Shown here: piece after piece, positions 1 to 57,676 of the stretch
How positions within the stretch are numbered: position 1 is the first letter of the stretch
How the letters are laid out: the number at the start of each line of letters is the position of its first letter
Source of the DNA: an uncultured virus (IMG/VR IMGVR_UViG_3300035210_000191)
Taxonomy: Duplodnaviria; Heunggongvirae; Uroviricota; Caudoviricetes
IMG/VR virus record: IMGVR_UViG_3300035210_000191
Length of the DNA stretch: 57,676 bases
Reading direction: 5' to 3' (one strand)
Made by a program: the position numbers and the translations under genes
Notes under the pieces: generated by a model
What the model was told of the DNA's origin: nothing
Databases searched by the model: none
Seen by the model: only the letters and a program-made list of their open reading frames with translations

Positions 1-11
1 TGGAGCTTATT

Positions 12-809
12 ATGGAAAATTTTAGAAATGCTGTTTCTGGGGCATTTGATACCAGAACAACAAAAACAACATTTTTTGAATATGAGCAATATCCTATGAT
101 GGACACGCAAGTTCATATTTTGTTTAAAAAACATAAAAACCCCGTTAATATAGATAAAACATTTTTAAGTTTTGCTATTTCGCCGGGACAACCATTTTTC
201 CATTCAATTTGTCTCAAAGATCTTGCTTTTATAGATAAGTTTAATCAAATGTTTCAAATGCATAAAACATCAAGAGAAGATTTCGTCTTTATCAATGACT
301 ATCTTCATTCTTTTCATAAAAATGATAATTTTTCAAAATTATTGATAATGAATGATCATATCAAATCTCATGAGTTTTATACTTTCAAAAAATTATATAT
401 GTTAGAAAAAGACGAGACTAAATATGGTGTAACATCTTGTGTTCACACGTCTTACAGAAGTGTTGCACAATATGAATTTATTAAAAACTTTTCAATAACC
501 CGTGATGGAGCAATAGCCCTGTTTCCAACTGTTCATTTTTTTAAGCATGTTAATCCATTTTCATTATATTTTAGCCTGTCTGATAAAAAGGTATATAAAC
601 TTCCAGAAAGTTTAGCTGGCTTAGTGACGTTGGAAGATATTGTAGAAGCCAGCACCCTTTTTACACATCATGACATTGATGTTTTTACAGATGAAATATT
701 GATGATGTATGTGTGTAATCTTCATAATGGAGTTTATCAAGAATTTTTAGACATACCACAAGAAAATATTTCTGATAAGATAGATTTATTACTAATGACC
801 ACTATTTAA
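12..809 (+). CDS. hypothetical protein with shared C-terminal M-x-x-I motif
   Basis: 265-aa ORF, GGAG RBS at 2-5, ends DLLLMTTI. Confidence 0.75.
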   Translation: MENFRNAVSGAFDTRTTKTTFFEYEQYPMMDTQVHILFKKHKNPVNIDKTFLSFAISPGQPFFHSICLKDLAFIDKFNQMFQMHKTSREDFVFINDYLHSFHKNDNFSKLLIMNDHIKSHEFYTFKKLYMLEKDETKYGVTSCVHTSYRSVAQYEFIKNFSITRDGAIALFPTVHFFKHVNPFSLYFSLSDKKVYKLPESLAGLVTLEDIVEASTLFTHHDIDVFTDEILMMYVCNLHNGVYQEFLDIPQENISDKIDLLLMTTI

Positions 810-820
810 AAATCGTTTAC

Positions 821-857
821 AAAAAAGGCATTCTAATTATCTTAGGTGCCTTTTTTT
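821..857. terminator. bidirectional intrinsic terminator between convergent genes
   Basis: A-tract-GGCA...TGCC-T-tract inverted repeat. Confidence 0.65.
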
Positions 858-871
858 ATTTATTTTAAATA

Positions 872-1207
872 TTATTTGACATTTTTCTCTTTGGAACGTT
901 GGTAATTCATCATTCTTTTTTCCATTTGATAATACCAATGTCTACGTGGATATTGAGCTTTCACTTCGAGCCATGACTTATTGAAAAAGAAATCTAGTGT
1001 TGCTTGTGGTGTCTCCAATGTTACATATTTTGAACTGATGGATATTGATGAACATCCAAGTTCACCACGACTGTCCACAATCAATCCGTTCATATTACGC
1101 AGACGTGTAATCGTTAACAATTCATCGTGCATGAAAAAATCGCTGGATTGTTTAAACTTTGTATAGTAATCATACAATGACCACACATACCTTAATACAT
1201 TTAACAT
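872..1207 (-). CDS. hypothetical protein
   Basis: 111-aa ORF with AGGAG RBS. Confidence 0.7.
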   Translation of the reverse strand: MLNVLRYVWSLYDYYTKFKQSSDFFMHDELLTITRLRNMNGLIVDSRGELGCSSISISSKYVTLETPQATLDFFFNKSWLEVKAQYPRRHWYYQMEKRMMNYQRSKEKNVK

Positions 1208-1232
1208 GGTTATCTCCTGTTCAGCAATGTGG

Positions 1233-1829
1233 TTAAATTCTTGCCATCTTTAATAATTCAAAAGCCTGATCATCAAACTGGCTCATGTGCGTAATTTCTA
1301 AGCCAATGCTTTCCCTCAGCATTTCTTGAAATTGTGGATAGATTACGTTTTCATATAACTCTTTATAACTGTAAGCTGTATTTTTCATACCTAATGTACA
1401 TTCCATCATTGGCCCAATCGATATTTCTTTACAAAGGTTGGAATAAGATATGACTTCTTTTTGTTTAATTTCAGGTTCTTTTTTAATTTTCCTTTCTATA
1501 TAGGTCGCTTCAAAACCTTTGCTGAAAACATTAAAACCATAGTCTTTAGGTGTATACAAAAAGTAATCAAAATGAGCGTATATATTAAAAATTTCGATAA
1601 TTTTTTCTAAATATTCGTCGTTTTCATCTTCAAAAGCAATGTTAAAAAAGCTTTTGGCGGTGTGTTTATTGATGATAAAAAGACCTTTGTGTAATCTAAT
1701 ATAGGGTATGTCATTAAAATCAATAAGGACACCTTCCGGTGTACAATTTAATTCACCCGGATTTTTTATTTCTAGAAATTTTCTACTTTTTTCTTTTATT
1801 TTATCAAGTAGCTCTTCTTTGTTTAACAT
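1233..1829 (-). CDS. hypothetical protein with C-terminal M-x-x-I motif
   Basis: ORF 1233..1850, likely start MLNKEE; ends ELLKMARI. Confidence 0.7.
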   Translation of the reverse strand: MLNKEELLDKIKEKSRKFLEIKNPGELNCTPEGVLIDFNDIPYIRLHKGLFIINKHTAKSFFNIAFEDENDEYLEKIIEIFNIYAHFDYFLYTPKDYGFNVFSKGFEATYIERKIKKEPEIKQKEVISYSNLCKEISIGPMMECTLGMKNTAYSYKELYENVIYPQFQEMLRESIGLEITHMSQFDDQAFELLKMARI

Positions 1830-1992
1830 GCTCTCATTCCGCCTTTTCAATAATTATCAATAAATTTAAAGGAAATTATAACAAAATATGACAATGAGGT
1901 AAAGCATTATTTAAACACTATTTAAGTTGATTTACTGTTATGTTTTTGATACACTAGCAACCTACTTAAATGATGACTAAGGAAGCTTACAG

Positions 1993-2193
1993 ATGAAACA
2001 TACCTATCTATTTTGTGGCAAAATGTATTCAATTAGTGGCAATTTGTATAAGCTGGTATCTGTATTGAGTTATGGTTCTGGTTTGCTTCGTGGTGTTCAA
2101 CGTTATATTTTTGAACCTGAGAATAAAGCATTGCCTGTTCTTCGTGCTACTCGCTGGGCTGATGGTGAAATTGGGCGAATTTCCCGTTATTAA
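1993..2193 (+). CDS. small hypothetical protein
   Basis: 66 aa, TAAGGA RBS. Confidence 0.6.
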   Translation: MKHTYLFCGKMYSISGNLYKLVSVLSYGSGLLRGVQRYIFEPENKALPVLRATRWADGEIGRISRY

Positions 2194-2276
2194 AGATAAT
2201 ATGATGAAAATCATTGCTTTACAATACTTGCAAAATGTACTATAATTCACTCATTCATAACGCTTAGGAGCAATAA

Positions 2277-3161
2277 ATGTCTAAAGAAATTCGTTTCAAA
2301 ACAGAAATCAAAGATCTGAATCGTGAACTTCTTAAAAAAATTGAAAGCAAAGAAGCTCGCCGTCAAATTAAAGACAACTCGAAAGATTCCAATATTTTTG
2401 TCATTCGTTTTAATTCAGAAGACAAAGGAAATGCTTTTGAAAAATTGGAACGTGATGTGGACATGACTATTCTTAACTCAGAACGTAGTGATGCTGTCTA
2501 TATGATTATTAAAAGCCCCGGTGGTAGCGTAACTGCTTATGCTAACGCTGCACAGCAAATCAGTCGCCTTCGTGCCCACGGTTTGCATGTGACGGCTTTC
2601 GTAGATGAAGTGGCCGCAAGTGGTGGTTATATGATGGCTTCTGTGTGTGACCGTATTGTTGCTCAACCGTTTGCTTTTGTTGGCTCTATCGGCGTTGTTT
2701 CTCAAGTGCCTATCTTTGAAGAAGTTTTGAATAAAATTGGTGTGGATGTTCGAGTTTATACGGCTGGTGTTAATAAACGTTCAGTAGTTCCAACGAAAAC
2801 GCCAACTGAAGCTGACGAAACTGTTTTTAAACAAAAGCTTGTTGATATTCATACCGCGTTTAAAAATCATGTATTGAAATATCGTCCAATGATTAACCCT
2901 GAAAAGTTGATGGAAGGTGATTTCTACATGGCTCAAGATGTTTTAGCTGAAAAGCTGGTTGATGAAATTGGTGATAGCCGCACTGCCATTTTGAAGGCTT
3001 TTAAAGAAGGTGCTCAATTGTATCAAGTGAATACTGATGTAAAAGCGAAAAGTGGTGGTCTGGCGGGTTTGGTGGGTCTTGATGCTATTCTCGAAACATC
3101 CATCGGTAAAGCCATTGATAAACTGTTCTCAATGTCTCAACCAAATGAAAGCATTCGCTAA
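2277..3161 (+). CDS. sohB: S49 family serine peptidase (SohB/SppA-like), no N-terminal TM anchor
   Basis: motifs SPGGSV, VDEVAASGGYMMA, GSIGVV; AGGAG RBS. Confidence 0.85.
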   Translation: MSKEIRFKTEIKDLNRELLKKIESKEARRQIKDNSKDSNIFVIRFNSEDKGNAFEKLERDVDMTILNSERSDAVYMIIKSPGGSVTAYANAAQQISRLRAHGLHVTAFVDEVAASGGYMMASVCDRIVAQPFAFVGSIGVVSQVPIFEEVLNKIGVDVRVYTAGVNKRSVVPTKTPTEADETVFKQKLVDIHTAFKNHVLKYRPMINPEKLMEGDFYMAQDVLAEKLVDEIGDSRTAILKAFKEGAQLYQVNTDVKAKSGGLAGLVGLDAILETSIGKAIDKLFSMSQPNESIR

Positions 3162-3175
3162 GAAGTTTTCAACTT

Positions 3176-3203
3176 AAAATATCTCTTCGGAGATATTTTT
3201 TTT
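3176..3203 (+). terminator. intrinsic terminator, C(UUCG)G loop
   Basis: AAAATATCTC-TTCG-GAGATATTTT plus T-tract. Confidence 0.85.
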
Positions 3204-3227
3204 ATTGATATATTTAAGGAGATTTAA

Positions 3228-3926
3228 ATGACAGAAAAAACTAACATAGATATTATTAAAGATCATCTTTTAAACAGTCTTTCAGAATTAGCAGAAGAAG
3301 ATTTTTTGTATTTTGAACGCTCATTTGAATTGGGAGAATACGTTAACAAATATGCGTTCCCTACATTGAAATATTATTTTGATGAATCCAATTGTCATAT
3401 TTATCTTATTGGACTTAATGATCGTAGATATTTCATTGGTTACTACAGTGATGATAGAGGTCAATTATCAGTTTATGTTCCGATTGGATTCATCAACAGA
3501 AGCACAATTAACACTATCAATCTATCTGGGGTAACGCCAAGTGCTGAGACGATGATTTTGAAAAATCTTATTTATTTAGATCGATCATCTTATTATTTCA
3601 AAGGTTTTGAGGTTTTAAATTCGTCGTCGTTCAAATTTTCAGATAAAAATGCTTTACGGTTTGGTTCTCATTTTGTTAAGTATCAAAGTACGTTTGTTAT
3701 CTCAAAAAAAGATCAAACTGTGTGTTTTCAACATAACCAGATGCTGTATGCTAAAACGTTAACAGGTGAACGTTATGTCAGCTCTATAATGAGTCGTAGT
3801 TTTAGAACTGAACTGGACAAATATTTAAGCTCTTTTACTTTGTCTTTGTTTGACAAAATGTTTAATAAATTGAACAAAAAGGAACTTTTACTTTTAAAGA
3901 TGTATAATATTGGAAACACTTTATAG
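3228..3926 (+). CDS. hypothetical protein with near-terminal M-x-x-I motif
   Basis: 232 aa, RBS AAGGAG; ends KKELLLLKMYNIGNTL. Confidence 0.75.
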   Translation: MTEKTNIDIIKDHLLNSLSELAEEDFLYFERSFELGEYVNKYAFPTLKYYFDESNCHIYLIGLNDRRYFIGYYSDDRGQLSVYVPIGFINRSTINTINLSGVTPSAETMILKNLIYLDRSSYYFKGFEVLNSSSFKFSDKNALRFGSHFVKYQSTFVISKKDQTVCFQHNQMLYAKTLTGERYVSSIMSRSFRTELDKYLSSFTLSLFDKMFNKLNKKELLLLKMYNIGNTL

Positions 3927-3989
3927 TTTAATAACTTATTAATTTTTTTCTTATTGTATGTTATAATGATAAAAAACCACGATTTATTT

Positions 3990-5900
3990 ATGTTAACCAA
4001 AGAAGAAATAGAAATTTTAAGCGACTCTTATGCTAATAGCTATGATAGTTATGAAGACTTCGCATTCCATAATAATTTTAGAAATAAGACGGCTGATCGG
4101 GCTGAACATAAATATAATGCTCGTTTTGATAGTTATTTTTTTAAGCTTGATTCCATGTATAATAAATTGACAGGTCAGGCATATATCGTCTCTCAACAAA
4201 TGAATGAATTTAAAAAAATACATTCTGTCATTGATTTCAATGATTATAAATCCGTTCAAGATTTCTTATTTAGAACAAACTCAATGAAAGACATTATACG
4301 AACATTAAACAGATTAAAACCTGCCAATATTATTGAAGATCTTTCTGTTAACTTTAATGGTTGGGCAGCAATTGCAGAAGAACAAGGTGTCGATATTTCT
4401 CAACAATTAAATAAAATTGAAACATTATGTACAGAACTTTGTGCAGAAGACATCATCTCTCCCATTTTAAGTAAACTTGAAAAAGCTCAACGCCTTTTAA
4501 GTGATGTTAATTATGATAGCCGTCTTGTCAATTCATCTAACCCTACTGATCTAGAAAAATCGACCTATATGGAAAGTTGTTTTAATTTAAAAAGACATGT
4601 TACTTTTTTTGAAAAATATTTTAATCAAGAGAATGTTTTAAATACACTCATTAAAGATAGTAAAGTTTTTGAATATATTGATCAATATAAAGCAATAAGA
4701 AAAGAGATAGTCGATACATTAATAAAAAATAAACCTGAATTTTCTTATTCATGTGCTCATAAATTTGTGACCTTATTAAATAATGCTGGGGCTGTTGAAC
4801 TTATGCTTTTAGACCGTTCCAATACTGATTTGGATTCAGTTCATCGTATTCGCAATACCATTAAAATAGATGATAAAAATTCACAGGTGAGTCAAATTAA
4901 TCTCTTTAATGATAACAGTATTGCTATTAAAAAATCGTCTGGTGATTGGATAAATCTTAACTCAAAAGAATTAAAAGATTCATTTATTGAAAACTTTATG
5001 TACAAAGAATTATTCAATAAATTAAAAAGAAGTCCTACTATTGCAAAAATGTTTGTGACTAAGCTTAAAGAAGATTTTGATGAGTGTAGACATGCATTTG
5101 TTGCCGCAAATACTTATCTTGAGTATGAAGCTATTTTAAAATCAAAAGACTATAATCTACTTGAAGAAATAGATGATTCATTATTTGAATCCTTAGATGA
5201 CTCAATGAATGCTTATGTGCGTAAACATAAAATAGAGCAATATGGTTTAAGTATATCCAGCAAAAAATATCAACATCTTTATGATGAGGATGTCTTTAAA
5301 ACATTAGAACTCTTATATGATTTAAAAATACCATCGAGTGAACTACAAGACAGTTTAGGTAAAAAACTGGCATCCTTTAAAACCAGTGAAGACTTTAATA
5401 AAGGATTAAAACAACTGTACTCCATTCATAGTGGATTTAATACCGAAGCCATTATTAAAAAAGCTAATGCTGTTAATGCAGAAGTCATTAAAAATGATAA
5501 CAACTTGATTATTTTAAAAATAGAGAACTTTCAACAAAGCTCAGCGGTTGGTAGCACTTCTTGGTGTATCGTTCGAGATGAGGTTCATTTTAAAAGTTAT
5601 AAAGAAGATTGTCAGCAATATTTCATTTATGATCTCAATAAAGATCCTGCTGATAACCATTCGATTATTGGTGTTACATTGTATAAGGATGGATCTCACA
5701 GTGCAGCTCACTTAAAAAATGATAATCAACTTTATAATGATGAAAATGAGTTTAAAACATTACAATTAGAGATTATTAAACATGATTTAAAAAGTTATCC
5801 GGCATTAAACGAAGAGTTAAAGTCAAAAATTAATGCTGATGCTGATCCCAAGAAACAAAGCTTATTAAAAAACATTGCAACAAAATTATTTAATCGTTAA
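3990..5900 (+). CDS. large hypothetical protein, C-terminal GSTSWCI domain (possibly PcfJ-like)
   Basis: long ORF (3954..5900), start uncertain; WC motif only weakly suggestive. Confidence 0.7.
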   Translation: MLTKEEIEILSDSYANSYDSYEDFAFHNNFRNKTADRAEHKYNARFDSYFFKLDSMYNKLTGQAYIVSQQMNEFKKIHSVIDFNDYKSVQDFLFRTNSMKDIIRTLNRLKPANIIEDLSVNFNGWAAIAEEQGVDISQQLNKIETLCTELCAEDIISPILSKLEKAQRLLSDVNYDSRLVNSSNPTDLEKSTYMESCFNLKRHVTFFEKYFNQENVLNTLIKDSKVFEYIDQYKAIRKEIVDTLIKNKPEFSYSCAHKFVTLLNNAGAVELMLLDRSNTDLDSVHRIRNTIKIDDKNSQVSQINLFNDNSIAIKKSSGDWINLNSKELKDSFIENFMYKELFNKLKRSPTIAKMFVTKLKEDFDECRHAFVAANTYLEYEAILKSKDYNLLEEIDDSLFESLDDSMNAYVRKHKIEQYGLSISSKKYQHLYDEDVFKTLELLYDLKIPSSELQDSLGKKLASFKTSEDFNKGLKQLYSIHSGFNTEAIIKKANAVNAEVIKNDNNLIILKIENFQQSSAVGSTSWCIVRDEVHFKSYKEDCQQYFIYDLNKDPADNHSIIGVTLYKDGSHSAAHLKNDNQLYNDENEFKTLQLEIIKHDLKSYPALNEELKSKINADADPKKQSLLKNIATKLFNR

Positions 5901-5912
5901 AAAAAAGACTCT

Positions 5913-6989
5913 TCATAGAGTCTTTTTGTTTCTTCTTTTATGGGTTGATTTATCTTTCTGACCACTGCCTTTTAATTTATAATAGGTTTGATCGGCTATA
6001 CTTATTTCTTCTATCTGTGATGGATATTCTTTTTTTATCTTTGCCCACAACCCTTTTGCACTGGGTGATTGGAGTGATGAACTTCTAAACATAATATTCT
6101 TATTGTCATAGTGTTGAGCTATTTTAAAATACATTTGTGTACCTAAGCCTCTACCTTTATACTGTTCACTTATTTTTGAATAATCAACGGTAGCAATGTC
6201 ATTAAAAACTTTCAATTCTCTTTGTATTTTTTTATAGTTATCTTGTAATTGAGTTTTGGTTAAATTAAAAACAATATCATGATTTAATTCTGTATGGTCT
6301 ATACCTTTCTCTTTTAAATATTCCATTTTATGTTCTGGTGTGAGGTTCTTGTCTTTTTGAATGGTATAATCTTTTCCCAATAATTCTTGAACAATTAAAT
6401 CGCTTGTGTATTTTGTTTTTAAATACCCTACTTGAATATTATCTTTGTATATTCTTAATTCATCCAGTAATAGGTATGAAGTTAATGTCAGGTCACTGTT
6501 TTCAATAATCTTATATTGAAATACTTCGCCTTCTTTTGAATAGATAACACCTTCATCTTTAAGGTTACAAAAATGAGTCATAAGGCTGCTGGCTTCATTC
6601 ACCTTCTCATTATTCAATGGGCCAAACTCTTTTTTGAATTGTTCTTCATTAAGTCGTGTAAATATAACATCAGTTAATTCGTCCTTTTTATATCTATAAT
6701 CAGGATTGATAAGGTGAGCATTTCCAAGTGTTGATTTGGCACCAGCTATTTCAATGAACTTATATCCCATTTTTTGAGTGTCTAGATCAGACATATAAGT
6801 TTGTCTAATAATTGCCTTTTTACATGCGGCTCCATTATGATTACAGGTTACCATACCAAGTTCAACTTGCTCAATATCCTTGGTTTTCTGGTAATAAGCC
6901 ATAGCAAATTCAGCATCATATATTTCAGTAAATTCTTTTTTTATAGCTTCATGGATAAAATCTTTTTTAAAATACATATTAAAATACAT
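5913..6989 (-). CDS. protein with C-terminal GNAT-like acetyltransferase fold
   Basis: acetyl-CoA motif A-like ISEQYKGRGLGTQMY and SPSAKGLW. Confidence 0.6.
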   Translation of the reverse strand: MYFNMYFKKDFIHEAIKKEFTEIYDAEFAMAYYQKTKDIEQVELGMVTCNHNGAACKKAIIRQTYMSDLDTQKMGYKFIEIAGAKSTLGNAHLINPDYRYKKDELTDVIFTRLNEEQFKKEFGPLNNEKVNEASSLMTHFCNLKDEGVIYSKEGEVFQYKIIENSDLTLTSYLLLDELRIYKDNIQVGYLKTKYTSDLIVQELLGKDYTIQKDKNLTPEHKMEYLKEKGIDHTELNHDIVFNLTKTQLQDNYKKIQRELKVFNDIATVDYSKISEQYKGRGLGTQMYFKIAQHYDNKNIMFRSSSLQSPSAKGLWAKIKKEYPSQIEEISIADQTYYKLKGSGQKDKSTHKRRNKKTL

Positions 6990-7103
6990 AGTTGTTAGTT
7001 CTATTGTATCATAATATATTTTACTTTAAATGTTCCTAGTAACTCTTTTAATCTTGCTTTTTTAATGTATGCTTAAAGATTAATTAACTAAAAGGGTATT
7101 ATT

Positions 7104-7499
7104 ATGACAGATAAAAAAGAATATGTTCTCGCGGTAGCTTTCAGTGCTGATAAAAGTAAGATATTACTCATACGCAAATTAACCCCAGAATGGCAACGTG
7201 GTTTGTTGAACGGACCCGGTGGAAAAATTGAAATGGGTGAAACTCCACTTCAAGCCATGATTCGTGAATTTAAAGAAGAAACAGGTGTTGAGACAACCGA
7301 AGAACACTGGTCAGGTTTAGGAGCCATTGAAAGTGATGTGTTTAAAGTTTTTGTGTTTAGCATGTTTGACGATATCATTTATCAAGCAAAAACTGTAGAA
7401 AAAGAAGTCGTTGATATCTTTAATGTGGATATAGATATGTTGGAAAAATGTGGCGTAGATAACCTTTATAAAATAGTAGAATTAGCACTTACTCAATAA
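7104..7499 (+). CDS. Nudix hydrolase
   Basis: Nudix box GGKIEMGETPLQAMIREFKEETGV. Confidence 0.92.
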   Translation: MTDKKEYVLAVAFSADKSKILLIRKLTPEWQRGLLNGPGGKIEMGETPLQAMIREFKEETGVETTEEHWSGLGAIESDVFKVFVFSMFDDIIYQAKTVEKEVVDIFNVDIDMLEKCGVDNLYKIVELALTQ

Positions 7500-7521
7500 T
7501 TCCAACCGATTTGAAAACAGA

Positions 7522-7547
7522 AGACACTTCGGTGTCTCTTTTTTTTT
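7522..7547 (+). terminator. intrinsic terminator, C(UUCG)G loop
   Basis: AGACAC-TTCG-GTGTCT plus T-tract. Confidence 0.8.
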
Positions 7548-7593
7548 GTGTATTCTTGTGTTAAACTGTATGAATAAACAAATGGTAGTTGTT

Positions 7594-8175
7594 ATGCTTG
7601 ATGTCATAGAAGATAAAGAATTAAATGCACTTAACCAGAAAGGTTTGGATGATTTGGCTGTATTGAGACAAGTCTTTAATGTTAATGAATTGATGCAACA
7701 TTCAAAAAGTGATCATATTAAAAATTATTTTCAAAACTATTACAATGATTTACAGGTGGTCGTTTTAAGACGTGATTTTATAGATCTCTATCCAAAGATT
7801 AAACAAATAGAAACAGAGTGGAAAAATGACCTTCCAACGCTTAATACAAGCAATCTGGCGATTTCAGACAACCAGATAGAAGCTATGTTATCTCACCGTA
7901 AAAACAAGACCGTTGATGAGTTCCATTCATCCATGAAAGAAATTGGCAGTTATCTTTCTAACGATACATTAAAGAACATCGAAAAGAATAAAATCAGCCA
8001 GAATGAATTTGTGAATCAAAAGACCGTCTACAATGTGATTGCTTCCGAGACTTTGAAAAATAATAGTCATTTGTTTAAGCTTGATATTATGAGTAATTAT
8101 ACAATCGGTAGTAACGATATTTTTAAATCCGACACAGTAAAACCAGTGAAACAATGGAAACCATCACATAATTAA
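7594..8175 (+). CDS. hypothetical protein
   Basis: ORF 7546..8175, start uncertain. Confidence 0.65.
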   Translation: MLDVIEDKELNALNQKGLDDLAVLRQVFNVNELMQHSKSDHIKNYFQNYYNDLQVVVLRRDFIDLYPKIKQIETEWKNDLPTLNTSNLAISDNQIEAMLSHRKNKTVDEFHSSMKEIGSYLSNDTLKNIEKNKISQNEFVNQKTVYNVIASETLKNNSHLFKLDIMSNYTIGSNDIFKSDTVKPVKQWKPSHN

Positions 8176-8186
8176 GCAAGATTTTC

Positions 8187-8215
8187 TTGCTTTCTTTTTG
8201 TTTTTTTGATAGAAT
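8187..8215 (+). promoter_or_regulatory. sigma70-like promoter for leader/tyrS
   Basis: TTGCTT-17 nt-TAGAAT. Confidence 0.6.
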
Positions 8216-8253
8216 AGCCATATTAAACGAAACGCAATCAAAGGAACTACATC

Positions 8254-8307
8254 ATGAACGCTTCAAACACATTTCACTTTCAAAAGTCTTTCACTGTTCG
8301 ATATTGA
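8254..8307 (+). CDS. putative 17-aa leader peptide MNASNTFHFQKSFTVRY upstream of tyrS
   Basis: AAGGA RBS, ATG..TGA, followed by hairpin ATGCTTCT-GTT-AGAGGCAT. Confidence 0.45.
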   Translation: MNASNTFHFQKSFTVRY

Positions 8308-8403
8308 ACTTCTCCGCTCTATGCTTCTGTTAGAGGCATTATCTATTTAACTAAAAAATCAGCTACACACAAACACAATTAAATTTTCGTGGAGAAAAAT
8401 ATT

Positions 8404-9663
8404 ATGAACGCATTTATTCAAGAACTCAAACAACGTGGCCTCGTTTCTCAGATGACAGACGAAAGCAAAATTTCAGACCTTATGGATAATGGTTTGTCCC
8501 TATACTGCGGATTTGACCCAACAGCAGAGTCTTTGCATGTGGGTAGTCTTTTGCCATTGATTACTATGCTTCGCTTTAAGAAAGCAGGTCATACTGTGTT
8601 CCCATTGATTGGTGGTGCTACCGGCATGATTGGTGACCCTAGCTTTAAAGCACAAGAACGTACTTTGAATGACGCGGAAACCGTTAATCGTTTCAAAGCA
8701 GGTATTGCTGGTCAAATCAAACATATTCTGGGTGATGTAGAACTTGTTGATAACCATGATTGGACTGTTAACCTTTCAGTTATTGATTTCCTTCGTGATG
8801 TGGGTAAGCATTTCTCTGTGAATGCTATGATGAGTAAAGATTCGGTGCGTAGCCGCTTGGATCGTGATGATCAAGGTATTTCTTTTACTGAGTTCTCATA
8901 CCAGCTCCTGCAGTCAATGGACTTCCATCACTTGATGAAAGAGAAAAATTGCCGTCTTCAATTGGGTGGTAGCGATCAGTGGGGTAACATCACTGCGGGT
9001 ATTGACCTTATCCATCGTAAAGAAGGTAATGATGTCGTAGCCACTGGGTTGACGATTCCCTTGCTGACCAAAGCGGATGGCACGAAGTTTGGTAAAAGTG
9101 AAAGCGGTGCGGTTTGGTTATCCTCAGAAATGACCAGTCCTTTTGATTTCTTCCAGTTTTGGTTGAAAGTAGCCGATGCGGATATTCCGAAGTTCTTCAA
9201 AATGCTGTCCTTTAAGTCTATTGAAGAAATTGACGCTATCCTTGAAGCTGATAAAGAACGCACTAAACCGATGGCTCAACAGCTTTTGGCAGAGGAATTA
9301 ACTGCTATTGTTCATGGTCAAGCAGCACTTGATTCGGTATTGCGTAACATCAAAGCTTTGTTTGATAACAACTTTGATAGCTTGCAAGAAGATGATTTTG
9401 TCAACCTTGAAAAGAACGGCATGGTTGCTGTTGTTCCTGAGACATTGAATGTGCTTGATTTGATGGTCGCAACTGGTTTGTCTAAGTCGAAACGACAAGG
9501 CCGAGAGTTTATCCAGAGTGGTGCGGTTCAAGTAAACGGTAACAAGTTGGTAGTCAGCGAGGATGATATGAACGCTCTTGAAATTACAGATTTCAAGTTT
9601 GGTAAATTCGCTGTCTTTCAACGTGGCAAACGAGAGTTCAGATTGATTAAAAAGCCCGCCTAG
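8404..9663 (+). CDS. tyrS: tyrosine--tRNA ligase
   Basis: YCGFDPTAESLHVGS (HIGH-like), QLGGSDQWGNI, KFGKS (KMSKS-like), C-terminal S4-like domain; GGAG RBS. Confidence 0.97.
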   Translation: MNAFIQELKQRGLVSQMTDESKISDLMDNGLSLYCGFDPTAESLHVGSLLPLITMLRFKKAGHTVFPLIGGATGMIGDPSFKAQERTLNDAETVNRFKAGIAGQIKHILGDVELVDNHDWTVNLSVIDFLRDVGKHFSVNAMMSKDSVRSRLDRDDQGISFTEFSYQLLQSMDFHHLMKEKNCRLQLGGSDQWGNITAGIDLIHRKEGNDVVATGLTIPLLTKADGTKFGKSESGAVWLSSEMTSPFDFFQFWLKVADADIPKFFKMLSFKSIEEIDAILEADKERTKPMAQQLLAEELTAIVHGQAALDSVLRNIKALFDNNFDSLQEDDFVNLEKNGMVAVVPETLNVLDLMVATGLSKSKRQGREFIQSGAVQVNGNKLVVSEDDMNALEITDFKFGKFAVFQRGKREFRLIKKPA

Positions 9664-9677
9664 TGCGGGTTTTTTAT
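9650..9677 (+). terminator. intrinsic terminator overlapping tyrS stop
   Basis: GCCCGC-CTAGT-GCGGGT plus T-tract. Confidence 0.8.
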
Positions 9678-9744
9678 TGAATATTTAAATTTTACAAATA
9701 AAAAAACCGCTTTAAGCGGTCTTTTTTGTTTTAGTCGTTTTTTA

Positions 9745-10377
9745 TCAATGAATTTTTAACATATTTAAGACTTCAATAACGCCATCGTCTACTACATCAA
9801 CAGAATACGTCAACGTTTTTGAAAGCTGTTCATTATAGGCGGATAACATAGGCTTGATAATTGAATTCAAATCTTGATAGTAAACGCCTAGCTCTGTCCA
9901 AACATCATGAGAAACTTTAAAATCCTTAGTCACATCATAATAAGCTTGAATTGGCTCAACATACAGTTTAATTGAAAAAACGGTGGTTGTTCCATCTTCT
10001 GCATAATCAATAAATTTTATACCATAAAAACTAACGTCAGTGGCCGTGAGGTAGTCTTTTTTCATACCCACTTTATGTCTTTCTTCCCATGTCATATGCC
10101 TAAAATCGAAATTTAATCCAATCGCTTCCAAATAAGGTTTTATCACTTTGTTTAAATCCTCAGCCACAGTATAAAAACCTAATTCAGAATAATTTTTAAA
10201 TACGGCTGGCAAAATTATTTGTGGATTTTTAATATTGTGTAGCAAATAGTAATTTGTATCATCTAAAAAATCTAAACTTTGATCATACGAGTTACTATTT
10301 TCAATTTCAAAATTATCAATCTTAGATAATGCAGTCAATTTTTCAAGAAAAAAATCTTTTTGCTCATGTATGTTCAT
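9745..10377 (-). CDS. hypothetical protein with C-terminal M-x-x-I motif
   Basis: 210 aa; ends EVLNMLKIH. Confidence 0.75.
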   Translation of the reverse strand: MNIHEQKDFFLEKLTALSKIDNFEIENSNSYDQSLDFLDDTNYYLLHNIKNPQIILPAVFKNYSELGFYTVAEDLNKVIKPYLEAIGLNFDFRHMTWEERHKVGMKKDYLTATDVSFYGIKFIDYAEDGTTTVFSIKLYVEPIQAYYDVTKDFKVSHDVWTELGVYYQDLNSIIKPMLSAYNEQLSKTLTYSVDVVDDGVIEVLNMLKIH

Positions 10378-10468
10378 CCATTATCCCTCACATTTAAATT
10401 AATATAATGCGGCAATTATATCACAAATATAACATTATGTCAGCTTTTGTTTAGTTTTCGTAGTTTAA

Positions 10469-10498
10469 TTGACAACAGCTTATGTTTTCAGGTATAAT
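10469..10498 (+). promoter_or_regulatory. sigma70 promoter
   Basis: TTGACA-18 nt-TATAAT. Confidence 0.7.
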
Positions 10499-10527
10499 AT
10501 CTAACAAATTTTAAATGGAATCTCACT

Positions 10528-10905
10528 ATGATGACCTTAAAAATGAAATTCTTGGATAGATTTACATGGAAACAAGGTCGGCAGTCTTCTGGTTACAGTA
10601 AGATTTCTTTGCTTGAATTTATGTGGCCTATTCCTTTTGATCTCTACTTACTTAAATTTCCCGAAGGATCTCAAATTCCTGAACATGTTGACAAAGTGGA
10701 TGAAGGATTTAGACATTACCGTTTAAACATTATTTTGAAGAAGTCTCTTTCTGGTGGTGAGTTCATGGCTGAACAGAGCATTATCAACTGGTCTAGGGTT
10801 AAGTTTTTTAGACCTGATATCTCAAAACACTCAGTGACAAAGGTTGTGGGTGGTTCAAGGTATGTATTAAGTTTTGGATTTTTATTAAAAGATAAGGTGA
10901 AATAA
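10528..10905 (+). CDS. 2OG-Fe(II) oxygenase superfamily protein
   Basis: HVD facial-triad motif, GGEF, distal H (KHSVT) and R (SRYVLS). Confidence 0.8.
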   Translation: MMTLKMKFLDRFTWKQGRQSSGYSKISLLEFMWPIPFDLYLLKFPEGSQIPEHVDKVDEGFRHYRLNIILKKSLSGGEFMAEQSIINWSRVKFFRPDISKHSVTKVVGGSRYVLSFGFLLKDKVK

Positions 10906-10907
10906 TT

Positions 10908-11162
10908 ATGAGTGAAGCTTGCTGTAAACACGCACATGTCCCATACATCATGGGAGATCGTGTCATTAAAAAAGAGTTTCTTGTTGAAAATTTTGGTGAT
11001 AATGCCACTTTTGAACACAGGGTTGAAGCTAATCCCTACAATACACCAGAAAGAAAACTAAAAGATGTTAAGGTGACCTATGTGATTAAAGGGCAAGAAG
11101 AAATTAAACTGTGTACCTGTGAATGCCATGTTCAAGGTATGGGACTGTACGTTTTACATTAA
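10908..11162 (+). CDS. Cys/His-rich small protein, paralog 1 of 4
   Basis: N-terminal ACC, C-terminal CTCECH...LH. Confidence 0.8.
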   Translation: MSEACCKHAHVPYIMGDRVIKKEFLVENFGDNATFEHRVEANPYNTPERKLKDVKVTYVIKGQEEIKLCTCECHVQGMGLYVLH

Positions 11163-11177
11163 ATTAGGAGACTTATC

Positions 11178-11429
11178 ATGTTTGCATGTTGTCAATATAG
11201 TGAAGTCAGATACATTGAAATGGATAAAAGTGTTAATAAATCTTTTCTAACCAAGAACTTTGGATCGGAAGCAACCACTGTATATCGAAAAGAACCTCAT
11301 CCATTTAGCTCAATCAGACGACAACTTCCCGATCAGGAAGTTTTGTATGTTCTTCATGATGGTCAAGAAACGAAGTTATGTGATTGTGATTGTCATCTGA
11401 ACGACCCAAACTTATGTGTTATGCATTAA
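11178..11429 (+). CDS. Cys/His-rich small protein, paralog 2 of 4
   Basis: ACC...CDCDCH...CVMH; AGGAG RBS. Confidence 0.8.
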   Translation: MFACCQYSEVRYIEMDKSVNKSFLTKNFGSEATTVYRKEPHPFSSIRRQLPDQEVLYVLHDGQETKLCDCDCHLNDPNLCVMH

Positions 11430-11451
11430 ATAAAATTAGGAGCAATACATT

Positions 11452-11694
11452 ATGGTAATGCCATGCTGCGACCACTGTTATAAAAAATATATTAAAGCCG
11501 ATGGCGAGATTAGTCAGCAATTTGTTGAGTCTGCTTTTGGTAAAGGATCTGTGATTGAAGTTCGTCAAGAATCTAATCCATTTACTCGGGATAATCTCCC
11601 GTTGTTGGAACGAACTTATGTCATTAATGGCAAAAAAGAAGAATCCCTTTGCACATGTCCTTGTCATGTCGAAGGCATTAATTGTATGCATTAA
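11452..11694 (+). CDS. Cys/His-rich small protein, paralog 3 of 4
   Basis: PCCDHC...CTCPCH...CMH; AGGAG RBS. Confidence 0.8.
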   Translation: MVMPCCDHCYKKYIKADGEISQQFVESAFGKGSVIEVRQESNPFTRDNLPLLERTYVINGKKEESLCTCPCHVEGINCMH

Positions 11695-11706
11695 TAGGAG
11701 AATATT

Positions 11707-11997
11707 ATGGTAGCAGCATGTTGTAGGCTTTGTTACGACCAGTATTTAAAGCCGGATAGAACACTGGATGAAGGTAAACTTCAACAATCGTATAAAAAGC
11801 GTTATAAAGCCAATGATGATGTTCCTATTATTAGTGTGCAGAAATCTTACCAACCTCAGAAAAGAGGACGTTTTCAATTTTTAAAGAAAATGCCACCACT
11901 TGTCTTTTATTTTGAATACAAAATGGTTGTTGATGGCAAAGAAATTGAAATTTGTACCTGTGATTGCCATATTGAAGGTGTTGTTTGTCTTCATTAA
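11707..11997 (+). CDS. Cys/His-rich small protein, paralog 4 of 4
   Basis: ACCRLC...CTCDCH...CLH; AGGAG RBS. Confidence 0.8.
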   Translation: MVAACCRLCYDQYLKPDRTLDEGKLQQSYKKRYKANDDVPIISVQKSYQPQKRGRFQFLKKMPPLVFYFEYKMVVDGKEIEICTCDCHIEGVVCLH

Positions 11998-12042
11998 TAA
12001 AATTACCTAAAGTCAATTAATATAGGATAGGAGTTTCCATAC

Positions 12043-12813
12043 ATGACTGATAAGTCAAAGCATATGCGAATGTTATTGGATATCGTTAATCGAGACTATA
12101 TCAATTGCGAAAAAACAATTTATCAAAATGATAAACAATGTGAACAGATAGATATTTGTGATAATGAATCTATTGATTATGGTCACATTAAGTTAGTTTT
12201 AAGTCCTTTTAATATCAATGGAGATCTTGAATTATTTATTGAAGATGAGCATTGCAATCATATTGATTCTTTTAGATCTAGACACTTATTTTATCATAAT
12301 AGTCACTTTGATTCTTTTTTTAAAGAAAATTTTACTGTCTATGATAATGAAGCATCTATTGAAATGGTGAAGGAATACGTCAGTAAAATATCGAATTTTA
12401 TTCATGAATTTCCTTCCCAAAATATAGGAAAAAGATCAATTGAACATAGAAGTATAATAAATAACATTGATCATTGTTTAAAATTGTTTACTGTTCGTAA
12501 GTTTATTAGTTCTACTGAAATACAAGTTGAATACAATATTTGTTTGTCTTTAAGAGGAACTAAATGGAATTCTCATTATTCTAATCATGTGTTCGGAATC
12601 TCAATTGAAAATGGCATTATTACGAAAGATTTTAAGAACAAAAACACTCCTTTAAGTTATTTTTCAATTGATGACTTGGTATATAAAACATTTTTTACAC
12701 TTCATCCAAGGATGGATACTTTTGAAAACAATACGTTTAATGGAACAAAACCTCCATTTACAAAAGACGTGTATGATTCTATGATTATTGTGGATGAGAT
12801 GCATATAATTTGA
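12043..12813 (+). CDS. hypothetical protein with C-terminal M-x-x-I motif
   Basis: 256 aa; ends IIVDEMHII. Confidence 0.75.
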   Translation: MTDKSKHMRMLLDIVNRDYINCEKTIYQNDKQCEQIDICDNESIDYGHIKLVLSPFNINGDLELFIEDEHCNHIDSFRSRHLFYHNSHFDSFFKENFTVYDNEASIEMVKEYVSKISNFIHEFPSQNIGKRSIEHRSIINNIDHCLKLFTVRKFISSTEIQVEYNICLSLRGTKWNSHYSNHVFGISIENGIITKDFKNKNTPLSYFSIDDLVYKTFFTLHPRMDTFENNTFNGTKPPFTKDVYDSMIIVDEMHII

Positions 12814-12882
12814 TTGAAAAAAAAATAGGTGTCTGCTATACTGCTTTTATATAGTATTATTGATAAACTTAGAGGAATTATA

Positions 12883-13686
12883 ATGATTGATCTACAACAA
12901 AAGCTAGTTAAAAACTCAATGATTTTTGATAAAAAGACGTTGTTTCAACGAAATACTAAACTGACAGAAGAGCAGGGCGAACTGGGTGAAGCCATTGTGC
13001 TTGACGACCGCTCAGAAATGCTTGAAGAAACCATTGATACCTTACTGGTTGCCGTGTCTATTCATCTTGATCTATCAGATGATTTTGACAGCTTAAATAC
13101 AATCATTGCTAATGCTTTTAGTGAAAAGCGTTCATATCAAATCGAAAAAATTCATATGGGATTCATTACTTTGACTGGTTATGTTGGTCGTTTCGCAGAA
13201 GCGATTCAAAAATATTCAGGAGTTGCCACTAGCTCTTACAAGGGTAAGGTTTCAAAGGAAGATGTGCTTGCAAGAATTGATACTGTTATTCAACAATGTG
13301 CTGTTTTGATGAATATGCAAACCAGTGATCATGATATTATTAACGAAATTATTTTGAGAAAAAATGAGAAATGGTTGAAACATGCTAGAAAAGGTTTTAT
13401 TCTTGCTGACGTTAATCAGGCTGTGAATGTTGAAAAAGGTTCACCTGTCCTCAATGAGATTCGAGAACAAATGAAATCAATGGATGAAGTTAACCCTATA
13501 TTTATGGATTACGAACAGATTTCACATCGACTTAGTAATATTCAAGATATTGACCATGTGGTTCATATTGATGAACAATACAATGACAAAAAAGATATTC
13601 TTGTTCTGAGCAACGTTCCGTTATTCGTTGCTGATAAATTGTGTAAGTATAACTCTCGTTTTAAAATTGTTTCATTTGTTAAATGA
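12883..13686 (+). CDS. MazG-like nucleotide pyrophosphohydrolase with tandem domains
   Basis: KLTEEQGELGEAI...EETID acidic motif; second degenerate repeat; GAGG RBS. Confidence 0.65.
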   Translation: MIDLQQKLVKNSMIFDKKTLFQRNTKLTEEQGELGEAIVLDDRSEMLEETIDTLLVAVSIHLDLSDDFDSLNTIIANAFSEKRSYQIEKIHMGFITLTGYVGRFAEAIQKYSGVATSSYKGKVSKEDVLARIDTVIQQCAVLMNMQTSDHDIINEIILRKNEKWLKHARKGFILADVNQAVNVEKGSPVLNEIREQMKSMDEVNPIFMDYEQISHRLSNIQDIDHVVHIDEQYNDKKDILVLSNVPLFVADKLCKYNSRFKIVSFVK

Positions 13687-13789
13687 TAAAATGCTATAAC
13701 ACTAGATTTTTCGAAAATATTGTGTTATAATTTGCACGCAAGAAAAATGTTAATAAAGCGTAACATCAATAAATCTAAAGGAGATTTTA

Positions 13790-14215
13790 ATGTTAACCAC
13801 AATTAAAAAGCTGTTTGGTTTCAAGGGTAAAGAGGTGGAAGAAGTTGCTTATATTTCCACATTAGAACATGCTAAAAAAGAAGACCATGAGCGTATCTTA
13901 GCAAAAGCTAGGCAAGAACGAGAGGATCGTGAAAGACGTGAGCGTGAACGTATGCGAACATCTGACAGTGGCAGTGATGTATTTTCTAATCCATTACACC
14001 CACTTAATCCGATAAGTCCTATCAACTTTAATAATTTTGATGATGATTCATCAAGCAAACATCGTAAGCATGAAAGTGGATTCTCGGATGGTGGTAGTCC
14101 GGCTTATCATCATAATACACATGGTGGTGAAAGTGGTGGTCATAGCCCTAGTGGTGGTGGTGGTGGTGGCGGGGATAGTGGTGGTGGCGGCGATGGCGGC
14201 GGCGGTGGTGATTAA
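13790..14215 (+). CDS. hypothetical protein with Gly/Ser/Asp/His-rich low-complexity tail
   Basis: 141 aa, AAGGAG RBS, GGT/GGC repeats. Confidence 0.75.
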   Translation: MLTTIKKLFGFKGKEVEEVAYISTLEHAKKEDHERILAKARQEREDRERRERERMRTSDSGSDVFSNPLHPLNPISPINFNNFDDDSSSKHRKHESGFSDGGSPAYHHNTHGGESGGHSPSGGGGGGGDSGGGGDGGGGGD

Positions 14216-14216
14216 T

Positions 14217-14239
14217 AAAGTCTCTTCGGAGGCTTTTTT
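14217..14239 (+). terminator. intrinsic terminator, C(UUCG)G loop
   Basis: AAAGTCTC-TTCG-GAGGCTTT plus T-tract. Confidence 0.75.
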
Positions 14240-14301
14240 ATTGACCAAAATTTAAATGTTTGCTATACTCTACCCATAGAAAACAAACAGGATTAAATCA
14301 A

Positions 14302-15210
14302 ATGTTTAAAGTAATTACGCATTCTCAACAATTTCACCTTGACGAATTGATGGCTGTTGCCCTTTTGGATCTGTATGTATTCAAGGGTGAAAAGTTTGAA
14401 CTCATTCGCACCCGAGATAAAACGATTGTTGCAGCAGGTCAAGATGACGCCAACACCTTTGTGATTGACGTAGGTTTGAAATATGACCCAGCTATGCGTA
14501 ACTTTGACCATCACCAGAACGACAGTAGCCTTTGCTGGCCTGATGGGGTGCCATTGTCTTCTTGTGGTATGGTTTGGAAATGGCTTCGTGATAACAAGAT
14601 TCTTCACCAGAAGATGAATGATGACACAATGAATATCTTTGAACGTGATTTTATTCGCCGTGTAGATATGCAAGATAACGGTATTTCAAAATTCAGTGAT
14701 TGTAATTTCTTGGTAATGTATAACCGTAAGCCCGATGATCCGCGTGAGCAAGACAAACAGTTCATGTATGCACTGAAAGCGGCAAAGTCACATTTGATTA
14801 ACTATTTTGCTTATGTTCGTGGTAACATGAAAGCGGAAAAATCCATTGTAAAAGCTATCAAAAACAGTGAGAAATATAAAGATATTGTAGTCTGTGATAG
14901 TAACATCAAGGATGCTGCCAAACGTATTGCTCAGTTGACTGATAAAAAGATGGTAATCTATCCTCACAGTAATGGGGCATGGGCTATCGAAACCGTTCCA
15001 TTGAATGCGAACGATGAATATTCAAAGAAAGTTCCAGCTCCAAAAGAGTGGTTGGGATTGAGCGGCGAAGAATTGGAAAAAGCTTCTGGTATTAAAGGCT
15101 TGTTCTTTTGCCATAAAGGGGCTTTTATCACCATGTTTAGAGGCGAGCTTGATGATGCGATTAAAGTTGCTCGTGTAATGATTTTGAAACATGAAGGCCA
15201 CATTCAGTAG
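14302..15210 (+). CDS. MYG1 family (DHH-like) exonuclease
   Basis: THSQQFHLDE, RTRD, DVG..YD, FDHHQ, LSSCG, FCHKGAF motifs. Confidence 0.88.
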   Translation: MFKVITHSQQFHLDELMAVALLDLYVFKGEKFELIRTRDKTIVAAGQDDANTFVIDVGLKYDPAMRNFDHHQNDSSLCWPDGVPLSSCGMVWKWLRDNKILHQKMNDDTMNIFERDFIRRVDMQDNGISKFSDCNFLVMYNRKPDDPREQDKQFMYALKAAKSHLINYFAYVRGNMKAEKSIVKAIKNSEKYKDIVVCDSNIKDAAKRIAQLTDKKMVIYPHSNGAWAIETVPLNANDEYSKKVPAPKEWLGLSGEELEKASGIKGLFFCHKGAFITMFRGELDDAIKVARVMILKHEGHIQ

Positions 15211-15235
15211 TCTTCTTATTAAAAGGAGTATTGGT

Positions 15236-15481
15236 ATGCAAGAGAATAAAGTAATGGGCACTATTTGCAATGAAAAAGCTGTTCAAGCATTTGTTGCACA
15301 GTCCGAACGCGATAACATTCCACTGGTGGTTATCAATGATGAAATTGATTTCTCAACGGATGTCATTTCCATGATTAAACATCATCAAACACATAACCTT
15401 GATTTGATGGTTGTAGTGGCTGAACATGTAGCACTGAATAAATCAATGGCTCCTGAACTGTTGAATGTTCGTTGGATCTAA
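15236..15481 (+). CDS. hypothetical protein
   Basis: AGGAG RBS, start MQENK. Confidence 0.65.
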   Translation: MQENKVMGTICNEKAVQAFVAQSERDNIPLVVINDEIDFSTDVISMIKHHQTHNLDLMVVVAEHVALNKSMAPELLNVRWI

Positions 15482-15602
15482 TTTTTCTTTGAGGGACGGT
15501 AGCTGTTCTACCGTCTCTTTTTGAAACAATTTACATTGTCTTAAATTCTTGATGTTTCTTTGTGCTTGTAGTATAATAAGCCCATTAACAAGGAGATTAA
15601 AA

Positions 15603-15818
15603 ATGCCTATCAAAAAATCTAATCAAAAAGTCACTAAAACAAATATTAGTGATAAGTGGATTTCAGGTGTAATCGGTGGTATTTGTAAAGCTTATGGTGT
15701 CAATCCATTTCTCGCACGACTTGTATTTCTTGCACTAGTCTTGTTCACGTCAGGGGCTTTCATTTTATTGTATATTGTGCTTGCGTGTTTAATGCCAAGC
15801 GAATTTGAAGCTGAATAA
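15603..15818 (+). CDS. pspC: PspC domain membrane protein
   Basis: DKWISGVIGGICKAYGVNPFLARL...LYIVLACLMP. Confidence 0.85.
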   Translation: MPIKKSNQKVTKTNISDKWISGVIGGICKAYGVNPFLARLVFLALVLFTSGAFILLYIVLACLMPSEFEAE

Positions 15819-15849
15819 CTTAATTTTTTAATAAGCGGAGTATTATTAT

Positions 15850-16407
15850 ATGTCTCAAAAAATCTATATTGCTGGCCCAGATGTCTTCTACCCAAGAGCT
15901 GTTGAAATTGGAGAAGCTAAAAAAGCAATCTGTGCCAAATATGGTTTTGTGGGAATTTTCCCACTGGATCTGTTGCCAAACGATCTCTTTTCTAACCCAC
16001 GTTATAACAATGCTCAACGTGCCGACATTTGTAAGAAGGCATGTATTGAAGGCGTTCGCTCGTGTGACATCGTTGTGGCAAACATGTCTCCCTTCCGTGG
16101 CACAGGTATGGACGTAGGTACCGCTGCTGAAATGGCCGCTGCTGACATGATTCATAAACCTGTTTATGGTTACTCAACCGACAATCGCACTTACCTTGAA
16201 AAACTTATTGCTACGGGTGAAGTTGTGCTTCTGGATGGCTGCTACTTAGATTCAGAAGGTCAAATCATTGAAAACTTGGATCGCATTGATAACTGCATGG
16301 TGACTGAATGCTGCCAGAAGATTATTTTCCCTGATGATAAGTCTACCACTAACCTTGAAGTGTTTGAAAAGGCGATTGCTTACATTCATGAAAAGTTTAA
16401 AGAGTGA
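15850..16407 (+). CDS. nucleoside 2-deoxyribosyltransferase family protein
   Basis: KIYIAGPDVF, D-x-GT-x-x-E, KPVYGY motifs. Confidence 0.9.
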   Translation: MSQKIYIAGPDVFYPRAVEIGEAKKAICAKYGFVGIFPLDLLPNDLFSNPRYNNAQRADICKKACIEGVRSCDIVVANMSPFRGTGMDVGTAAEMAAADMIHKPVYGYSTDNRTYLEKLIATGEVVLLDGCYLDSEGQIIENLDRIDNCMVTECCQKIIFPDDKSTTNLEVFEKAIAYIHEKFKE

Positions 16408-16471
16408 TTGAACTACAATATAAATTGAGCTATAATCTGTTTTCGCGTGTCATCTTCGGGTGACACTTTTT
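16408..16471 (+). promoter_or_regulatory. sigma70-like promoter immediately followed by UUCG hairpin and T-tract
   Basis: TTGAAC-17-TATAAT (16408-16436); GTGTCATC-TTCG-GGTGACAC-TTTTT (16447-16471). Confidence 0.6.
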
Positions 16472-16488
16472 ATTTTAAAGGAGCTTTC

Positions 16489-17022
16489 ATGCACATTCGA
16501 CACCTTGTATTAACCAGTATGCTATCTGTTTTAGCTTTTTCAACCAGTGCGGTAGCTGCTAGTGCCGAGCCTGTTGTTAAGAAATCTACTGAAATCTCTA
16601 CCTTTGGTATTAAACTGGGCCAACCTGTTACAGATCTTAATGTTCTAAAAGTTGAGACGATGGGCGAAAGATATTCAGTTGAACCTAGTCATCCTATTGA
16701 ATTTTTTGATTCGTATAACGTTACAACCACACCCGAGTATAATGTTTACAAAGTTTTTGCTTCAGGTGAGATTAAAAATTCTACCTATACCTGTAATGAA
16801 GCCGCTGCTTTTCTCAGTAAAGAATTTGAGAAAACATATGATACAAGTTTGTTTAAACCATTGTCGCCAAAGGTGGGTCAATACATATATATGAGCAAAG
16901 ATGTTAGTGTTTCTATTATGTGTATTGGACAAAATTTGGGTTATACTTTTGCTTATCAAAAAGACCTTTCAAGTTATCCTGTCCCTATTGATAAATTTAA
17001 AGAATTCAATATTAAAATTTAA
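16489..17022 (+). CDS. secreted protein, FGI-x-(L/V)G paralog 1 of 3
   Basis: signal peptide, TFGIKLG, two conserved Cys. Confidence 0.75.
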   Translation: MHIRHLVLTSMLSVLAFSTSAVAASAEPVVKKSTEISTFGIKLGQPVTDLNVLKVETMGERYSVEPSHPIEFFDSYNVTTTPEYNVYKVFASGEIKNSTYTCNEAAAFLSKEFEKTYDTSLFKPLSPKVGQYIYMSKDVSVSIMCIGQNLGYTFAYQKDLSSYPVPIDKFKEFNIKI

Positions 17023-17076
17023 TTTATTAGCCGAATACTGTGTTCAGCTTTTTCATTCTTAAAAATAGGAGAAATC

Positions 17077-17580
17077 ATGTTTAAATCAGTTCTTATGTTT
17101 CTATCACTATCCCTAGCTGTACTTATCAGCACCGTCCAAGCTCAGGATATGCATATTAAATCCTTCGGCATTGAACTAGGGGCACCCTATAAACACTATA
17201 ATTATTCAGATTATTTGTTTGGGAGAAAGATTGACGTTTTACCACAAAATGATATGCGACAAGTGTTTAATAAGTACTATATTACGCTGACACCAGAAAG
17301 CACTGTTCATACAGTGTATGCACAAGGCAATATGAGACAGAAAGAATACTCTTGCCCAGAAATGGCTTATAACCTTGCAGGCATGTTTAAAAACAATTAT
17401 TTGGCTGATATTGTGTCTTATACTGAACGAGATGGGTTCTATGAGTATGTAGGACGAACACAAGAAGTAAAGATGTATTGCGAAGGTGATACTATTCTTT
17501 ATGAAGCTAGATTGAAAAAAGACTTAGAAGTACCAAAATCAAATGTTTTTGAAGTGGAAGGCATCCAAAATAATCTTTAA
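17077..17580 (+). CDS. secreted protein, paralog 2 of 3
   Basis: signal peptide ending VQA, SFGIELG, two Cys. Confidence 0.75.
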   Translation: MFKSVLMFLSLSLAVLISTVQAQDMHIKSFGIELGAPYKHYNYSDYLFGRKIDVLPQNDMRQVFNKYYITLTPESTVHTVYAQGNMRQKEYSCPEMAYNLAGMFKNNYLADIVSYTERDGFYEYVGRTQEVKMYCEGDTILYEARLKKDLEVPKSNVFEVEGIQNNL

Positions 17581-17662
17581 TCATATTCAATATATTTTGC
17601 ATTCTAGTATTAATCAACTATACTAGAATTGCTTAATATTCTATTTAATTAAAGGACTAGTT

Positions 17663-18154
17663 ATGTTATTCAAATTACCCATATTGTTATTTTCATTAGC
17701 TTTTTCAACTGTTTCGATGGCTGAACGATTTTCCGTTCCTGATCTATCCCTTAATGCATTTGGTATTAAGGTTGGCTCAGAGTATAAAGATTATCGCTAT
17801 ATCAGTTATCCTTTTAAAACAAAAATCAATATCACACCAGAAAAGCCACTTCCAGAACTTTTTAACCATTATCAAATTGTCTTAAACAGAGACAGCACAG
17901 TCCACTCAGTCTATGCATATGGTGATGTCTATAAAGACTGGGGAGCTTGTGATGTGGATGCTAGAAAACTGTTCCTACAATTACAAGACGACTATAAAGG
18001 CTTTGTGAATGGTTCGATGGACACTAACCGCTATTATCTATTGTCTGGTAACACTCAGGATTTGATTGTTAAGTGTAATGAGAAGGATAGACTCTATTTT
18101 ATTGCGAAAGTCAAGAAAGAAATTATTCCAGATTCACCTAGTATAGAGAAATAA
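17663..18154 (+). CDS. secreted protein, paralog 3 of 3
   Basis: signal peptide ending SMA, AFGIKVG, two Cys. Confidence 0.75.
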   Translation: MLFKLPILLFSLAFSTVSMAERFSVPDLSLNAFGIKVGSEYKDYRYISYPFKTKINITPEKPLPELFNHYQIVLNRDSTVHSVYAYGDVYKDWGACDVDARKLFLQLQDDYKGFVNGSMDTNRYYLLSGNTQDLIVKCNEKDRLYFIAKVKKEIIPDSPSIEK

Positions 18155-18219
18155 CCTGTAGACAATGCTTTGATTATCCAGTATAATTCTTTTTTTATCC
18201 AAATGGAGAAGTATCAGAG

Positions 18220-18378
18220 ATGTCAGATAAACTAGCAAAGCAAGTAGAACAGAAACTGCAGCAACTGCGTTTTGAAATCAAATCCAATGCGGGATATCTG
18301 GAAAAGAATCCAGACGTTAAAGATCGCATTGAAGATCGAATCAAAGTGATGGTTGCCAAACTGGAATCTATTGCATAA
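18220..18378 (+). CDS. 52-aa helical small protein MSDKLAKQVEQKLQQLRFE... (absent from ORF track)
   Basis: GGAG RBS, upstream TATAAT, downstream terminator. Confidence 0.7.
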   Translation: MSDKLAKQVEQKLQQLRFEIKSNAGYLEKNPDVKDRIEDRIKVMVAKLESIA

Positions 18379-18386
18379 CTTATTAG

Positions 18387-18413
18387 AATAGTGCTTCGGC
18401 ACTATTTTTTTTT
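18387..18413 (+). terminator. intrinsic terminator, C(UUCG)G loop
   Basis: AATAGTGC-TTCG-GCACTATT plus T-tract. Confidence 0.85.
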
Positions 18414-18489
18414 GTCTGTTTATATTATTTGCCTATTCTCAAAAAAAATGATATAATATCCATCAAATTAAAGCATTAAGGAGTCAAAC

Positions 18490-19251
18490 ATGGGTGGTAC
18501 AATTCAACTCGTTGTTAGAAAAAAAGACGGTGAAGTTACATCACTTCCTGTTTGGACGAATAGCATGTCTTTAAAACTACTCAAAAACCCAGAGTTTCTG
18601 GCTGGTGATTTTACGGCATTTAATGAGTTTACGGACTATCATCAAAAGCTTGTTGATGATTATGCAGAAAATAAAGTAACACAAAAGTTTAAAGACAGTG
18701 GTGCATCTCTGTATGGTTCCATTCCTTTTGGTGGTTTGTATCCGCTCAGTTATGGCATCGTTATTTTTGATTTTAAAGAAATGAAAATTTTTGAAATGCA
18801 AGAATATACCTCTTCAGAATCTATTTATGCTTCGTTTGAAACTACGTTGTTTAAGTCTGATGTTCGAATGGTGTCTATTGGTTCTGGTGGTGATCTGGTT
18901 AATGTTGAACGTTTATTGAATGGCGGTCATATCAAATCAGTAAGAACTGATTATGCTTCCGATATTAATTATGACGTATCGCACATCAGATCATTAAACG
19001 AGCTGAATGCTTTTGTAGGAGAGCGTTTGGTACATTCGGGTGAACTTCGTAAATATCGTTATGGCCTCAGTGATAAAGAATCATTTTCATTAGATTTGGT
19101 TTTTGATAAAAAAGGCTTTGAAACCATTCTCTATGAAGGCCATAATAGAGTATCGGTTGATAAATTATTGATGGACATTCAAGCGGCTGGTTTTGAATTG
19201 TCAGGTAATGACAAAGAACAATGGAATTTGCATGTTAAAAAATATGAATAA
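18490..19251 (+). CDS. hypothetical protein, MGG family
   Basis: paralog of 19652 and 34886. Confidence 0.8.
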   Translation: MGGTIQLVVRKKDGEVTSLPVWTNSMSLKLLKNPEFLAGDFTAFNEFTDYHQKLVDDYAENKVTQKFKDSGASLYGSIPFGGLYPLSYGIVIFDFKEMKIFEMQEYTSSESIYASFETTLFKSDVRMVSIGSGGDLVNVERLLNGGHIKSVRTDYASDINYDVSHIRSLNELNAFVGERLVHSGELRKYRYGLSDKESFSLDLVFDKKGFETILYEGHNRVSVDKLLMDIQAAGFELSGNDKEQWNLHVKKYE

Positions 19252-19263
19252 GAGGATTTAATT

Positions 19264-19578
19264 GTGAATAAATTTATTACACGAGCTGTCAATCATGTTC
19301 GTTACACCACACACGTTGTTATCAGTGATGAAGATTTCATTAAAGTCATTAAAGAAGACGATTATGTCTTTAATTCCATTGTGAACAATTCATTAGATTG
19401 GGATAATTTGGAAAGTTTGATTTTGAACTCATTCTGTTTGTCTATGATTGATAAACGTTGGCCGACACCAGAAGAACTTTCAAGCATGACTGAGGCTGAA
19501 TATGACGCTTTTCATGATGAATTTCAAAAGGGGTGTATTCAACATGGTTTTGGGTATGCCAAAAACACCCAAGAGTAA
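19264..19578 (+). CDS. hypothetical protein
   Basis: 104 aa, GAGG RBS, GTG start. Confidence 0.7.
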   Translation: MNKFITRAVNHVRYTTHVVISDEDFIKVIKEDDYVFNSIVNNSLDWDNLESLILNSFCLSMIDKRWPTPEELSSMTEAEYDAFHDEFQKGCIQHGFGYAKNTQE

Positions 19579-19651
19579 CAAAACGTTTTAATTGTAAAGG
19601 TACCTATATCGCCTTCAAGCATATAGTTTAATAATTTATAGGAGTGTCATC

Positions 19652-20488
19652 ATGGGTGGTTCTGTTCAACTAGTTGTTCGCAATAAAGAAGGTGCTATCA
19701 CTGCGTTGCCAGTGTGGACGAATAGCATGGCTTCGTTGTTGCTTAAAAACCCTAAATTCCTTGCAGGTGACTTCTCCTATTTGACCGAGTTTGTTAATTA
19801 TCACCGTGAACTGATGGCTGATTATGACGCTAACCACGTTACTCGAACCTTTAAAGATTCGAATGCTGGTTTGTTTGGTTCTAAACCCTTCGGTGGTTTG
19901 GCTCCTATTGAATACGGTATTGTTGTCATTGACTTCAAAGAAATGAAAATCATTGATATGCAAGACTACACCAATGCTTCTTCCATTTATATGTCGTTGA
20001 AACGTACTGTTGGTCAACAAGATCTGCAGCTTGTTTCATTGTCTAGCACGGGCAAAGATGTTCAAGATATTGAGGAATTTATTTCGAAAGGTTATTGCAA
20101 GTCTGTAAAAACTTCTTACGAATCTGATATCAACTATGACATTTCAGAACTACGAACTTTACATGATGTCTTGAATTTGTTGGATGATAAGTTACACAAT
20201 GTGGAGATCCCAATGTCTTTTAAATCTCAGGATATTGGAGCTGTATTAGCAATGTTGGGTAAATCTAAGCAAGAAGTTGGACTTCCAGAAGATTTTGAGT
20301 TTCCTGAAACTGAGTCTTTTCAACTTGATTTGGTTATTGATCAACAAGGTTTTGAAGTGTTAACGTATAAACCACGTAACCGTGAAAATATTTCAAAGGT
20401 AAAAGAAGAAATTATTACCCTTGGCTTTCCTTTAACTGATGGTGATCTTGATCGTTGGGCGTTTTTTGAAAAATCTCGAGCGGAATAA
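19652..20488 (+). CDS. hypothetical protein, MGG family
   Basis: close paralog of 18490 (LPVWTNSM, PFGGL, DFKEMKI). Confidence 0.8.
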   Translation: MGGSVQLVVRNKEGAITALPVWTNSMASLLLKNPKFLAGDFSYLTEFVNYHRELMADYDANHVTRTFKDSNAGLFGSKPFGGLAPIEYGIVVIDFKEMKIIDMQDYTNASSIYMSLKRTVGQQDLQLVSLSSTGKDVQDIEEFISKGYCKSVKTSYESDINYDISELRTLHDVLNLLDDKLHNVEIPMSFKSQDIGAVLAMLGKSKQEVGLPEDFEFPETESFQLDLVIDQQGFEVLTYKPRNRENISKVKEEIITLGFPLTDGDLDRWAFFEKSRAE

Positions 20489-20496
20489 GTCATTTT

Positions 20497-21204
20497 ATGA
20501 TAATTGTCGCAATTAATAGTTTATTAACAAAATGCGAAACCTTTTTAAATAAGGTATTCGATAATAGAACTGACACTTTTATCAGTCGTTCTGATGTTCT
20601 ATTTAGTTTTATTTTTTCACCATTTGTGATACTGTTATTGTTTAACTTTATCAATATTTTTAAAAGTTTAACAATAACAGTCATTAAGGACGATGACATT
20701 TTGTGGAAATATATGTTTTATTTTCCTTTAACTTCCTTTCTATTCTTATTGTTTGTTTATTCGCTTTATATGTATAAACATCGTTCTATTTTCATGTATT
20801 CACTGGGAAGTCCTGTTTTAAAACTATTGGGATTTTTGATATTTGTTTTTTTTGTTGCAATGTCTTATGAAAAAATACATGTTTGTTTTGCCACTGTTCT
20901 GTTAGTAATTAATGCTTTTTCTATTGTTTCTTTGATTGGCAGTAATCTAATTGTTTCAGAAAATATAAGAAATTCAAAAGACAACAATCAATTTAAAATC
21001 ACATTCATTAGTCTTGAAGGTGAACAACGTGGATTTACATTTTTTAAAAATATTAATATTTTATATTATTCTACTCATATACTTTTAGAAAAATATAAAA
21101 TAAGTTACAAGGATGTTTTTCTTTTCGAACATCAATTTAGTAAGAAGCTATATGATTTTAATGATGACGAATTAAAGATCCTTAAAATGTATGCAATTTA
21201 TTAA
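20497..21204 (+). CDS. multi-pass membrane protein with C-terminal M-x-x-I motif
   Basis: about 4 hydrophobic segments; paralog of 21237; ends KILKMYAIY. Confidence 0.7.
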   Translation: MIIVAINSLLTKCETFLNKVFDNRTDTFISRSDVLFSFIFSPFVILLLFNFINIFKSLTITVIKDDDILWKYMFYFPLTSFLFLLFVYSLYMYKHRSIFMYSLGSPVLKLLGFLIFVFFVAMSYEKIHVCFATVLLVINAFSIVSLIGSNLIVSENIRNSKDNNQFKITFISLEGEQRGFTFFKNINILYYSTHILLEKYKISYKDVFLFEHQFSKKLYDFNDDELKILKMYAIY

Positions 21205-21236
21205 TAAATATATTATAATTTAGAGGTATAGAATTA

Positions 21237-21947
21237 ATGTTATTTCAAAATATAAAAAGACATATCAACAATTTATTAGGGAAATATAATGTTGATAACA
21301 CAACAAGTAAAGATATTTTTATAGGTGTTATAACGTCTCCTATTACTTTTTTAATTATAACTATAATGGTTTATTCTATAAAGACAATTGGGCATTTCCT
21401 TTCATTGCCGGAAAGTAATAATTTATTAATGTTTAAATATTCAGTGCCATTTTTAATTTCTCTATTGCCCATAGTTGTTTATTGTTATTTTATCTATAAA
21501 TATAAAACCTTTTACGTTTCTTTTACTGGTCGTCCTGTTCTGCTTTTATTAAGTATTATTGCTTTTACCTTTATGTTATTTTTGATCTTGGTATCATCTA
21601 ATCTTGAATTAATAGGGACTGTGCTTCTTTTTGCTTCTCTGCTGTTATCATCCATACTTGTATTCTTCATAAGTTTTTCTAGCTCAAAAAATACATTATT
21701 AAAATTGGATGCTTTAAATTTTACTAAGAGATCTAAAATCGCCTTTGTTGATTTATATAATTATGATTTGAGTATTTTAATATTTATCAAGAAACCTAAT
21801 ATTTTTTACCAAGAAAAATATATTCAGATTAATGGTTATAAGGTAAGTTATCAGGATGTTTCTATTTTTGAAGATCAATTTAATAAAAAGTTGTATGATT
21901 TCAATAAAGATGAACTTGAAATTATGACAATGTATGCGTTCAATTAA
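21237..21947 (+). CDS. multi-pass membrane protein with C-terminal motif
   Basis: paralog of 20497; ends EIMTMYAFN. Confidence 0.75.
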   Translation: MLFQNIKRHINNLLGKYNVDNTTSKDIFIGVITSPITFLIITIMVYSIKTIGHFLSLPESNNLLMFKYSVPFLISLLPIVVYCYFIYKYKTFYVSFTGRPVLLLLSIIAFTFMLFLILVSSNLELIGTVLLFASLLLSSILVFFISFSSSKNTLLKLDALNFTKRSKIAFVDLYNYDLSILIFIKKPNIFYQEKYIQINGYKVSYQDVSIFEDQFNKKLYDFNKDELEIMTMYAFN

Positions 21948-21955
21948 TGAGATGG

Positions 21956-22579
21956 TTAAATCTTAACCATCTCTGTCAGTAGTCCATATTCTTTGAAATC
22001 CTTTTCAATCACATTATCCCACGCTTCCAGTGTTCTCTTTCTGGCTACATTTATTCTATTTACTTTCATATTGCCTTCCAAATCAAAAACCATGTACATA
22101 CTGGTATGAGTACCTGAACAAATAACTGCTTGATTGCTGATGACATTGCTCATTTTTGATTTGTTATGTTCAAAATTTAAAACGATTTCATTTTTGTCAG
22201 GATTTTTTAAATCAAATTCAAAATCAATGTATGCCTTCACTGAATCTACATACGAGTGTAGTTGATTAGTTTCAATATCAACAATTCGCAAGGCTTCAAA
22301 AAAATCAACATATTGATTGCCATAATCAATTATCTTTTGAATAATGTCGTTGGCTGGATAATTTGTTTCGATTTTACCTTTTTTAAAGGTCAAAAAATCA
22401 AAATTTAAGACATCACAATACGTGCCAGCTAAAAGCAAGGCATTTTTGTGACTCGTTTTTAAAGTGAATTTTAGATGAGACTTTTTTCTCATTTCTTTAA
22501 CTTCTATGCCAAATTTATTCAGCATAATTTGAATGCTTTTCAATTTGATGCTATGTTCACCTTCTGGTGGTTTTTTCAT
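21956..22579 (-). CDS. hypothetical protein with C-terminal M-x-x-I motif
   Basis: GAGG RBS; ends LLTEMVKI. Confidence 0.75.
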   Translation of the reverse strand: MKKPPEGEHSIKLKSIQIMLNKFGIEVKEMRKKSHLKFTLKTSHKNALLLAGTYCDVLNFDFLTFKKGKIETNYPANDIIQKIIDYGNQYVDFFEALRIVDIETNQLHSYVDSVKAYIDFEFDLKNPDKNEIVLNFEHNKSKMSNVISNQAVICSGTHTSMYMVFDLEGNMKVNRINVARKRTLEAWDNVIEKDFKEYGLLTEMVKI

Positions 22580-22645
22580 TGTTACACCTCTTAAATTGAA
22601 TTTTTTTTATAAAATATGCTTTCATTAAGTAAAAACAAACACGCA

Positions 22646-23455
22646 TTAAATTTTAATCATCTCATCAAGTGCGATGTATTGTAAATACTTGTCTAATTCA
22701 AGTTGAGCAAAATCACTTTTTGAAATTTCTATTTGATAGCGTTGATACAAAATGTTGAATATATAGTTTCGAATGCCCTTGTTAACCATGTTCAATATAT
22801 TTTCTATTGTTTCAATTTCATAGACGCCATTCTTTTTTAATACATAAATGTTAGGACAATCTTTATCCAATGAAATGCAAATTTTGGTTCGCTTAGAAAC
22901 ATTGAGTGGTAGTGATGTTTCCATGACAGGAATATATTTCTTGATGTCTTTATCATCAACAATAATCATTTTAATTAGCTGTGTCACAGCAAGATTAATA
23001 ACAGTATTATTCCAAGGATACAGCTTAAAGTCATAATAAAAATGATCAAAATTTTCCCAATTTTTTACACCATCTTTTTTTCTACTAAAAAATGACATCC
23101 ATGAGAAATCTTCGATATCTTTTGTTTTTACAGGCTCGACTGTAAATGATAGGAATTCATACAAATCAGATAATGAGTTTATTGTTGATTTATACAAGGT
23201 CATATCGAAAGGATATAACTTTTTTAATACTGTCAGCATTGTTTCTTGATCTTCTATGGTTCTAGAACGAATTGAAAAATGAAATGATTGCACCTCTTTA
23301 AATGCATGGATACTACATTCGTTAAGTGCATTTTTACTAAAAAGATGATGATTATGTCGGTATGTGTATTCAAATTCACCTTCTAAATTATCAACAATAG
23401 ATTGAAGAACATCTTTCGTTAATTTAGCATGGTTATCAATCTTTTCCTTTTCCAT
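22646..23455 (-). CDS. hypothetical protein, paralog of 23562
   Basis: shared WSFF/LYPW/YIPV motifs; ends ALDEMIKI. Confidence 0.75.
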   Translation of the reverse strand: MEKEKIDNHAKLTKDVLQSIVDNLEGEFEYTYRHNHHLFSKNALNECSIHAFKEVQSFHFSIRSRTIEDQETMLTVLKKLYPFDMTLYKSTINSLSDLYEFLSFTVEPVKTKDIEDFSWMSFFSRKKDGVKNWENFDHFYYDFKLYPWNNTVINLAVTQLIKMIIVDDKDIKKYIPVMETSLPLNVSKRTKICISLDKDCPNIYVLKKNGVYEIETIENILNMVNKGIRNYIFNILYQRYQIEISKSDFAQLELDKYLQYIALDEMIKI

Positions 23456-23561
23456 ATTCACCTCTTTTAATGCCTAATTTTAACAGAAATGACTATATAT
23501 ATCAAGTTAAAATATCGTTGCAAAAATGTTTATCATCTGTTATGTCCATATAGACAACTCC

Positions 23562-24374
23562 TTATATATTTGTCATTCTATGAAGACTGATATATTGTAA
23601 AAAATCATTGGTTGATAATGTTGAAAAATTATCAAGATCCAAATCAATATAGTTCTCCTTTTTCATAATACACAATGAATAATACATAATTGGATCTCTA
23701 ATCTCATTCATCACATGTTCAATGGATTCCATCTCATAATGACCATTCTTCAATATATAAATATAAGGAAATGATTTATCGACTGATATACACACTTTTT
23801 TAGATTTGGTGTCATTGATAGGAAATGAAACTTCGATAACAGGTATATAGGTAGATTTACCCAGATCATCAATGATAATCATCTTAGGTTTTTGACCACC
23901 ACAACAGACAGGATATGTCTTTTTCCAAGGATATAATCTCATATGATACGAATGAGTATCAAAATTAATCCAAGATTTTCTTGGTGTTTGTTTTGTTTTT
24001 CTAAAAAAACTCCATGTGAGATTTTCAAATCCATTCATATTAAAAGGTTCTACAATGTAATTAATTTCTAAGTAAAAATTTGACATTGTTTGGATTGTTT
24101 CATTAAAAAAAGTTGTATTGAGTGGATAACGATCATCCAAAGCCTGCAGTAATATATTTTGAATATTGAGATTGTCAACTCGACCTAATAAAGAAAAAGC
24201 TTGTTTTTCTTCTATTGCGGTAATATTACATTGATATTTTCCGTTTCTTTTTGCAGAAAGGTCATGTCCACTATTTATATATTTATGCGTAAATCTAAGA
24301 TCTAAATGAGAAAAGATATCTTCCATTGTGGCCTTAGTTAAATCATGATAGTTTTCATTATTTAAAGATTCCAT
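23562..24374 (-). CDS. hypothetical protein, paralog of 22646
   Basis: GAGG RBS; ends SLHRMTNI. Confidence 0.75.
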   Translation of the reverse strand: MESLNNENYHDLTKATMEDIFSHLDLRFTHKYINSGHDLSAKRNGKYQCNITAIEEKQAFSLLGRVDNLNIQNILLQALDDRYPLNTTFFNETIQTMSNFYLEINYIVEPFNMNGFENLTWSFFRKTKQTPRKSWINFDTHSYHMRLYPWKKTYPVCCGGQKPKMIIIDDLGKSTYIPVIEVSFPINDTKSKKVCISVDKSFPYIYILKNGHYEMESIEHVMNEIRDPIMYYSLCIMKKENYIDLDLDNFSTLSTNDFLQYISLHRMTNI

Positions 24375-24499
24375 ACACACCTCTTTTGATGCCTTATTTT
24401 AGCAGAAAACACTCTATATATCAAGTTAAAATGTCATTGCTAAAATCTATCTCATCTGTTATAATCCAGCCCTTGCTGTATTTAATTCTTGGAGATTAT

Positions 24500-25957
24500 A
24501 TGTCTAAAATATCAACTGATGATTGCAAAGACTTCTTGATGAAGACTTACCCTGACAGTAACCGGACTAAATGGAAACGTGTGAGTAAGTATAAAGACGA
24601 TCATGGTCTGGTCTGTCGAGATTTTAATAACCCTACAGTGGGTGATGTAACACTTATTGAAGTGAATGACACACTAGAACTCAAACAATCAGTCGCTGTT
24701 GATGTTGCACCAGTCACGATTAAAGACAATACGATTGTTGTGAAATCCTTTTCTAAAAAAGACATGACCGATGCAAAACGTCTTGTAAGCAAATATGTAA
24801 ACAGTGATGGCGAAGAAGAAATCTCCGATGATAATAAAGGCTTTATTGCTATCCCTTCACAAGTTGTCTACCGTTTTAGTATGCTAGATGGCGATCATAA
24901 AGAAATTCTTGATTCCGTCAATGCGACTCGTGACTACAATCATAAAATGGATCGTTTTTGTTTGGAAATCTACCCTGCACATGGCGAATACAACGAACAT
25001 ATGGATTATCTAATTGGTTCTTTCATGCCAGAAAATGATGGCGAAGCAATGGAATGCACGTATGAATTCAGCTATGAAGAACCTATCAGCATTAAAGAAA
25101 TGGTTCAAAAAATGGCAAGTGCTGGTTTTATCTATCTTGAAGATAGTTGTTTTCTGGCTGAAACTGTTAGTCAGTTAGAATTTATGAATGAAGCTATTAA
25201 CGTAGAATCGTCTTCGTTGGTTGATGTTAAATCTGCATTTGAACAAGCTATCAAAACAGATGATGGCGATATGCTTGATGAAGCTCTTTCTAGTGGTGGC
25301 CTACTGAATTTTAAATATAAGAAAGCTATTCCTTTGGTTTATTGTATGCAAAATAACCTTGTTAATTGTTTTAAAGTTTTGGTTAACCATGAACCTAACT
25401 TAGCAAAAGGTGTTAAATATTCTGGAAACCCTGTATGGGCAGAAGCTGTTTCTGATGTCGTTCTTGGTCATTCTTTTGATTATCTAGCTTACTTGCTTGA
25501 TCATGGTAAATATGATTTTAAGAAAGCTAGCCCAGTAGAGAATCAAATGCTGATGTCTGTTCTGGTTGAAAGAAACTTGTTGGATACATATAGGAATATT
25601 CTCAATGATAAAGTTCGCTCAGCCTTAACGCTACACATGATGATGGATGATCCTGACCCTTTTAGTAATCCTAATATTGCACAAGATATTTATGATGGAA
25701 TGCATAAATATGCTAAATACATGAACGAAGTTGGTTATCTTGGAGCTAGATTTAGTATGGGTATTGTGTCACCACCTATTTTAGATATGATGGTTGAAGC
25801 TAAGTTTAGAATTTATCGTGAGTCGCTTGAAGCGGATCTTGAATCTCAAATCGAATTATTTAAAACAGGTAGACGCGGTGATGGATTTACCAAAGCCCAA
25901 GTGGATGATGCCATTGCTCGTTATACAAAAGCCATTGAGAAACTTAGAAAAGGCTAG
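24500..25957 (+). CDS. MSK(I/V)-family protein with possible ankyrin-like C-terminal region
   Basis: GGAG RBS before MSKISTDDCK; PLVYCMQNNLVNCFKVLVNH resembles an ankyrin repeat. Confidence 0.75.
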   Translation: MSKISTDDCKDFLMKTYPDSNRTKWKRVSKYKDDHGLVCRDFNNPTVGDVTLIEVNDTLELKQSVAVDVAPVTIKDNTIVVKSFSKKDMTDAKRLVSKYVNSDGEEEISDDNKGFIAIPSQVVYRFSMLDGDHKEILDSVNATRDYNHKMDRFCLEIYPAHGEYNEHMDYLIGSFMPENDGEAMECTYEFSYEEPISIKEMVQKMASAGFIYLEDSCFLAETVSQLEFMNEAINVESSSLVDVKSAFEQAIKTDDGDMLDEALSSGGLLNFKYKKAIPLVYCMQNNLVNCFKVLVNHEPNLAKGVKYSGNPVWAEAVSDVVLGHSFDYLAYLLDHGKYDFKKASPVENQMLMSVLVERNLLDTYRNILNDKVRSALTLHMMMDDPDPFSNPNIAQDIYDGMHKYAKYMNEVGYLGARFSMGIVSPPILDMMVEAKFRIYRESLEADLESQIELFKTGRRGDGFTKAQVDDAIARYTKAIEKLRKG

Positions 25958-26009
25958 CCCTTTTCTACGGTTTATGGTATAATCATTATCACTAAAAGGG
26001 GAGTATTAT

Positions 26010-26438
26010 ATGAAAAGTGTTATTTTGTTTCTAGACTTTGATGGCGTGTTTCATCCATTGATGAGCAGTGGCCTTAAATTCGTGGATCTCCCAAATTTTG
26101 AAAATTTTATTCGTAAACATAAAGACCGTTTTGATTTTAAACTGGTGATTAGTAGCACTTGGCGTCGAGAATATACCTTATCTCAGATTTCCAAATTCTT
26201 TTCACCAGACATTGCTCTTTTGCTGGTAGGTGTTACGCCTGTTCTCAATACCATTGGTGACGGTGTTCGTTATGAAGAAGCACAACAATGGCGTGCCTTC
26301 AATGACATGACTTCGCATTGGTTTGCTCTGGATGATGACCATTACGCATGGGATCGCGTTGAACAGCTTGTTTGGTGTCATGATAAATTTCAAGAGCGTG
26401 AAATCGGTATTTTGGAAGAGAAACTTAACGCACTTTAA
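26010..26438 (+). CDS. HAD-superfamily phosphatase (Swiss-Army-knife RNA-repair-like HAD)
   Basis: LFLDFDGV, VISSTWR, GVTP, ALDD motifs. Confidence 0.8.
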   Translation: MKSVILFLDFDGVFHPLMSSGLKFVDLPNFENFIRKHKDRFDFKLVISSTWRREYTLSQISKFFSPDIALLLVGVTPVLNTIGDGVRYEEAQQWRAFNDMTSHWFALDDDHYAWDRVEQLVWCHDKFQEREIGILEEKLNAL

Positions 26439-26545
26439 CAGTTTGTAAATCCTATAAATCAATCTGTTTCAATCTTTTTGGTTGATATGTGATTGATTTT
26501 TTTTTATTTTTGTATATTATTAACTTAAATAAGGAGTTATCATCT

Positions 26546-27253
26546 ATGAGTAAAAATAAAATTAAAATTGCTTTATCACTAACAGCCGTAGTTGTTGTTA
26601 TACTTGGATATTTTTTATTCAATCAAGTGATTAAACCAGATACTATCATTAAAGATGATGTTGCAGCTACACAAGATTTATTTAAACACATTGATGAACA
26701 TATGACGTGGAATTTGGATAATGTATACATGACATTAGAGCCTACTGGATATGTTGACATTTTTAATACTGTAGTTACCACTGTTGGCTTGCAACGACCT
26801 GAATTCCCTGCACTTAATGCAGATACTATCAATTATTATCGTGATAATTATAGGAGTCCCGATTCAGTCCCTTTTAATGTAAAGCCAGAATATGCTGATC
26901 GATTTAAACGAGAAAAATCCCAGATTTCCATGAGTTATGTTATTAACTTTGACCAGAGTAAAGTCGATAATGTTTATTTGGTTAGAAAAATAGATCATGA
27001 AGATTATTTTAGTTTCAATGCCCATGCAACATTGAGTCATATTATTTTCAATTTGAACAAACAGCAAAATATTAAACCAGCAACCAGTCTTCGTCTTGAA
27101 TTAACGCCTATCAAAATGAAAAATGGTGAAGCCTATCATTATTTTGCAAAAGAATCAGACATCAACACACCTGTTGCTTATGATACTTGTAAGGACACAC
27201 TAGATTGTCTCTATATATCACGATATAAATCAACCATTCCACGACCACTTTAA
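26546..27253 (+). CDS. membrane-anchored hypothetical protein
   Basis: AAGGAG RBS, N-terminal TM segment. Confidence 0.7.
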   Translation: MSKNKIKIALSLTAVVVVILGYFLFNQVIKPDTIIKDDVAATQDLFKHIDEHMTWNLDNVYMTLEPTGYVDIFNTVVTTVGLQRPEFPALNADTINYYRDNYRSPDSVPFNVKPEYADRFKREKSQISMSYVINFDQSKVDNVYLVRKIDHEDYFSFNAHATLSHIIFNLNKQQNIKPATSLRLELTPIKMKNGEAYHYFAKESDINTPVAYDTCKDTLDCLYISRYKSTIPRPL

Positions 27254-27331
27254 ACGGCTTAGGCCGTTTTTTGTTATCTTGCGATTTTTAAATCTTTCTG
27301 ATATACTCTTGGATGGCTTAGGAGACTTATT

Positions 27332-27793
27332 ATGATTAAAAAAGAATGTGTATTATTTTTGGACTTTGATGGAGTTCTCCATTTCTTTTTCCCAGAAGAA
27401 AATAGTACCGATGAAGAAAATCAGTTTTTCTATTTTATCCCACAGTTTGAACGCTTTATCAGAGCTTTTTCTGACAGGGTTAACTTTAAAATTGTGATTT
27501 CTAGCACTTGGCGTGACAACAAAACGTTTAATCAACTTAAAGCACCTTTTTCAAAAGATATTCAAGAAATGATTGTAGGTGTTACTCCCAATCATTATGA
27601 TAACAGTGAAGGTAGCCGTTTACGTGAAGCCCAAGAATGGTTAATGGTTAATCAATATAATGGTTCGTGGATAGCGATTGACGATAATGCTAATATTTGG
27701 TATAATGCCCCTGAGTTATTTTTGTGCGAGAATGGTCTTAACCAATCTGTTATTGACGATTTTATTGCTCGCTTTGACCTATTAAGGAGTTAA
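27332..27793 (+). CDS. HAD-superfamily phosphatase (RNA-repair-like HAD), paralog of 26010
   Basis: LFLDFDGV, VISSTWR, GVTP, AIDD. Confidence 0.8.
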   Translation: MIKKECVLFLDFDGVLHFFFPEENSTDEENQFFYFIPQFERFIRAFSDRVNFKIVISSTWRDNKTFNQLKAPFSKDIQEMIVGVTPNHYDNSEGSRLREAQEWLMVNQYNGSWIAIDDNANIWYNAPELFLCENGLNQSVIDDFIARFDLLRS

Positions 27794-27796
27794 TCT

Positions 27797-28270
27797 ATGA
27801 AGCGTAACATTCTATGTGTAACAGAATTTGAAACTGTAGAAAACTGCTATCGCTCGTTTAGTATTGATTTGTTGGCTACACCTAAAAACTTTGTGCTTCG
27901 TCAATTTATTGGTTCGGAATATAATACATTTCGTGTCATTAACCGTGAAGACAGTGACATGATTGAATTGCGTTCACCCACACTGGGTTCGTCTTATATT
28001 GATAAAAAAGCTTTGCGAGTTGCATTTGATTTAAACAAACATATTGTTATGTCTTTAAAAAATAGCAAAAATAAGGTTGTTATTCCTAAACCTAATTTGG
28101 AATGGTTGTTTAGCACGGGTCGTGAAGATATTAAGTGGAATCCTGTTTATGAAAAAATGGGTCAATTCGACTTAGAATTTGAAGACAAATTTCAATCCGA
28201 TTTCAGCATCGCTCAAATTGCCTATTTCAAACATCCCCAAATTAACTATATGGATGTTTTTCCATTCTAA
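27797..28270 (+). CDS. hypothetical protein
   Basis: 157 aa, AAGGAG RBS. Confidence 0.7.
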   Translation: MKRNILCVTEFETVENCYRSFSIDLLATPKNFVLRQFIGSEYNTFRVINREDSDMIELRSPTLGSSYIDKKALRVAFDLNKHIVMSLKNSKNKVVIPKPNLEWLFSTGREDIKWNPVYEKMGQFDLEFEDKFQSDFSIAQIAYFKHPQINYMDVFPF

Positions 28271-28282
28271 GAGGATTTAATC

Positions 28283-29212
28283 ATGAATATTAATACCAAG
28301 AAAAGTTTTGATGGAAAACAAGATAGACTGACCCACATTGCCAATCAGGCTAATCACAATGATGTGATTCTATCAATGTTTTTCAGTGCTCGAAATCTAT
28401 CTATTTCCAATGCTCTTTATCAAATTGAAACCTATCTTGGTAAACTAGGATTTGATGTTCGTGCTGAATGGAAGGAAAGTAGCTTCAGTCATCCGCTTAT
28501 TTATATTTATTACAATAATAAGAATAAACATCATCAGTATTCTTGCGAATTGAAACGCAGTAAAGAAGGCGGCTGGGATTCTCATCGTTCAAGTTCTATC
28601 ATGTATAAACTCGATAGAATTACTTCTACTGAATACACTCCTTATCAAATCAGTTCTCATATTCTTGCATTGCAGCACGCTTTGGCGAGTCAGTCATTCT
28701 TTGATATGGTTAATGGTTTAGTCAATGCTTGTAATTACCCCTTTGGTGATACTATTACCAGTTATGATGATAAAATTACAGCACTCAATGCACTTGAAAA
28801 TGGTCGAGGCACTGATAATCTCGCTGATTTGTTTGAAATGAACCGTAAATATTCAGTGTATAACCTGTTGCGAGAAATCAAACGAGAATTCAGTTGTAAT
28901 GGATTTAAGGTCATTGTTCACGATCCTGACCTCTCTACTGATACGCCTTTTATTACCGTTGAGTTGCTTAAACCTAATGCGACCTTTGATATTAAAGTTC
29001 ATCGTATTAAAGTTGATGAAATTCCAGACGGAATCAGCCCATACATGTATAAGTTTGGTTATGCTTGCAATATGAGTAGTTCCAAGTCAAAAGCACGCCA
29101 TTTGGCCGATTTTCAGGTGTATACATTACTATCGCCTTTTGAAGACAAAATGGATGAACTGGTCAATGGACTCAACTACCCTTTCAGTTATGAAAGTCAG
29201 TCGTCATTCTAA
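28283..29212 (+). CDS. hypothetical protein with internal duplication
   Basis: two halves ending LVNACNYPF and LVNGLNYPF. Confidence 0.75.
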   Translation: MNINTKKSFDGKQDRLTHIANQANHNDVILSMFFSARNLSISNALYQIETYLGKLGFDVRAEWKESSFSHPLIYIYYNNKNKHHQYSCELKRSKEGGWDSHRSSSIMYKLDRITSTEYTPYQISSHILALQHALASQSFFDMVNGLVNACNYPFGDTITSYDDKITALNALENGRGTDNLADLFEMNRKYSVYNLLREIKREFSCNGFKVIVHDPDLSTDTPFITVELLKPNATFDIKVHRIKVDEIPDGISPYMYKFGYACNMSSSKSKARHLADFQVYTLLSPFEDKMDELVNGLNYPFSYESQSSF

Positions 29213-29226
29213 GGTCTTTAAATTAT

Positions 29227-29796
29227 ATGCGATTATTAGAGAGGCAAACAGTTTTAAAAGCTATTGATGCAGCTCGTATCATCAATAAAGAGATAGAAGT
29301 CATTGATTTGACCTTAGATAATCCATATGTTTGTGGAACATGTAATTATAATGGTATTATTATGATTGGTCCAAAAGTTATTGAATTTCATTATTCCATC
29401 TTTCACAAGATTTTTCCTTACATTTTTGAATTGCATTCAATGACTGATTTTGAACATGAGACTTGGCGAGCTTTAATGGCTATTTGTTTCATTAAAGGTT
29501 TTAATATTAAAATACGAAGTAGTAATAACTTTTTCAGTGTTCTTGAAATAGAATCTGGTCATTATTTAAGCTTGACATTTGAAGGCTGCAAAGATGATAT
29601 TTCTCAAGTTCAGAAAATAATTGGTTATGATGAAGTGGGTTATTATCAACATGAATGTTCAAGTCACAAACATTTAGTTAACTGCTTTTTGTTACCTATT
29701 CTTAATAGAGAAGCTAATGAATTCCATATTTCGTTTAAGACTATTAATGATTTAACCGATGATAATCTGCTTATGCTTTCTGCTTTGACCTTATAA
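29227..29796 (+). CDS. hypothetical protein, variant C-terminal motif
   Basis: 189 aa; ends DDNLLMLSALTL. Confidence 0.7.
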   Translation: MRLLERQTVLKAIDAARIINKEIEVIDLTLDNPYVCGTCNYNGIIMIGPKVIEFHYSIFHKIFPYIFELHSMTDFEHETWRALMAICFIKGFNIKIRSSNNFFSVLEIESGHYLSLTFEGCKDDISQVQKIIGYDEVGYYQHECSSHKHLVNCFLLPILNREANEFHISFKTINDLTDDNLLMLSALTL

Positions 29797-29855
29797 TTTG
29801 TTGCATGATTAAACCTTTTATGGTATTATAGAGTCTCTTAATTAGAGGATATATT

Positions 29856-29954
29856 ATGAAAGCTAGTCAAATTACTCAGAAGTCCAAAACTGCAATGTTG
29901 TCGCTTGCTTTTATTACTCTTGTTACTGCTGTTGGTTTTACTATTGTTTCATAA
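29856..29954 (+). CDS. 32-aa single-TM microprotein MKASQITQKSKTAMLSLAFITLVTAVGFTIVS (absent from ORF track)
   Basis: GAGG RBS, upstream TGGTATTAT -10, hydrophobic C-terminal half. Confidence 0.55.
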   Translation: MKASQITQKSKTAMLSLAFITLVTAVGFTIVS

Positions 29955-30039
29955 TGTTTCAAGATGATGTAAATCTATTGCAACACAACCTACGTTTGAT
30001 ATAATTAATTAATAAATTACTAATGGAGTTTTAACTTTG

Positions 30040-30852
30040 ATGAAGAAAACAATTTCGTATGCTATGATTTTTTCTGCAATTTTCATGGTCGGCTGTGAAC
30101 AAAAAGAATACCAAACACCCACAGAGCGTGGTGTTTCGAATTCAACACCAACTCAAACACAAACTACAGCTCCTAATAGCCAAGCTTATCAGGCCGTTTC
30201 AGAGACTGCAGAAGATAAAGAATTGAAAGATATGGTTGCTAAAATGAAAGCCCAAGATCCTTCAATTGTTGACGCTTATTACAGTGTTGATGAAGCTGGT
30301 CAAAAGGTGCTTAACCTTGTGAAAGAAGAAGCCGGTGCAGCCGTTGACGCCGCAGGTAATGTGGTTGAACAAGCAACCAGTGGTAGTGGTCTTAGTACCT
30401 TTATGTGGGCTATGGCTGGTGGTTTGACTGCCAGTGCTTTGTTTAATGCATTCAACAAGAACAAAGGTAACATGGCTGCTGTGAATAATCAGTATCGTCC
30501 GATGGATACTAAGCGTGGCACTTATTCATCGTATCAAGCACAAAAGCAATCGGCTGTGAGCAACTACCGTTCTAAGTTCACCCCAGTCAATGGTATGAAC
30601 TCAAATCGTAATGCGTTGGCCCCAGCAAAAGCTCCTGTTCGTCCAACCACACCCGTGACGAATGCACCAACTAATAAATTTACACCCGTAACACCAAACT
30701 CAGCAACAGGTGCCCCGTTGTCTAAGGATGCTTACAGAACTCAGGTTGTAACTAAACCTAAGACCACTAGCTCAAGTTACCAATCAGCACAACCTGCAAA
30801 AAAGACGACTATGTTTAAACGTAGTGGTAGCATTTTCAAAAAACGTCGCTAA
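30040..30852 (+). CDS. lipoprotein with Pro/Thr-rich basic tail
   Basis: lipobox-like FMVGC after a hydrophobic signal. Confidence 0.75.
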   Translation: MKKTISYAMIFSAIFMVGCEQKEYQTPTERGVSNSTPTQTQTTAPNSQAYQAVSETAEDKELKDMVAKMKAQDPSIVDAYYSVDEAGQKVLNLVKEEAGAAVDAAGNVVEQATSGSGLSTFMWAMAGGLTASALFNAFNKNKGNMAAVNNQYRPMDTKRGTYSSYQAQKQSAVSNYRSKFTPVNGMNSNRNALAPAKAPVRPTTPVTNAPTNKFTPVTPNSATGAPLSKDAYRTQVVTKPKTTSSSYQSAQPAKKTTMFKRSGSIFKKRR

Positions 30853-30871
30853 AATGTAAAGATACACGAAT

Positions 30872-30901
30872 AAAGACTTACTTCGGTAGGTCTTTTTTTT
30901 T
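30872..30901 (+). terminator. intrinsic terminator, C(UUCG)G loop
   Basis: AAAGACTTAC-TTCG-GTAGGTCTTT plus T-tract. Confidence 0.85.
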
Positions 30902-30929
30902 GATTTAAAATAAAGAGGATTAATAAATA

Positions 30930-31580
30930 ATGATTAAGCTATTTTCAGTATTATGTATGGCACTACTCCCTACATCAGTCTTTGCTGGTGAATTAGAAGT
31001 GGGTGGAACTGTCCCTACCATTGTTATTAGTGAATACCAGATAGAAACCAGTAAAGAAGCTTTAAAAGAAGTGGCTCAAATGAACTATAAGACTACAACA
31101 AAGAAAAGTATGAAAGAAAACAACTACATTGTGAACAGTGAAGCCATTAGGACTTCCAATATTTTATTAGAAGCCGGTACCGACATCAAAACCGTTCTGG
31201 GTAGGTATGGAAAACTTAATAAGTTTGGACAACCCTTTGTCTATGCGGATATAGAATTGAACAATGGAAGTATGGCAATTACAGCTCATCAAGAGTACAA
31301 GCTATACGAAGACAAAGAGATGATTTTAACATCTCACAATACGGTAGGTGCTTTGTATATTGATAAAAACAAGTTCTTGCTCTATTCCAGTCATAATTTA
31401 AAGACTAACAATAAAGCCTTCACAGGTAAAGATGGTAAGAAGACACCTGCTAGTGAGTTTTCAAAAGATATGGTGTTGACTCAAACCGTTAAGACACCGG
31501 GTCCAAAAATATTGAATATGGTGTTTGAAGATAACTCTCCCAATATTATTCATGTCTTTGTTGCAGACATTGTGTATTGA
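30930..31580 (+). CDS. secreted hypothetical protein
   Basis: signal peptide ending VFA. Confidence 0.7.
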   Translation: MIKLFSVLCMALLPTSVFAGELEVGGTVPTIVISEYQIETSKEALKEVAQMNYKTTTKKSMKENNYIVNSEAIRTSNILLEAGTDIKTVLGRYGKLNKFGQPFVYADIELNNGSMAITAHQEYKLYEDKEMILTSHNTVGALYIDKNKFLLYSSHNLKTNNKAFTGKDGKKTPASEFSKDMVLTQTVKTPGPKILNMVFEDNSPNIIHVFVADIVY

Positions 31581-31618
31581 TACAAAAAAGCCAGAAATCA
31601 TCTGGCTTTTCTTTACTC

Positions 31619-32359
31619 TTATTTTAGATTTAACTTTTTCAACATACATCCATTCGTGTCAAGATATTCAGTGTTATTCTTATAAGTGAATCCATAATTC
31701 TCAAGTAAAGCTATCATATCCTTGATAGTGAGTTCTTCAGTGATCTCATTGAGACTAACTTCAAAATGGTATTCGTCTACTTTGTGAAAATACTCTGGTA
31801 ATATTTCTTCTAGTATATGACTGACCAATAAGTCCGGTTCAGAGTCAACACTGTCATAAAAAATTACACATAATGATTCTTTTCTAAACTCACCTTTTCT
31901 AATCATTGGTGTGTCTAAACCATTTACTATAAACTTAGTCATGTTGCCATATGTTTCATAAGGAAAGTAGAAACAAAACTCATTAGCCACCTTCGTTTTA
32001 TTTTCAGGAGATAGCTTTGCTGTTTCTTTCATAAAAACTGAAAGTGCTTCTTCGTCATCTTCACCCTCATCTTCTTCAAGTTTTTTAATGTACTTTTTAA
32101 GAAATCTTTTCGCATTAAAGTCTTGTACACTTTCTGATTTAACTGGTTTCGTAATAATTTCATCAGCATTGATGACTGAAAGATCCCCATTTTTGTTTTC
32201 TATGATAAAACAGTTATCATACCCTTCAATAGAGAACTCACGAATGACATCACCATTGATATCTTTATACTTCTTTTCTCGCTTAATTTTAACTGTTGAA
32301 GTCAATCCACGTTGTTCTTTAATAAAGTTTTTGCAATCTTCTGTAGTCACCTTACTCAT
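31619..32359 (-). CDS. MSK(I/V)-family acidic protein
   Basis: MSKVTTEDCK; paralog of the next two genes. Confidence 0.8.
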   Translation of the reverse strand: MSKVTTEDCKNFIKEQRGLTSTVKIKREKKYKDINGDVIREFSIEGYDNCFIIENKNGDLSVINADEIITKPVKSESVQDFNAKRFLKKYIKKLEEDEGEDDEEALSVFMKETAKLSPENKTKVANEFCFYFPYETYGNMTKFIVNGLDTPMIRKGEFRKESLCVIFYDSVDSEPDLLVSHILEEILPEYFHKVDEYHFEVSLNEITEELTIKDMIALLENYGFTYKNNTEYLDTNGCMLKKLNLK

Positions 32360-32426
32360 ATAGTGCCTCCTATTTTATTGTTTATAAGTATAGAGCAAAT
32401 AAAAAGCCAGTGTTAACTGACACATC

Positions 32427-33146
32427 TTACTTTAGTTTCAATTTTGCCAACATGCACTCATTATCTTCCCAGTCAGCCTCATTTTTATATTTAAATCCTA
32501 AATCTTCCAAAATTTTAATCATGTCTCGAATACTTATCTTTTTAGTTGCACTGGTTTCTTTTAACTGATAATGGTATTCGTCCATTTTGTCTAGATAGGT
32601 TGGTATCATATCCATTAAAATATCACTGACGTATAAATCTGGATCGGAGTTAAAGCAATCCATAAATATGAAACAAAATGATTCTAGCTCACCACTGGCG
32701 TTTGTAATCATCAGCGTGTCTAACCCATTCGTAACATAATTGAGTTCGTTATAATACGTTTCATCAGGAAAAAAGAAGGTGAATTGATTAGCGACTTGAA
32801 ATTTTTGTTCTTTTGTTAATGCATTGGTCGCTTTAATAAAGTCATCCATTGAATCACCATTATTATAGTTTTCTAATGATTTGATACCTTTTTTTAGAAA
32901 TTTTTTGGCATCAAACTCTTTGGTTTCAGATTTAGACTTCTCAACTACATCAGCTTCATTTACCACGGAGAGATGACCTAAGATATCTTCTTTGATTAGA
33001 CACGTTTCATCATTAAATTTAAAAACACGAATAACATTGCCATTGACATCTTTATATTTTCGATCTCGCTTGATGTTGACAGTAGATGTCAATCCAAAGC
33101 GATCTTTAATGTAATTTTTGCAATCTTCTGTAGTAATTTTACTCAT
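32427..33146 (-). CDS. MSK(I/V)-family acidic protein
   Basis: start MSKITTEDCK. Confidence 0.8.
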   Translation of the reverse strand: MSKITTEDCKNYIKDRFGLTSTVNIKRDRKYKDVNGNVIRVFKFNDETCLIKEDILGHLSVVNEADVVEKSKSETKEFDAKKFLKKGIKSLENYNNGDSMDDFIKATNALTKEQKFQVANQFTFFFPDETYYNELNYVTNGLDTLMITNASGELESFCFIFMDCFNSDPDLYVSDILMDMIPTYLDKMDEYHYQLKETSATKKISIRDMIKILEDLGFKYKNEADWEDNECMLAKLKLK

Positions 33147-33178
33147 ATTATTTTTCCTACTGGTTAGTGTATGGTTGG

Positions 33179-33898
33179 TTATTTTAAATTGAGGTGTTTG
33201 AGCATACAATCATCTTCGTCACCATAAAACTCAGGGCAACTTTTATATGAAAAACCAAGGCTATCAAATAATGTTATGACATCATTGATTGTCATGTCCT
33301 TATTTTGTTTATTGGGTGTCATTTCAAAAATATTTTCATCGACTTTTTCAAAAAACTTAGGGATGATAACTCTCACAATTTCATCAAGATAGAGTTCAGG
33401 ATCAGATTTTAAGCTGTTATGGAAGAAAATCCCATAACACTGTGTGCCATATTTTCCAGATCTAAACATGGGTGTATCTAGGCCGTTTGTGACAGAATCC
33501 ATATCGTTTTCGTAAACCAAAGGGAAGCAGTAGTAAAATTCGTTAGCTATTTTAACTTTGTCTTCTTTTGACAAACGTTCACCTTCTGCTATAAATTCGT
33601 CCATACTTTCAATCCCATCGTCTTCATCATCACTAAATTTTTTAAGATATTTTCTGAGGAATGCTTTGGCATTAAAGAGTTTTTCTTTTTGATCTATCAT
33701 GTCTTCACTGACCAGTGATAACTGACCTTGATTGTCTTCTTTAATAAGATAGATATCAGTCTCGTTTATTTTAAAAACACGAATGACATCGCCATTGGCA
33801 TCTTTATATTTTCTATCTCGTTTGATATTGACTGTTGTAGTTAAGCCAAAGTGTTGTTTAATGAAATTTTTGCAATCTTCTGTAGTAATTTTACTCAT
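33179..33898 (-). CDS. MSK(I/V)-family acidic protein
   Basis: GGAG RBS, start MSKITTEDCK. Confidence 0.8.
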   Translation of the reverse strand: MSKITTEDCKNFIKQHFGLTTTVNIKRDRKYKDANGDVIRVFKINETDIYLIKEDNQGQLSLVSEDMIDQKEKLFNAKAFLRKYLKKFSDDEDDGIESMDEFIAEGERLSKEDKVKIANEFYYCFPLVYENDMDSVTNGLDTPMFRSGKYGTQCYGIFFHNSLKSDPELYLDEIVRVIIPKFFEKVDENIFEMTPNKQNKDMTINDVITLFDSLGFSYKSCPEFYGDEDDCMLKHLNLK

Positions 33899-34023
33899 GT
33901 ATTGACTCCAATTTATCAACTATCATAGCATAAAACACCACTTTTTGTCAAAATTTAATTTTATTATTTTTGTTGATGAAATTTCTATTTTGTGTTATTA
34001 TTCAATATATTTTGGAGATTATT

Positions 34024-34818
34024 ATGATATTTAAAGACGTTGAACGAGAGCTGACTCAGCTTTTTTCTACCAAATTTCCAGACGTTAATGTTAAATTATC
34101 TAAAGTTGACTCTGATATTGATGATGCCATTATGTTTAAATCCTCTTTTGATGATGGAAATAAATTTATAGGTTTTAAAATTCGTGACAATTCTATTATG
34201 GAAATCAAAGCAAGTCATAGACATTTAGAAAATGCTCATAAATTATTTTCTCTTAATAAGGTTAAAGTGGATGCTTTTAATATCATTCCAGTCTTTTTTA
34301 ATCTCCTGACAACAAACTCTAATTTTAATAGGTCTTTTACATTCCTAAACAACATGAATCAAAAAAAAATATTTCGTTTCTATAAAAGTGGGATGAATTA
34401 CATATTGCCACATATCACAGAAGATCAAGGTTTTTTTCGATTAACAAGTATCTTGGCAGAGTCTTTTTGCCAATTTTATCTTGAAAATTCTTTTAAATTA
34501 TCTCGTAATGGTAAATTTTTACCCATTCCAATGATTCGAATTTTTGGAGAGCAAAACGATGAGCAAGTTTTTGCCTTTAATCTCTATGATCAACAAGTCT
34601 ACAAGGTAAAAAAGAAATTGTTCTACTTTGAAGATTTTTTTGAATCCGCTGAATTGTTTGATGTTAACTATCATGGTGATATTTTAGTTGATGAACACCT
34701 TGATCATTATGTTATCAATGGATTGATAGATGACAAAACTATTAGAGAATCACTTATTGTTCTTCCAAGAGATCAATTGAAGAATAAAATTGATTTAATC
34801 TCAATGTACCTTATTTGA
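34024..34818 (+). CDS. hypothetical protein, paralog of 35750
   Basis: shared YLEN.FK, VFAFN, YHGDI, IRESLIVLPRD; ends LISMYLI. Confidence 0.78.
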   Translation: MIFKDVERELTQLFSTKFPDVNVKLSKVDSDIDDAIMFKSSFDDGNKFIGFKIRDNSIMEIKASHRHLENAHKLFSLNKVKVDAFNIIPVFFNLLTTNSNFNRSFTFLNNMNQKKIFRFYKSGMNYILPHITEDQGFFRLTSILAESFCQFYLENSFKLSRNGKFLPIPMIRIFGEQNDEQVFAFNLYDQQVYKVKKKLFYFEDFFESAELFDVNYHGDILVDEHLDHYVINGLIDDKTIRESLIVLPRDQLKNKIDLISMYLI

Positions 34819-34885
34819 TATAATTGTAATCTTGAAATATTTTTTCATCATGATAACCTTATATAATCAATAAAGGTATTATATT

Positions 34886-35686
34886 ATGGGCGGAATGGTA
34901 GCAGTGTTAGCAAGATTTAAAGACAACACAAAAATGTCATTTAGGATATCAACTGGGTGTTTGACGCCTTTTCATGATTTAAGATTGCTTGATGAGGATT
35001 ACTTTAAAGCCTTCGTTAAAAAAGAAGAATATTATATTGAAGACGCGGTAGCAGATTATGAACAGGAAGATTATTATAATGCTCGATGTTTTTTTGCACC
35101 CTATGATTATGGACTTCTCTTTTTTGATTTTAAAGAAAAACACATTTGGTCGAGTAATAACTATAATGGATTCTTTTCATTAAGCAGTTGGCAAGTTAAA
35201 TCTCAATATAAAGAAATTGCCGATATTTTATCTTATGGAACACAAACAAAAGAAACGTTAACTATTACTGAGCAAGATTATGTTAATGGTGAATTTATCA
35301 CAAGAAGGGAATATCATTTCCTTGAAGATTACTCACAAGAATTTAGTTCAATTTTCTATATGCAACAAGTCTTAGATAAAAAAGGAACCTTTACTTACAA
35401 AGGAAATCCATTACCAGATGAAATCACTGACATCTATTCTCTATTGGCTTATATTAATGGCGAAGATCTCTTGTTAGAAGAAAATTTAAAAAGAGATCGA
35501 GTTAAGAACAGAACTAGATTCCTTCGCAGTGATACGTGTGATTTAGATGCAGTTCTCCCTGATTGGACTATTTACAATGGTGATGGGAATGTTTCCTATA
35601 TACAACCCATATTTGATTATGTGGTTAAACACAATATCCTTAATGAACGCGATTTAAAATACTGGAACCAATACTTAAATGATTAA
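34886..35686 (+). CDS. hypothetical protein, divergent MGG family
   Basis: MGGMVAVLAR; APYDYGLLFFDFKE. Confidence 0.75.
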   Translation: MGGMVAVLARFKDNTKMSFRISTGCLTPFHDLRLLDEDYFKAFVKKEEYYIEDAVADYEQEDYYNARCFFAPYDYGLLFFDFKEKHIWSSNNYNGFFSLSSWQVKSQYKEIADILSYGTQTKETLTITEQDYVNGEFITRREYHFLEDYSQEFSSIFYMQQVLDKKGTFTYKGNPLPDEITDIYSLLAYINGEDLLLEENLKRDRVKNRTRFLRSDTCDLDAVLPDWTIYNGDGNVSYIQPIFDYVVKHNILNERDLKYWNQYLND

Positions 35687-35749
35687 TCTTTCATTTTAAT
35701 TGAAATCATAGGCACTTTATGCTATAATCTAGCAAATTATGGAGTATCT

Positions 35750-36535
35750 ATGAACGACGATAAGATTCCACAACCCATTGCTGACTTATTTGCTTCTCGT
35801 TATCCGAAAAGCAAATTTGAGTCCACATCTATCAATGATATTATCATTTTCAAATCGACATTTGATAAAGAAAAACAATTTGTTGACTTTATTTTTAAGA
35901 AAAATTCAATTACTACCATAAAAACCAATAATAAATACCTTCCAGAAGTTAAAAAGCTTTTGTCTATTAATAAGATGAAACGTAGTGACTTTAAGATTGT
36001 AGACGATTTTTTTACTCTCATAAATTCAAACAGCAATTTTGATAAAATTTTTTATATGGAGAACAAAATTCTTCCTACTGAAATTTGTTCGTTCAAACGT
36101 GACGGCACGTCTGCTTTTACATTACCTTTTATTGCGAACACACATTCTCGCACTTATCTTATCACTAAGATAAGCAAAAGTTATTTTATGTATTACTTAG
36201 AGAATCACTTTAAGATGACGAAAGATGGCACCATCTTAATTGTTCCTATAATCACCTTGTTTGAGCATCAGAAAAATGAGCATGTATTTGCCTTTAACAT
36301 TTATGATCAGACTATTCATCGCATTCGAAATGAAGAATTTTACTTTGAAGACTTATTTGAAAACAATGAGCCTTTCAATCCAGAATATCATGGTGATATT
36401 TTTGTCGATGAATATATTGATAACTACATTCTTAACACCCTTGACGATGATGACGAAATCAGAGAATCCCTTATTGTATTGCCAAGAGATCGTTTGAGCG
36501 AAAAAGTAGACATTCTTTCTATGTATCTGATCTAA
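35750..36535 (+). CDS. hypothetical protein, paralog of 34024
   Basis: GGAG RBS; ends ILSMYLI. Confidence 0.78.
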   Translation: MNDDKIPQPIADLFASRYPKSKFESTSINDIIIFKSTFDKEKQFVDFIFKKNSITTIKTNNKYLPEVKKLLSINKMKRSDFKIVDDFFTLINSNSNFDKIFYMENKILPTEICSFKRDGTSAFTLPFIANTHSRTYLITKISKSYFMYYLENHFKMTKDGTILIVPIITLFEHQKNEHVFAFNIYDQTIHRIRNEEFYFEDLFENNEPFNPEYHGDIFVDEYIDNYILNTLDDDDEIRESLIVLPRDRLSEKVDILSMYLI

Positions 36536-36614
36536 ACATGTCGCCTATAATTTAAATTGACAAAAATTGTAACATGATATACTATTGCATAAATTTTATT
36601 ACAGGAGAATTATT

Positions 36615-36842
36615 ATGTTTTATGTCTATCATGGCTATGTTTCACCCGACAACTACGATTCAAGCGAACGTCCTACTTATCAACTTAGTTCTTTTCATAC
36701 CGAAGATGAAGTCATAGCATTTAAAGAAGAGTTTGAAGCTGAACTTCATGATGAATGTATGAAACCTATTTTTAGAGTCATCACAGGTAGAGAAATGTCA
36801 TTGAAACCCGTAGAAACCGTCACTACTTGGAAACTATCATAA
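36615..36842 (+). CDS. small hypothetical protein
   Basis: AGGAG RBS, TTGACA promoter at 36557. Confidence 0.7.
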   Translation: MFYVYHGYVSPDNYDSSERPTYQLSSFHTEDEVIAFKEEFEAELHDECMKPIFRVITGREMSLKPVETVTTWKLS

Positions 36843-36856
36843 CTTAGGAGTTATCT

Positions 36857-37705
36857 ATGCACTATATTAAGTATGTATTAAGCTTTATCTTATTACTGGT
36901 ATTGGCTGGTTGTAATGATACACCTGATGACGTTCGGCCAACAGCAGATGCAAAAGTCTATTTTGATCAACAACTGAAAACTACTCTGGCTGCTGCAAAG
37001 TCAAAAGAAGACCCTTTTGAAGCTTATCAACTATTGTTAAGGGCTTATTATGGTCTAGGTAATGATAAGGAAAAACTACTCTATAAAGATGACACTAGAA
37101 AGTTATATATTGCTCAATCTGGATTTGTTGTGAACGGCGGTTCAGCACTAGATAATAAACAAGAAGCGATTAATAATATGTATGTTTATTTAGAGTCTGC
37201 TTTGAAAAATGGTAATAAAAAAGCTTTTCTAGAATTATATGAAGGCGAACAATCAGAACCAGCTAACTTTGGTAATGATATGACAATGAGGCTTAAATCT
37301 GATCAATTGCAAACTAAATTCAGCGAAGCTTATAAAAATTTAGTTGAAACACTTTCAGTAGGTGATCCTATTGATAATGCTCTGATTACAAGCTATGCAA
37401 GCCAACTTAAAAATGGTGAGTTCTATCAAAAGAATACAGCTAAGTCAGTTGAATACTATCTCAAACTCTACCCAGTTGATAAAGTTGTTCCTTTATACTT
37501 GATTGGTGTCTATTTGGATATCAATGATTATGAGAATGCTTATTTCTGGAAAGTTCGTTGTATTGATGCCTGTGATGCTAGATATAAGAAAATTAGTATT
37601 GTTAGTCGAAATCTACCTGACTTATTCAGAAAACAGCTAACCAGTGATCAATTTAAAGCTATCGAAGAAGCTTCCAATGATCCAACAAGAACAAGTTTTA
37701 AATAA
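36857..37705 (+). CDS. lipoprotein, possibly Sel1/TPR-like helical
   Basis: lipobox LAGC; YENAYFW motif. Confidence 0.75.
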   Translation: MHYIKYVLSFILLLVLAGCNDTPDDVRPTADAKVYFDQQLKTTLAAAKSKEDPFEAYQLLLRAYYGLGNDKEKLLYKDDTRKLYIAQSGFVVNGGSALDNKQEAINNMYVYLESALKNGNKKAFLELYEGEQSEPANFGNDMTMRLKSDQLQTKFSEAYKNLVETLSVGDPIDNALITSYASQLKNGEFYQKNTAKSVEYYLKLYPVDKVVPLYLIGVYLDINDYENAYFWKVRCIDACDARYKKISIVSRNLPDLFRKQLTSDQFKAIEEASNDPTRTSFK

Positions 37706-37718
37706 TCTAACATACCGC

Positions 37719-37747
37719 TTGAATTTTTTTAAGCGGGCTGCTATAAT
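37719..37747 (+). promoter_or_regulatory. sigma70 promoter for the Ser/Tyr leader
   Basis: TTGAAT-17-TATAAT; overlaps CCGCTT..AAGCGG inverted repeat. Confidence 0.7.
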
Positions 37748-37781
37748 GGATACTATTATTTACTTTGTGGAGAAATACAAA

Positions 37782-37832
37782 ATGAAACCTACATTTGCTG
37801 TATCCTATTATTATTCATCATATTCTAGTTAA
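37782..37832 (+). CDS. putative attenuator leader peptide MKPTFAVSYYYSSYSS
   Basis: GGAG RBS at 37769; last 9 codons all Ser or Tyr. Confidence 0.7.
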   Translation: MKPTFAVSYYYSSYSS

Positions 37833-37921
37833 CTGACCAGAGTAGAGGTCAGTTATGGCCTCGAATTCTTGGATAGTAATTATCTTAGACCCTTTGAAGG
37901 CCACCTTCAGAGGGTTTTTTT
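37830..37921 (+). promoter_or_regulatory. attenuator-like RNA structures ending in an intrinsic terminator
   Basis: TAACTGACC/GGTCAGTTA stem (37830-37855); TGGCCTCGAA/TTTGAAGGCCA alternative pairing; terminator ACCCTTTGAAGG-CCA-CCTTCAGAGGGT-T6 (37889-37921). Confidence 0.65.
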
Positions 37922-37961
37922 ATGTCCATAGTGGCAGGGTTAAGTTCAACCTAAAACAATG

Positions 37962-37974
37962 TAAGTTGTTGATT
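37962..37974. promoter_or_regulatory. IHF-consensus site
   Basis: TAAGTTGTTGATT matches the reverse complement of WATCAANNNNTTR. Confidence 0.4.
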
Positions 37975-38011
37975 TAAAAAGAAAATAGTTTAAAATAATT
38001 TAAAATAGTTG

Positions 38012-38040
38012 TTGACAAAGACGAAAGAAGTTGATAGAAT
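38012..38040 (+). promoter_or_regulatory. strong sigma70 promoter of the tRNA array
   Basis: TTGACA-17-TAGAAT with AT-rich UP-like region. Confidence 0.8.
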
Positions 38041-38092
38041 GTTAAACATGAAGAGTTGAGAAGAAAAACGAAAAACTCTTAGTAACACAAAT

Positions 38093-38180
38093 GGAAGATT
38101 GGTCGAGTGGCCGATGGCGTCAGTCTTGAAAACTGAAGGGTGTAACAGCTCCGTGAGTTCGAATCTCACATCTTCCTCCA
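38093..38180 (+). tRNA. tRNA-Ser(UGA), U73 discriminator
   Basis: cloverleaf, TCAGT-CT-TGA-AA-ACTGA, long variable arm, encoded CCA. Confidence 0.93.
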
Positions 38181-38202
38181 AATTTAGTTTCAAAAGTATC
38201 AT

Positions 38203-38286
38203 GGTTAGTTGGCAGAGTGGACGATTGCGGGGGACTGTAAATCCCTTCCGAAAGGCACGGTGGTTCGAATCCATCACTAACCACCA
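38203..38286 (+). tRNA. tRNA-Tyr(GUA)
   Basis: GGGGA-CT-GTA-AA-TCCCT, TTCGAAT loop, ACCA end. Confidence 0.93.
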
Positions 38287-38308
38287 AATTAGTTGTAAAC
38301 TGTTTTAT

Positions 38309-38392
38309 GGGAGTTTCGCATAGTGGCCGATTGCACGGGACTGTAAATCCTGCTCGAAAGACTCGGTGGTTCGAATCCATCAACTCCCACCA
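38309..38392 (+). tRNA. tRNA-Tyr(GUA)
   Basis: CGGGA-CT-GTA-AA-TCCTG, ACCA end. Confidence 0.93.
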
Positions 38393-38420
38393 AATTTAGA
38401 TGTAATCGTAAGAACAATAT

Positions 38421-38509
38421 GGACGCATTTCCTGTCATCCGCCTGTAAAGCGGACGCCTTTATAAGACAGGTCGGTTGGCGAGAGGTTCGAATCCTTGTG
38501 CGTTCACCA
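38421..38509 (+). ncRNA. non-canonical tRNA-Tyr(GUA)-like RNA lacking a D-arm, predicted pseudoknot
   Basis: acceptor GGACGCA/TGCGTTC-ACCA, anticodon arm TCCGC-CT-GTA-AA-GCGGA, T-loop TTCGAAT; CCTGTC complementary to GACAGG. Confidence 0.75.
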
Positions 38510-38531
38510 AATTAGTTGTAAAACCGTATAT

Positions 38532-38619
38532 GGAAGCTTGGCCGAGTGGTTTAAGGCAACAGTCTTGAAAACTGTCGGGTGTAATAGCCCCGTGAGTTCG
38601 AATCCCACAGCTTCCGCCA
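38532..38619 (+). tRNA. tRNA-Ser(UGA)
   Basis: ACAGT-CT-TGA-AA-ACTGT, GCCA end. Confidence 0.95.
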
Positions 38620-38642
38620 GATTAGATACAATGTTTTATTAT

Positions 38643-38726
38643 GGGTGTTTCGCATAGAGGCCGATTGCGGCTGGCTGTAAACCAGCATCGAAAGACACGG
38701 TGGTTCGAATCCATCAACACCCACCA
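38643..38726 (+). tRNA. tRNA-Tyr(GUA)
   Basis: GCTGG-CT-GTA-AA-CCAGC, ACCA end. Confidence 0.93.
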
Positions 38727-38739
38727 AATTTATATTTAT

Positions 38740-38792
38740 GGAGAGTATGGGGCTGTTGTTATCTCGTAACAATGGTTAACCGCTATCCACCA
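38740..38792 (+). ncRNA. CCA-ended mini-hairpin tRNA-like RNA 1
   Basis: GGAGAGT/GCTATCC acceptor-like stem, internal 10-bp hairpin, ACCA end. Confidence 0.6.
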
Positions 38793-38796
38793 ACAT

Positions 38797-38884
38797 GGAA
38801 GCGTGGCCGAGTGGTTTAAGGCAACAGTCTTGAAAACTGTCGGGTGTAACAGCCCCGTGAGTTCGAATCTCACCGCTTCCGCCA
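38797..38884 (+). tRNA. tRNA-Ser(UGA)
   Basis: near-identical to the 38532 copy, GCCA end. Confidence 0.95.
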
Positions 38885-38890
38885 AATTAT

Positions 38891-38941
38891 GGGGAGAAGG
38901 GTTGTCTTTTATTTATAGAAGGCGATATCCGCTACCCACCA
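38891..38941 (+). ncRNA. CCA-ended mini-hairpin tRNA-like RNA 2
   Basis: GGGGAG/CTACCC stem, internal 11-bp hairpin, ACCA end. Confidence 0.6.
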
Positions 38942-38961
38942 TTTCATCGTCAAAAAACTTC

Positions 38962-38989
38962 AAGAACAACGCAATGTTGTTCTTTTTTT
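38962..38989 (+). terminator. terminator of the tRNA array
   Basis: AAGAACAAC-GCAAT-GTTGTTCTT plus T-tract. Confidence 0.85.
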
Positions 38990-39066
38990 ATTTATAAAAT
39001 TTTAATTGATTTTTTATGTAATTAAGAGTATCATTCTTTTTCAATTTATGATAAGGGATTTAATTA

Positions 39067-40139
39067 ATGAAAATGAAGTTAAGATATTTTTTAGTGTTAT
39101 TGTTATCACTTGTCATATCAACAAGTCAAGCAAACTCTTTAACAAGTCACATACCTTTTTTTCCGTCTAAAAAAACTATTATTAAAGGTGTTCTGGTAAC
39201 TGGAACTATTGGAGTGCTTGGCTACTATGTTTATTCACAATTATCTAAATTTATTGAAAATACAATAAAAAAAATGATGAGGGAAAAATATCTGACTGGG
39301 AAACAGCTAATCTTATAGCTAAAGAAATTGATAAAATACTCAATAATCCTAAAAAAACAGATCAACAAAAAAGTCAAAGTGTTGTTGAAGCTCAACAATT
39401 GTTGCTTTATTATGCCATTGCGTACTATGAACCTAATGGAAACGATATTTATGATATTGCAATTAGGACCGCAAAAAAAGCAAATATTTATACTGGTGAT
39501 TTCGATTATGAGTTACAACAAGGCATTAAAATGACGACTGAAATTATGCGTAATATGATTTCATTAGCTAATGAAAAAGATATGGAAGATACTAAGTCAA
39601 AAAGAAATAAGTGTGATATTAATGATATAGCTGCTAGAACATATATTTACAATTCATTAAATCCAATTGATCCATTGTACACGGATGTTAATCGACCTAT
39701 ACGTGAATTTGACACTGGAGCTTATAAAAACTTAAACTTTGTAACCAAAAAATATGCAAAATTGTATAAAATAAAAGATAATTTTGATCATGATCATATT
39801 CCGTCTTTTGCTTCATTAAAAACTTATTTAGAAAATAGAGATCAATATGTAATAAATTTTGATAATAAATTAAGGAACGTTATTCAACAAAATGGCACTG
39901 TAGTTGCAATTAATCAAGCAATGTACGCTGCTGGGCGAACGTATAAGGGGCGAGCTACATCTACTATGATAAGAGATTCAAAAGATCTTAGAAAAGCAAC
40001 TATAAAAGATTTTAAGATGCATTATTATTATTACAAAAAAAATGGATCAAGTAACCCTAGTTTTGAAACTTTATTTAATAAAGCTTTTATACAAACGTAT
40101 CAAAGAAATAAAATGATGTGTTTATATGTTAACCGATAG
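39067..40139 (+). pseudogene. frameshifted secreted polymorphic-toxin-like gene (ORFs 39067..39318 and 39399..40139)
   Basis: signal peptide plus TM in frame 1; -1 frame open from 39258 across an A8 run at 39267-39274; C-terminal DHDHIPS...GRTYKG motif. Confidence 0.55.
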
Positions 40140-40147
40140 GAGATGTT

Positions 40148-40591
40148 ATGAATATTAAGATATTAGAAAATAATGAATATAGAGAAAAATTAGAAGAGTT
40201 CTTTTATGATGTTGAATTTACAAACATATATCCATTTGAAGAGTATTTACTTATTAGTGAATCTTTAAAGCATAAAAAAGTGAAAAATTCGTGTGACATT
40301 ATAAAAAAAAGCAATGTGTTTTGCAAAATTGCTAGTGAACATTATGCTATTTTAAAATTAAATGCAGTAGATTATATTGTTCAAATTAGTGATTATGGTG
40401 AAGTTGGCATTTGTGGTACAACTTTGTCTAATTGGATTGATTGTATTTTAAATATACATGGCGATGAAAACAACATTGAAGACTTCATGTCATTCTGTTT
40501 TGAAAAATTTAACATTCCTATTGAATATCCTGATTATGAGGCTATGATGGAGATAGAAAGGCAATACTTGAAACCATTGATTGATTGTTAA
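40148..40591 (+). CDS. acidic putative immunity protein (SUKH/SMI1-like)
   Basis: directly follows toxin-like gene, AGGAG RBS; IVQISDYGEVGICGTTLSNWI resembles SUKH-type C-termini. Confidence 0.5.
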   Translation: MNIKILENNEYREKLEEFFYDVEFTNIYPFEEYLLISESLKHKKVKNSCDIIKKSNVFCKIASEHYAILKLNAVDYIVQISDYGEVGICGTTLSNWIDCILNIHGDENNIEDFMSFCFEKFNIPIEYPDYEAMMEIERQYLKPLIDC

Positions 40592-40611
40592 TCACTTATT
40601 CATAACCATTA

Positions 40612-40639
40612 AAGAACAACACTATGTTGTTCTTTTTTT
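40612..40639 (+). terminator. terminator, near-duplicate of 38962-38989
   Basis: AAGAACAAC-ACTAT-GTTGTTCTT plus T-tract. Confidence 0.8.
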
Positions 40640-40749
40640 CTTCAGTTATTGTTAAAACCCATAAGATCTTATTAATTTCAAAACATTCTTGTAGACCAAT
40701 CCTTAAAAATATCATAAGATATTAAAATAAACTAAAAAAGGTCTGTTTA

Positions 40750-41652
40750 ATGTACCAATTACAATCATTTGCAAAAAATGAAAAAGGCAGAGACTTCATT
40801 GTGGGTGATATACATGGTATGTATGACTCATTAATGAAACTTCTCGAATCCGTCAACTTCGATAAAAACATTGATAGATTATTTTCTGTGGGTGATTTAA
40901 TAGATCGTGGACCAAAATCAATGGAGGTTCTTTATCTTAATAACCAGAGTTGGTTTTTCGCTGTATTGGGTAATCATGAAACCATGTTGCTCACTGGTCA
41001 TTTATCGTATTCCAAAGATTGGGTTACGCATTTAAGCAAGAAAGAAAAAGAAACATGTCTGGATATTATCAAGACCTTACCGATTGCTATTGAAATAGAA
41101 ACCAGTCTTGGCCCTATTGGATTGGTTCATGCCCAAGTCCCTACCCAGTTCAATGATTGGAATGAGTTCAAACACTATCTCACTGCAGCTAACCTATCCT
41201 ATGAAATGAGTTCTATTAATGATTCTGGTAGTGTGATTAGAGATGCGTTGTGGGGTAGGAAGCGTATTTACAGAGAGTTGAAAAAGAATGGTACCGCATT
41301 TGCCAGAAAAGCTTACATCAAATTTATTAAAGATGGCTTATGGAATAGAACGACCTTATACAGAATCATTACGACCAGAAAAACATTGCCTTACATTAAA
41401 CATGGGCTATCATTCTCATTCCGATACATCATCGAAAAATTTAAACGTAAATTACACCCACAAAGTTATATCGACAATATTGCCTATACCTTTCATGGAC
41501 ACACCCCCGTTAAGAAACCATTACTATTAGGTAATCAGTTCTTTATAGATACGGGAGCTGTGTATGGGATGAAGAAAAACAAACAAGGGTCTTTAACCAT
41601 GATTGAAATTTGTGATGATTTAAAAGTTCACACCTTACTCATTGACCAATAA
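40750..41652 (+). CDS. metallophosphoesterase, PphA/lambda NinI-like Ser/Thr phosphatase
   Basis: GDIHG, GDLIDRG, GNHE, HA, GHTP, IDTG motifs. Confidence 0.9.
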   Translation: MYQLQSFAKNEKGRDFIVGDIHGMYDSLMKLLESVNFDKNIDRLFSVGDLIDRGPKSMEVLYLNNQSWFFAVLGNHETMLLTGHLSYSKDWVTHLSKKEKETCLDIIKTLPIAIEIETSLGPIGLVHAQVPTQFNDWNEFKHYLTAANLSYEMSSINDSGSVIRDALWGRKRIYRELKKNGTAFARKAYIKFIKDGLWNRTTLYRIITTRKTLPYIKHGLSFSFRYIIEKFKRKLHPQSYIDNIAYTFHGHTPVKKPLLLGNQFFIDTGAVYGMKKNKQGSLTMIEICDDLKVHTLLIDQ

Positions 41653-41656
41653 TTAA

Positions 41657-42031
41657 TTATTGTGGTGGATATATATCTTTTAATCGTTTAAATAACACAT
41701 CAAGGTTTAACGTCTTTTCTATGTAGTCTGTATAATCACCATATTTACCAACATCCGTTCCTTTTCTTTCATCCCACAAACCGGGTTTAATTAAATTTTG
41801 ATATTGGTTATTATTAATAGTGGGAGCTACGAGTTCAAGGATTTCTCCAAAGATCTCACTTTCTGGATCGCCTTCATCTTCTATTTCAAATTGATCATCT
41901 GAATAATCTGCATGGCTTCCACCTACTCCACCGATAACCCATTTATACTGGATAGGTGATTTATCAATATCGTGGATAGGCTTAATTGCAGTAATAAGAG
42001 AATTCACATCTTTAATTTTTTGAATATTCAT
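41657..42031 (-). CDS. acidic hypothetical protein
   Basis: 124-aa ORF. Confidence 0.7.
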   Translation of the reverse strand: MNIQKIKDVNSLITAIKPIHDIDKSPIQYKWVIGGVGGSHADYSDDQFEIEDEGDPESEIFGEILELVAPTINNNQYQNLIKPGLWDERKGTDVGKYGDYTDYIEKTLNLDVLFKRLKDIYPPQ

Positions 42032-42174
42032 TTAACATACCTTTTTGAATGACAATTATACCTTATTGATGACTTGAAATCAATATTATTATAATAATTT
42101 GTCTTTTAATCACTCGCTTGAACATTTGAAAATATCTACTACTATTAGATAATAAACAATAATAATTTACTATT

Positions 42175-42531
42175 ATGATTAAAAATATTAAGCCAATGTT
42201 AAAGACTACCTGTAAAATAATGATGATTATTTATTCTATTCTCTTATTGTTGTCGTTATCGCTTACGGGTTTAGTCTTCTTTGATATTTTAACACCTGAC
42301 AGTGTTAGTATGGGGGAACCGCTCTTTTCATTATTGTATTTAAAACTTAAGTGTACTGTTTTCTTGTTATTTTTTATTGGCGTTTTGTTTTCAATGGTAA
42401 CTTCGAAAGAACGATATGTGCATACTGGATCATTTGATTCTGGTGAGTCTCTTTTGTTATTTGTGATGATTTGCTTATGTATGTTAAGTGTCGTTATTTT
42501 TCAACCGATCCCTTATCCACTATTTCCTTAA
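42175..42531 (+). CDS. 3-TM membrane protein
   Basis: three hydrophobic segments. Confidence 0.6.
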   Translation: MIKNIKPMLKTTCKIMMIIYSILLLLSLSLTGLVFFDILTPDSVSMGEPLFSLLYLKLKCTVFLLFFIGVLFSMVTSKERYVHTGSFDSGESLLLFVMICLCMLSVVIFQPIPYPLFP

Positions 42532-42589
42532 ATTGCATTTAATCACTTTTTATGGTATAATATCTACCTTATCTCAGGAGAACAACCCC

Positions 42590-42991
42590 ATGTCTACAGA
42601 ACGCAGTGCAGTATTGGTTATTGGTTGGCAGAAAAATGATTCCGAAAGCTTGACGGAAAAACTCTACCCAATTGCTCGTAAATTTGAGATTGAACACGAC
42701 ACTGATGACTTGCCTAACATTTTGAGTGAAGACTACTCACATCTTTTTACTAAGTCGATGAGTAAAGAACTGAAAGCCCTTTGCGAAGAACAGGAAATTG
42801 AAATCGTGGCGGGTGCTGATGGTGACGAAGGTGGTTCTTGGTACTTTGGTTTTGGTATCCCTTATGTTCAAGGTAAGCCTGTTACTGACTTCTTGACGCT
42901 TGTTCATGACCTCAGCACTGTTCTGAAAAACTCAGTGGAAGGGATTGAAATCAGTGAACCAAAAGTTTACAACGTGATTAGTTGGTTCTAA
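42590..42991 (+). CDS. hypothetical protein
   Basis: AGGAG RBS before MSTERS. Confidence 0.75.
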   Translation: MSTERSAVLVIGWQKNDSESLTEKLYPIARKFEIEHDTDDLPNILSEDYSHLFTKSMSKELKALCEEQEIEIVAGADGDEGGSWYFGFGIPYVQGKPVTDFLTLVHDLSTVLKNSVEGIEISEPKVYNVISWF

Positions 42992-43005
42992 TCAAATTTA
43001 AGTAT

Positions 43006-43034
43006 AAAAAAAGCTCCTTTCTAGGAGCTTTTTC
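43006..43034. terminator. bidirectional terminator
   Basis: AAAAAAAGCTCCT-TTCT-AGGAGCTTTTT. Confidence 0.8.
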
Positions 43035-43045
43035 TTTGTCACCGA

Positions 43046-44203
43046 TTAATCATCGACTTCTTCTTCATCTTCTTCGTTCTCTTTATCGAGATAAGCGACC
43101 ACACTAAGCAGTAACGGAACATCAGTTGCCATACAGTCAGAGAAATAAGTGTTCACTCTAAATCCTTTGAAAGAGTCAAAGACGAGAAATTCACTTTCAT
43201 CCTCAAAATTATCCATATAGTAATTAGCTGATTTAGGGTAACTAACCCCTTTCATTTCAATAGGAAAGTTATAATAACTGTATGGATTACCCATTTCTTT
43301 CATCAGTTCGAGATACGTCTCATAATGGTTCATTTCATAATCCAGATTACCTGAAAAAATCTGAGCACAATTCCACACTTTAATTTGAGAGTTCTCTTTA
43401 TTGAACACATAAGCAAAGATAGTGTTTTGTGATTCTTGAACAATCATTAAGCGTTTTTCATTGTTCACACAATATGCATGGTTATCCAAGTCATTAAATT
43501 CTAATTGCTTAGCTTCTGTATAGCTTCCGTCTCTCAGTTTTGGAATCCACTTAACAAAGAATTTAATAAGTTCATCGTCAAAACGTTGTGTATGAATAGC
43601 AAATTTAGTAGTGACCAACAATTCAATCGTTGCTTGTTCTTCTGGTGTGAACAACGATTTGAGTTTTACCATTACCTTTAATGTTTCATCACTCAAATAG
43701 ATACTGACTGATTGGAATGTGCGGCTTGCAATAATGTTGTTATAAAATGGATCAAGACGATCAACTCGTGTAGTTACAAACTGGTTAAGGTCGCAGAGTT
43801 CACTAATCTTAGTAAGATCCTTTTTAAATATATCAATGTCTTTTGATACTTTGTTCTTCAAGATGTCTTGAATTTCAAATACAGGCTCTGTTTTGTAATG
43901 AGACAGATAGATACGGTTATCTTGAGTATTATGACGCAACTCATAACGTTCACCATCCAGAGTGAATTCAATTTTACCTTCTTTGTTTTTACCTTTTGCG
44001 TCTTGTTCAATTTTAGCAAAGATAGCAGTTTGTTCTGCGTCTGTCATTTTGCGGTATTCTTCCATTGTGCAGCCAAGGTTGAAATTAGCATTCGCTTCGA
44101 ATTTATTGATAACTTGAATGAACTGTTCGGATTCTGTTGAGAAAAGCACTTCTGATAGTTTAAAGATTAAATCTTCGGTTGTTACTCGTTTTTGGGTAGA
44201 CAT
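43046..44203 (-). CDS. hypothetical protein with acidic tail
   Basis: 385-aa ORF. Confidence 0.8.
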   Translation of the reverse strand: MSTQKRVTTEDLIFKLSEVLFSTESEQFIQVINKFEANANFNLGCTMEEYRKMTDAEQTAIFAKIEQDAKGKNKEGKIEFTLDGERYELRHNTQDNRIYLSHYKTEPVFEIQDILKNKVSKDIDIFKKDLTKISELCDLNQFVTTRVDRLDPFYNNIIASRTFQSVSIYLSDETLKVMVKLKSLFTPEEQATIELLVTTKFAIHTQRFDDELIKFFVKWIPKLRDGSYTEAKQLEFNDLDNHAYCVNNEKRLMIVQESQNTIFAYVFNKENSQIKVWNCAQIFSGNLDYEMNHYETYLELMKEMGNPYSYYNFPIEMKGVSYPKSANYYMDNFEDESEFLVFDSFKGFRVNTYFSDCMATDVPLLLSVVAYLDKENEEDEEEVDD

Positions 44204-44250
44204 AGAGTGTGTTCCTATATTAATTTAGTGTTAAAAGTAGCTGCATTTTA

Positions 44251-45141
44251 TCATATTTTTACCATTTCAACAAGCAAAAAATATTCTTTCAATTCATTAA
44301 CCGACAATGACTCTAATTCTTTTTTACTGATCTTTAAACGATTTGATAATACATTTATAATTTGATTTGAAAATAATTTATTGAAGTATTGTCGTATATC
44401 AGTTTCATTTAACTCATAGTATTTTTCTTGATTAATATGTTGTGTGGTTAACGTTTTATCATCTGTATAGATATACATTTTATTGCTTCTTCCAACAGGC
44501 GTGACACAACTAATTTTTTTGTTGTCAAAGTAAGGTAACCTAATTTTGAAGTAAGGATGCATTGTATTGTCTGAATGCACTAAATAAATGAGATCAATAT
44601 TAATGTAAGATTTCTTAAAGTGTTTATCTTTGAAACCTTCACCTTTTTGCAGGATATTATTAAAATGAATCATAGCAACATTTTTGCTTGTAGTGCTAAT
44701 ATTCAATGTATGAAAATTAGCATTCAGGTGATTTTCTATATTTTCAGAATACTCTTTTTTATCAGTTATTTTTATAATTTCAGTTTTTGTGCCTTCATCA
44801 ATAAACCAATCAATCACATTGATAATTTTATTAAAATCTGGCTGATACATTGTTTCAATGATTGAACCAATATTGATGTATTCTTCTTTCATCATGTATG
44901 GAGTATTAAAAACTAACCTACCTAGATAATTTTTATCCAGATCCTTTATTTTTTCTTGTGGCTCGAATATGACTTGGGCAGTGACATAAGAATCGGGTGA
45001 TGTAGATGTATAAACATTTCTCAGAATATAGTTGAACCTGTCTTTAATTAGAGATTCTTTCACATCAGTAAAAGTAAAATGTTTACTAAATGTTTTAAAT
45101 AAGTTATTAACCGCTCTATGATTTGAAAAACTAGTAGACAT
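44251..45141 (-). CDS. tandem-array paralog (FNNILQKG/PYFK family) 1 of 9
   Basis: family motifs; ends LVEMVKI. Confidence 0.8.
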   Translation of the reverse strand: MSTSFSNHRAVNNLFKTFSKHFTFTDVKESLIKDRFNYILRNVYTSTSPDSYVTAQVIFEPQEKIKDLDKNYLGRLVFNTPYMMKEEYINIGSIIETMYQPDFNKIINVIDWFIDEGTKTEIIKITDKKEYSENIENHLNANFHTLNISTTSKNVAMIHFNNILQKGEGFKDKHFKKSYINIDLIYLVHSDNTMHPYFKIRLPYFDNKKISCVTPVGRSNKMYIYTDDKTLTTQHINQEKYYELNETDIRQYFNKLFSNQIINVLSNRLKISKKELESLSVNELKEYFLLVEMVKI

Positions 45142-45176
45142 ATTAATATCCTTTATTGATGAGAGTGAACTGTTTA

Positions 45177-45863
45177 TTAAATTTTTTGCATTTCGTCAAC
45201 GAGTTGAAAATCTTTGATGATTTTTTGAGTGCCCTTGTAATCTTTAACAACGGTTTCAAGATCTATATTGTATTTTTTGATAGTATAATCATCTTCGAAA
45301 ATAAAATAGATAACTCGTTCTCTGACATTGGTGCAGTAGTCTGGGGAATTCCACAGTCTGCTGTTTAATTTTTCAATAACCGTTATATCAGCTACATTAT
45401 ATTTTTTTGTGGCTGTGTTTGCAGAACTAGTAATTTCAATATAAACATCTTCACTGCTTTTTACTTGGGTTAAATTAGCGTCATTAAAGGCACATTCAAA
45501 AATAAAAGTGAGTTCTTCAATGTCTGCAATTTCTTCATATTGACGAGCATAGTCAGCGATTGCATTGTTATCAATATCAAAATTAATATCGGTGAATTTG
45601 AATGCAATTAGCATGGTAAACGCATACACATAGGTTGCTTGTTCAAAACGAGATAGACCTTGTGATTGATCATAAAAAGAGTCATTGAAATAGTGACCAA
45701 ATGCTGAATTTTTGAAGTTGCTTATAAAATTCTTACACTTGACCATCTTGGTCTTATTGTCAGCAGAGATGTCCAGTGCTTTCCAATCTAACTCAGGGGT
45801 TTCTTTTTCGACCACAAAAAATCCATTTGATGTTAACGTAGGTGATTGTGCTATGGTTGTCAT
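45177..45863 (-). CDS. hypothetical protein with C-terminal M-x-x-I motif
   Basis: not an array paralog but ends LVDEMQKI. Confidence 0.75.
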   Translation of the reverse strand: MTTIAQSPTLTSNGFFVVEKETPELDWKALDISADNKTKMVKCKNFISNFKNSAFGHYFNDSFYDQSQGLSRFEQATYVYAFTMLIAFKFTDINFDIDNNAIADYARQYEEIADIEELTFIFECAFNDANLTQVKSSEDVYIEITSSANTATKKYNVADITVIEKLNSRLWNSPDYCTNVRERVIYFIFEDDYTIKKYNIDLETVVKDYKGTQKIIKDFQLVDEMQKI

Positions 45864-45935
45864 GGGAAACCCTCTAATTGAAGGCCAATTATATCATAAT
45901 TAGCCTTTATTAACAATGGATATCATCGCTTGCTA

Positions 45936-46355
45936 TTAAATAGCCTTTCTAAGTCTATTGTTATCAATGACTTTTTCTGGAATAGCGATAATGGCTACGT
46001 TCTTGTAAAAACTTTCATCCAAAGAGAACGCTGGAAAGTCAACATCAATGTCTGGGTTCATTTTCTTAAAGCTATCTTTAAGGAAAATAGTCTCAACCAG
46101 TGTTAAAGCACTGAATACATCGCCTGTTACGAGTAGGTGATAGTTATTCTTGTCCAACTGCTCAACATAGGCTTCAATCGCCATTTTCGTTAGCAATGAT
46201 TCCGATTCTGAAAGATCTTGGCTTTTGAGTTTCTTTTTTAAGGATACCAAAACACATTCAACATCTTGAAATTCACAAAAGCTACTAAATTTAATGGTAT
46301 TTTCAATTTCTAAAATGGCTTGATTTATTTTAACAAACGAATGATGCCGACTCAT
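45936..46355 (-). CDS. hypothetical protein
   Basis: GGAGG RBS. Confidence 0.7.
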   Translation of the reverse strand: MSRHHSFVKINQAILEIENTIKFSSFCEFQDVECVLVSLKKKLKSQDLSESESLLTKMAIEAYVEQLDKNNYHLLVTGDVFSALTLVETIFLKDSFKKMNPDIDVDFPAFSLDESFYKNVAIIAIPEKVIDNNRLRKAI

Positions 46356-46390
46356 GTAACCTCCATATTATAAATAAGTCATCTATTATA

Positions 46391-47296
46391 TCAGATTTTA
46401 ATCATTTCTACCAGCACAAAATATTCTTTAAGTTCATCAATAGTGAGTTCGTTAACATCTGATTTTCTCATTTTTAATGTTTCACAAATAACATTTTTAG
46501 CTTCTGCCCTAAATTGATTTTCGAAAAAATCTGTCAATGATTGACTATCAACATCTATGCTATTCAACTTTCTCAAAAAATCATTTTTCAAGGGGACTTC
46601 ACTGGCAGCAAAATACATTTTTTTAGGATTATTTATTGGAATTATACACATTATTTTATTATGTGCTGAATAGGGGAATTTTATTTTAAAATATGGCTTA
46701 ATAGTTTCATCAGGCTCTACAAGATGAATTACTTCGATATTAATATAAGACTTCTTGAAATAATTCTTTTGAGCACCCCGGCCTCGTTGAAGAATATTAT
46801 TAAAGCTTACTGTTGCAATATTTTTGTCTTTGAATTTTAATTGATTGAAATAACCATCATTGTAGAAATGAGTGTTCATGTGTGGGATATATTTTTTCAT
46901 TTCGACACTGTTAATCAAACCAGACTCAATACCTTTGTTAATGAAAATATCGACAATATTGAGAGCTTTCTCAAAATCTGGTTTATATTTATCTTGAAGA
47001 AAATCAGCTATATTATTAGCTTTTTGACTAAGAACAGTTCGCAATGTCGGGCCATAAGACATAACACTTATTTCTGGGTAGTAGTGTAGTTTTTCTTGGC
47101 TGCTTTTAGTTTTATTTTCAAAATATATTTGCATAGTCCATTGATCATTTTCTGTTGTTGCTTTATAAATTGTAGCTGCAATATCATTATCAGAAAATCT
47201 TTGTTGTTCTACATTGTGTTGATTGAATACAAATAAAGGTGAAATGGATTTCACAAAATGATTAACAGATGACTTATTGAGTAGTGTTTTAAACAT
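46391..47296 (-). CDS. tandem-array paralog 2 of 9
   Basis: family motifs; start at MFK after GGAG. Confidence 0.8.
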   Translation of the reverse strand: MFKTLLNKSSVNHFVKSISPLFVFNQHNVEQQRFSDNDIAATIYKATTENDQWTMQIYFENKTKSSQEKLHYYPEISVMSYGPTLRTVLSQKANNIADFLQDKYKPDFEKALNIVDIFINKGIESGLINSVEMKKYIPHMNTHFYNDGYFNQLKFKDKNIATVSFNNILQRGRGAQKNYFKKSYINIEVIHLVEPDETIKPYFKIKFPYSAHNKIMCIIPINNPKKMYFAASEVPLKNDFLRKLNSIDVDSQSLTDFFENQFRAEAKNVICETLKMRKSDVNELTIDELKEYFVLVEMIKI

Positions 47297-47367
47297 GAAA
47301 GACTCCACAATTATGGCTAATTAATGTAGTATTATACCATAAAGGACTTGGCTAAGTCCATATTTTG

Positions 47368-48291
47368 TTATATTTTAATCATCTCTACCAGCATAAAATA
47401 ATCTTTTAATTCATCTGCAGATAAATTATCTAATTCAGTTTTCTTAATTTTCAATGTTTTAGAAATTGTTGTTTTTATTTCATTTTCGATTTCACCCTTA
47501 AAATATTCAGCTAACTTGTCTTTTTTTAAAGGCATTGAAATTATTTTATCAATAGGTGTTATTCTCAACGACTCAGAATCCCCCACCAAATAAAGTATAT
47601 CACCACCTGCTAGTGGAAGAACATAAGTGTTTTTATTCGTTGCTGATGTAGGTAGTTTTATTTGAAAATAGATATTTACTTCATTCATTGAGTCTACTAA
47701 ATAAACTACATTTATACATATAAACGATTTTTTAAAATGTGTTCCGTTTTTTCCTGTTCCCTTTTGAAGCACATTATTAAATTTAATACTCGCATAGTTT
47801 TTATCCCATAGCTTTATTTGTCCATGATAATGATTGATATGCATATGAGAAATCATGTGTTTTTTATATTTTTTCACATCAACACTGTTAAACATGCCAG
47901 AATGAAGACCTTGTTCAATAAAAATATCAATAATCTCAATAACTCTGTCAAAATCAGGGGTATAAGTTGTTTGTAAAAATTCAGCAATCTCTTTGCTTTT
48001 TTGGAATCTCTCAGCAACAGATTCTCCATTGTAATGGGTCATCTTAGATTTCAGATCTTTTTCGAATGAAACATAGGGATAAAACTTCTTTCTAATCATG
48101 TTGTCTTTTTTTGGACCATAAAATTGTGTTATTAATTGCCAGCCTTCGTCAGCTTGTGCTATATATTTTGTAGATTCAGAATCATTAAAACCATCGTAAT
48201 ATTCATCTGTGTATTTTGAGTATTTAAACAACGGCTCAAATATTTTGAGTATGTTATTGGCCTCTTGATAATTCTTGTATGAGTTAAACAT
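47368..48291 (-). CDS. tandem-array paralog 3 of 9
   Basis: family motifs; ends LVEMIKI. Confidence 0.8.
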   Translation of the reverse strand: MFNSYKNYQEANNILKIFEPLFKYSKYTDEYYDGFNDSESTKYIAQADEGWQLITQFYGPKKDNMIRKKFYPYVSFEKDLKSKMTHYNGESVAERFQKSKEIAEFLQTTYTPDFDRVIEIIDIFIEQGLHSGMFNSVDVKKYKKHMISHMHINHYHGQIKLWDKNYASIKFNNVLQKGTGKNGTHFKKSFICINVVYLVDSMNEVNIYFQIKLPTSATNKNTYVLPLAGGDILYLVGDSESLRITPIDKIISMPLKKDKLAEYFKGEIENEIKTTISKTLKIKKTELDNLSADELKDYFMLVEMIKI

Positions 48292-48317
48292 AATATTCTC
48301 CAAAACGTTCCATTCAA

Positions 48318-49247
48318 TTAAATCTTCAGCATTTCAACGAGTACAAAATACTCTTTCAATTCTTCTGGTGTTATTCCATCCATATCTGACTTATTAATTT
48401 TCAGTGTTTTAGAAATAGATGTTTTCATTTCTTTGTAAAACTCTTTATCAAAAAAATCTTTTAACTCTGTTTCGTCCATTGAAATTGAAGGCAATGTATC
48501 AATGCATTCTCTTCTCAATTTGTCATCGTTTGCCATAAAATAGACAATAGCCTTTCCTGTTAATGGAATCACACAGGTTGCTTTTCGAGACTCTGAATAT
48601 GGTAATCTTATTTTGAAATAAGGGTGCATTGTGTTATCAGAGTGAGCTAGATAATCAATAGATACACTAATGTAGGATTTTTTGTAGTGAGTAGTGCCAC
48701 GATAACCAGAAACCCCTTTCTGCAGGATATTATTAAAAGTTACTGTACCAAAGTTATTGTCACCAATGGTAATAGTTCCAGAATAATGATTGGTGTTTAA
48801 ATGAGTTTTCATCACTTTTTTGTATTTTCTCACTGCAAGGCTTTTAAACAGTCCACATTCAATTCCTTTCTCAACAAAGAGTTTAAGAACAGTAAACATT
48901 CTATCAAAATCTGGATTGTAGGTCTTTTGTAAGAGTTCCACAATTTCTTTGCCTTTAAGTCTTCTGTCTTTGTGTTGATCTTCGTCAAAATTACGAACAC
49001 GATCTCCCAGTTGTTTAAATTTAATTTCTGGGTAGTAGGACTTTTGATCACTTTTTGAATTTTTTTTGTTATAAAACTCAATATACAATTCCCAATTATC
49101 ATCAGTTATTGCCGTATAGGTTGTGACAGAGATGTTGAAATCCGTATAGGGCTTGAACTCTTCATTAAATTTGACAAAATTGAACACTTTTGAAAACAGA
49201 GTGACCAGATGATTGGCTTCTGGGTGGTTCGGATAGGTATTAAACAT
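48318..49247 (-). CDS. tandem-array paralog 4 of 9
   Basis: family motifs; ends LVEMLKI. Confidence 0.8.
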   Translation of the reverse strand: MFNTYPNHPEANHLVTLFSKVFNFVKFNEEFKPYTDFNISVTTYTAITDDNWELYIEFYNKKNSKSDQKSYYPEIKFKQLGDRVRNFDEDQHKDRRLKGKEIVELLQKTYNPDFDRMFTVLKLFVEKGIECGLFKSLAVRKYKKVMKTHLNTNHYSGTITIGDNNFGTVTFNNILQKGVSGYRGTTHYKKSYISVSIDYLAHSDNTMHPYFKIRLPYSESRKATCVIPLTGKAIVYFMANDDKLRRECIDTLPSISMDETELKDFFDKEFYKEMKTSISKTLKINKSDMDGITPEELKEYFVLVEMLKI

Positions 49248-49362
49248 AATATACTCCAAAAATATTTAATAATTGTATCATAAATAAATATTGATTGCTA
49301 TTTTTTTTGCAATAAAAAAAGACCTTTCTTAAGGTCTTTTATCGGACTTCATGAAAAGTCAG

Positions 49363-50304
49363 TTAAAACTTTACCATTTCTATTAGAATGAAATGGCTTT
49401 TCAATTCATCATCGGTCATTTTAACTAATTCAGTTCTTTTTATTTTCAGGGTTTTAGAAATGACATTTATTATTTCTTTTTTAAAGTTATCTCTAAAGAA
49501 TAATTCTAAATAAGCATTGTCAGTTGGGTGTTCTTTAAGGTTGTCAATATAGTCTTCTTTCAAATGACTGTCTTCACTGACAAAATACATTTTTGAACAA
49601 TCAAAAGAAAGAATGCAGTGTATTTTTTTGTGTGATGAATAGGGTAATTTAATTTTGAAGTATGGGTTAATTTTATTATCTTTACTAATGAGATACAAGA
49701 AATCTATACTTAAATGAGATTTTTTAAATTTCGTTTCATTTGCTCTTAATGTTTGCAGCACATTATTAAAAGTTATTTTTGCAGCGACTCTGCTGTTAAA
49801 AAACAACCTATTGTAACCATTGTAGGTGTTTTCATACCTGTAAAATTGCGTGCTAACATCTCCATTATGTGGAATTACTTTCACACTATTATAGATACCT
49901 GTGTTAATACCTTGTTGAAGATAGATTTCAATTATCTCCATCGCTCTTTTAAAGTCAGGTTTATATATTTTTTGAAAGTGCTCCATTATTTTTTCTGCTT
50001 GTAGCTTATTAGCGATTTCTTCATCAGGTGTTGCTGGTCTTTTAACACCTTTGTAATCAGAATGGTCTTGTTTTCTATTTTTTTCAAATTCTACAACAGG
50101 GTAATAGTATTTCGAATCAAGACCTTTGGCTTTATCTGTTTCAAACGTTGCTGTAATACTCCAATTATCATCAGTAGTTGCCACATAGGCTATTGAGTCA
50201 TACCACTTATGTTTAGTTTCATCGAAGTCTACAATATTTAATACAGGTTTAAATAATTTAACCAATTGATTGATTTCTTCATGATTATGGTGTTTTTCAA
50301 ACAA
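49363..50304 (-). CDS. tandem-array paralog 5 of 9
   Basis: probable TTG start after GGAG; ends LIEMVKF. Confidence 0.78.
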   Translation of the reverse strand: MFEKHHNHEEINQLVKLFKPVLNIVDFDETKHKWYDSIAYVATTDDNWSITATFETDKAKGLDSKYYYPVVEFEKNRKQDHSDYKGVKRPATPDEEIANKLQAEKIMEHFQKIYKPDFKRAMEIIEIYLQQGINTGIYNSVKVIPHNGDVSTQFYRYENTYNGYNRLFFNSRVAAKITFNNVLQTLRANETKFKKSHLSIDFLYLISKDNKINPYFKIKLPYSSHKKIHCILSFDCSKMYFVSEDSHLKEDYIDNLKEHPTDNAYLELFFRDNFKKEIINVISKTLKIKRTELVKMTDDELKSHFILIEMVKF

Positions 50305-50388
50305 GGGATTCTCCAAATTATTAATATAAATATCATAACATTAAAAACAACAAATACCATTGTATACGGATAATTTGATAGACTATTT

Positions 50389-51294
50389 TTACAACTCCAT
50401 CATCTCAACCAGAGTAAAATAGTCTTTTAATTCCTCGCTGGTCAATCCGTCTAACTCTTTTTCAGTAATTTTAAGGGTTTTAGAAATAATGTATACCATT
50501 TCATCTTTAAATTGATTTTTAAAAAATGATTTTAGAGAAGCAGGATCGGATGAGAACTTCATTACCTGATTAAAATAACCTTCTTTAAAAACGTTGTCTG
50601 CGTTGGTAAAATAAATCGTTGATTCGCCAGACAATGGAATGACACACGTCACTTTACGTTCAGTAGAATAAGGAATTCTAAGGACAAAATATGGTTTCAT
50701 TTTATTATCGTCACTGACTATATGCATAATTTTTACACTAATAGTTGCCTTTTTAAAAGCCGAGCTGTTTTTTCCTGAACCCTTTTTAAGAACATTGTTA
50801 AATGTTATATTTGCGATATTTTTTTCACAAAATCTCAAGTTTTTATAATAATCATCCACAATAAAGTGAGAACTCATACTTGGAGTGTATTTTTTCATCT
50901 CAACAGAGTGAAATAAACCCGATTTAACACCTTCGTCTATAAACAGTTGAATGACAGTTTTCACTTTCTCAAAATCAGGTTTATATACTTTTTCAAATTG
51001 TTCAACAATTTTTTTACATGTATTCTTTTTTTCAAACGTCATATAATTGTTTTTCAATTTTTTAAAGGTTATTTCTGGGCAAAAATGTTTGTGATTTTGA
51101 TTCGCTAAGAATCTGTTATGGAAAGAAACAATTAGACTCCAATCATCACTATTTGTGGCTTCATATACTGACTCACCGATATCAGTTTGATACTTTTTCT
51201 TGTTATCTTCTTTAAAACTAGAAAACACAAATAATGGTGACAATTTTTCAACAAGATCGTTTACTTCTGTATAGTTGGGCATTTCTGAAAACAT
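50389..51294 (-). CDS. tandem-array paralog 6 of 9
   Basis: family motifs; ends LVEMMEL. Confidence 0.8.
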   Translation of the reverse strand: MFSEMPNYTEVNDLVEKLSPLFVFSSFKEDNKKKYQTDIGESVYEATNSDDWSLIVSFHNRFLANQNHKHFCPEITFKKLKNNYMTFEKKNTCKKIVEQFEKVYKPDFEKVKTVIQLFIDEGVKSGLFHSVEMKKYTPSMSSHFIVDDYYKNLRFCEKNIANITFNNVLKKGSGKNSSAFKKATISVKIMHIVSDDNKMKPYFVLRIPYSTERKVTCVIPLSGESTIYFTNADNVFKEGYFNQVMKFSSDPASLKSFFKNQFKDEMVYIISKTLKITEKELDGLTSEELKDYFTLVEMMEL

Positions 51295-51327
51295 AATAAT
51301 CTCCGGTGGTGAATTATTTCAATAATT

Positions 51328-52236
51328 TTAAATCTTAACCATTTCGACAAGAATAAAGTACTCTTTCAATTCATCATTTGATAAACCAGTTAATTCAGAC
51401 TTCTTAATTTTTAATGCACCCACAATCACGTTCTTGACTTCATTTTGTAGTTCTTTTTCAAAGAAGTCTGATAATGATTTGTCATCCATTGAAACTTTTT
51501 CATTCAGGTTGTCCACATATTTTTCTTTTAACACGTTATCTGTTTCGGCTATATACATTTTAGAGCTTCTGCTCAATGGAATGATACAAGTCACTTTCTT
51601 TGTTGCTGAATAAGGTAGTCGGATTTTAAAGTAAGGCTTTAATTCATTATCTGAGCTGACCAAATAAATGATTTCTATATTGATGTAAGCTTTCGTGAAT
51701 GAACGACCTAAAGAACAATTATTTTTTTGAAGCACTTTATTTAACATGACAGTCGCATAGTTAGTGCCATTAAATGATATCTTCTGATAATACTTGTGCA
51801 TACCAAAGTAGTTACTGAGATGTTGCGTTTCATCTTTTAATTTCACATGATTAAACATACCAATATCAATACCTTTTTTTACAAAAATATCAATAAGGTT
51901 ACGAACTTGATCAAAATCAGGGGCATAGTTATTTTGAAATAGTTCAGTGAGTTCAGCCACCTTGTCTAGTTTTATGGCAGTCAGATAATCTGATACAGTG
52001 CGTTCAAACCTAATTTCAGGATAATAATGTTTTTGATCGTGTTTGCTTCGAAAACGGTTATTGAATGATACAACCAGTTTCCAATTATCATCAGTGCTGG
52101 CACTGTAAATAGTGGAGCCAATATCTCGCTCATAGCTTTTATGATTCTCTTCATGAAAGGTTGTGAAATTAAATACTGATGAAACCTGTTCTACCAGTTT
52201 ATTAACATCCTCACAATTCTTATATTTTTCAAACAT
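51328..52236 (-). CDS. tandem-array paralog 7 of 9
   Basis: family motifs; ends LVEMVKI. Confidence 0.8.
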   Translation of the reverse strand: MFEKYKNCEDVNKLVEQVSSVFNFTTFHEENHKSYERDIGSTIYSASTDDNWKLVVSFNNRFRSKHDQKHYYPEIRFERTVSDYLTAIKLDKVAELTELFQNNYAPDFDQVRNLIDIFVKKGIDIGMFNHVKLKDETQHLSNYFGMHKYYQKISFNGTNYATVMLNKVLQKNNCSLGRSFTKAYINIEIIYLVSSDNELKPYFKIRLPYSATKKVTCIIPLSRSSKMYIAETDNVLKEKYVDNLNEKVSMDDKSLSDFFEKELQNEVKNVIVGALKIKKSELTGLSNDELKEYFILVEMVKI

Positions 52237-52276
52237 AATTGGCTCCAAATAATTACCTAATTATAGCATACTTTCA

Positions 52277-53191
52277 TTAATATTGCACCATATCAATCAG
52301 TGTATAATATTGTTTTAATTCATCCATTGATAAAACTCCTACTTCCTTTTTATCTAAATTAAGCTTTTTAGCAATGCTAATTCTCATTTCATTTTGAAAA
52401 CACACTTTTAAGTAATCTTTAAAATCTTTTTCATTATTAGAGATAGCTGTTAATGTATCAATGTATTTATTTTTCCACAATGCATCTTTTTCAAAAAGAT
52501 AAAGTTCATTTTTATTTTCAAAAGACATCAAACAAGTCAGTTTCTTATCTGCATTGTAAGGCAGCGTTATTTTGAAATAAGGATGAAGCGTTTCATCAGA
52601 ATGGACTAAATACACAATTTCCATTTTCAATAGGGATTTTTTGTAATGAGAATTTTGATATCCCTGCCCTTGCTGAAGAACTTTGTTGTGAATAATCATC
52701 ATGACTTTTTTCTCAATAAAGCTTAATGTGCCGTGACGGTGACTATCAATAGTTAGATGACTAGTCATTTGAGGTGAATAGCATAACTCTTCGTTATTTA
52801 TGATAAGACACGATTCAATACCTTGTTCGACAAACCATTTGATAATTGTCATAGGAAGACTAAAATCAGGGTTATACTTTTCGTGTATTCTTTCACTCAG
52901 GGATTCTGCAAAATCGTAAAGTGCATAATTTCTGACGTTATTAAAATCTTTGTTAGTAACTGATATCTCTGCTTTATATTGTTTTTTAGCAGTCTTTTCT
53001 TTTGTGTTGCTTCGAAAGCGAATCAGAAAATTCCAGTCATTATCAATCGTGGTTGCTTTATAATCAGTACATCCAATGTCACGATTCATATTGAATCCAT
53101 TTTCGACATTAAGACTTTTAAATTGATAAAAGTCTTTAAATTGTTCTAAAAAGTGATAAGCTTCTTTGCTATTGGGATATTTTTCAAACAT
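52277..53191 (-). CDS. tandem-array paralog 8 of 9
   Basis: family motifs; ends LIDMVQY. Confidence 0.8.
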   Translation of the reverse strand: MFEKYPNSKEAYHFLEQFKDFYQFKSLNVENGFNMNRDIGCTDYKATTIDNDWNFLIRFRSNTKEKTAKKQYKAEISVTNKDFNNVRNYALYDFAESLSERIHEKYNPDFSLPMTIIKWFVEQGIESCLIINNEELCYSPQMTSHLTIDSHRHGTLSFIEKKVMMIIHNKVLQQGQGYQNSHYKKSLLKMEIVYLVHSDETLHPYFKITLPYNADKKLTCLMSFENKNELYLFEKDALWKNKYIDTLTAISNNEKDFKDYLKVCFQNEMRISIAKKLNLDKKEVGVLSMDELKQYYTLIDMVQY

Positions 53192-53227
53192 AGATAACTC
53201 CAAATAATTATTGATTACGATAAAAGT

Positions 53228-54145
53228 TTAAATGTTTACCATTTCAACAAGCACAAAATATTCTTTCAATTCATTAATGGTTAAGTCTTTCAAATCTGTT
53301 TTACTAATTTTCAAGCGAGTAGAAATTGTATTTTTGATTTGCCTCTCAAAGAGTTGTGTGAACAGGTCTTTGAGCTTACATTCAGTCAATGCTTCTGGTG
53401 TTTGTTGGTCAACGTGGTATTTATCCAAATGACCATCATCCAAAAAGAAATACACTTTATCTCCCAACATAGAGAGAACACAACTGATTTTCTTATTTTC
53501 AAAATACGGCAACCGAAGTTTAAAATAAGGGTGCATTGTATTATCAGAATGCACCAAGTAGATAAAATCTACATTGATGTAAGATTTCTTAAAATGTTTT
53601 GACTGGATACCTTCGCCTTTTTGAAGGACATTATTAAAATATACATCGGCCACGTTTTGATCTGTAATATGAATTTTATTGTCATAATAATGAGCTAAAA
53701 TATGTGATTCCATACTTTTTTTGTAGTATTTTTTATCCACTACGTTAATAACGCCTGCTTGGGTGCCTACATCAATGAACCAATCCATAATTTCAGTAAT
53801 TCTATCAAAATTAGGCGTATACATTGTTTCTAACATGCGAACAATCGTTTGAGCGTCATTTCTAATTTTATCAGAGTTGAACACTTGAACTTCATTGTCA
53901 ACAAAAACGAGTTTGGCGATCTTATGTTTCCGTTGTGTTTGATTTTTATGTGTTTCGAGTGGGTTCATGAAGATGACTTCAAGATCCCTTTGACCTGCTT
54001 GTGAAGTGGCTTCATACACAGTTTTAAAGACATAACCATGCCTGTCAGCGTAGTTTGCTTCTTTGAAATTACTGAATTTAAAATCATTTTCGAACGACTC
54101 CAAAAGAGCATTAACTTCAAGATGATTGGGATAGATTTCAAACAT
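53228..54145 (-). CDS. tandem-array paralog 9 of 9
   Basis: family motifs; ends LVEMVNI. Confidence 0.8.
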   Translation of the reverse strand: MFEIYPNHLEVNALLESFENDFKFSNFKEANYADRHGYVFKTVYEATSQAGQRDLEVIFMNPLETHKNQTQRKHKIAKLVFVDNEVQVFNSDKIRNDAQTIVRMLETMYTPNFDRITEIMDWFIDVGTQAGVINVVDKKYYKKSMESHILAHYYDNKIHITDQNVADVYFNNVLQKGEGIQSKHFKKSYINVDFIYLVHSDNTMHPYFKLRLPYFENKKISCVLSMLGDKVYFFLDDGHLDKYHVDQQTPEALTECKLKDLFTQLFERQIKNTISTRLKISKTDLKDLTINELKEYFVLVEMVNI

Positions 54146-54210
54146 AGCATTCTCCACAAATATTTGTCATATTATACCATAAAACATTAAAAATTACTAT
54201 TTAAACAGAC

Positions 54211-54235
54211 AAAAAAACCTCCGAAGAGGCTTTTT
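54211..54235 (-). terminator. intrinsic terminator, C(UUCG)G loop on minus strand
   Basis: minus strand AGCCTC-TTCG-GAGGTT plus T-tract. Confidence 0.75.
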
Positions 54236-54265
54236 ATTTATTTCTTAACTGTTCCTATGAGAGCA

Positions 54266-54958
54266 TTAAAACTTCTTAAACATTCCCTTAAGAACATTAA
54301 AGGCTTCTTCACAATCTTCTTCATAAGGTACATGCATACTTTTTGTCCAAACCTTACCTGTCATGTTAAGGAAAGCGTTCATGAAGCGAACCTCAGCCAT
54401 ATAATCCAGATGTTCTTCTTTAAAGTTATCTGGAATTACATAGTGGGATACCAGATTAGATGGCAATGTATCAACGTAGTTCATCGGTTTTAGATCTCGT
54501 GCCATTTTAGCAATGGGATCAGTTTCAACGTAGTTTTTTAACAGTTTCTGATATTCTGTGAAATTGATCATTTCCATTTTATTAGTGTTATAGCTGTTTA
54601 GAACTTTGAGATCATTTAAAACTGAATCAAAAACATGTTCATGACAAGCAAAAAAATCAATAATGTATTCTTTCTCATTGATGGTAACGACCTTATCATC
54701 ACCACGAAGCCAGTCAAATTCTTCCCACGTCAGTGAACGACCCATTATTGATGATATCATATCCATCATGACCTCACCACGTTGTTTATCTCGAATATAG
54801 AAATCTTCGCTAAACTCACCTCTCACTGCAATAGGAAATGGATGAGCGTTTTCATTGGCGTAAGCGGTTTCAACATATTTCTTTCGTATAAGAATAGGAA
54901 TGACAACCGCGTTTGGGCTGTCATAGAAGGGAAAGCTAGTAATTGAGCAGTTTCTCAT
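54266..54958 (-). CDS. hypothetical protein
   Basis: 230 aa, GAGG RBS. Confidence 0.75.
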   Translation of the reverse strand: MRNCSITSFPFYDSPNAVVIPILIRKKYVETAYANENAHPFPIAVRGEFSEDFYIRDKQRGEVMMDMISSIMGRSLTWEEFDWLRGDDKVVTINEKEYIIDFFACHEHVFDSVLNDLKVLNSYNTNKMEMINFTEYQKLLKNYVETDPIAKMARDLKPMNYVDTLPSNLVSHYVIPDNFKEEHLDYMAEVRFMNAFLNMTGKVWTKSMHVPYEEDCEEAFNVLKGMFKKF

Positions 54959-55017
54959 GAGTTGTCCTCTTGTAGTGTGTCGATTATACCATAGAACAGC
55001 CTAAAAGAAAACCTTAT

Positions 55018-55524
55018 TTAATAATTTGACCCGAGCATATAATGATTATAAAATTCAGCTTTTACTTCAAACTGAACCTTAATTTCGTATTTTACAAGCG
55101 TTATATACAGTTTTGTATTATTAGTTGATAGCTGTGGTTGTTTGACTTGAAATCCTTTTTCTTCTAAAATTATCAAGGATTCACAAAGTGCTTTTTTAGT
55201 ATTATTATTTGCCAATTCTGATATCAATGACGATATATCTTTAAAATCAACAAAATCAGAGCTTTTATTTTGTTGTAGTGTATTCATTACTTCCACTCTG
55301 GCGTAGTTAAAATCTTTATCATTGTCTTTTATAACATTAAAAGGATAAGGTGTTTCTCCAAAATAGAAAGAAGCTGCCTGACCCGTAAATTCTACATCAT
55401 CAATAATGACATTAGTGGTGTCGCTTGTTATGGTTAGGGGTTCGGATCTGCTTTGACCTAACAAGAATGCCAATACTTTGGCTAATTTTACACAGGTTTC
55501 TTTATCTTTAATAGCTTGGCTCAT
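55018..55524 (-). CDS. hypothetical protein
   Basis: 168 aa, GAGG RBS. Confidence 0.7.
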   Translation of the reverse strand: MSQAIKDKETCVKLAKVLAFLLGQSRSEPLTITSDTTNVIIDDVEFTGQAASFYFGETPYPFNVIKDNDKDFNYARVEVMNTLQQNKSSDFVDFKDISSLISELANNNTKKALCESLIILEEKGFQVKQPQLSTNNTKLYITLVKYEIKVQFEVKAEFYNHYMLGSNY

Positions 55525-55538
55525 TTTAATATCCTCAG

Positions 55539-56321
55539 TTATTTAAACATGGTTTGCAATTCTTTAAACTTTTCATCATTCTTTATGTCTTGAATAGTTT
55601 TTAGGTTGTCATTTATCTCTTTGTTTTCAAAATAAACAGTAATAGCATCCATATAGTTACTATCATTACGGTCATCAATCACTTTTATAATACTCTTATC
55701 TTTGGTATAAACATTTCTGTTGAGATTATCTTCTGCTAGAAATGAAAAGAATGGTTTATCTTCTTCATAGCCTAATGCAATAAGCTCTTTTCTAAATTTT
55801 TGTTTAATGTAATCTTTTTGTGTTCTTGTTATGTTTTCATCATTTTTAGTCATATCACCATTGGCATAGTTAAATTCAAACTTTGATTGTATCTTAATAT
55901 TTAATTTAACTTTGGTAACATAACCATACGAATAATCATAAGAAACATTATAATTACCTTTTTCATTGGTAATATTTAAATCATTGTAGGCTGATTTTGC
56001 AATATTTAGTTTTAATATGGAACCACCTTCAACTGTTTTTATTGATTCTATATAAGGAGTTAACACTTCATATTTATTAAGGCTTTGAAAATAAAATCTT
56101 CTTTCTTTTTCTTTCGAATACATACCCTTTTTGTTGAAAAAATTATAATTGTCTGTTTCTTCAGGTATGAATATTTCAATGGAATCTTTTTTACCCGGTA
56201 ATTCTATTAAAGTCTTTATATTAGGTGGAAAACTTATTGAGGTTTCATTTATTGATGGCTCGCTGGCTAAAACATTCACAGATATGAACAGTCCAGCAAA
56301 AAATGTTAAAAATTTGTTCAT
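55539..56321 (-). CDS. secreted hypothetical protein
   Basis: AGGAG RBS; signal peptide MNKFLTFFAGLFISVNVLA. Confidence 0.72.
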   Translation of the reverse strand: MNKFLTFFAGLFISVNVLASEPSINETSISFPPNIKTLIELPGKKDSIEIFIPEETDNYNFFNKKGMYSKEKERRFYFQSLNKYEVLTPYIESIKTVEGGSILKLNIAKSAYNDLNITNEKGNYNVSYDYSYGYVTKVKLNIKIQSKFEFNYANGDMTKNDENITRTQKDYIKQKFRKELIALGYEEDKPFFSFLAEDNLNRNVYTKDKSIIKVIDDRNDSNYMDAITVYFENKEINDNLKTIQDIKNDEKFKELQTMFK

Positions 56322-56449
56322 GGTTAAATCTCCTTTTGCAAAGAAATATACCTTAAGGAATAGAAAAGTCAATTTTTACAAAGAAAAAACTGGATTATTT
56401 AATTATATTTGATACTATATTGAGACTTGTTATATTGTGGAGAATGATT

Positions 56450-56971
56450 ATGGAATGTGTAGTTAAGATACAGTTAAAAGAAAATGCACCTATCAAGAAA
56501 ATCCTTGGTATCTTTAAAGTCAATAAAGCGAAAGAACGAGCTTCATTACTGGAAAAAGACAATGAGTATTTTAATCTTAAAAATGTATTGTCTATTCCTT
56601 ATGGGATGCTAGGCGAAGATCCTCAAATTGTTATGGACTTCATTGTCTTTAAACTCACCGAAGCTTATGGCGTTCCTGAACTTCATGTGACTTCTGGTCA
56701 ATCTTTGCCTTGTTATTATATCAATAATACCAAAACTTTTCTAACGATGGACAACGAGCTGCAGCCTTATGGTATTAAGTTAGATGATTTCACACATTTA
56801 ACCATTGAAGATGCAATTGCATTAAGGAATGATAAGACCGTTGACCATTCTATTGGCTTTGTGGAAAGTCGAACAATCATAGACAGCCAGTCAGAAGGGA
56901 TTAAAACAGAAGTTAAAGACGCCATAGAACGAGCTGAATTCATTCTTTATGACCATTTGGACAAAAAATAG
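56450..56971 (+). CDS. hypothetical protein
   Basis: GGAG RBS before MECVV. Confidence 0.7.
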   Translation: MECVVKIQLKENAPIKKILGIFKVNKAKERASLLEKDNEYFNLKNVLSIPYGMLGEDPQIVMDFIVFKLTEAYGVPELHVTSGQSLPCYYINNTKTFLTMDNELQPYGIKLDDFTHLTIEDAIALRNDKTVDHSIGFVESRTIIDSQSEGIKTEVKDAIERAEFILYDHLDKK

Positions 56972-57034
56972 GCTTCATTATTTTAATATTGGTTTTTTAT
57001 GTTAAAATTGGTATATTGAACATGAGATTTTAAT

Positions 57035-57676
57035 ATGGAACCTATTGAGTTAAGAAAGGATTTGTTGATTTGGATTGATTTGGAAACCACAGGTCTTGAT
57101 GAAGATGACAATCTGAATGGTGTTCATACTCATAAAATCCTTGAAGTTGGAATGCACATCACTGACGCCAACTATAATATTATTGATAAAGGCTTTGAAA
57201 TTGTTATTCATCATAAAGAATCTGACGTATTGGCGTTGATGAGTGATTATGTAAGAGATATGCATACTAACAATGGACTACTTGAGAAGGTTAAGAATTC
57301 TCCATTTTCTTTGGCTATGGCCGAAAAGATGATGTTAGATTATGTGAAAGATTTTAATATTTCACCACGTTCGAGTCCGATTTGTGGAAACAATGTGGGA
57401 TTTGATAAGAACTTCATTACGGCACAAATGCCTACTTTTGATAAGTTCCTACACTACCGCAAACTTGATGTCAGCAGCTTTAAAGAAGTCGCATGGAGAC
57501 AATATCCAGAGATTGCTGCTCAACTTCAAAAGCCTAACAAGCATAGAGGACTTGATGATATTCAAGAATCCATTAAGGAATTAAAATTCTATTTAAATAA
57601 TCTCTTCATACCACAAACACCTAAAATAGAAGACAAACCTGAAACACCACAAAATATTAAAAAATTTAAACCTTAA
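57035..57676 (+). CDS. orn: oligoribonuclease (DEDDh exonuclease)
   Basis: LIWIDLETTGLD, MHTNNGL, ICGNNVGFD, HYRKLDVSS, HRGLDDIQESIKEL. Confidence 0.93.
   Translation: MEPIELRKDLLIWIDLETTGLDEDDNLNGVHTHKILEVGMHITDANYNIIDKGFEIVIHHKESDVLALMSDYVRDMHTNNGLLEKVKNSPFSLAMAEKMMLDYVKDFNISPRSSPICGNNVGFDKNFITAQMPTFDKFLHYRKLDVSSFKEVAWRQYPEIAAQLQKPNKHRGLDDIQESIKELKFYLNNLFIPQTPKIEDKPETPQNIKKFKP

Follow-up and report, generated by a model that had tools for sequence, protein, structure and literature searches.

A methionine-centred C-terminal helix in a phage-like element most likely marks one greatly expanded protein superfamily

What does it mean when roughly one gene in four of a viral DNA stretch encodes a protein with the same short helix at its end? 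The stretch in question, here termed the window, is 57,676 nt from an uncultured virus. The original prediction, made from its letters, held that about 23 proteins of apparently unrelated families share a methionine-centred motif at the C-terminus, a modular signal or docking helix that would define a large hidden class; proteins with this motif are termed carriers in what follows. The DNA examined comprises the 58 kb of the window and 437 kb of a relative, G001; the whole genome may be about 1.9 Mb. Genes are preceded at the 5′ side by a Shine-Dalgarno-like G-rich stretch, hence the host is a bacterium, and the carrier-bearing element is giant and looks phage-like.

Window counts are based on 73 ORFs, obtained from a list of 79 by removing two that overlap better ORFs (2029-2250 and 11419-11691, both on the minus strand), three that overlap a tRNA gene (37990, 38551 and 38803) and one that crosses the window edge (57035). 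With the terminal residue numbered −1, the exact pattern [LIVMF]xxMxx[LIVMFY]-stop ends 18 of the 73, against 0.24 predicted from how often this 7-mer occurs inside the proteins. In four more the stop codon lies one to four residues beyond the motif, and one has Ala instead of Met at −4, for 23 carriers in all. Each of the 23 C-termini listed in the original prediction was found as written, and its accompanying remarks also hold: carriers lie on either strand, they include membrane proteins, an acidic stretch precedes the motif (Asp/Glu enriched at −11, −12 and −15), and the enzymes recognisable in a Pfam scan of the window ORFs lack it.

The motif is well above background. A set of 200 shuffles, the kind of control that had been proposed, gave a mean of 0.17 C-terminal matches and a maximum of 2, against the 18 observed. 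Met occupies −4 in 24.7% of window ORFs versus 2.7% Met overall. Repeated counting of paralogs does not account for this: when bodies were clustered by phmmer with the last 25 aa cut off and each cluster counted once, 7 of 51 window clusters had the motif, 0.17 being expected (binomial P = 4e-10). A 16-position scoring matrix trained on G001 only placed 14 of the 73 window C-termini above a threshold reached by none of the 527 C-termini of the control phage XacN1.

Over half of the carriers (12 of 23) fall in two families. Family A1 has nine genes on the minus strand, eight of them paralogs in a head-to-tail array at 46391..54157 (46391-47308, 47368-48303, 48318-49259, 49363-50316, 50389-51294, 51328-52248, 52277-53203 and 53228-54157), all ending in L-[VI]-[ED]-M-x-x-[IFLY], and the ninth a copy detached from the array (44251..45141, ...YFLLVEMVKI). 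Family F1, a BLAST group on the plus strand, consists of 12..809 (...DKIDLLLMTTI), 33970..34818 (...KIDLISMYLI; the true start is likely the ATG at 34024) and 35750..36535. Among database homologs, Met at −4 is retained in 25 of 25 and 18 of 19 for A1 and, counting full-length ones, in 26 of 26 for F1.

The other exact matches are the singletons 1233..1850 (minus, with the tail at the low-coordinate end; ...FELLKMARI), 12043..12813 (plus; ...IIVDEMHII), 21956..22579 (minus; ...YGLLTEMVKI, matrix score 16.7) and 45177..45863 (minus; ...FQLVDEMQKI, with an ortholog on a 1.86-Mb contig ending in ...LLVEAMNKI), and the minus-strand paralogs 22646..23461 (...YIALDEMIKI) and 23562..24380 (...YISLHRMTNI). 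Residues past the motif number four in 3228..3926 (plus; ...LLLLKMYNI-GNTL) and one each in 9745..10377 (minus; ...IEVLNMLKI-H), whose body clusters with two G001 carriers, and in the plus-strand paralogs 20497..21204 (...LKILKMYAI-Y, three predicted membrane segments) and 21237..21947 (...LEIMTMYAF-N, four). The Ala variant, 29227..29796 (plus; ...NLLMLSALTL), has orthologs that keep the Ala (...LLMLSALTF and ...LLIFSALSI). Three minus-strand paralogs at 31619..33919 (31619, 32427 and 33179; alignment A5) have a motif-like ..LTIKDMIAL.. 27-28 residues before the C-terminus; two of them score 14.7 and 7.5 with the matrix. Membership of the trio is uncertain, and the match may be due to chance.

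The same tail pervades the relatives. In G001, 68 of 532 ORFs end in the motif (1.38 expected), as do 58 of 473 body clusters, and Met occupies −4 in 19.2% of ORFs against a background of 2.2-2.7% in the window and G001. Likely carriers there number about 95 in 437 kb (17-25% of ORFs), dispersed along the entire record with no single array. At syntenic loci of three further relatives, Met is found at −4 in 6 of 25, 7 of 27 and 7 of 24 ORFs. XacN1 has no enrichment (15 of 527, 2.8%), and controls at three other huge-phage loci gave 0 of 29, 0 of 28 and 0 of 33. The motif is moreover locked to the free C-terminus: patterns ending 0, 1, 2, 3 and 4 residues from it number 18, 3, 1, 2 and 1 in the window, with 0-1 at each offset beyond 4, and in G001 the 68 at the stop compare with 4, 2, 2 and 1 at offsets of one to four residues; over both, all other offsets up to 29 hold 0-5. 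Such a lock is equally given by common descent.

The motif forms the last helix, 15 residues long, of a module that takes up about 25-30 residues at the C-terminus, in the order short helix, Ser/Thr cap, acidic turn and phi-x-x-phi-phi-x-M-x-x-phi-COOH. The helix face bearing Met −4 and positions −7 and −1 is otherwise polar or acidic (−5, −8, −11, −15), and the opposite face has generic hydrophobic positions (−3, −6, −9, −13). Constraint acts at the protein level, not the DNA level. The information lies in codon positions 1-2, with none in the third positions of the tail or in the 30 bases past the stop; eleven codons are used at −7 and 13 at −1, and the stop after the motif may be TAA, TGA or TAG. 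A signal in the nucleic acid itself (a terminator, an RNA motif or the next gene's promoter), translated by chance, would explain the fixed position at the stop codon and nothing more, and in view of the silent third positions and varied codons we give it next to no credence.

Beyond the tail, the carriers have diverged to the limit of sequence comparison. By phmmer, the 125 candidate carriers divide into 95 clusters, which iterated HMM searches left separate; of eleven seed families, such iteration joined only two. Profile-profile comparison by hhalign of the deep alignments for A1 (A2) and F1 (A4) gave a probability of 0.1%, and all 45 pairs of shallower family profiles gave less than 3%, so common descent of the carrier families is not demonstrated at the level of sequence. 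Known domains are likewise missing among them. None of the 23 window carriers exceeds Pfam cut-offs (two sub-threshold matches have E 0.0012 and 0.0033), none matches PHROGs, NCBIfam or PADLOC, and none of 99 G001 carriers has a Pfam match at E<=1e-3, versus 97 of 386 G001 non-carriers (25%) at E<=1e-5 (Fisher p = 2e-11). Against PDB sequences the A2 profile reached a best E of 0.27 and A4 matched none. Carrier lengths are narrowly distributed (median 243 aa, quartiles 211-282). Judged by predicted membrane segments, some ten carriers span the membrane several times; their N-terminal halves cannot have a soluble fold, and N-terminal halves must therefore differ among carriers.

Structure prediction with AlphaFold2 covered A1 and F1, two of about 11 sequence groups in the window. 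The models are confident: pLDDT 88.8 and pTM 0.87 for A1 (member 47368-48291, alignment A2; motif helix 292-306), and pLDDT 89.0 and pTM 0.86 for F1 (35750, alignment A4; motif helix 246-260). Both have 19 secondary-structure elements in identical order, with the motif helix last: an N-terminal helix, a four-stranded sheet, a helix pair, a seven-to-eight-stranded sheet and three C-terminal helices. Their best-50 lists of PDB matches have in common nine identical chains over corresponding ranges, all at Z <= 5.9, which lies inside the noise range stated by the structure-search tool; the likeness of the two predicted folds is thus judged by element order and these shared weak matches, not by superposition. 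The weak matches include the T4 MotA C-terminal domain and YdcD double-wing for the N-terminal part, and CyaY/frataxin and Med17C for the C-terminal part; the double-wing matches to both models (Z 4.3-5.7, rmsd 3.3-6.3 Å, 80-99 residues) are in a range common for unrelated chains. The original prediction had named structure prediction as a check and a single diverged family as the outcome that would overturn it; for A1 and F1, and for these two only, the models look like one diverged family. What stands of the modular-signal proposal is a helix common to a large hidden protein class; what does not, for A1 and F1, is its attribution to unrelated families. Given the shared element order and the complete lack of known domains among carriers, the tail is most likely the signature of a single lineage-specific superfamily that has greatly expanded; a tag borne by unrelated folds is the less likely reading.

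How, then, is the tail maintained? Descent could suffice: the last helix may be the slowest-evolving core element, packed on its own body and partnerless, with its distance to the stop inherited. The shared element order and the absence of known domains fit this account, as do hydrophobic positions covering most of the helix circumference and a tail-helix pLDDT of about 81-86 in both models, a value that own-body packing would fit as well as a docking helix. It is nevertheless somewhat unlikely in our judgement. Met is normally easily replaced in protein cores, yet here it is invariant across clusters with no other detectable similarity, while the hydrophobic positions beside it vary freely among L, I, V, F and Y; and the tail is kept by membrane-anchored carriers that lack a soluble N-terminal half. 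The contrary account, a transferable C-terminal tag on unrelated proteins (a packaging/ejection, degradation or secretion signal), would make sense of 95 clusters whose bodies have no detectable similarity, of the strict end position, and of the fact that some carriers are soluble and others multi-pass membrane proteins, which is the one sign of modularity; C-terminal targeting peptides do exist in HK97-like capsids, encapsulins and microcompartments. A freely transferable tag should however appear on at least some known domains, and the contrast between 0 of 99 and 0 of 23 carriers and 25% of other ORFs weakens this account, as do the architecture common to A1 and F1 and the narrow lengths. 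Packaging of multi-pass membrane carriers into a capsid or virion is also unlikely, and a Pfam scan of 504 ORFs of G001, a record that is a fragment, found neither a type I nor a type IV secretion ATPase. Overall we consider a tag improbable.

A more specific possibility is a sliding-clamp-binding tail of the T4 kind, with carriers riding on a gp45-like or beta clamp as their hub. The C-terminus of RB69 DNA polymerase gp43 (...KKASLFDMFDF), a peptide that Shamoo and Steitz are said to have found in 1999 to bind the RB69 clamp, fits all scored positions (L −7, F −6, D −5, M −4, F −3, F −1), and Pfam identifies T4-like genes in G001 (RegB, Rnl1 and a polynucleotide kinase-phosphatase domain). 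This is nonetheless a single example set against a 7-residue pattern. No gp45, DnaN or PCNA family member was found by Pfam among 504 G001 and 74 window ORFs of an incomplete genome, and the carriers are ORFans, some of them membrane proteins, not replication or transcription proteins. A clamp-binding role for the tail is accordingly very improbable.

The explanation that we tentatively prefer, with somewhat less than even confidence, is that carriers form one very large, lineage-specific, fast-evolving superfamily whose tail docks all of them onto one external partner. Bodies would have diverged past HMM and profile-profile linkage, with the N-terminal half swapped for membrane segments in some members, whereas four tail positions would have stayed fixed in all paralogs and orthologs: Met −4, Leu/Ile/Val −7, Glu/Lys −5 and Ile/Tyr/Leu −1. 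Were the helix packed solely on its own body, any paralog could change helix and pocket in concert; that more than 100 paralogs obey one constraint therefore points to one partner outside them, and it is from the fixity of Met −4 in bodies diverged beyond profile detection that we infer this partner to be shared. Docking is the most attractive reading of the tail helix: the variable body would recognise a different target in each paralog, and the constant helix would be the handle that brings every paralog to the same hub. Taken to its full extent, with more than 100 receptor-like proteins per genome plugging into a single phage or host hub through the Met-centred helix, the idea is possible if doubtful; candidate hubs would be a protease, a clamp or the transcription machinery.

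Several known systems invite comparison. C-terminal cargo-targeting peptides (the HK97 protease tail, encapsulin cargo-loading peptides and microcompartment encapsulation helices) are likewise short terminal amphipathic helices or peptides that lead different proteins to one shell, but they occur on enzymes of known, different folds and have no invariant Met, whereas the carriers have no known fold and some are membrane proteins. The Dot/Icm systems of Legionella and Coxiella serve at least 100 ORFan effectors per genome with a Glu-rich C-terminal signal and a hydrophobic residue near −3/−4. In its many ORFans with a C-terminal signal this arrangement resembles that of the carriers, but Dot/Icm signals are a loose compositional bias and not a position-locked motif, and type IV secretion genes were not found in the record examined. 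In T4-like phages the clamp-binding tail, on a handful of replication and transcription proteins, is similar in its extreme C-terminal position and its spacing (L-phi-acidic-M-phi-x-phi-COOH); here about 100 ORFans are involved, with no clamp gene in the DNA examined. Cellular F-box proteins, and poxvirus ankyrin proteins whose C-terminal end is F-box-like (PRANC), join variable bodies to one hub. The proposed principle, variable bodies with a short constant C-terminal helical handle, would be analogous, but the carriers have no sequence or fold relation to these proteins, their host is a bacterium, and we know of no Skp1-like hub in bacteria.

Lineage-specific multigene expansion in a giant phage has a precedent in Bacillus phage G, whose zinc-ribbon family has ~35 copies (PMC7824862). 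Such expansions resemble the present one in having tens of fast-diverging small unknown paralogs, partly in tandem, with one short conserved element. They differ from it in that here about 95 likely carriers per 437 kb are dispersed over the record, and conservation centres on a helix at the very C-terminus, with an invariant Met and no Pfam or PHROG model.

If the single-superfamily explanation is true, 17-25% of the genes in a lineage with contigs up to 1.86 Mb belong to one family, and much of what counts as 'dark matter' in these giant elements was invented once and is approachable by one handle. Where HMMs fail, a sequence rule (Met at −4 and L/I/V at −7) identifies the family, and the invariant tail provides an experimental entry in the form of a pull-down peptide with a single Met-to-Ala control. 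If a common hub exists, adaptor families of the F-box kind would have a counterpart in a prokaryotic virus; and if the handle is universal, the carriers would be F-box-like interchangeable substrate adaptors for host takeover or for defence against the host.

All 23 C-terminal tails listed in the original prediction were found again in the translation of the window. We call carriers those ORFs that end in [LIVMF]xxMxx[LIVMFY] at or near the stop codon, and count positions from the C-terminus, with −1 the last residue. The window set comprised 73 non-overlapping ORFs (79 translated, less two that overlapped better ORFs, three on top of tRNA genes and one cut by the window edge), named by start coordinate. 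The exact motif followed directly by the stop was present in 18 of the 73, and the same heptad with one to four extra residues before the stop in four more; ORF 29227 has Ala instead of Met, and its orthologs also keep Ala. From the internal frequency of the heptad, 0.24 C-terminal occurrences would be expected, and 200 rounds of shuffling the window proteins averaged 0.17 and never exceeded 2. Met occupies −4 in 24.7% of window ORFs, against 2.7% Met overall. Because paralogs inflate such counts, bodies were clustered after removing the last 25 residues; the exact motif was then found in 7 of 51 clusters, against 0.17 expected (P = 4e-10). The motif is confirmed, far beyond chance. No description of it was found in the full texts reached by a limited literature search, PMC7824862 included.

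Searching IMG/VR with the nine-member array family (44251, 46391–54157) returned one relative record only, of 437,043 bp (termed G001), syntenic with the window at about 235–273 kb. It was read as 22 pieces holding 532 ORFs of at least 70 aa with an ATG start. The exact motif ends 68 of these (1.38 expected) and 58 of 473 body clusters, with Met at −4 in 102 of the 532 (19.2% against 2.2%). These carriers occur all along the record at 3–15 per 40 kb, predominantly on the plus strand, with only slight clustering (26 pairs are adjacent, where 16.9 are expected). Three more syntenic metagenome loci had Met at −4 in 6/25, 7/27 and 7/24 ORFs, as compared with 15/527 (2.8%; background 2.1%) in Xanthomonas phage XacN1 treated in the same way and 0/29, 0/28 and 0/33 at loci of three other huge phages, found via their tyrosyl-tRNA synthetase (TyrRS). 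A short HMMER model of the tail was too weak (18 matches at E<0.01), and a scoring matrix was used instead; trained on G001 only, its 16 positions flag 14 of 73 window C-termini and none of 527 in XacN1. The motif is a trait of this lineage. No relatives were found among GTDB species genomes with the array alignment or ORF 43046 as query, nor among deposited phages with 17.7 kb (megablast) or ORF 3954 (tblastn). A k-mer search upstream of carriers for a class-specific promoter gave nothing beyond p = 0.001 before correction. Ten of 23 window carriers have no BLAST match in G001, where adjoining enzymes are 50–86% identical; no genes of this region are conserved less than the carriers. The three huge-phage control loci have several small ORFs ending ...L-I-L-F-S, ...Y-L-I-F-S or ...Y-N-L-F-S (L046 2289–2915, 11505–11879 and 14952–15446; L047; L048 11472–11834), perhaps another C-terminal tail held in common.

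The constraint on the tail is at the protein level, not the DNA level. In the 68 G001 carriers the final 12 codons hold their information in codon positions 1 and 2, with no signal above background at third positions or in the 30 bases downstream of the stop; 11 different codons are used at −7 and 13 at −1, and each of TAA, TGA and TAG occurs as the stop behind the motif. Stop-codon recoding was considered as a source of false C-termini and rejected: ORFs gain hardly any length when TAG or TGA is read through, and G001 accordingly shows no indication of recoding.

Logos were made of 120 tails and, separately, of 63 that each represent one cluster. Both have a core in which M at −4 is invariant, accompanied by L/I/V at −7, E/K at −5 and I/Y/L at −1; further positions are hydrophobic (−13, −9/−10, −6, −3) or acidic or polar (−15, −12, −11), and weaker signals lie upstream (K at −24, D/E at −22, L at both −21 and −18, S/T at −17). 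In AlphaFold2 models of the array family and of a second family, F1 (12, 33970, 35750), the tail consists of a short helix followed, after a turn, by a terminal helix of 15 residues. If helix geometry were ideal, −7, −4 and −1 would share one face with the polar or acidic −5, −8, −11 and −15, and the generic hydrophobic positions would lie on the face opposite Met −4. Database homologs keep this Met in 25/25 and 18/19 cases for the array family and 26/26 for F1, the sole exception ending ...MLQVVMF. A paralog trio at 31619–33919 ends C-M-L-x-K-L-x-L-K and is similar over its full length to the N-terminal half of ORF 24386 (24386–25957, 523 aa); two of the three score as carrying the tail motif internally, 27–28 residues before the end.

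We compared the bodies of 125 candidate carriers (25 from the window and 100 from G001, about seven of the calls doubtful). They fell into 95 phmmer clusters, only two of which merged on HMM iteration. All 45 profile–profile comparisons between carrier families gave probabilities below 3%, and that between the deep alignments of the array family (38 sequences) and F1 (29 sequences) gave 0.1%. The array profile matched 31 of 1.84 billion representatives, all in its own family and none bridging to another carrier family, and ORF 45177 had no usable neighbour in the ESM Atlas. At the sequence level the carrier bodies are unrelated, as they had looked by eye in the original prediction. Known domains point the other way. 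None of 99 G001 carriers had a Pfam match at E<=1e-3; one further scanned candidate, a metallophosphatase with a doubtful off-end motif, was the sole match in 100. Among G001 non-carriers, with 46 short ORFs left out, 97 of 386 matched at E<=1e-5 (batches 55/104, 24/150 and 18/132; Fisher p = 2e-11 for the deficit in carriers). In the window 0 of 23 carriers passed the Pfam cut-off and none matched in PHROGs, NCBIfam or PADLOC. A transferable tag should occur on some recognisable proteins, so the lack of any carrier with a known domain argues against unrelated bodies.

The predicted structures argue likewise. Both models are confident (pLDDT 88.8 and pTM 0.87 for the array family; 89.0 and 0.86 for F1) and run in a common order of one helix, four strands, two helices, seven to eight strands and four closing helices (short, long, short, tail helix), with 19 paired elements and two or three small extras. 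Neither had a clear match in PDB or BFVD by Foldseek (TM ~0.2) or among 48,161 chains by VIA-align (best Z 5.7 and 5.9). Even so, the top-50 lists of the two models have nine PDB chains in common, matched weakly but over corresponding ranges: the MotA C-terminal domain (5jlt, 6k4y) and the YdcD double-wing (8wj5) to the N-terminal part, CyaY (4jpd) and Med17C (4h62) to the C-terminal part, and 4r80, 2fpn, 5wi2 and 4cfe. Element order and common weak matches are a strong hint, short of proof, that the two predicted folds share an architecture. Chou–Fasman propensity profiles across all carriers did not resolve architectures. The N-terminal half is not always the same, since about ten carriers have two to four membrane segments in their first half: eight in G001, and 20497 and 21237 in the window, which agrees with the membrane proteins originally proposed among the carriers.

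The window, as we read it, comes from a bacterial element that is phage-like and very large. Close relatives lie on contigs of 437, 520 and 604 kb and of 1.86 Mb, and the protein index gives lengths of up to 1.92 Mb. Genes of G001 have a G-rich Shine–Dalgarno-like stretch upstream, and its longest ORF is 778 aa. The record carries several aminoacyl-tRNA synthetases, GatA/GatB, DnaK, NAD-salvage enzymes and TnpB, T4-like genes (RegB, Rnl1, a polynucleotide kinase-phosphatase domain) and eleven DEDDh_C paralogs resembling the C-terminal part of DNA polymerase III epsilon (e.g. L002 834–1829, L010 5445–7459, L022 13528–14487), none with the tail. A complete bacterial-type MFS-HlyD-OEP efflux operon with a MarR regulator lies on the minus strand (L007 13040–17622), and methyl-accepting chemotaxis protein, LysR and DoxX/nitroreductase genes are also present. 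Its 26 tRNA genes include one with a CTA anticodon, reading TAG (L020 15947–16020), and one given a four-base anticodon by ARAGORN (L021 9162–9237). No terminase or capsid family was recognised in G001, NCLDV capsid and Terminase_6N among those searched; as the record is a fragment, missing hallmark genes say little. The replicon may be a phage that exceeds all described ones by far in size, or may be another kind of giant extrachromosomal element.

The window itself (~31% G+C) has six tRNA genes at 38093–38884, arranged Ser(TGA)-Tyr-Tyr-Ser-Tyr-Ser, and some 29 kb away a TyrRS gene of bacterial type (8389–9663); a Ser/Tyr cluster also occupies the syntenic place in G001. Other recognised proteins are MYG1-family, NUDIX, MazG-like, HAD and S49 peptidase, and non-carriers match phage families including head maturation protease phrog_53 and a NinI-like phosphatase. 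Three small paralogs at 10908–11997 (84, 83 and 96 aa), with an M-x-x-x-C-C start, a Cys/His-cluster end (..C-x-C-x-C-H......H) and no Pfam or PHROG match, look like a small metal-binding family. Three others (18490–19251, 19652–20488, 34886–35686) start MGG-x-[IV]-x-[LV]-[VL]-x-R and have a 61% identical G001 ortholog and no family match. A 141-aa ORF (13790–14215) ends in a long Gly/Ser/Asp run (..GGGGGGGDSGGGGDGGGGGD) and weakly matches phrog_14209.

The tail was originally interpreted as a modular signal or docking helix on unrelated proteins, and this is partly supported: docking is likely, and the carriers more probably form one superfamily than a set of unrelated tagged proteins. A helix packed on its own body could drift along with its pocket in each paralog. 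A one-to-many contact fits better, because the same residues are frozen in >100 otherwise unrecognisable paralogs, and we favour a common partner. None was found in this analysis. A complex of one array and one F1 protein, predicted to look for tail-to-tail pairing, scored 0.20 and 0.01, where the mark is 0.32; this speaks neither for nor against binding. In RB69 the DNA polymerase ends in ...SLFDMFDF, which matches the motif position by position and binds the sliding clamp, and so illustrates one way in which a tail of this kind can act. Carriers are not replication proteins, and no clamp gene was found among the G001 and window ORFs scanned with Pfam. The reading we prefer is that carriers form a new and very large superfamily of ORFans in which the C-terminal helix is frozen, with docking as its likely, putative function.

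Follow-up and report, generated by a model that had tools for sequence, protein, structure and literature searches.

A candidate serine/tyrosine leader-peptide attenuator ahead of a phage tRNA array

What is the role of a short reading frame rich in serine and tyrosine codons that precedes, in an uncultured phage, an array of only serine and tyrosine tRNAs? The locus lies within a stretch of 57,676 nucleotides (57.7 kb; hereafter, the window), and all features of it described below are on its plus strand. An earlier note on this DNA had proposed an attenuator operated by stalled ribosomes, and the promoter, the GGAG motif, the 16-codon reading frame and its last nine codons were all present as it claimed. 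Promoter P1 (37719–37747) has the form TTGAAT-17-TATAAT with an extended –10 TG and matched 10 of 12 consensus positions in a consensus scan, both P1 and the array promoter P2 being scored against a sigma-70-type consensus. The Shine–Dalgarno sequence GGAG (37769–37772) is placed 9 nt upstream of the ATG at 37782, and the leader ORF (37782–37832; 16 codons) encodes MKPTFAVSYYYSSYSS before its stop codon. The Ser/Tyr regulatory codon run, TCC TAT TAT TAT TCA TCA TAT TCT AGT (37803–37829), is the longest of its kind across the six frames of the window, with nine codons against six in the runner-up. The components of a classical attenuator are complete at the locus, and their order and spacing are correct: a short ORF with a ribosome site just after a promoter, a cluster of codons for the amino acids to be sensed, an intrinsic terminator that separates leader and genes, and a mutually exclusive antiterminator and terminator with competing upstream helices. 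A diverged homologue, L015, has the same layout, with eight consecutive Ser/Tyr codons and a terminator at 2033–2055 followed by T7.

The run is followed, 260 nt downstream, by the sole tRNAs of the window. ARAGORN and Rfam agreed on six, all within 38093–38884 (RF00005 at 52–61 bits) and all with an encoded CCA: three tRNA-Ser(UGA) (38093–38180, 38532–38619 and 38797–38884) and three tRNA-Tyr(GUA) (38203–38286, 38309–38392 and 38643–38726), the composition that the earlier note had given. Three odd tRNA-like RNAs accompany them. The Tyr-like RNA at 38421–38509, also seen in the earlier note, is called by neither program and has only 10 nt between the acceptor and the anticodon stem, so that it lacks the D-armed cloverleaf of a canonical tRNA; it is nevertheless a genuine RNA element, with an acceptor stem, a GUA anticodon stem-loop, a T arm and CCA, and with covariation relative to L015. 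The other two are a mini-helix RNA at 38741–38793 and a second one at 38891–38941, which is folded, ends in ACCA and has a counterpart in L015. A terminator found by scanning (38962–38989; 10-bp stem and T run) closes the array.

The array also has a promoter of its own. P2 (38012–38040; TTGACA-17-TAGAAT with TG and an AT-rich upstream region) matched 11 of 12 consensus positions, bearing out the strong second promoter of the earlier note, and L015 carries identical hexamers at 2153–2181. As P2 is near-consensus, conserved and sited between the terminator and the array, an attenuator could only add to a basal level of expression; P2 is thus a real limit on the dynamic range, which may be small. 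No second copy of P2 as a repeated element was found within the window, and the high summed depth at this site is probably caused by AT-rich low-complexity matches.

Between the ORF and P2, the leader RNA can form a set of helices that share segments. Hairpin A (37830–37855) pairs 37830–37838 with 37847–37855 and contains the stop codon, confirming the noted 9-bp stem with a predicted energy of –12.8 kcal/mol. Hairpin B (37845–37862) has 7 bp, the pair 37851–37856 included, and its 6-bp core is worth –9.3 kcal/mol; it has 37847–37851 in common with A and 37856–37862 in common with the antiterminator. Antiterminator C (37856–37903) pairs 37856–37865 with 37893–37903, that is, with the 5′ arm and loop of the terminator, and was found as previously described, with 10 bp and one bulge (–9.3 kcal/mol as drawn; best duplex –12.1 to –12.5). 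The intrinsic terminator D (37887–37921; –20.1 kcal/mol) with its U-tract was likewise present, although its stem (37887–37917) has 14 bp rather than 12, with a CCA loop and T7. The helices proposed earlier were thus present, but the set was incomplete: with hairpin B, and with the final Ser/Tyr codons pairing to 37839–37844, the alternative helices make up a full chain of the his/thr style.

We evaluated these structures against shuffled sequences and with ribosomes placed on the leader. The fold of the leader RNA was more stable than that of shuffles (z = –3.9; 1 of 200 equally good), and the codon run paired unusually strongly with 37856–37886 (–11.9 against –6.3 ± 2.0; 8 of 1,000 shuffles as good); in free RNA, the run pairs with 37860–37880. 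The antiterminator pairing by itself was unexceptional, with 183 of 1,000 shuffles equally good. For transcripts with the 3′ end at 37903, the minimum-energy fold was antiterminator C. When codons 9–13 were masked by a ribosome, transcripts short of the 3′ arm of the terminator folded into A and C in both phages. Helix C was again the minimum-energy fold of truncated transcripts with the mask at the stop codon, and the terminated fold won at equilibrium in full-length folds at every ribosome position. Since C forms with the ribosome at the stop codon too, the distinction between a stalled and a finished ribosome would depend on B forming first. The advantage of the terminated fold under stalling was 9.8–11.3 kcal/mol in the window and 4.7–5.8 kcal/mol in L015, stalling having narrowed the gap by 2.5–4.4 kcal/mol relative to a ribosome at the stop codon. 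With the equilibrium always favoring the terminator, the switch must be kinetic. A minimum-energy fold of L015 that was free of the terminator was dropped, as it depended on pairing of the 5′ UTR with the U-tract.

In near relatives, the leader unit is conserved as a block. It is at least 99% identical in contigs from three other habitats, and the flanks diverge. The X13 contig shows one difference over 37716–37941, its likeness to the window starting at 37716, and the X16 contig two over 37727–37941. The X8 contig has 11 substitutions over the 69 nt preceding 37717, while within 37748–37921 the listed differences are only those at 37792 and 37886, with 9 of its 24 differences unplaced; its P1 spacer has lost one nucleotide and gained one, so that the length stays at 17 nt. 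The tRNA part diverges more than the leader unit (9 differences in 285 nt and 11 in 136 nt). No differences were listed in the Ser/Tyr run across the four contig sets compared. In some X8 and X13 contigs, the T-tract/P2 region is fused to another terminator-like sequence.

The diverged homologue provides a longer comparison. L015 is located in a 437-kb IMG/VR phage (G001), reached by a tRNA-Tyr pattern, and precedes an array containing only tRNA-Ser (CGA, GCU, UGA and AGA) and two tRNA-Tyr; overall, the region is 76–84% identical to the window. Its leader reads MKTTLMTTSYYYSYYSH, and the position of the stop codon relative to hairpin A is unchanged. The N terminus differs through an in-frame one-codon indel (KPTFAV in the window, KTTLMTT in L015), while the reading frame, the ATG, the TAA and the ribosome-site spacing are all kept, with AGGA likewise 9 nt upstream of the ATG. 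The P1 hexamers and their 17-nt spacing are retained around a different spacer sequence. The run itself, SYYYSYYS, has 23 of 27 nt as in the window, with TCA changed to TAC (Ser to Tyr) and AGT to CAT, and the conservation that the earlier note had expected of homologous loci thus extends from the near relatives to L015.

The helices changed in a compensatory manner. In hairpin A, the pair 37834–37851 changed from T–A to C–G and 37837–37848 from C–G to T–G, and in hairpin B, which RNAalifold kept, 37851–37856 changed from A–U to G–C and 37846–37861 from A–U to G–U. With 37834–37851 and 37851–37856 both compensated, position 37851 covaries with each of the two bases that it can pair with; this covariation is based on two full sequences, the remaining relatives being near-identical. 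The antiterminator of L015 is an unbroken helix of 8–9 bp (–15.7), the bulge having been removed by changes on both sides. The cognate pairs scored –12.1 and –15.7, and crosswise combinations of the segments of the two phages –14.6 and –9.7, which supports co-evolution of the antiterminator only in part. Terminator D is kept; it carries five changes and has a single internal mismatch. As the neighboring gene of L015 is on the opposite strand, the terminator is not that of an upstream gene.

To place these two loci, we searched more widely. Relatives of the upstream protein were not found in viral contigs, and metagenome contigs gave only two partial matches of 39 residues with no tRNAs near; a protein search returned relatives at 85%, 60% and 40–50% identity. 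The first leader pattern had no matches in viral contigs, exact and degenerate leader patterns had none in genome contigs, and looser leader and P2 patterns recovered the L015 contig only. Among GenBank phages, there was no near match to the region, and at lower stringency only the tRNAs matched. A TyrRS search of viral contigs gave relatives at 37–40% only and missed the copy in G001. The earlier note's proposal of codon-matched leaders in related genomes was borne out by L015 but not beyond it: none was found at 10 other tRNA sites of G001 or in 10 stretches upstream of tRNAs in three more distant TyrRS-bearing phages (G002–G004), where the lone match, QFQAPPPF, lay inside an uncalled tRNA-like sequence and was discarded. 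A leader before the array is therefore not a general design: across these four related or similar phages, 20 further tRNA sites lacked one.

We consider it reasonably likely that the element acts as a transcription attenuator with a multivalent leader peptide, of the trp/his/thr type, feeding added transcription into the tRNA array. This reading draws on the parts, their conservation and the covariation of competing helices; beyond these, we infer that the leader is translated, that ribosomes stall on it, that the switch is kinetic, that polymerase reads through and that the phage benefits. The conservation of the unit, the diverged homologue and the compensatory helix changes thus lend sequence-level support to the attenuator of the earlier note. 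Against it stand the limits described above, among them the conserved P2, the equilibrium folds and the unexceptional antiterminator pairing, and also the decoding of the window leader: under standard wobble rules, tRNA-Ser(UGA) does not read its codons TCC and AGT.

Other explanations have to be weighed on the same observations. The unit could be a free-standing small gene, encoding a structured sRNA of ~165 nt or a micropeptide of 16–17 residues without control of readthrough. Unit and array are each equipped with a promoter, that of the array being conserved, and the terminator of the unit looks efficient; the near-total nucleotide conservation, third codon positions included, suits a function at the RNA level, and the stable fold and a terminator kept in all equilibrium folds agree with it. 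A plain sRNA, however, leaves unexplained why the ribosome site, ATG, frame and stop are kept despite the N-terminal change, why the substitution within the run stays within Ser/Tyr, why the mutually exclusive A and B covary through one base and why the codon run matches the sole nearby tRNAs; for a micropeptide, the change of five of the seven N-terminal residues and of the last residue is unexpected under selection. Such a gene seems unlikely to us. The conserved ORF with its codon run would equally fit a translated sensor with a different output, which might alter how stable the P1 transcript is or how it is processed, or might modulate P2 by transcriptional interference, and here the statistically unremarkable antiterminator and the position of the conserved P2 ~90 nt past the terminator, where readthrough from upstream must cross it, are in favor. 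Yet the chain of alternative helices leading into the 5′ arm of the terminator and kept through two-sided changes is needed only for antitermination, and interference would reduce the tRNA supply precisely when it is short; we rate a different output as less probable still.

Finally, the ORF could have arisen by chance in a spacer holding a terminator that insulates against upstream transcription. The codons TAT, TCA, TCT and AGT are common in AT-rich DNA, and in the window the gene upstream, which terminates at 37705, runs in the same direction. However, none of 200 second-order Markov simulations matched the run of nine codons in 57.7 kb and six frames (a run of eight appeared in one, and 126 had no run of six or more), the unit is conserved above both its flanks and the tRNAs in relatives, the frame and the run are retained at 76–84% identity, and the gene upstream of the unit in L015 runs the opposite way. 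A chance origin is very improbable and close to refuted.

Under the attenuator reading, the phage probably makes extra tRNA when Ser/Tyr codons are read slowly. Transcription would start at P1, and ribosomes would load onto the 16-codon leader. If charged tRNA-Tyr or tRNA-Ser is scarce, a ribosome would stall at codons 8–13 (S-Y-Y-Y-S-S), covering the codon run and leaving the stop-codon hairpin A free; the formation of A would exclude B, and 37856–37865 would be available to capture the 5′ arm of the terminator as antiterminator C. RNA polymerase would then pass 37921, cross P2 and enter the Ser/Tyr array. With fast decoding, a ribosome at the stop codon would cover the 5′ arm of A, B would sequester 37856–37862 and the terminator would form; without a ribosome, the codon run would pair downstream and the terminator would form as well. 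The feedback loop would top up the basal level from P2 upon slow Ser/Tyr decoding of any cause, among which may be tRNA cleavage by host defense, a failure of tRNA charging or Tyr-rich demand from the phage itself. If the attenuator works, decoding speed feeds back directly on tRNA supply and the virus monitors the translation state of its host codon by codon. The element is small and has sigma-70-type signals, making it readily testable in reporters.

Ribosome-mediated attenuation is a textbook mechanism for the control of amino-acid biosynthesis and synthetase genes. In enterobacteria, multivalent attenuators include the thr leader (Thr/Ile), ilvGMEDA and ilvBN, in addition to the trp, his, leu and pheA leaders. 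The phage locus resembles these in its promoter-proximal ORF (14–28 codons across the class), codon cluster for more than one amino acid, stop codon beside the first hairpin and chain of exclusive helices ending in an intrinsic terminator, and in the proposed selection of the fold by ribosome position; it differs in being phage-borne, in gating tRNA genes instead of biosynthetic enzymes and in having a second conserved promoter in between. The pheM leader/attenuator controls the synthetase genes pheST of E. coli and similarly regulates a translation component for an amino acid through stalling at its codons, but the phage product is the tRNA itself, so that the charged tRNA sensed would be made from the regulated product. 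The Rfam model of the His_leader (RF00514) aligns with 37815–37923, spanning the end of the codon run, the hairpin and the terminator, at 32.2 bits against a gathering threshold of 49 (E = 0.0099 in 2.5 kb and 0.0014 in 356 nt); the window leader has no His codons, and the match is an architectural likeness, not membership. T-boxes bind uncharged tRNA directly and independently of translation; they share with the phage locus, as proposed, the sensing of tRNA charging and a terminator/antiterminator switch, and Rfam reported no specifier-loop or T-box motif at the locus. The earlier note knew of no described attenuator of phage tRNA genes, and our full-text literature searches for a leader-peptide attenuator before tRNA genes or in a phage likewise found none; a possible precedent at E. 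coli pheV was rejected, as no paper on it was found and a Phe-rich leader is absent from the K-12 locus. Ribosome-mediated attenuation gating tRNA genes, in a jumbo phage, is what we propose as new.

Outside the array, the window encodes a phage TyrRS (8404–9663; TIGR00234 at 388.6 bits, phrog_9270 at 7e-152, Pfam tRNA-synt_1b) that shares 80% identity with its counterpart in G001; that phage additionally encodes a SerRS. The TyrRS has a conserved upstream ORF of its own, with Tyr as the last codon, followed by an anti-SD helix. It is conceivable, if doubtful, that the SerRS, TyrRS, tRNAs, D-armless Tyr-like RNA and mini-helices form a Ser/Tyr decoding module, evolved against nucleases of long-variable-arm tRNAs and served by two ribosome-read sensors: the leader attenuator on the array and the Tyr-terminated ORF, which would unmask the ribosome site of TyrRS. 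Such a module would keep translation going when Septu or retron PtuAB-like nucleases deplete tRNA-Tyr and tRNA-Ser, and through the attenuator the virus would sense an immune attack on tRNA. The link to tRNA-cleaving defense systems is one that we infer. According to two papers (PMC11555353, PMC13096335), the outcome under a host nuclease that depletes tRNA-Tyr is decided by how much tRNA-Tyr the phage supplies, the cases of counter-defense being the tRNA-Tyr of T5 against the PtuAB of retron-Eco7 and SegB-driven tRNA-Tyr amplification in T6 against Septu; Septu and retron-Eco7 cleave the tRNA variable loop. The dose in T5 and T6 is raised by a strong promoter or by gene amplification, whereas we propose a feedback sensor for the window phage; if functional, this would be a mechanism of dose control in the tRNA-Tyr arms race that these papers describe (PMC11555353, PMC13096335). 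Both Ser and Tyr tRNAs belong to the long-variable-arm class, and those of the window array are 84–88 nt long.

The earlier note had proposed from the sequence a Ser/Tyr leader-peptide attenuator in front of the tRNA genes, and all the features that it named were found. Its promoters, P1 at 37719–37747 (TTGAAT-17-TATAAT with a TG motif) and P2 at 38012–38040 (TTGACA-17-TAGAAT with TG), were the two best matches within 2.5 kb in a consensus scan. The GGAG ribosome site lies 9 nt 5′ of the ATG at 37782, and the short leader ORF (37782–37832) reads MKPTFAVSYYYSSYSS*. The terminator and its U-tract were present as well, although the stem (37887–37917, followed by T7) has 14 bp and not the 12 claimed. 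ARAGORN and Rfam placed six tRNAs in the entire window, all within 38093–38884 and all Ser(UGA) or Tyr(GUA), in agreement with the reported absence of other isotypes. The Ser/Tyr run of nine codons is the longest in the six frames of the window, the runner-up having six; when the window was simulated 200 times with a second-order Markov model, nine codons were never reached and eight once. The placement of a Ser/Tyr leader before a Ser/Tyr array is confirmed, far beyond chance.

A search of IMG/VR with the 3′ portion of the phage's tRNA-Tyr returned 14 loci, among them L015, an array locus on a 437,043-bp contig (G001; CheckV completeness 98%). The array at L015 consists of Ser(CGA), Ser(GCU), Tyr, Tyr, Ser(UGA) and Ser(AGA), with no other isotypes, and the tyrosyl-tRNA synthetases (TyrRS) of G001 and the window are 80% identical; G001 is a true relative. 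Besides TyrRS, G001 carries genes for a SerRS (TIGR00414, 505 bits) and a ThrRS-like protein (L034 141–1424 and L035 539–1804); by synteny, a SerRS may lie just outside the window in the window phage.

The whole unit was found upstream of the L015 array: P1, its hexamers and spacing unchanged; a ribosome site (AGGA) 9 nt 5′ of the ATG; a leader ORF reading MKTTLMTTSYYYSYYSH*; the hairpins; the terminator with T7; and P2, its hexamers likewise unchanged. BLAST gave 76% identity to the window over 361 nt, and a MAFFT alignment 84%. In the leader, the N-terminal residues have changed, and a length difference of exactly one codon leaves the frame intact. The Ser/Tyr run, whose conservation in homologous loci the earlier note had made a test of its proposal, is identical at 23 of 27 nt; one Ser codon has turned into Tyr, and the final codon, also Ser in the window, into His. 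Changes of this pattern are those to be expected of a leader peptide. The adjoining upstream gene in L015 is on the opposite strand, so that the terminator cannot just belong to that gene.

Five helices with overlapping segments were predicted in the leader RNA. Helix A (37830–37838 with 37847–37855) has 9 bp including the stop codon and an energy of −12.8 kcal/mol; its rival, helix B (37845–37851 with 37856–37862), has a 6-bp core of −9.3 kcal/mol; the antiterminator, helix C (37856–37865 with 37893–37903), reaches −9.3 kcal/mol as drawn and −12.1 to −12.5 in the best duplex; and the terminator, helix D, −20.1 kcal/mol. In free RNA the codon run is predicted to pair at 37807–37817 with 37870–37880 and at 37822–37828 with 37860–37866, its duplex with downstream sequence having −11.9 kcal/mol versus −6.3 ± 2.0 in shuffles (8 of 1,000 equal or better). 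The consensus fold paired 37821–37826 with 37839–37844.

Covariation was studied between two full sequences, the window and L015. From the former to the latter, helix A changes from T–A to C–G at 37834–37851 and from C–G to T–G at 37837–37848, while helix B changes from A–U to G–C at 37851–37856 and from A–U to G–U at 37846–37861. As the pair involving 37851 changes in both, this base has covaried with both of its alternative partners, a pattern to be expected of a two-state switch. Helices C and D were compared by eye, the MAFFT columns being offset by one in the terminator. In the antiterminator, the terminator arm changes from GAAGG to GGAGG and its partner from CUCGAA to CUCUAG, and the helix, bulged in the window, is unbroken in L015 (GGCCUCUA with UGGAGGCC). 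The energies of cognate duplexes (−12.1 kcal/mol in the window and −15.7 in L015) and of the cross-combinations (−14.6 and −9.7) accord with co-evolution without proving it. In L015 the terminator still has 13 pairs, interrupted by a single mismatch.

Under the proposed mechanism, the codon run would be paired when the ribosome is absent, and formation of B or the long-range stem would lead to D and termination. A ribosome on codons 8–13 would cover the run and leave the RNA from 37830 onward free, allowing A to form and block B; C would then form and block D, giving readthrough. A ribosome at the stop codon would cover the 5′ arm of A, and B and then D would form, again with termination. In ribosome-masked transcripts ending at 37903, A and C folded with the A site at 37806–37818, and C was in the minimum-energy fold with the mask at the stop codon too; by itself, helix C was no better than chance (183 of 1,000 shuffles as good). 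In full-length folds under ribosome masks, the terminated form was always lowest in energy, in the window by 9.8–11.3 kcal/mol with a stalled ribosome and 13.8 with one at the stop, and in L015 by 4.7–5.8 and 9.1. The switch, if real, is therefore kinetic, and kinetic switching is the accepted view of the trp attenuator. A terminator-free fold of L015 was discounted, as it required the 5′ UTR to pair with the U-tract.

Logan contigs of near-identical relatives from four runs of differing origin were compared across 36857–39400. A 346-nt wastewater contig (X13) carries 37716–37941 with one difference, C>T at 37741, the free base of the P1 TGn motif, and its other 120 nt, on the upstream side, do not resemble the window; a groundwater contig carries 37727–37941 with two differences, at 37741 and 37767. 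The 2,347-nt contig of another run (X8) has 11 substitutions in 37648–37716, and a deletion, an insertion and a substitution in the P1 spacer that keep the 17-nt spacing. Across 37748–37921 its only two listed changes are C>A at 37792, turning Thr4 of the leader peptide to Lys, and T>C at 37886, one base 5′ of the terminator stem, with 9 of the 24 differences of this contig unlocated; none of the changes listed for the four runs touches the Ser/Tyr run or helices A–D. The tRNA genes of the X8 relative differ more, at 9 of 285 nt and at 11 of 136 nt, and one tRNA has been exchanged completely; the leader is therefore no less constrained than the tRNAs. Some X8 and X13 contigs match from the T-tract/P2 (37912) onward and are preceded by a different terminator-like sequence, so that they come either from relatives whose leader differs or from a second locus that shares this promoter region.

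Of the tRNA sites in G001 and three more distant phages that were read for codon-matched leaders, a search that the earlier note had suggested, only L015 has one. G001 has 27 tRNAs and a single occurrence of the leader scaffold, and the 520 nt upstream of its 10 other tRNA sites contained no short ORF rich in the matching residue and followed by a terminator. Three more distant TyrRS-bearing jumbo phages (TyrRS 37–40% identical) have isotype-sorted arrays, Ser ×4 and Leu ×4; in 10 upstream stretches scanned there was no matching codon cluster, the sole match lying inside an uncalled tRNA-like sequence. The design is not general within the lineage. G001 also has an amber-suppressor tRNA with the anticodon CUA, to which ARAGORN gives the label Pyl (L027 1648–1721), and, at three loci (L029, L030 and L031), conserved repeated structured sequences of ~100–230 nt directly 5′ of some single tRNAs.

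Weighing the covariation at 37851 and the changes in the L015 leader against the chance-level score of helix C and the stability of the terminated folds, we favor, with some reserve, a multivalent Ser/Tyr leader-peptide attenuator that adds P1 transcription to the basal P2 level of the array: slow reading of Ser/Tyr codons would let P1-driven transcription enter the array on top of that from P2. The main rival, a free-standing small RNA or peptide gene, seems to us unlikely. The attenuator would be a mechanism of known kind, its tRNA target and viral setting being new within the literature searched: searches of openly available full text returned no paper that puts a leader-peptide attenuator ahead of tRNA genes or within a phage. 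A possible attenuator at Escherichia coli pheV was dropped, as the K-12 promoter stands directly before pheV without a Phe-rich ORF. According to PMC11555353, retron-Eco7 PtuAB depletes tRNA-Tyr and T5 evades it through highly expressed tRNA-Tyr. The Ser and Tyr tRNAs of the array are of the long-variable-arm type (84–88 nt), and an array of these two alone, in three copies each, may serve against nucleases of such tRNAs.

The array holds further RNAs. A Tyr-like RNA (38421–38509; L015 ~2864–2943), called by neither ARAGORN nor Rfam, has a 7-bp acceptor stem, an anticodon stem-loop with CUGUAAA (GUA), a T arm and CCA; 10 nt replace the D arm, and the loop of the 27-nt variable region can pair with this stretch (CCUGUC with GACAGG). 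Compared by eye with L015, all five anticodon-stem pairs are swapped compensatorily around the same loop, and in the acceptor A7–U79 becomes C–G and G2–U84 becomes G–C. It may be an unusual tRNA that still functions, or a decoy offered to a nuclease of tRNA-Tyr. Two mini-helix RNAs of ~52 nt each (38741–38793 and 38891–38941; L015 ~2700–2740 and ~2950–3008) are placed between the array's tRNAs. Both combine one long hairpin and a 3′ ACCA with an acceptor-like stem whose fourth pair is mismatched, a conserved feature.

Upstream of TyrRS lies a conserved ORF (8254–8403; L033 1373–1505 in G001). It reads MNASNTFHFQKSFTVRY* in the window; its G001 counterpart reads MKATFHFQKSFTVRY*, and the last 11 residues are the same across four synonymous changes. 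Directly 3′ of its stop, an anti-SD UUCUCC pairs in both phages with the TyrRS Shine–Dalgarno GGAGAA, in helices of 8 bp (window) and 10 bp (G001) that enclose a hairpin of differing sequence and retained pairing. Unmasking of TyrRS for translation by a ribosome held at the final Tyr/stop codon is a candidate mechanism, and TyrRS probably starts with the ATG at 8404 rather than with the GTG at 8389.

The window (57.7 kb, ~32% G+C) contains mostly ORFans. Its phage hallmarks are an S49 head-maturation protease (phrog_53, Peptidase_S49), the full TyrRS (TIGR00234, 388.6 bits), and a NinI-like metallophosphatase that also touches an RNA-ligase PHROG, a HAD_SAK_2 (“Swiss Army Knife RNA repair”) domain and a MYG1 exonuclease, these three each at one of 27332–27793, 14260–15210 and 40750–41652. 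The three, of RNA-end-healing type, share the window with TyrRS and the array and may point to tRNA repair. None of the GenBank phages searched was close; a 391,564-bp contig carries the protein cluster of the gene adjoining the leader, and the runs best covering the window were peat metagenomes. Our reading is that the window is a fragment of a jumbo phage sampled from the environment. Two sets of tandem paralogous ORFans matched no Pfam or PHROG family: eight genes of ~300–317 aa at 46391–54157 on the minus strand, spaced by ~950–1045 nt and with repeat families D1–D4, and genes of 246–282 aa at 30037–37705, adjoining the leader.

What the first reader, a model, noticed from the sequence alone, without database searches (positions are those of the whole stretch)
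38740..38941. Two CCA-terminated mini-hairpin RNAs embedded in the tRNA array
Seen in sequence: 38740-38792 (53 nt) and 38891-38941 (51 nt) flank the last tRNA-Ser and share one architecture. Each starts 5' GG(A/G)GAG and ends 3' CCGCTA(T/C)CC-A-CCA, with the same G.A mismatch at acceptor position 4 and a compensatory change at pair 3 (A-T versus G-C). Each has an internal 10-11 bp hairpin of different sequence (GCTGTTGTTA/TAACAATGGT; GTTGTCTTTTA/TAGAAGGCGAT). Both are preceded by TAT, like the real tRNAs, and neither has an anticodon arm or a TTCGA T-loop. Established: acceptor minihelices can be RNase P and aminoacylation substrates, and T4 encodes non-tRNA stable RNAs in its tRNA cluster. 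Inference: a conserved tRNA-mimic class with a Tyr-like A73, possibly decoys for toxins that attack the acceptor end, or aminoacyl carriers.
Basis: partly seen in the sequence, partly recalled or inferred. Interest (0 to 1): 0.8.

Follow-up and report, generated by a model that had tools for sequence, protein, structure and literature searches.

The report
Phage tRNA-operon CCA-ended minihelix RNAs
Two hairpin RNAs of about 52 bases that copy only the amino-acid-accepting end of a tRNA sit like genes inside a giant phage's serine/tyrosine tRNA operon, and related phages keep them through matched base-pair changes, so they look like natural tRNA-end mimics whose job is still unknown.

Summary
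38740-38792 and 38891-38941 (+) are paralogous hairpins. Each has an acceptor-like stem with a purine-purine mismatch at 4:69, a 2-bp GG:CC step, an 11-12-bp hairpin, A73 and an encoded CCA. They are two of nine CCA-ended units in one promoter-to-terminator Ser/Tyr tRNA operon of an uncultured, low-GC huge phage that also encodes TyrRS.

Orthologues of the first hairpin occur at the same place in three other huge-phage array types (contigs of 437/604 kb, 520 kb and 1.86 Mb). Window and L029 copies differ at 9 of 53 positions without breaking a pair (P about 0.002). Peat-metagenome variants add further compensatory changes. A model built only from relatives finds both window copies.

They are therefore selected structured RNAs, not chance and not plain debris. 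Function is inferred, not shown. I favour a tRNA-processing-excised, non-decoding acceptor-end mimic acting in trans, within a Ser/Tyr cassette that fits counter-defence against tRNA-Tyr/Ser-cleaving immunity. The main rivals are cis processing marks, TyrRS-charged carriers and neutral remnants. No RNA data were obtained.

The closest known things are the T4/T5 "stable RNAs of unknown function". A conserved Ser/Tyr-rich leader peptide with terminator lies just upstream.

The parts
37719..37747 (+). Promoter-like site (TTGAAT-17-TATAAT) ahead of the small leader ORF
   Evidence: 10 of 12 matches, TG before -10; consensus match only
37782..37832 (+). 16-codon ORF MKPTFAVSYYYSSYSS: 9 of the last 9 codons are Tyr (4) or Ser (5). 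Candidate leader peptide
   Evidence: The S-Y-Y-Y-S...Y..S core is conserved in L016, L029 and L038 while the N-terminus and last residue vary
37833..37925 (+). Structured leader with alternative hairpins, an intrinsic terminator (stem 37887-37917) and a T run. Candidate attenuator
   Evidence: z -4.7 to -5.9. Rfam His_leader 32.2 bits, below its gathering score of 49, E 0.012
38012..38040 (+). Operon promoter-like site TTGACA-17-TAGAAT
   Evidence: 11 of 12; conserved in L016, L029 and L038
38093..38180 (+). tRNA-Ser(TGA)
38203..38286 (+). tRNA-Tyr(GTA)
   Evidence: same sequence in L016
38309..38392 (+). tRNA-Tyr(GTA)
38421..38509 (+). Non-canonical tRNA-Tyr-like RNA. It has a 7-bp acceptor stem, A73-CCA, a CTGTAAA anticodon loop and a TTCGAAT T-loop, but no D arm. 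ARAGORN and Rfam miss it
   Evidence: Four orthologues show three different, all-paired anticodon stems
38532..38619 (+). tRNA-Ser(TGA)
38643..38726 (+). tRNA-Tyr(GTA)
38740..38792 (+). Minihelix 1: acceptor-like stem (G.A at 4:69), GG:CC step, 12-bp hairpin with a 3-nt loop, A73, CCA. It lies 13 nt after tRNA-Tyr and 4 nt before tRNA-Ser
   Evidence: Orthologues in L016, L029 and L038
38797..38884 (+). tRNA-Ser(TGA)
38891..38941 (+). Minihelix 2, a paralogue: the same ends, an 11-bp hairpin of different sequence and a 4-nt loop. It lies 6 nt after the last tRNA-Ser and 20 nt before the terminator stem
   Evidence: Present with compensatory variants in other peat runs. Replaced by an endonuclease ORF in L029 and L038
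38962..38991 (+). Intrinsic terminator (stem 38962-38984 plus T run) closing the operon
   Evidence: same terminator in L029 and L038
8389..9663 (+). Phage tyrosyl-tRNA synthetase, full length with the C-terminal S4-like domain (context, 29 kb upstream)
   Evidence: phrog_9270 E 7e-152; PF00579 plus PF22421

Best explanation
The two elements are genes for small structured RNAs that descend from tRNA genes and keep only the acceptor end. Each has G1-C72, G2-C71, a 7-position stem with a purine-purine mismatch at 4:69, A73 and an encoded CCA, mounted on a long hairpin of free sequence.

They are transcribed with three tRNA-Ser, three tRNA-Tyr and one D-armless Tyr-like tRNA from one promoter-to-terminator unit.

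Inferred: like their neighbours they are cut at G+1 by RNase P, since every unit has A-2 T-1 G+1 G+2. The 4-20-nt trailers are then trimmed back to the encoded CCA, releasing stable RNAs of 51-53 nt.

Inferred, and my commitment: they act in trans as non-decoding mimics of the tRNA acceptor end. They would occupy or divert proteins that read the NCCA end and upper acceptor helix. The most likely targets are host immune effectors that cut or modify tRNA ends or class II tRNAs, inside a cassette whose other parts resupply tRNA-Ser and tRNA-Tyr. Binding or charging by the phage or host TyrRS is the second possibility.

My odds by layer: a real, selected RNA family about 0.85; excised by tRNA-processing enzymes about 0.7; a trans-acting end mimic or decoy about 0.4, which is the figure given as confidence.
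For: Shown:
- The same architecture occurs twice in the window and once (intact) in each of three other array types, always in the Ser/Tyr array and always on the tRNA strand.
- In the 98%-complete 437-kb relative the model hits only that array, one strong and one degenerate copy.
- Structure is conserved while sequence drifts. Window and L029 differ at 9 of 53 positions. Six of these form three double-compensatory pairs, two lie in the loop and one lies at the mismatch, so 0 pairs are broken. Random substitution gives this with P = 0.0023. The mini is 83% identical where the array as a whole is 88%.
- On the 5-copy alignment 85% of cells pair, against 35-66% when partners are slid. Three pairs change on both sides. 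The covariation score is reached by 2 of 500 shuffles.
- Contigs from other peat runs carry linked 38742 A>G with 38786 T>C (pair 3:70), and 38905 T>G with 38922 G>C (T.G to G-C).
- Many G.T pairs and the poor minus-strand folds point to an RNA on the + strand.
- G1-C72, G2-C71, A73 and CCA are invariant in 5 of 5 copies, while loops differ in every copy.
- There is one promoter, one terminator and nine units, all with AT before G1 and all ending in CCA.
- Mini1 sits between two tRNAs that would be normally spaced without it, so a punctuation role does not explain the conserved copy.

Context:
- TyrRS in the window; SerRS and TyrRS in the relative.
- The operon holds only Ser and Tyr species, and a Ser/Tyr-codon leader peptide with a terminator lies just upstream.

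From papers (passages read):
- Septu and retron-Eco7 PtuAB cut tRNA-Tyr in the variable loop, and extra phage tRNA-Tyr rescues infection (PMC13096335, PMC12673091).
- A type I-A retron HNH nuclease depletes all tRNA-Ser (PMC12475279).
- Cas12a3 cuts CCA tails and accepts a bare hairpin with a 3' CCA as substrate (PMC12851939).
- MenT and CapRel inactivate tRNAs through acceptor-stem modification, according to a Discussion passage of 10.64898/2026.07.10.737580.
Against:
- A stoichiometric decoy against an enzyme is weak in principle. No defence system of the unknown host is known.
- The stem has a mismatch and two bulges instead of the continuous 12-bp helix of classical minihelix substrates, so RNase P, EF-Tu or aaRS recognition is not assured.
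- Mini2 is dispensable: L029 and L038 have an endonuclease ORF in its place, and joints in runs X2 and X7 skip it.
- One copy in L016 (5161-5213) has lost its 5' strand.
- One population variant (38902 T>G, run X5) breaks a pair uncompensated.
- Only 5 sequences from one clade support the covariation. Three of them are close relatives.
- The persistence of the 4:69 mismatch could follow from transitions alone (G.A, A.A and A.G are linked by transitions).
Confidence: 0.4

Rival explanations
1. Cis-acting processing marks. The hairpins exist only to give RNase P extra cutting sites, so that neighbouring tRNAs get short, easily trimmed trailers or leaders. Mini2 would separate the last tRNA-Ser from the terminator hairpin. 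Once released, the hairpin has no function.
For: - All units share AT|GG and encoded CCA.
- Spacers next to the minis are the shortest in the operon: 13, 4 and 6 nt, against 22-28 nt elsewhere.
- Mini2 lies exactly between the last tRNA and the terminator.
- Every mini1-type copy is followed after 4 nt by a tRNA-Ser in 4 of 4 array types.
Against: - Mini1, the copy conserved in all genomes, sits between two tRNAs that would need no extra mark.
- L029 and L038 do without a mark after the last tRNA-Ser.
- A 12-bp helix would be enough for such a mark, yet a hairpin of about 20 bp with conserved bulges, A73 and G1-C72 is kept.
Confidence: 0.25
2. Aminoacylated minihelices. The RNAs are charged, most likely with tyrosine by the phage or host TyrRS through G1-C72 and A73. 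They would then serve as aminoacyl carriers or as a sink or regulator of TyrRS.
For: - G1-C72 and A73 are invariant.
- A73 (with U35) is described as critical for tyrosylation in E. coli and yeast, and G1-C72 as the bacterial acceptor-stem element (passages of PMC9976931).
- The window has a full-length TyrRS.
- Recalled, not seen here: minihelix-Tyr is charged weakly by bacterial TyrRS (Schimmel laboratory, 1990s).
Against: - The anticodon (U35) and the long variable arm, the other tyrosine determinants, are absent.
- A73 is common to many tRNA species.
- The ends resemble tRNA-Ser (G73) as much as tRNA-Tyr.
- The 4:69 mismatch and the bulges may hinder binding by TyrRS or EF-Tu.
- No transferase that uses aminoacyl-tRNA was looked for or found.
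Confidence: 0.12
3. Neutral remnants. These would be internally deleted tRNA gene copies left by the duplication and recombination that shaped the array, hitch-hiking with the adjacent tRNA-Ser and not yet purged.
For: - The array is plastic. Gene order and content differ among the four types, and a PD-(D/E)XK endonuclease gene comes and goes.
- One degenerate copy exists in L016.
- Mini2 shows presence/absence variation.
- The 5' and 3' ends look like those of tRNA-Ser or tRNA-Tyr.
Against: - 9 substitutions with 0 broken pairs between window and L029 (P 0.0023).
- Further compensatory changes in L016 and in population variants.
- At least one intact copy in 4 of 4 array types.
- Hairpin sequences differ completely between mini1 and mini2, yet both stay paired.
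Confidence: 0.12
4. DNA-level element. The sequence would be a recognition or recombination site for the homing-type endonuclease found at the same place in relatives.
For: - The PDDEXK_5 ORF occupies mini2's slot in L029 and L038.
- A remnant of the ORF follows a 'GGGG' start in L016.
Against: - The conservation pattern is that of RNA pairing with G.T pairs on one strand.
- Mini1 is conserved both with and without the endonuclease gene.
Confidence: 0.03

Closest known systems
Small 'stable RNAs of unknown function' in the tRNA clusters of phages T5 (RNAI, RNAIII, RNA1, RNA2, RNA3, RNAIV) and T4 (rnaC/species 1, rnaD/species 2)
   Same: They are encoded among phage tRNA genes on the tRNA strand with spacers of 0-6 nt. 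Several have an acceptor-like terminal stem and an encoded CCA: T5 RNAI ends GAGCC-G-CCA, T5 RNA3 ends in ACCA, and T4 rnaD runs into CACCA. Their function is unknown (annotations and sequences).
   Different: They are 73-172 nt with several arms, and some have a T-arm (T4 rnaC; T5 RNA1, RNA2, RNA3). The minis are single 51-53-nt hairpins without a T-loop. There is no sequence or structure homology: model R1 found 0 hits in the T4 and T5 regions.
Synthetic acceptor/T-arm minihelices and microhelices (model substrates of RNase P, aaRS, the CCA-adding enzyme and EF-Tu). The properties are recalled; minihelix charging for Ala, His and Cys was seen in passages of PMC9976931
   Same: Acceptor stem, discriminator and CCA on a hairpin, with no anticodon.
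   Different: Those are laboratory constructs with a continuous 12-bp helix and a 7-nt T-loop. Here the element is natural and genetically encoded: 7 bp with an R.R mismatch, a 1-2-nt bulge, 2 bp, a 2-nt bulge, and 11-12 bp closed by a 3-4-nt loop.
Phage tRNAs as counter-defence against tRNA-cleaving immunity (T5/SP15 tRNA-Tyr against retron-Eco7; amplified T6 tRNA-Tyr against Septu; T5 tRNA-Lys against PARIS)
   Same: A phage tRNA cassette enriched for the very species (Tyr, Ser) that PtuAB-type HNH nucleases attack. The array is plastic and has an adjacent homing-type endonuclease gene.
   Different: Known cases use full, decoding tRNAs that replace or out-titrate the host tRNA. The passages and abstracts I read describe no anticodon-less mimic. 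No defence system is known for this host.
Hairpin-plus-CCA minimal substrates and reporters of Cas12a3 (PMC12851939, passages)
   Same: [quoted passage not shown]
   Different: Those are engineered reporters. No natural decoy is described there, and the paper says viruses would need 'yet unknown' means of resistance.
CCA-ended minihelices noted in other phage tRNA arrays by earlier agents of this scan (e1-5854192, e1-5733862, e1-5889013, e1-6062726, e1-5888799, e1-5804229; unchecked AI notes)
   Same: Hairpin, one base and CCA, laid out like genes between phage tRNAs. Some are reported as conserved through matched pair changes.
   Different: Where a length is given, those are 34-36 nt (about 12 bp). 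The present family is 51-53 nt, has bulges and a mismatch, and sits in a Ser/Tyr-only operon. No sequence look-alike was found by the scan's index.

Membership tests
Canonical tRNA (Rfam RF00005) | Cloverleaf with D arm, 7-nt anticodon loop and T arm with a TTCRA loop | tested here: not met
   ARAGORN finds 6 tRNAs and none at the minis. Rfam tRNA matches only the 6 tRNAs at E up to 10. Loops are 3-4 nt and there is no TTCGA.
Canonical tRNA (Rfam RF00005) | 7-bp acceptor stem, discriminator and 3' CCA | tested here: met
   6 of 7 (mini1) and 5 of 7 (mini2) positions pair. A73 and encoded CCA are present.
Classical acceptor/T-arm minihelix | Continuous coaxial helix of about 12 bp closed by a 7-nt T-loop | tested here: not met
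   The helix is interrupted by the 4:69 mismatch, a 1-2-nt 5' bulge and a 2-nt 3' bulge. There are about 20 bp in all and the loop is 3-4 nt.
Classical acceptor/T-arm minihelix | Substrate of RNase P, the CCA-adding enzyme or an aaRS | not testable with these tools
   Only the signals are present: T at -1, G1-C72 and ACCA.
T4/T5 tRNA-cluster stable RNAs | Encoded within a phage tRNA cluster, on the same strand, tightly spaced | tested here: met
   Spacers are 13, 4 and 6 nt, inside one promoter-terminator unit. For comparison, see T4 and T5.
T4/T5 tRNA-cluster stable RNAs | Sequence or structure homology to rnaC, rnaD, RNAI, RNAIII, RNA1, RNA2 or RNA3 | tested here: not met
   R1 gave 0 matches at E up to 10 in 97,859 bases that include the T4 and T5 clusters. 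Sizes and folds differ.
T4/T5 tRNA-cluster stable RNAs | Accumulates as a discrete stable RNA in infected cells | not testable with these tools
Armless (D- and T-arm-lacking) mitochondrial-type tRNA | Anticodon stem with a 7-nt loop carrying T33 and an anticodon | tested here: not met
   Loops are CTC, GTT, GTC, ACT and TTTA. ARAGORN's mitochondrial mode is silent except for one call among 8 spurious ones at -ps90.
tRNA pseudogene or remnant | Neutral decay: substitutions break pairs at the random rate | tested here: not met
   9 substitutions and 0 broken pairs, P 0.0023. The degenerate L016 copy (5161-5213) does fit this description.

The most novel reading that the evidence does not exclude
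A clade of huge soil and peat phages carries a self-regulating anti-immunity RNA cassette. A Ser/Tyr-codon leader peptide senses loss of charged tRNA-Ser or tRNA-Tyr, for example after attack by PtuAB-type or tail-cutting nucleases. It then lets transcription read into an operon that supplies replacement tRNAs, a D-armless tRNA-Tyr variant, and genetically encoded minihelices. The minihelices act as natural acceptor-end decoys, or as tyrosine-charged minihelices made by the phage's own TyrRS. That would be the first natural use of the 'minihelix' known from in-vitro work.
Probability: 0.15. Interest if true: 0.85.

Novelty: new variant of a known kind. Interest (0 to 1): 0.6.

Why it matters
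Minihelices (acceptor stem plus CCA, no anticodon) have been laboratory tools for the 'operational RNA code', RNase P and, more recently, Cas12a3 reporters. I found no paper describing natural genes for them.

This family is kept by selection in phages of 437 kb and more, inside an operon devoted to the two tRNA species that PtuAB-type immune nucleases are known to attack. The phages also encode TyrRS, and the relative encodes SerRS as well. If the RNAs are made, they give a concrete, testable candidate for several roles:
- RNA decoys against tRNA-end-directed immunity.
- Natural minihelix charging.
- An explanation of the long-unexplained T4/T5 'stable RNAs'.

The candidate Ser/Tyr leader-peptide attenuator upstream would be an unusual way to control a tRNA operon.

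Tried and rejected
- Closest phages. DNA searches of 50,697 phage records found only tRNA-length matches; 0 records covered 80% or more of the query. The window is not close to any deposited phage. Its protease is 39% identical at best and its TyrRS 45-48%.
- First strict pattern in IMG/VR. It gave 15 loci, 0 of 15 with a tRNA nearby, so all are chance matches.
- Relaxed pattern in IMG/VR. Only 1 of 120 has tRNAs, and that is the already known 437-kb contig.
- Flanking proteins as baits. They found no relatives in IMG/VR. The first metagenome scan with alignment A1 found nothing.
- An 18-mer of the odd tRNA. The IMG/VR scan returned 0 although L016 contains it. I treat this as a limit of the scan, not as absence.
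- Genome collection scan. It gave 4 loci, all bacterial tRNA-Ser contexts unrelated to the minis.
- Other tRNA arrays of the 437-kb relative. My acceptor-plus-CCA descriptor was too lax and produced many chance candidates. Reading the gaps showed a small ORF and one odd tRNA-like stretch, and no mini. R1 also found none there.
- Origin of the minis. End-alignments to all array tRNAs are ambiguous between tRNA-Ser and tRNA-Tyr, so I make no claim.
- RNA runs. Six listed RNA or RNA-guessed runs held only 0.06-0.13 of the sampled words, probably conserved tRNA parts. This says nothing about expression.
- Reading the hairpin loop as an anticodon (CTC in mini1). Rejected, because the loops are 3-4 nt and differ in every copy.
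- Attenuator logic. Thermodynamic folds always keep the 14-bp terminator. A 5-6-bp GGCCTC:GA(A/G)GGCC antiterminator is only my reading of the sequences.
- Earlier notes for this genome (by place) and for the array (by sequence look-alike): none.
Full report
**1. The observation**

The two stretches are as described.
- Mini1 (38740-38792, 53 nt) starts GGAGAGT and ends GCTATCC-A-CCA.
- Mini2 (38891-38941, 51 nt) starts GGGGAGA and ends GCTACCC-A-CCA.
- Positions 1, 2, 3, 5 and 6 pair with 72, 71, 70, 68 and 67 in both.
- Pair 3:70 is A-T in mini1 and G-C in mini2. Position 4:69 is G.A in both. Pair 7:66 is T.G in mini1 and A.G in mini2.
- Then come 1-2 unpaired bases, a GG:CC step, a hairpin of 12 or 11 pairs with a 3- or 4-base loop, and 2 unpaired bases on the 3' side.

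Both fold this way on the + strand (-16.3 kcal/mol each; z -1.9 and -2.2). The complements fold poorly. The shared 13-nt 3' motif occurs twice against 0.01 expected. ARAGORN and Rfam see six ordinary tRNAs and nothing at the two sites.

**2. The setting**

The window is a low-GC (about 0.27-0.39) stretch. Only 10 of the 66 ORFs I scanned match a PHROG. The matches include a head-maturation protease and a full-length tyrosyl-tRNA synthetase (8389-9663). No whole genome is held and no deposited phage is close.

The tRNA region is a compact unit.
- A near-consensus promoter lies at 38012-38040 and an intrinsic terminator at 38962-38984.
- Between them lie nine units that all begin G-G after A-T and all end in an encoded CCA.
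- In order they are: Ser(TGA), Tyr, Tyr, an 89-nt Tyr-like RNA without a D arm, Ser(TGA), Tyr, mini1, Ser(TGA), mini2.
- Spacers between ordinary units are 22-28 nt. Those beside the minis are 13, 4 and 6 nt.

**3. Relatives**

The phosphatase-like gene 1.8 kb downstream led to a 437,043-bp IMG/VR contig (79% amino-acid identity). CheckV rates it 98% complete. It carries 27 tRNAs, a SerRS, a TyrRS and two more synthetase-like genes.

A junction pattern (CCACCA, 2-8 nt, tRNA-Ser start) found 16 metagenome loci. 4 of the 16 carry the same kind of array: L028 (604 kb) and L040 (the 437-kb contig again), which share one array type, plus L029 (520 kb) and L038 (1.86 Mb). The other 12 are ordinary tRNAs or unrelated.

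Each of the three array types has one intact orthologue of mini1 at the same place, after a tRNA-like unit and 4 nt before a tRNA-Ser. L016 also has a second, degenerate copy (5161-5213). Its hairpin and 3' strand survive but its 5' strand is lost.

Mini2's slot after the last tRNA-Ser is different in relatives. In L029 and L038 it holds a 130-132-codon ORF of the PD-(D/E)XK endonuclease family PF11645. L016 holds a broken remnant of that ORF (read by eye).

**4. Selection on structure**

A covariance model of the five intact copies finds only these sites:
- two in the window;
- one intact plus one weak in the whole 437-kb relative.

It finds nothing in 97,859 bases of other phage tRNA arrays, including T4 and T5. 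A model built without the window's copies still ranks them first and second in the window.

- On the five-copy alignment, 85% of cells pair, against 35-66% when partners are slid. Three pairs change on both sides. Pair 4:69 is never a standard pair, 0 of 5.
- Window and L029 differ at 9 of 53 positions. Three are double compensatory pairs (3:47, 18:32 and 19:31 in element numbering), two are loop bases and one is the mismatch base. No pair is broken. Random substitutions do this in 0.23% of trials.
- The element is no better conserved in sequence (83%) than the array as a whole (88%).
- L016's copy adds one more double change, three one-sided pair-keeping changes and a 2x2 internal loop (read).

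Contigs of four other peat-metagenome runs were laid on the array at 80% likeness or more.
- They confirm both minis in independent data. Two contigs of run X5, with one differing letter each, span Tyr3-mini1-Ser3 and Ser3-mini2-terminator.
- They show linked variants: 38742 A>G with 38786 T>C (pair 3:70), and 38905 T>G with 38922 G>C (T.G to G-C).
- They show two one-sided changes that keep pairing (38780, 38906).
- They show one change that breaks a pair (38902 T>G).
- Joints from 38884 to 38962 in two runs indicate alleles without mini2.

These are contigs, so counts are not frequencies. The table omitted 94 further differences.

**5. What the evidence does not show**

- There is no RNA evidence.
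- The origin is unresolved. The ends resemble tRNA-Ser (GGAAG......ACCGCT) and tRNA-Tyr (...CCCACCA) about equally.
- The 4:69 mismatch takes three purine-purine forms: G.A, A.A and A.G. Transitions alone would keep it a mismatch, so I do not count it as strong evidence of selection.

**6. Mechanism**

Shown: these are strand-specific, selected hairpins with an invariant tRNA-like end, inside one transcription unit with tRNAs.

Inferred from established tRNA biology (recalled): bacterial RNase P cuts before G+1 of acceptor-type helices carrying a 3' RCCA and prefers U at -1. Short 3' trailers are trimmed by exonucleases back to CCA. The minis have all these signals, so they should be released as CCA-ended RNAs of 51-53 nt.

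What they do then is open. I favour a trans-acting acceptor-end mimic, for these reasons:
- The copy conserved everywhere (mini1) lies between two tRNAs that need no extra cutting mark.
- The conserved letters are those that proteins read at the acceptor end (G1-C72, G2-C71, A73, CCA). The body is free in sequence but long and stable.
- The operon's content points to conflict over tRNA-Ser and tRNA-Tyr.

Passages I read support that last point.
- Septu and retron-Eco7 PtuAB nucleases cut the tRNA-Tyr variable loop, and this is overcome by more or variant phage tRNA-Tyr (PMC13096335, PMC12673091).
- A type I-A retron HNH nuclease depletes all tRNA-Ser (PMC12475279).
- Cas12a3 cuts CCA tails and accepts a bare hairpin with CCA (PMC12851939).
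- MenT and CapRel inactivate tRNAs through acceptor-stem modification, according to a Discussion passage of 10.64898/2026.07.10.737580. FaRel2 pyrophosphorylates the CCA end and inspects the acceptor stem (abstract start in the listing).

Charging by TyrRS is possible. A73 and G1-C72 are bacterial tyrosine elements (passages of PMC9976931). But U35 and the long variable arm are missing.

The rivals are cis processing marks, charged carriers, neutral remnants and a DNA-level endonuclease site. They are weighed in their own sections.

**7. A regulatory element just upstream (outside the given coordinates)**

Between the preceding gene and the operon promoter lie three things:
- a promoter-like site at 37719-37747;
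- a 16-codon ORF at 37782-37832, MKPTFAVSYYYSSYSS;
- a highly structured leader ending in a strong terminator at 37887-37917 (z -4.7).

Rfam's His-leader model matches it weakly: 32 bits, below the gathering score of 49.

The ORF is present in all four array types. The Ser/Tyr core is kept while other residues change: MKPTFKFSSSYYYSYSR in L029 and MKTTLMTTSYYYSYYSH in L016. The hairpins keep pairing, with 3 pairs changed on both sides.

This looks like a leader-peptide attenuator that reads the supply of charged tRNA-Tyr and tRNA-Ser and sits in front of the Ser/Tyr tRNA operon. The on/off logic is only my reading of alternative pairings (CTGACC:GGTCAG, GAGGTCA:TGGCCTC, GGCCTC:GA(A/G)GGCC, terminator). 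Folds always keep the terminator. I found no paper on leader-peptide control of a phage tRNA operon in one search (listing only).

**8. Comparison with what is known**

T5 and T4 carry annotated 'stable RNAs with unknown functions' among their tRNAs, several with acceptor-like stems and CCA. That is the nearest published kind. The present family differs in size, in fold (a single hairpin with no T arm) and in sequence.

Searches for natural phage minihelices in the paper library found nothing relevant.

Earlier, unchecked notes of this scan describe CCA-ended hairpins, 34-36 nt where a length is given, in other phage tRNA arrays. I did not test them. They suggest a wider, still undescribed phenomenon, of which this would be a longer, bulged variant tied to a Ser/Tyr operon.

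**9. Verdict**

- The feature is real and selected, and belongs to a clade-restricted family.
- Its function is unproven.
- It is a new variant of the known kind 'tRNA-like small RNAs in phage tRNA clusters'.
- Interest is moderate to high because it is directly testable and sits in a coherent Ser/Tyr cassette: tRNAs, an odd tRNA, TyrRS (plus SerRS in the relative) and a leader peptide.

Noticed in passing
window 37719-37925 (+): A small transcription unit: a promoter-like site, a 16-codon ORF MKPTFAVSYYYSSYSS (4 Tyr and 5 Ser in the last 9 codons), alternative hairpins and a strong intrinsic terminator. It lies directly upstream of the Ser/Tyr tRNA operon. The Ser/Tyr core is conserved in L016, L029 and L038. 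There is a weak Rfam His_leader match. It is a candidate leader-peptide attenuator for a tRNA operon.
   Followed up: partly
window 38421-38509 (+); L016 5330-5418; L029 1806-1894 (-); L038 1805-1894 (-): An 89-90-nt tRNA-Tyr-like RNA missed by ARAGORN and Rfam. It has a perfect acceptor stem, A73-CCA, a CTGTAAA anticodon loop and a TTCGAAT T-loop, but no D arm. A 6-bp helix (CCTGTC/GACAGG) brackets the anticodon arm. The four orthologues show three different, fully paired anticodon stems and a compensatory change at acceptor pair 7:66, so it is under selection.
   Followed up: partly
window 8389-9663 (+): A full-length bacterial-type tyrosyl-tRNA synthetase (PF00579 plus the SYY C-terminal/S4 domain). 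Its best phage matches are 45-48% identical (jumbo phages GAP32, CBB, fHe-Yen9). The 437-kb relative also has a SerRS 12 kb upstream of its TyrRS.
   Followed up: partly
L029 1022-1414 (-); L038 1016-1414 (-); remnant in L016 about 5600-5700: A 130-132-codon PD-(D/E)XK endonuclease (PF11645, phrog_5018) occupies the slot after the last tRNA-Ser, where the window has mini2. L016 holds a stop-interrupted remnant. It suggests a mobile homing-type gene that reshapes the array end.
   Followed up: partly
window 39067-39318 and 39399-40139 (+): These two ORFs correspond to the N- and C-terminal parts of one 361-aa protein in a relative (P0002, 65% identical). It has a signal-peptide-like start. The window's gene therefore looks split or frameshifted, or misassembled.
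   Followed up: partly
window 40750-41652 (+): A calcineurin-like metallophosphoesterase (NinI-like, phrog_246) 1.8 kb downstream of the array. It also matches weakly the phosphatase part of a PHROG named 'RNA ligase' (phrog_8238). A role in RNA end healing is only a thought.
   Followed up: no
window 46391-54157 (-): Eight consecutive ORFs of 301-317 codons with no PHROG match. By size and arrangement they look like a tandem paralogue family. Similarity among them was not checked.
   Followed up: no
L043 (G001 374500-390000): 1448-1521, 14663-14738, about 14171-14380: In the 437-kb relative, ARAGORN calls a tRNA with anticodon CTA (amber-reading, labelled 'Pyl') and a tRNA with a four-base anticodon 'agaa'. 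A short ORF sits between tRNAs. These are possible hints of stop-codon or frameshift suppression.
   Followed up: no
L045 (G001 214400-215600) 752-853: A stretch after tRNA-Ser(TGA) contains GGTTCGAATCC and ends in CCA, but no tRNA is called there. It is another possible non-canonical tRNA-like RNA.
   Followed up: no
L038 (contig Ga0308158_10000001): One relative's array lies on a contig of 1,859,102 bp, far above known phage sizes. It may be a concatenated or chimeric assembly, or something else. Not examined.
   Followed up: no
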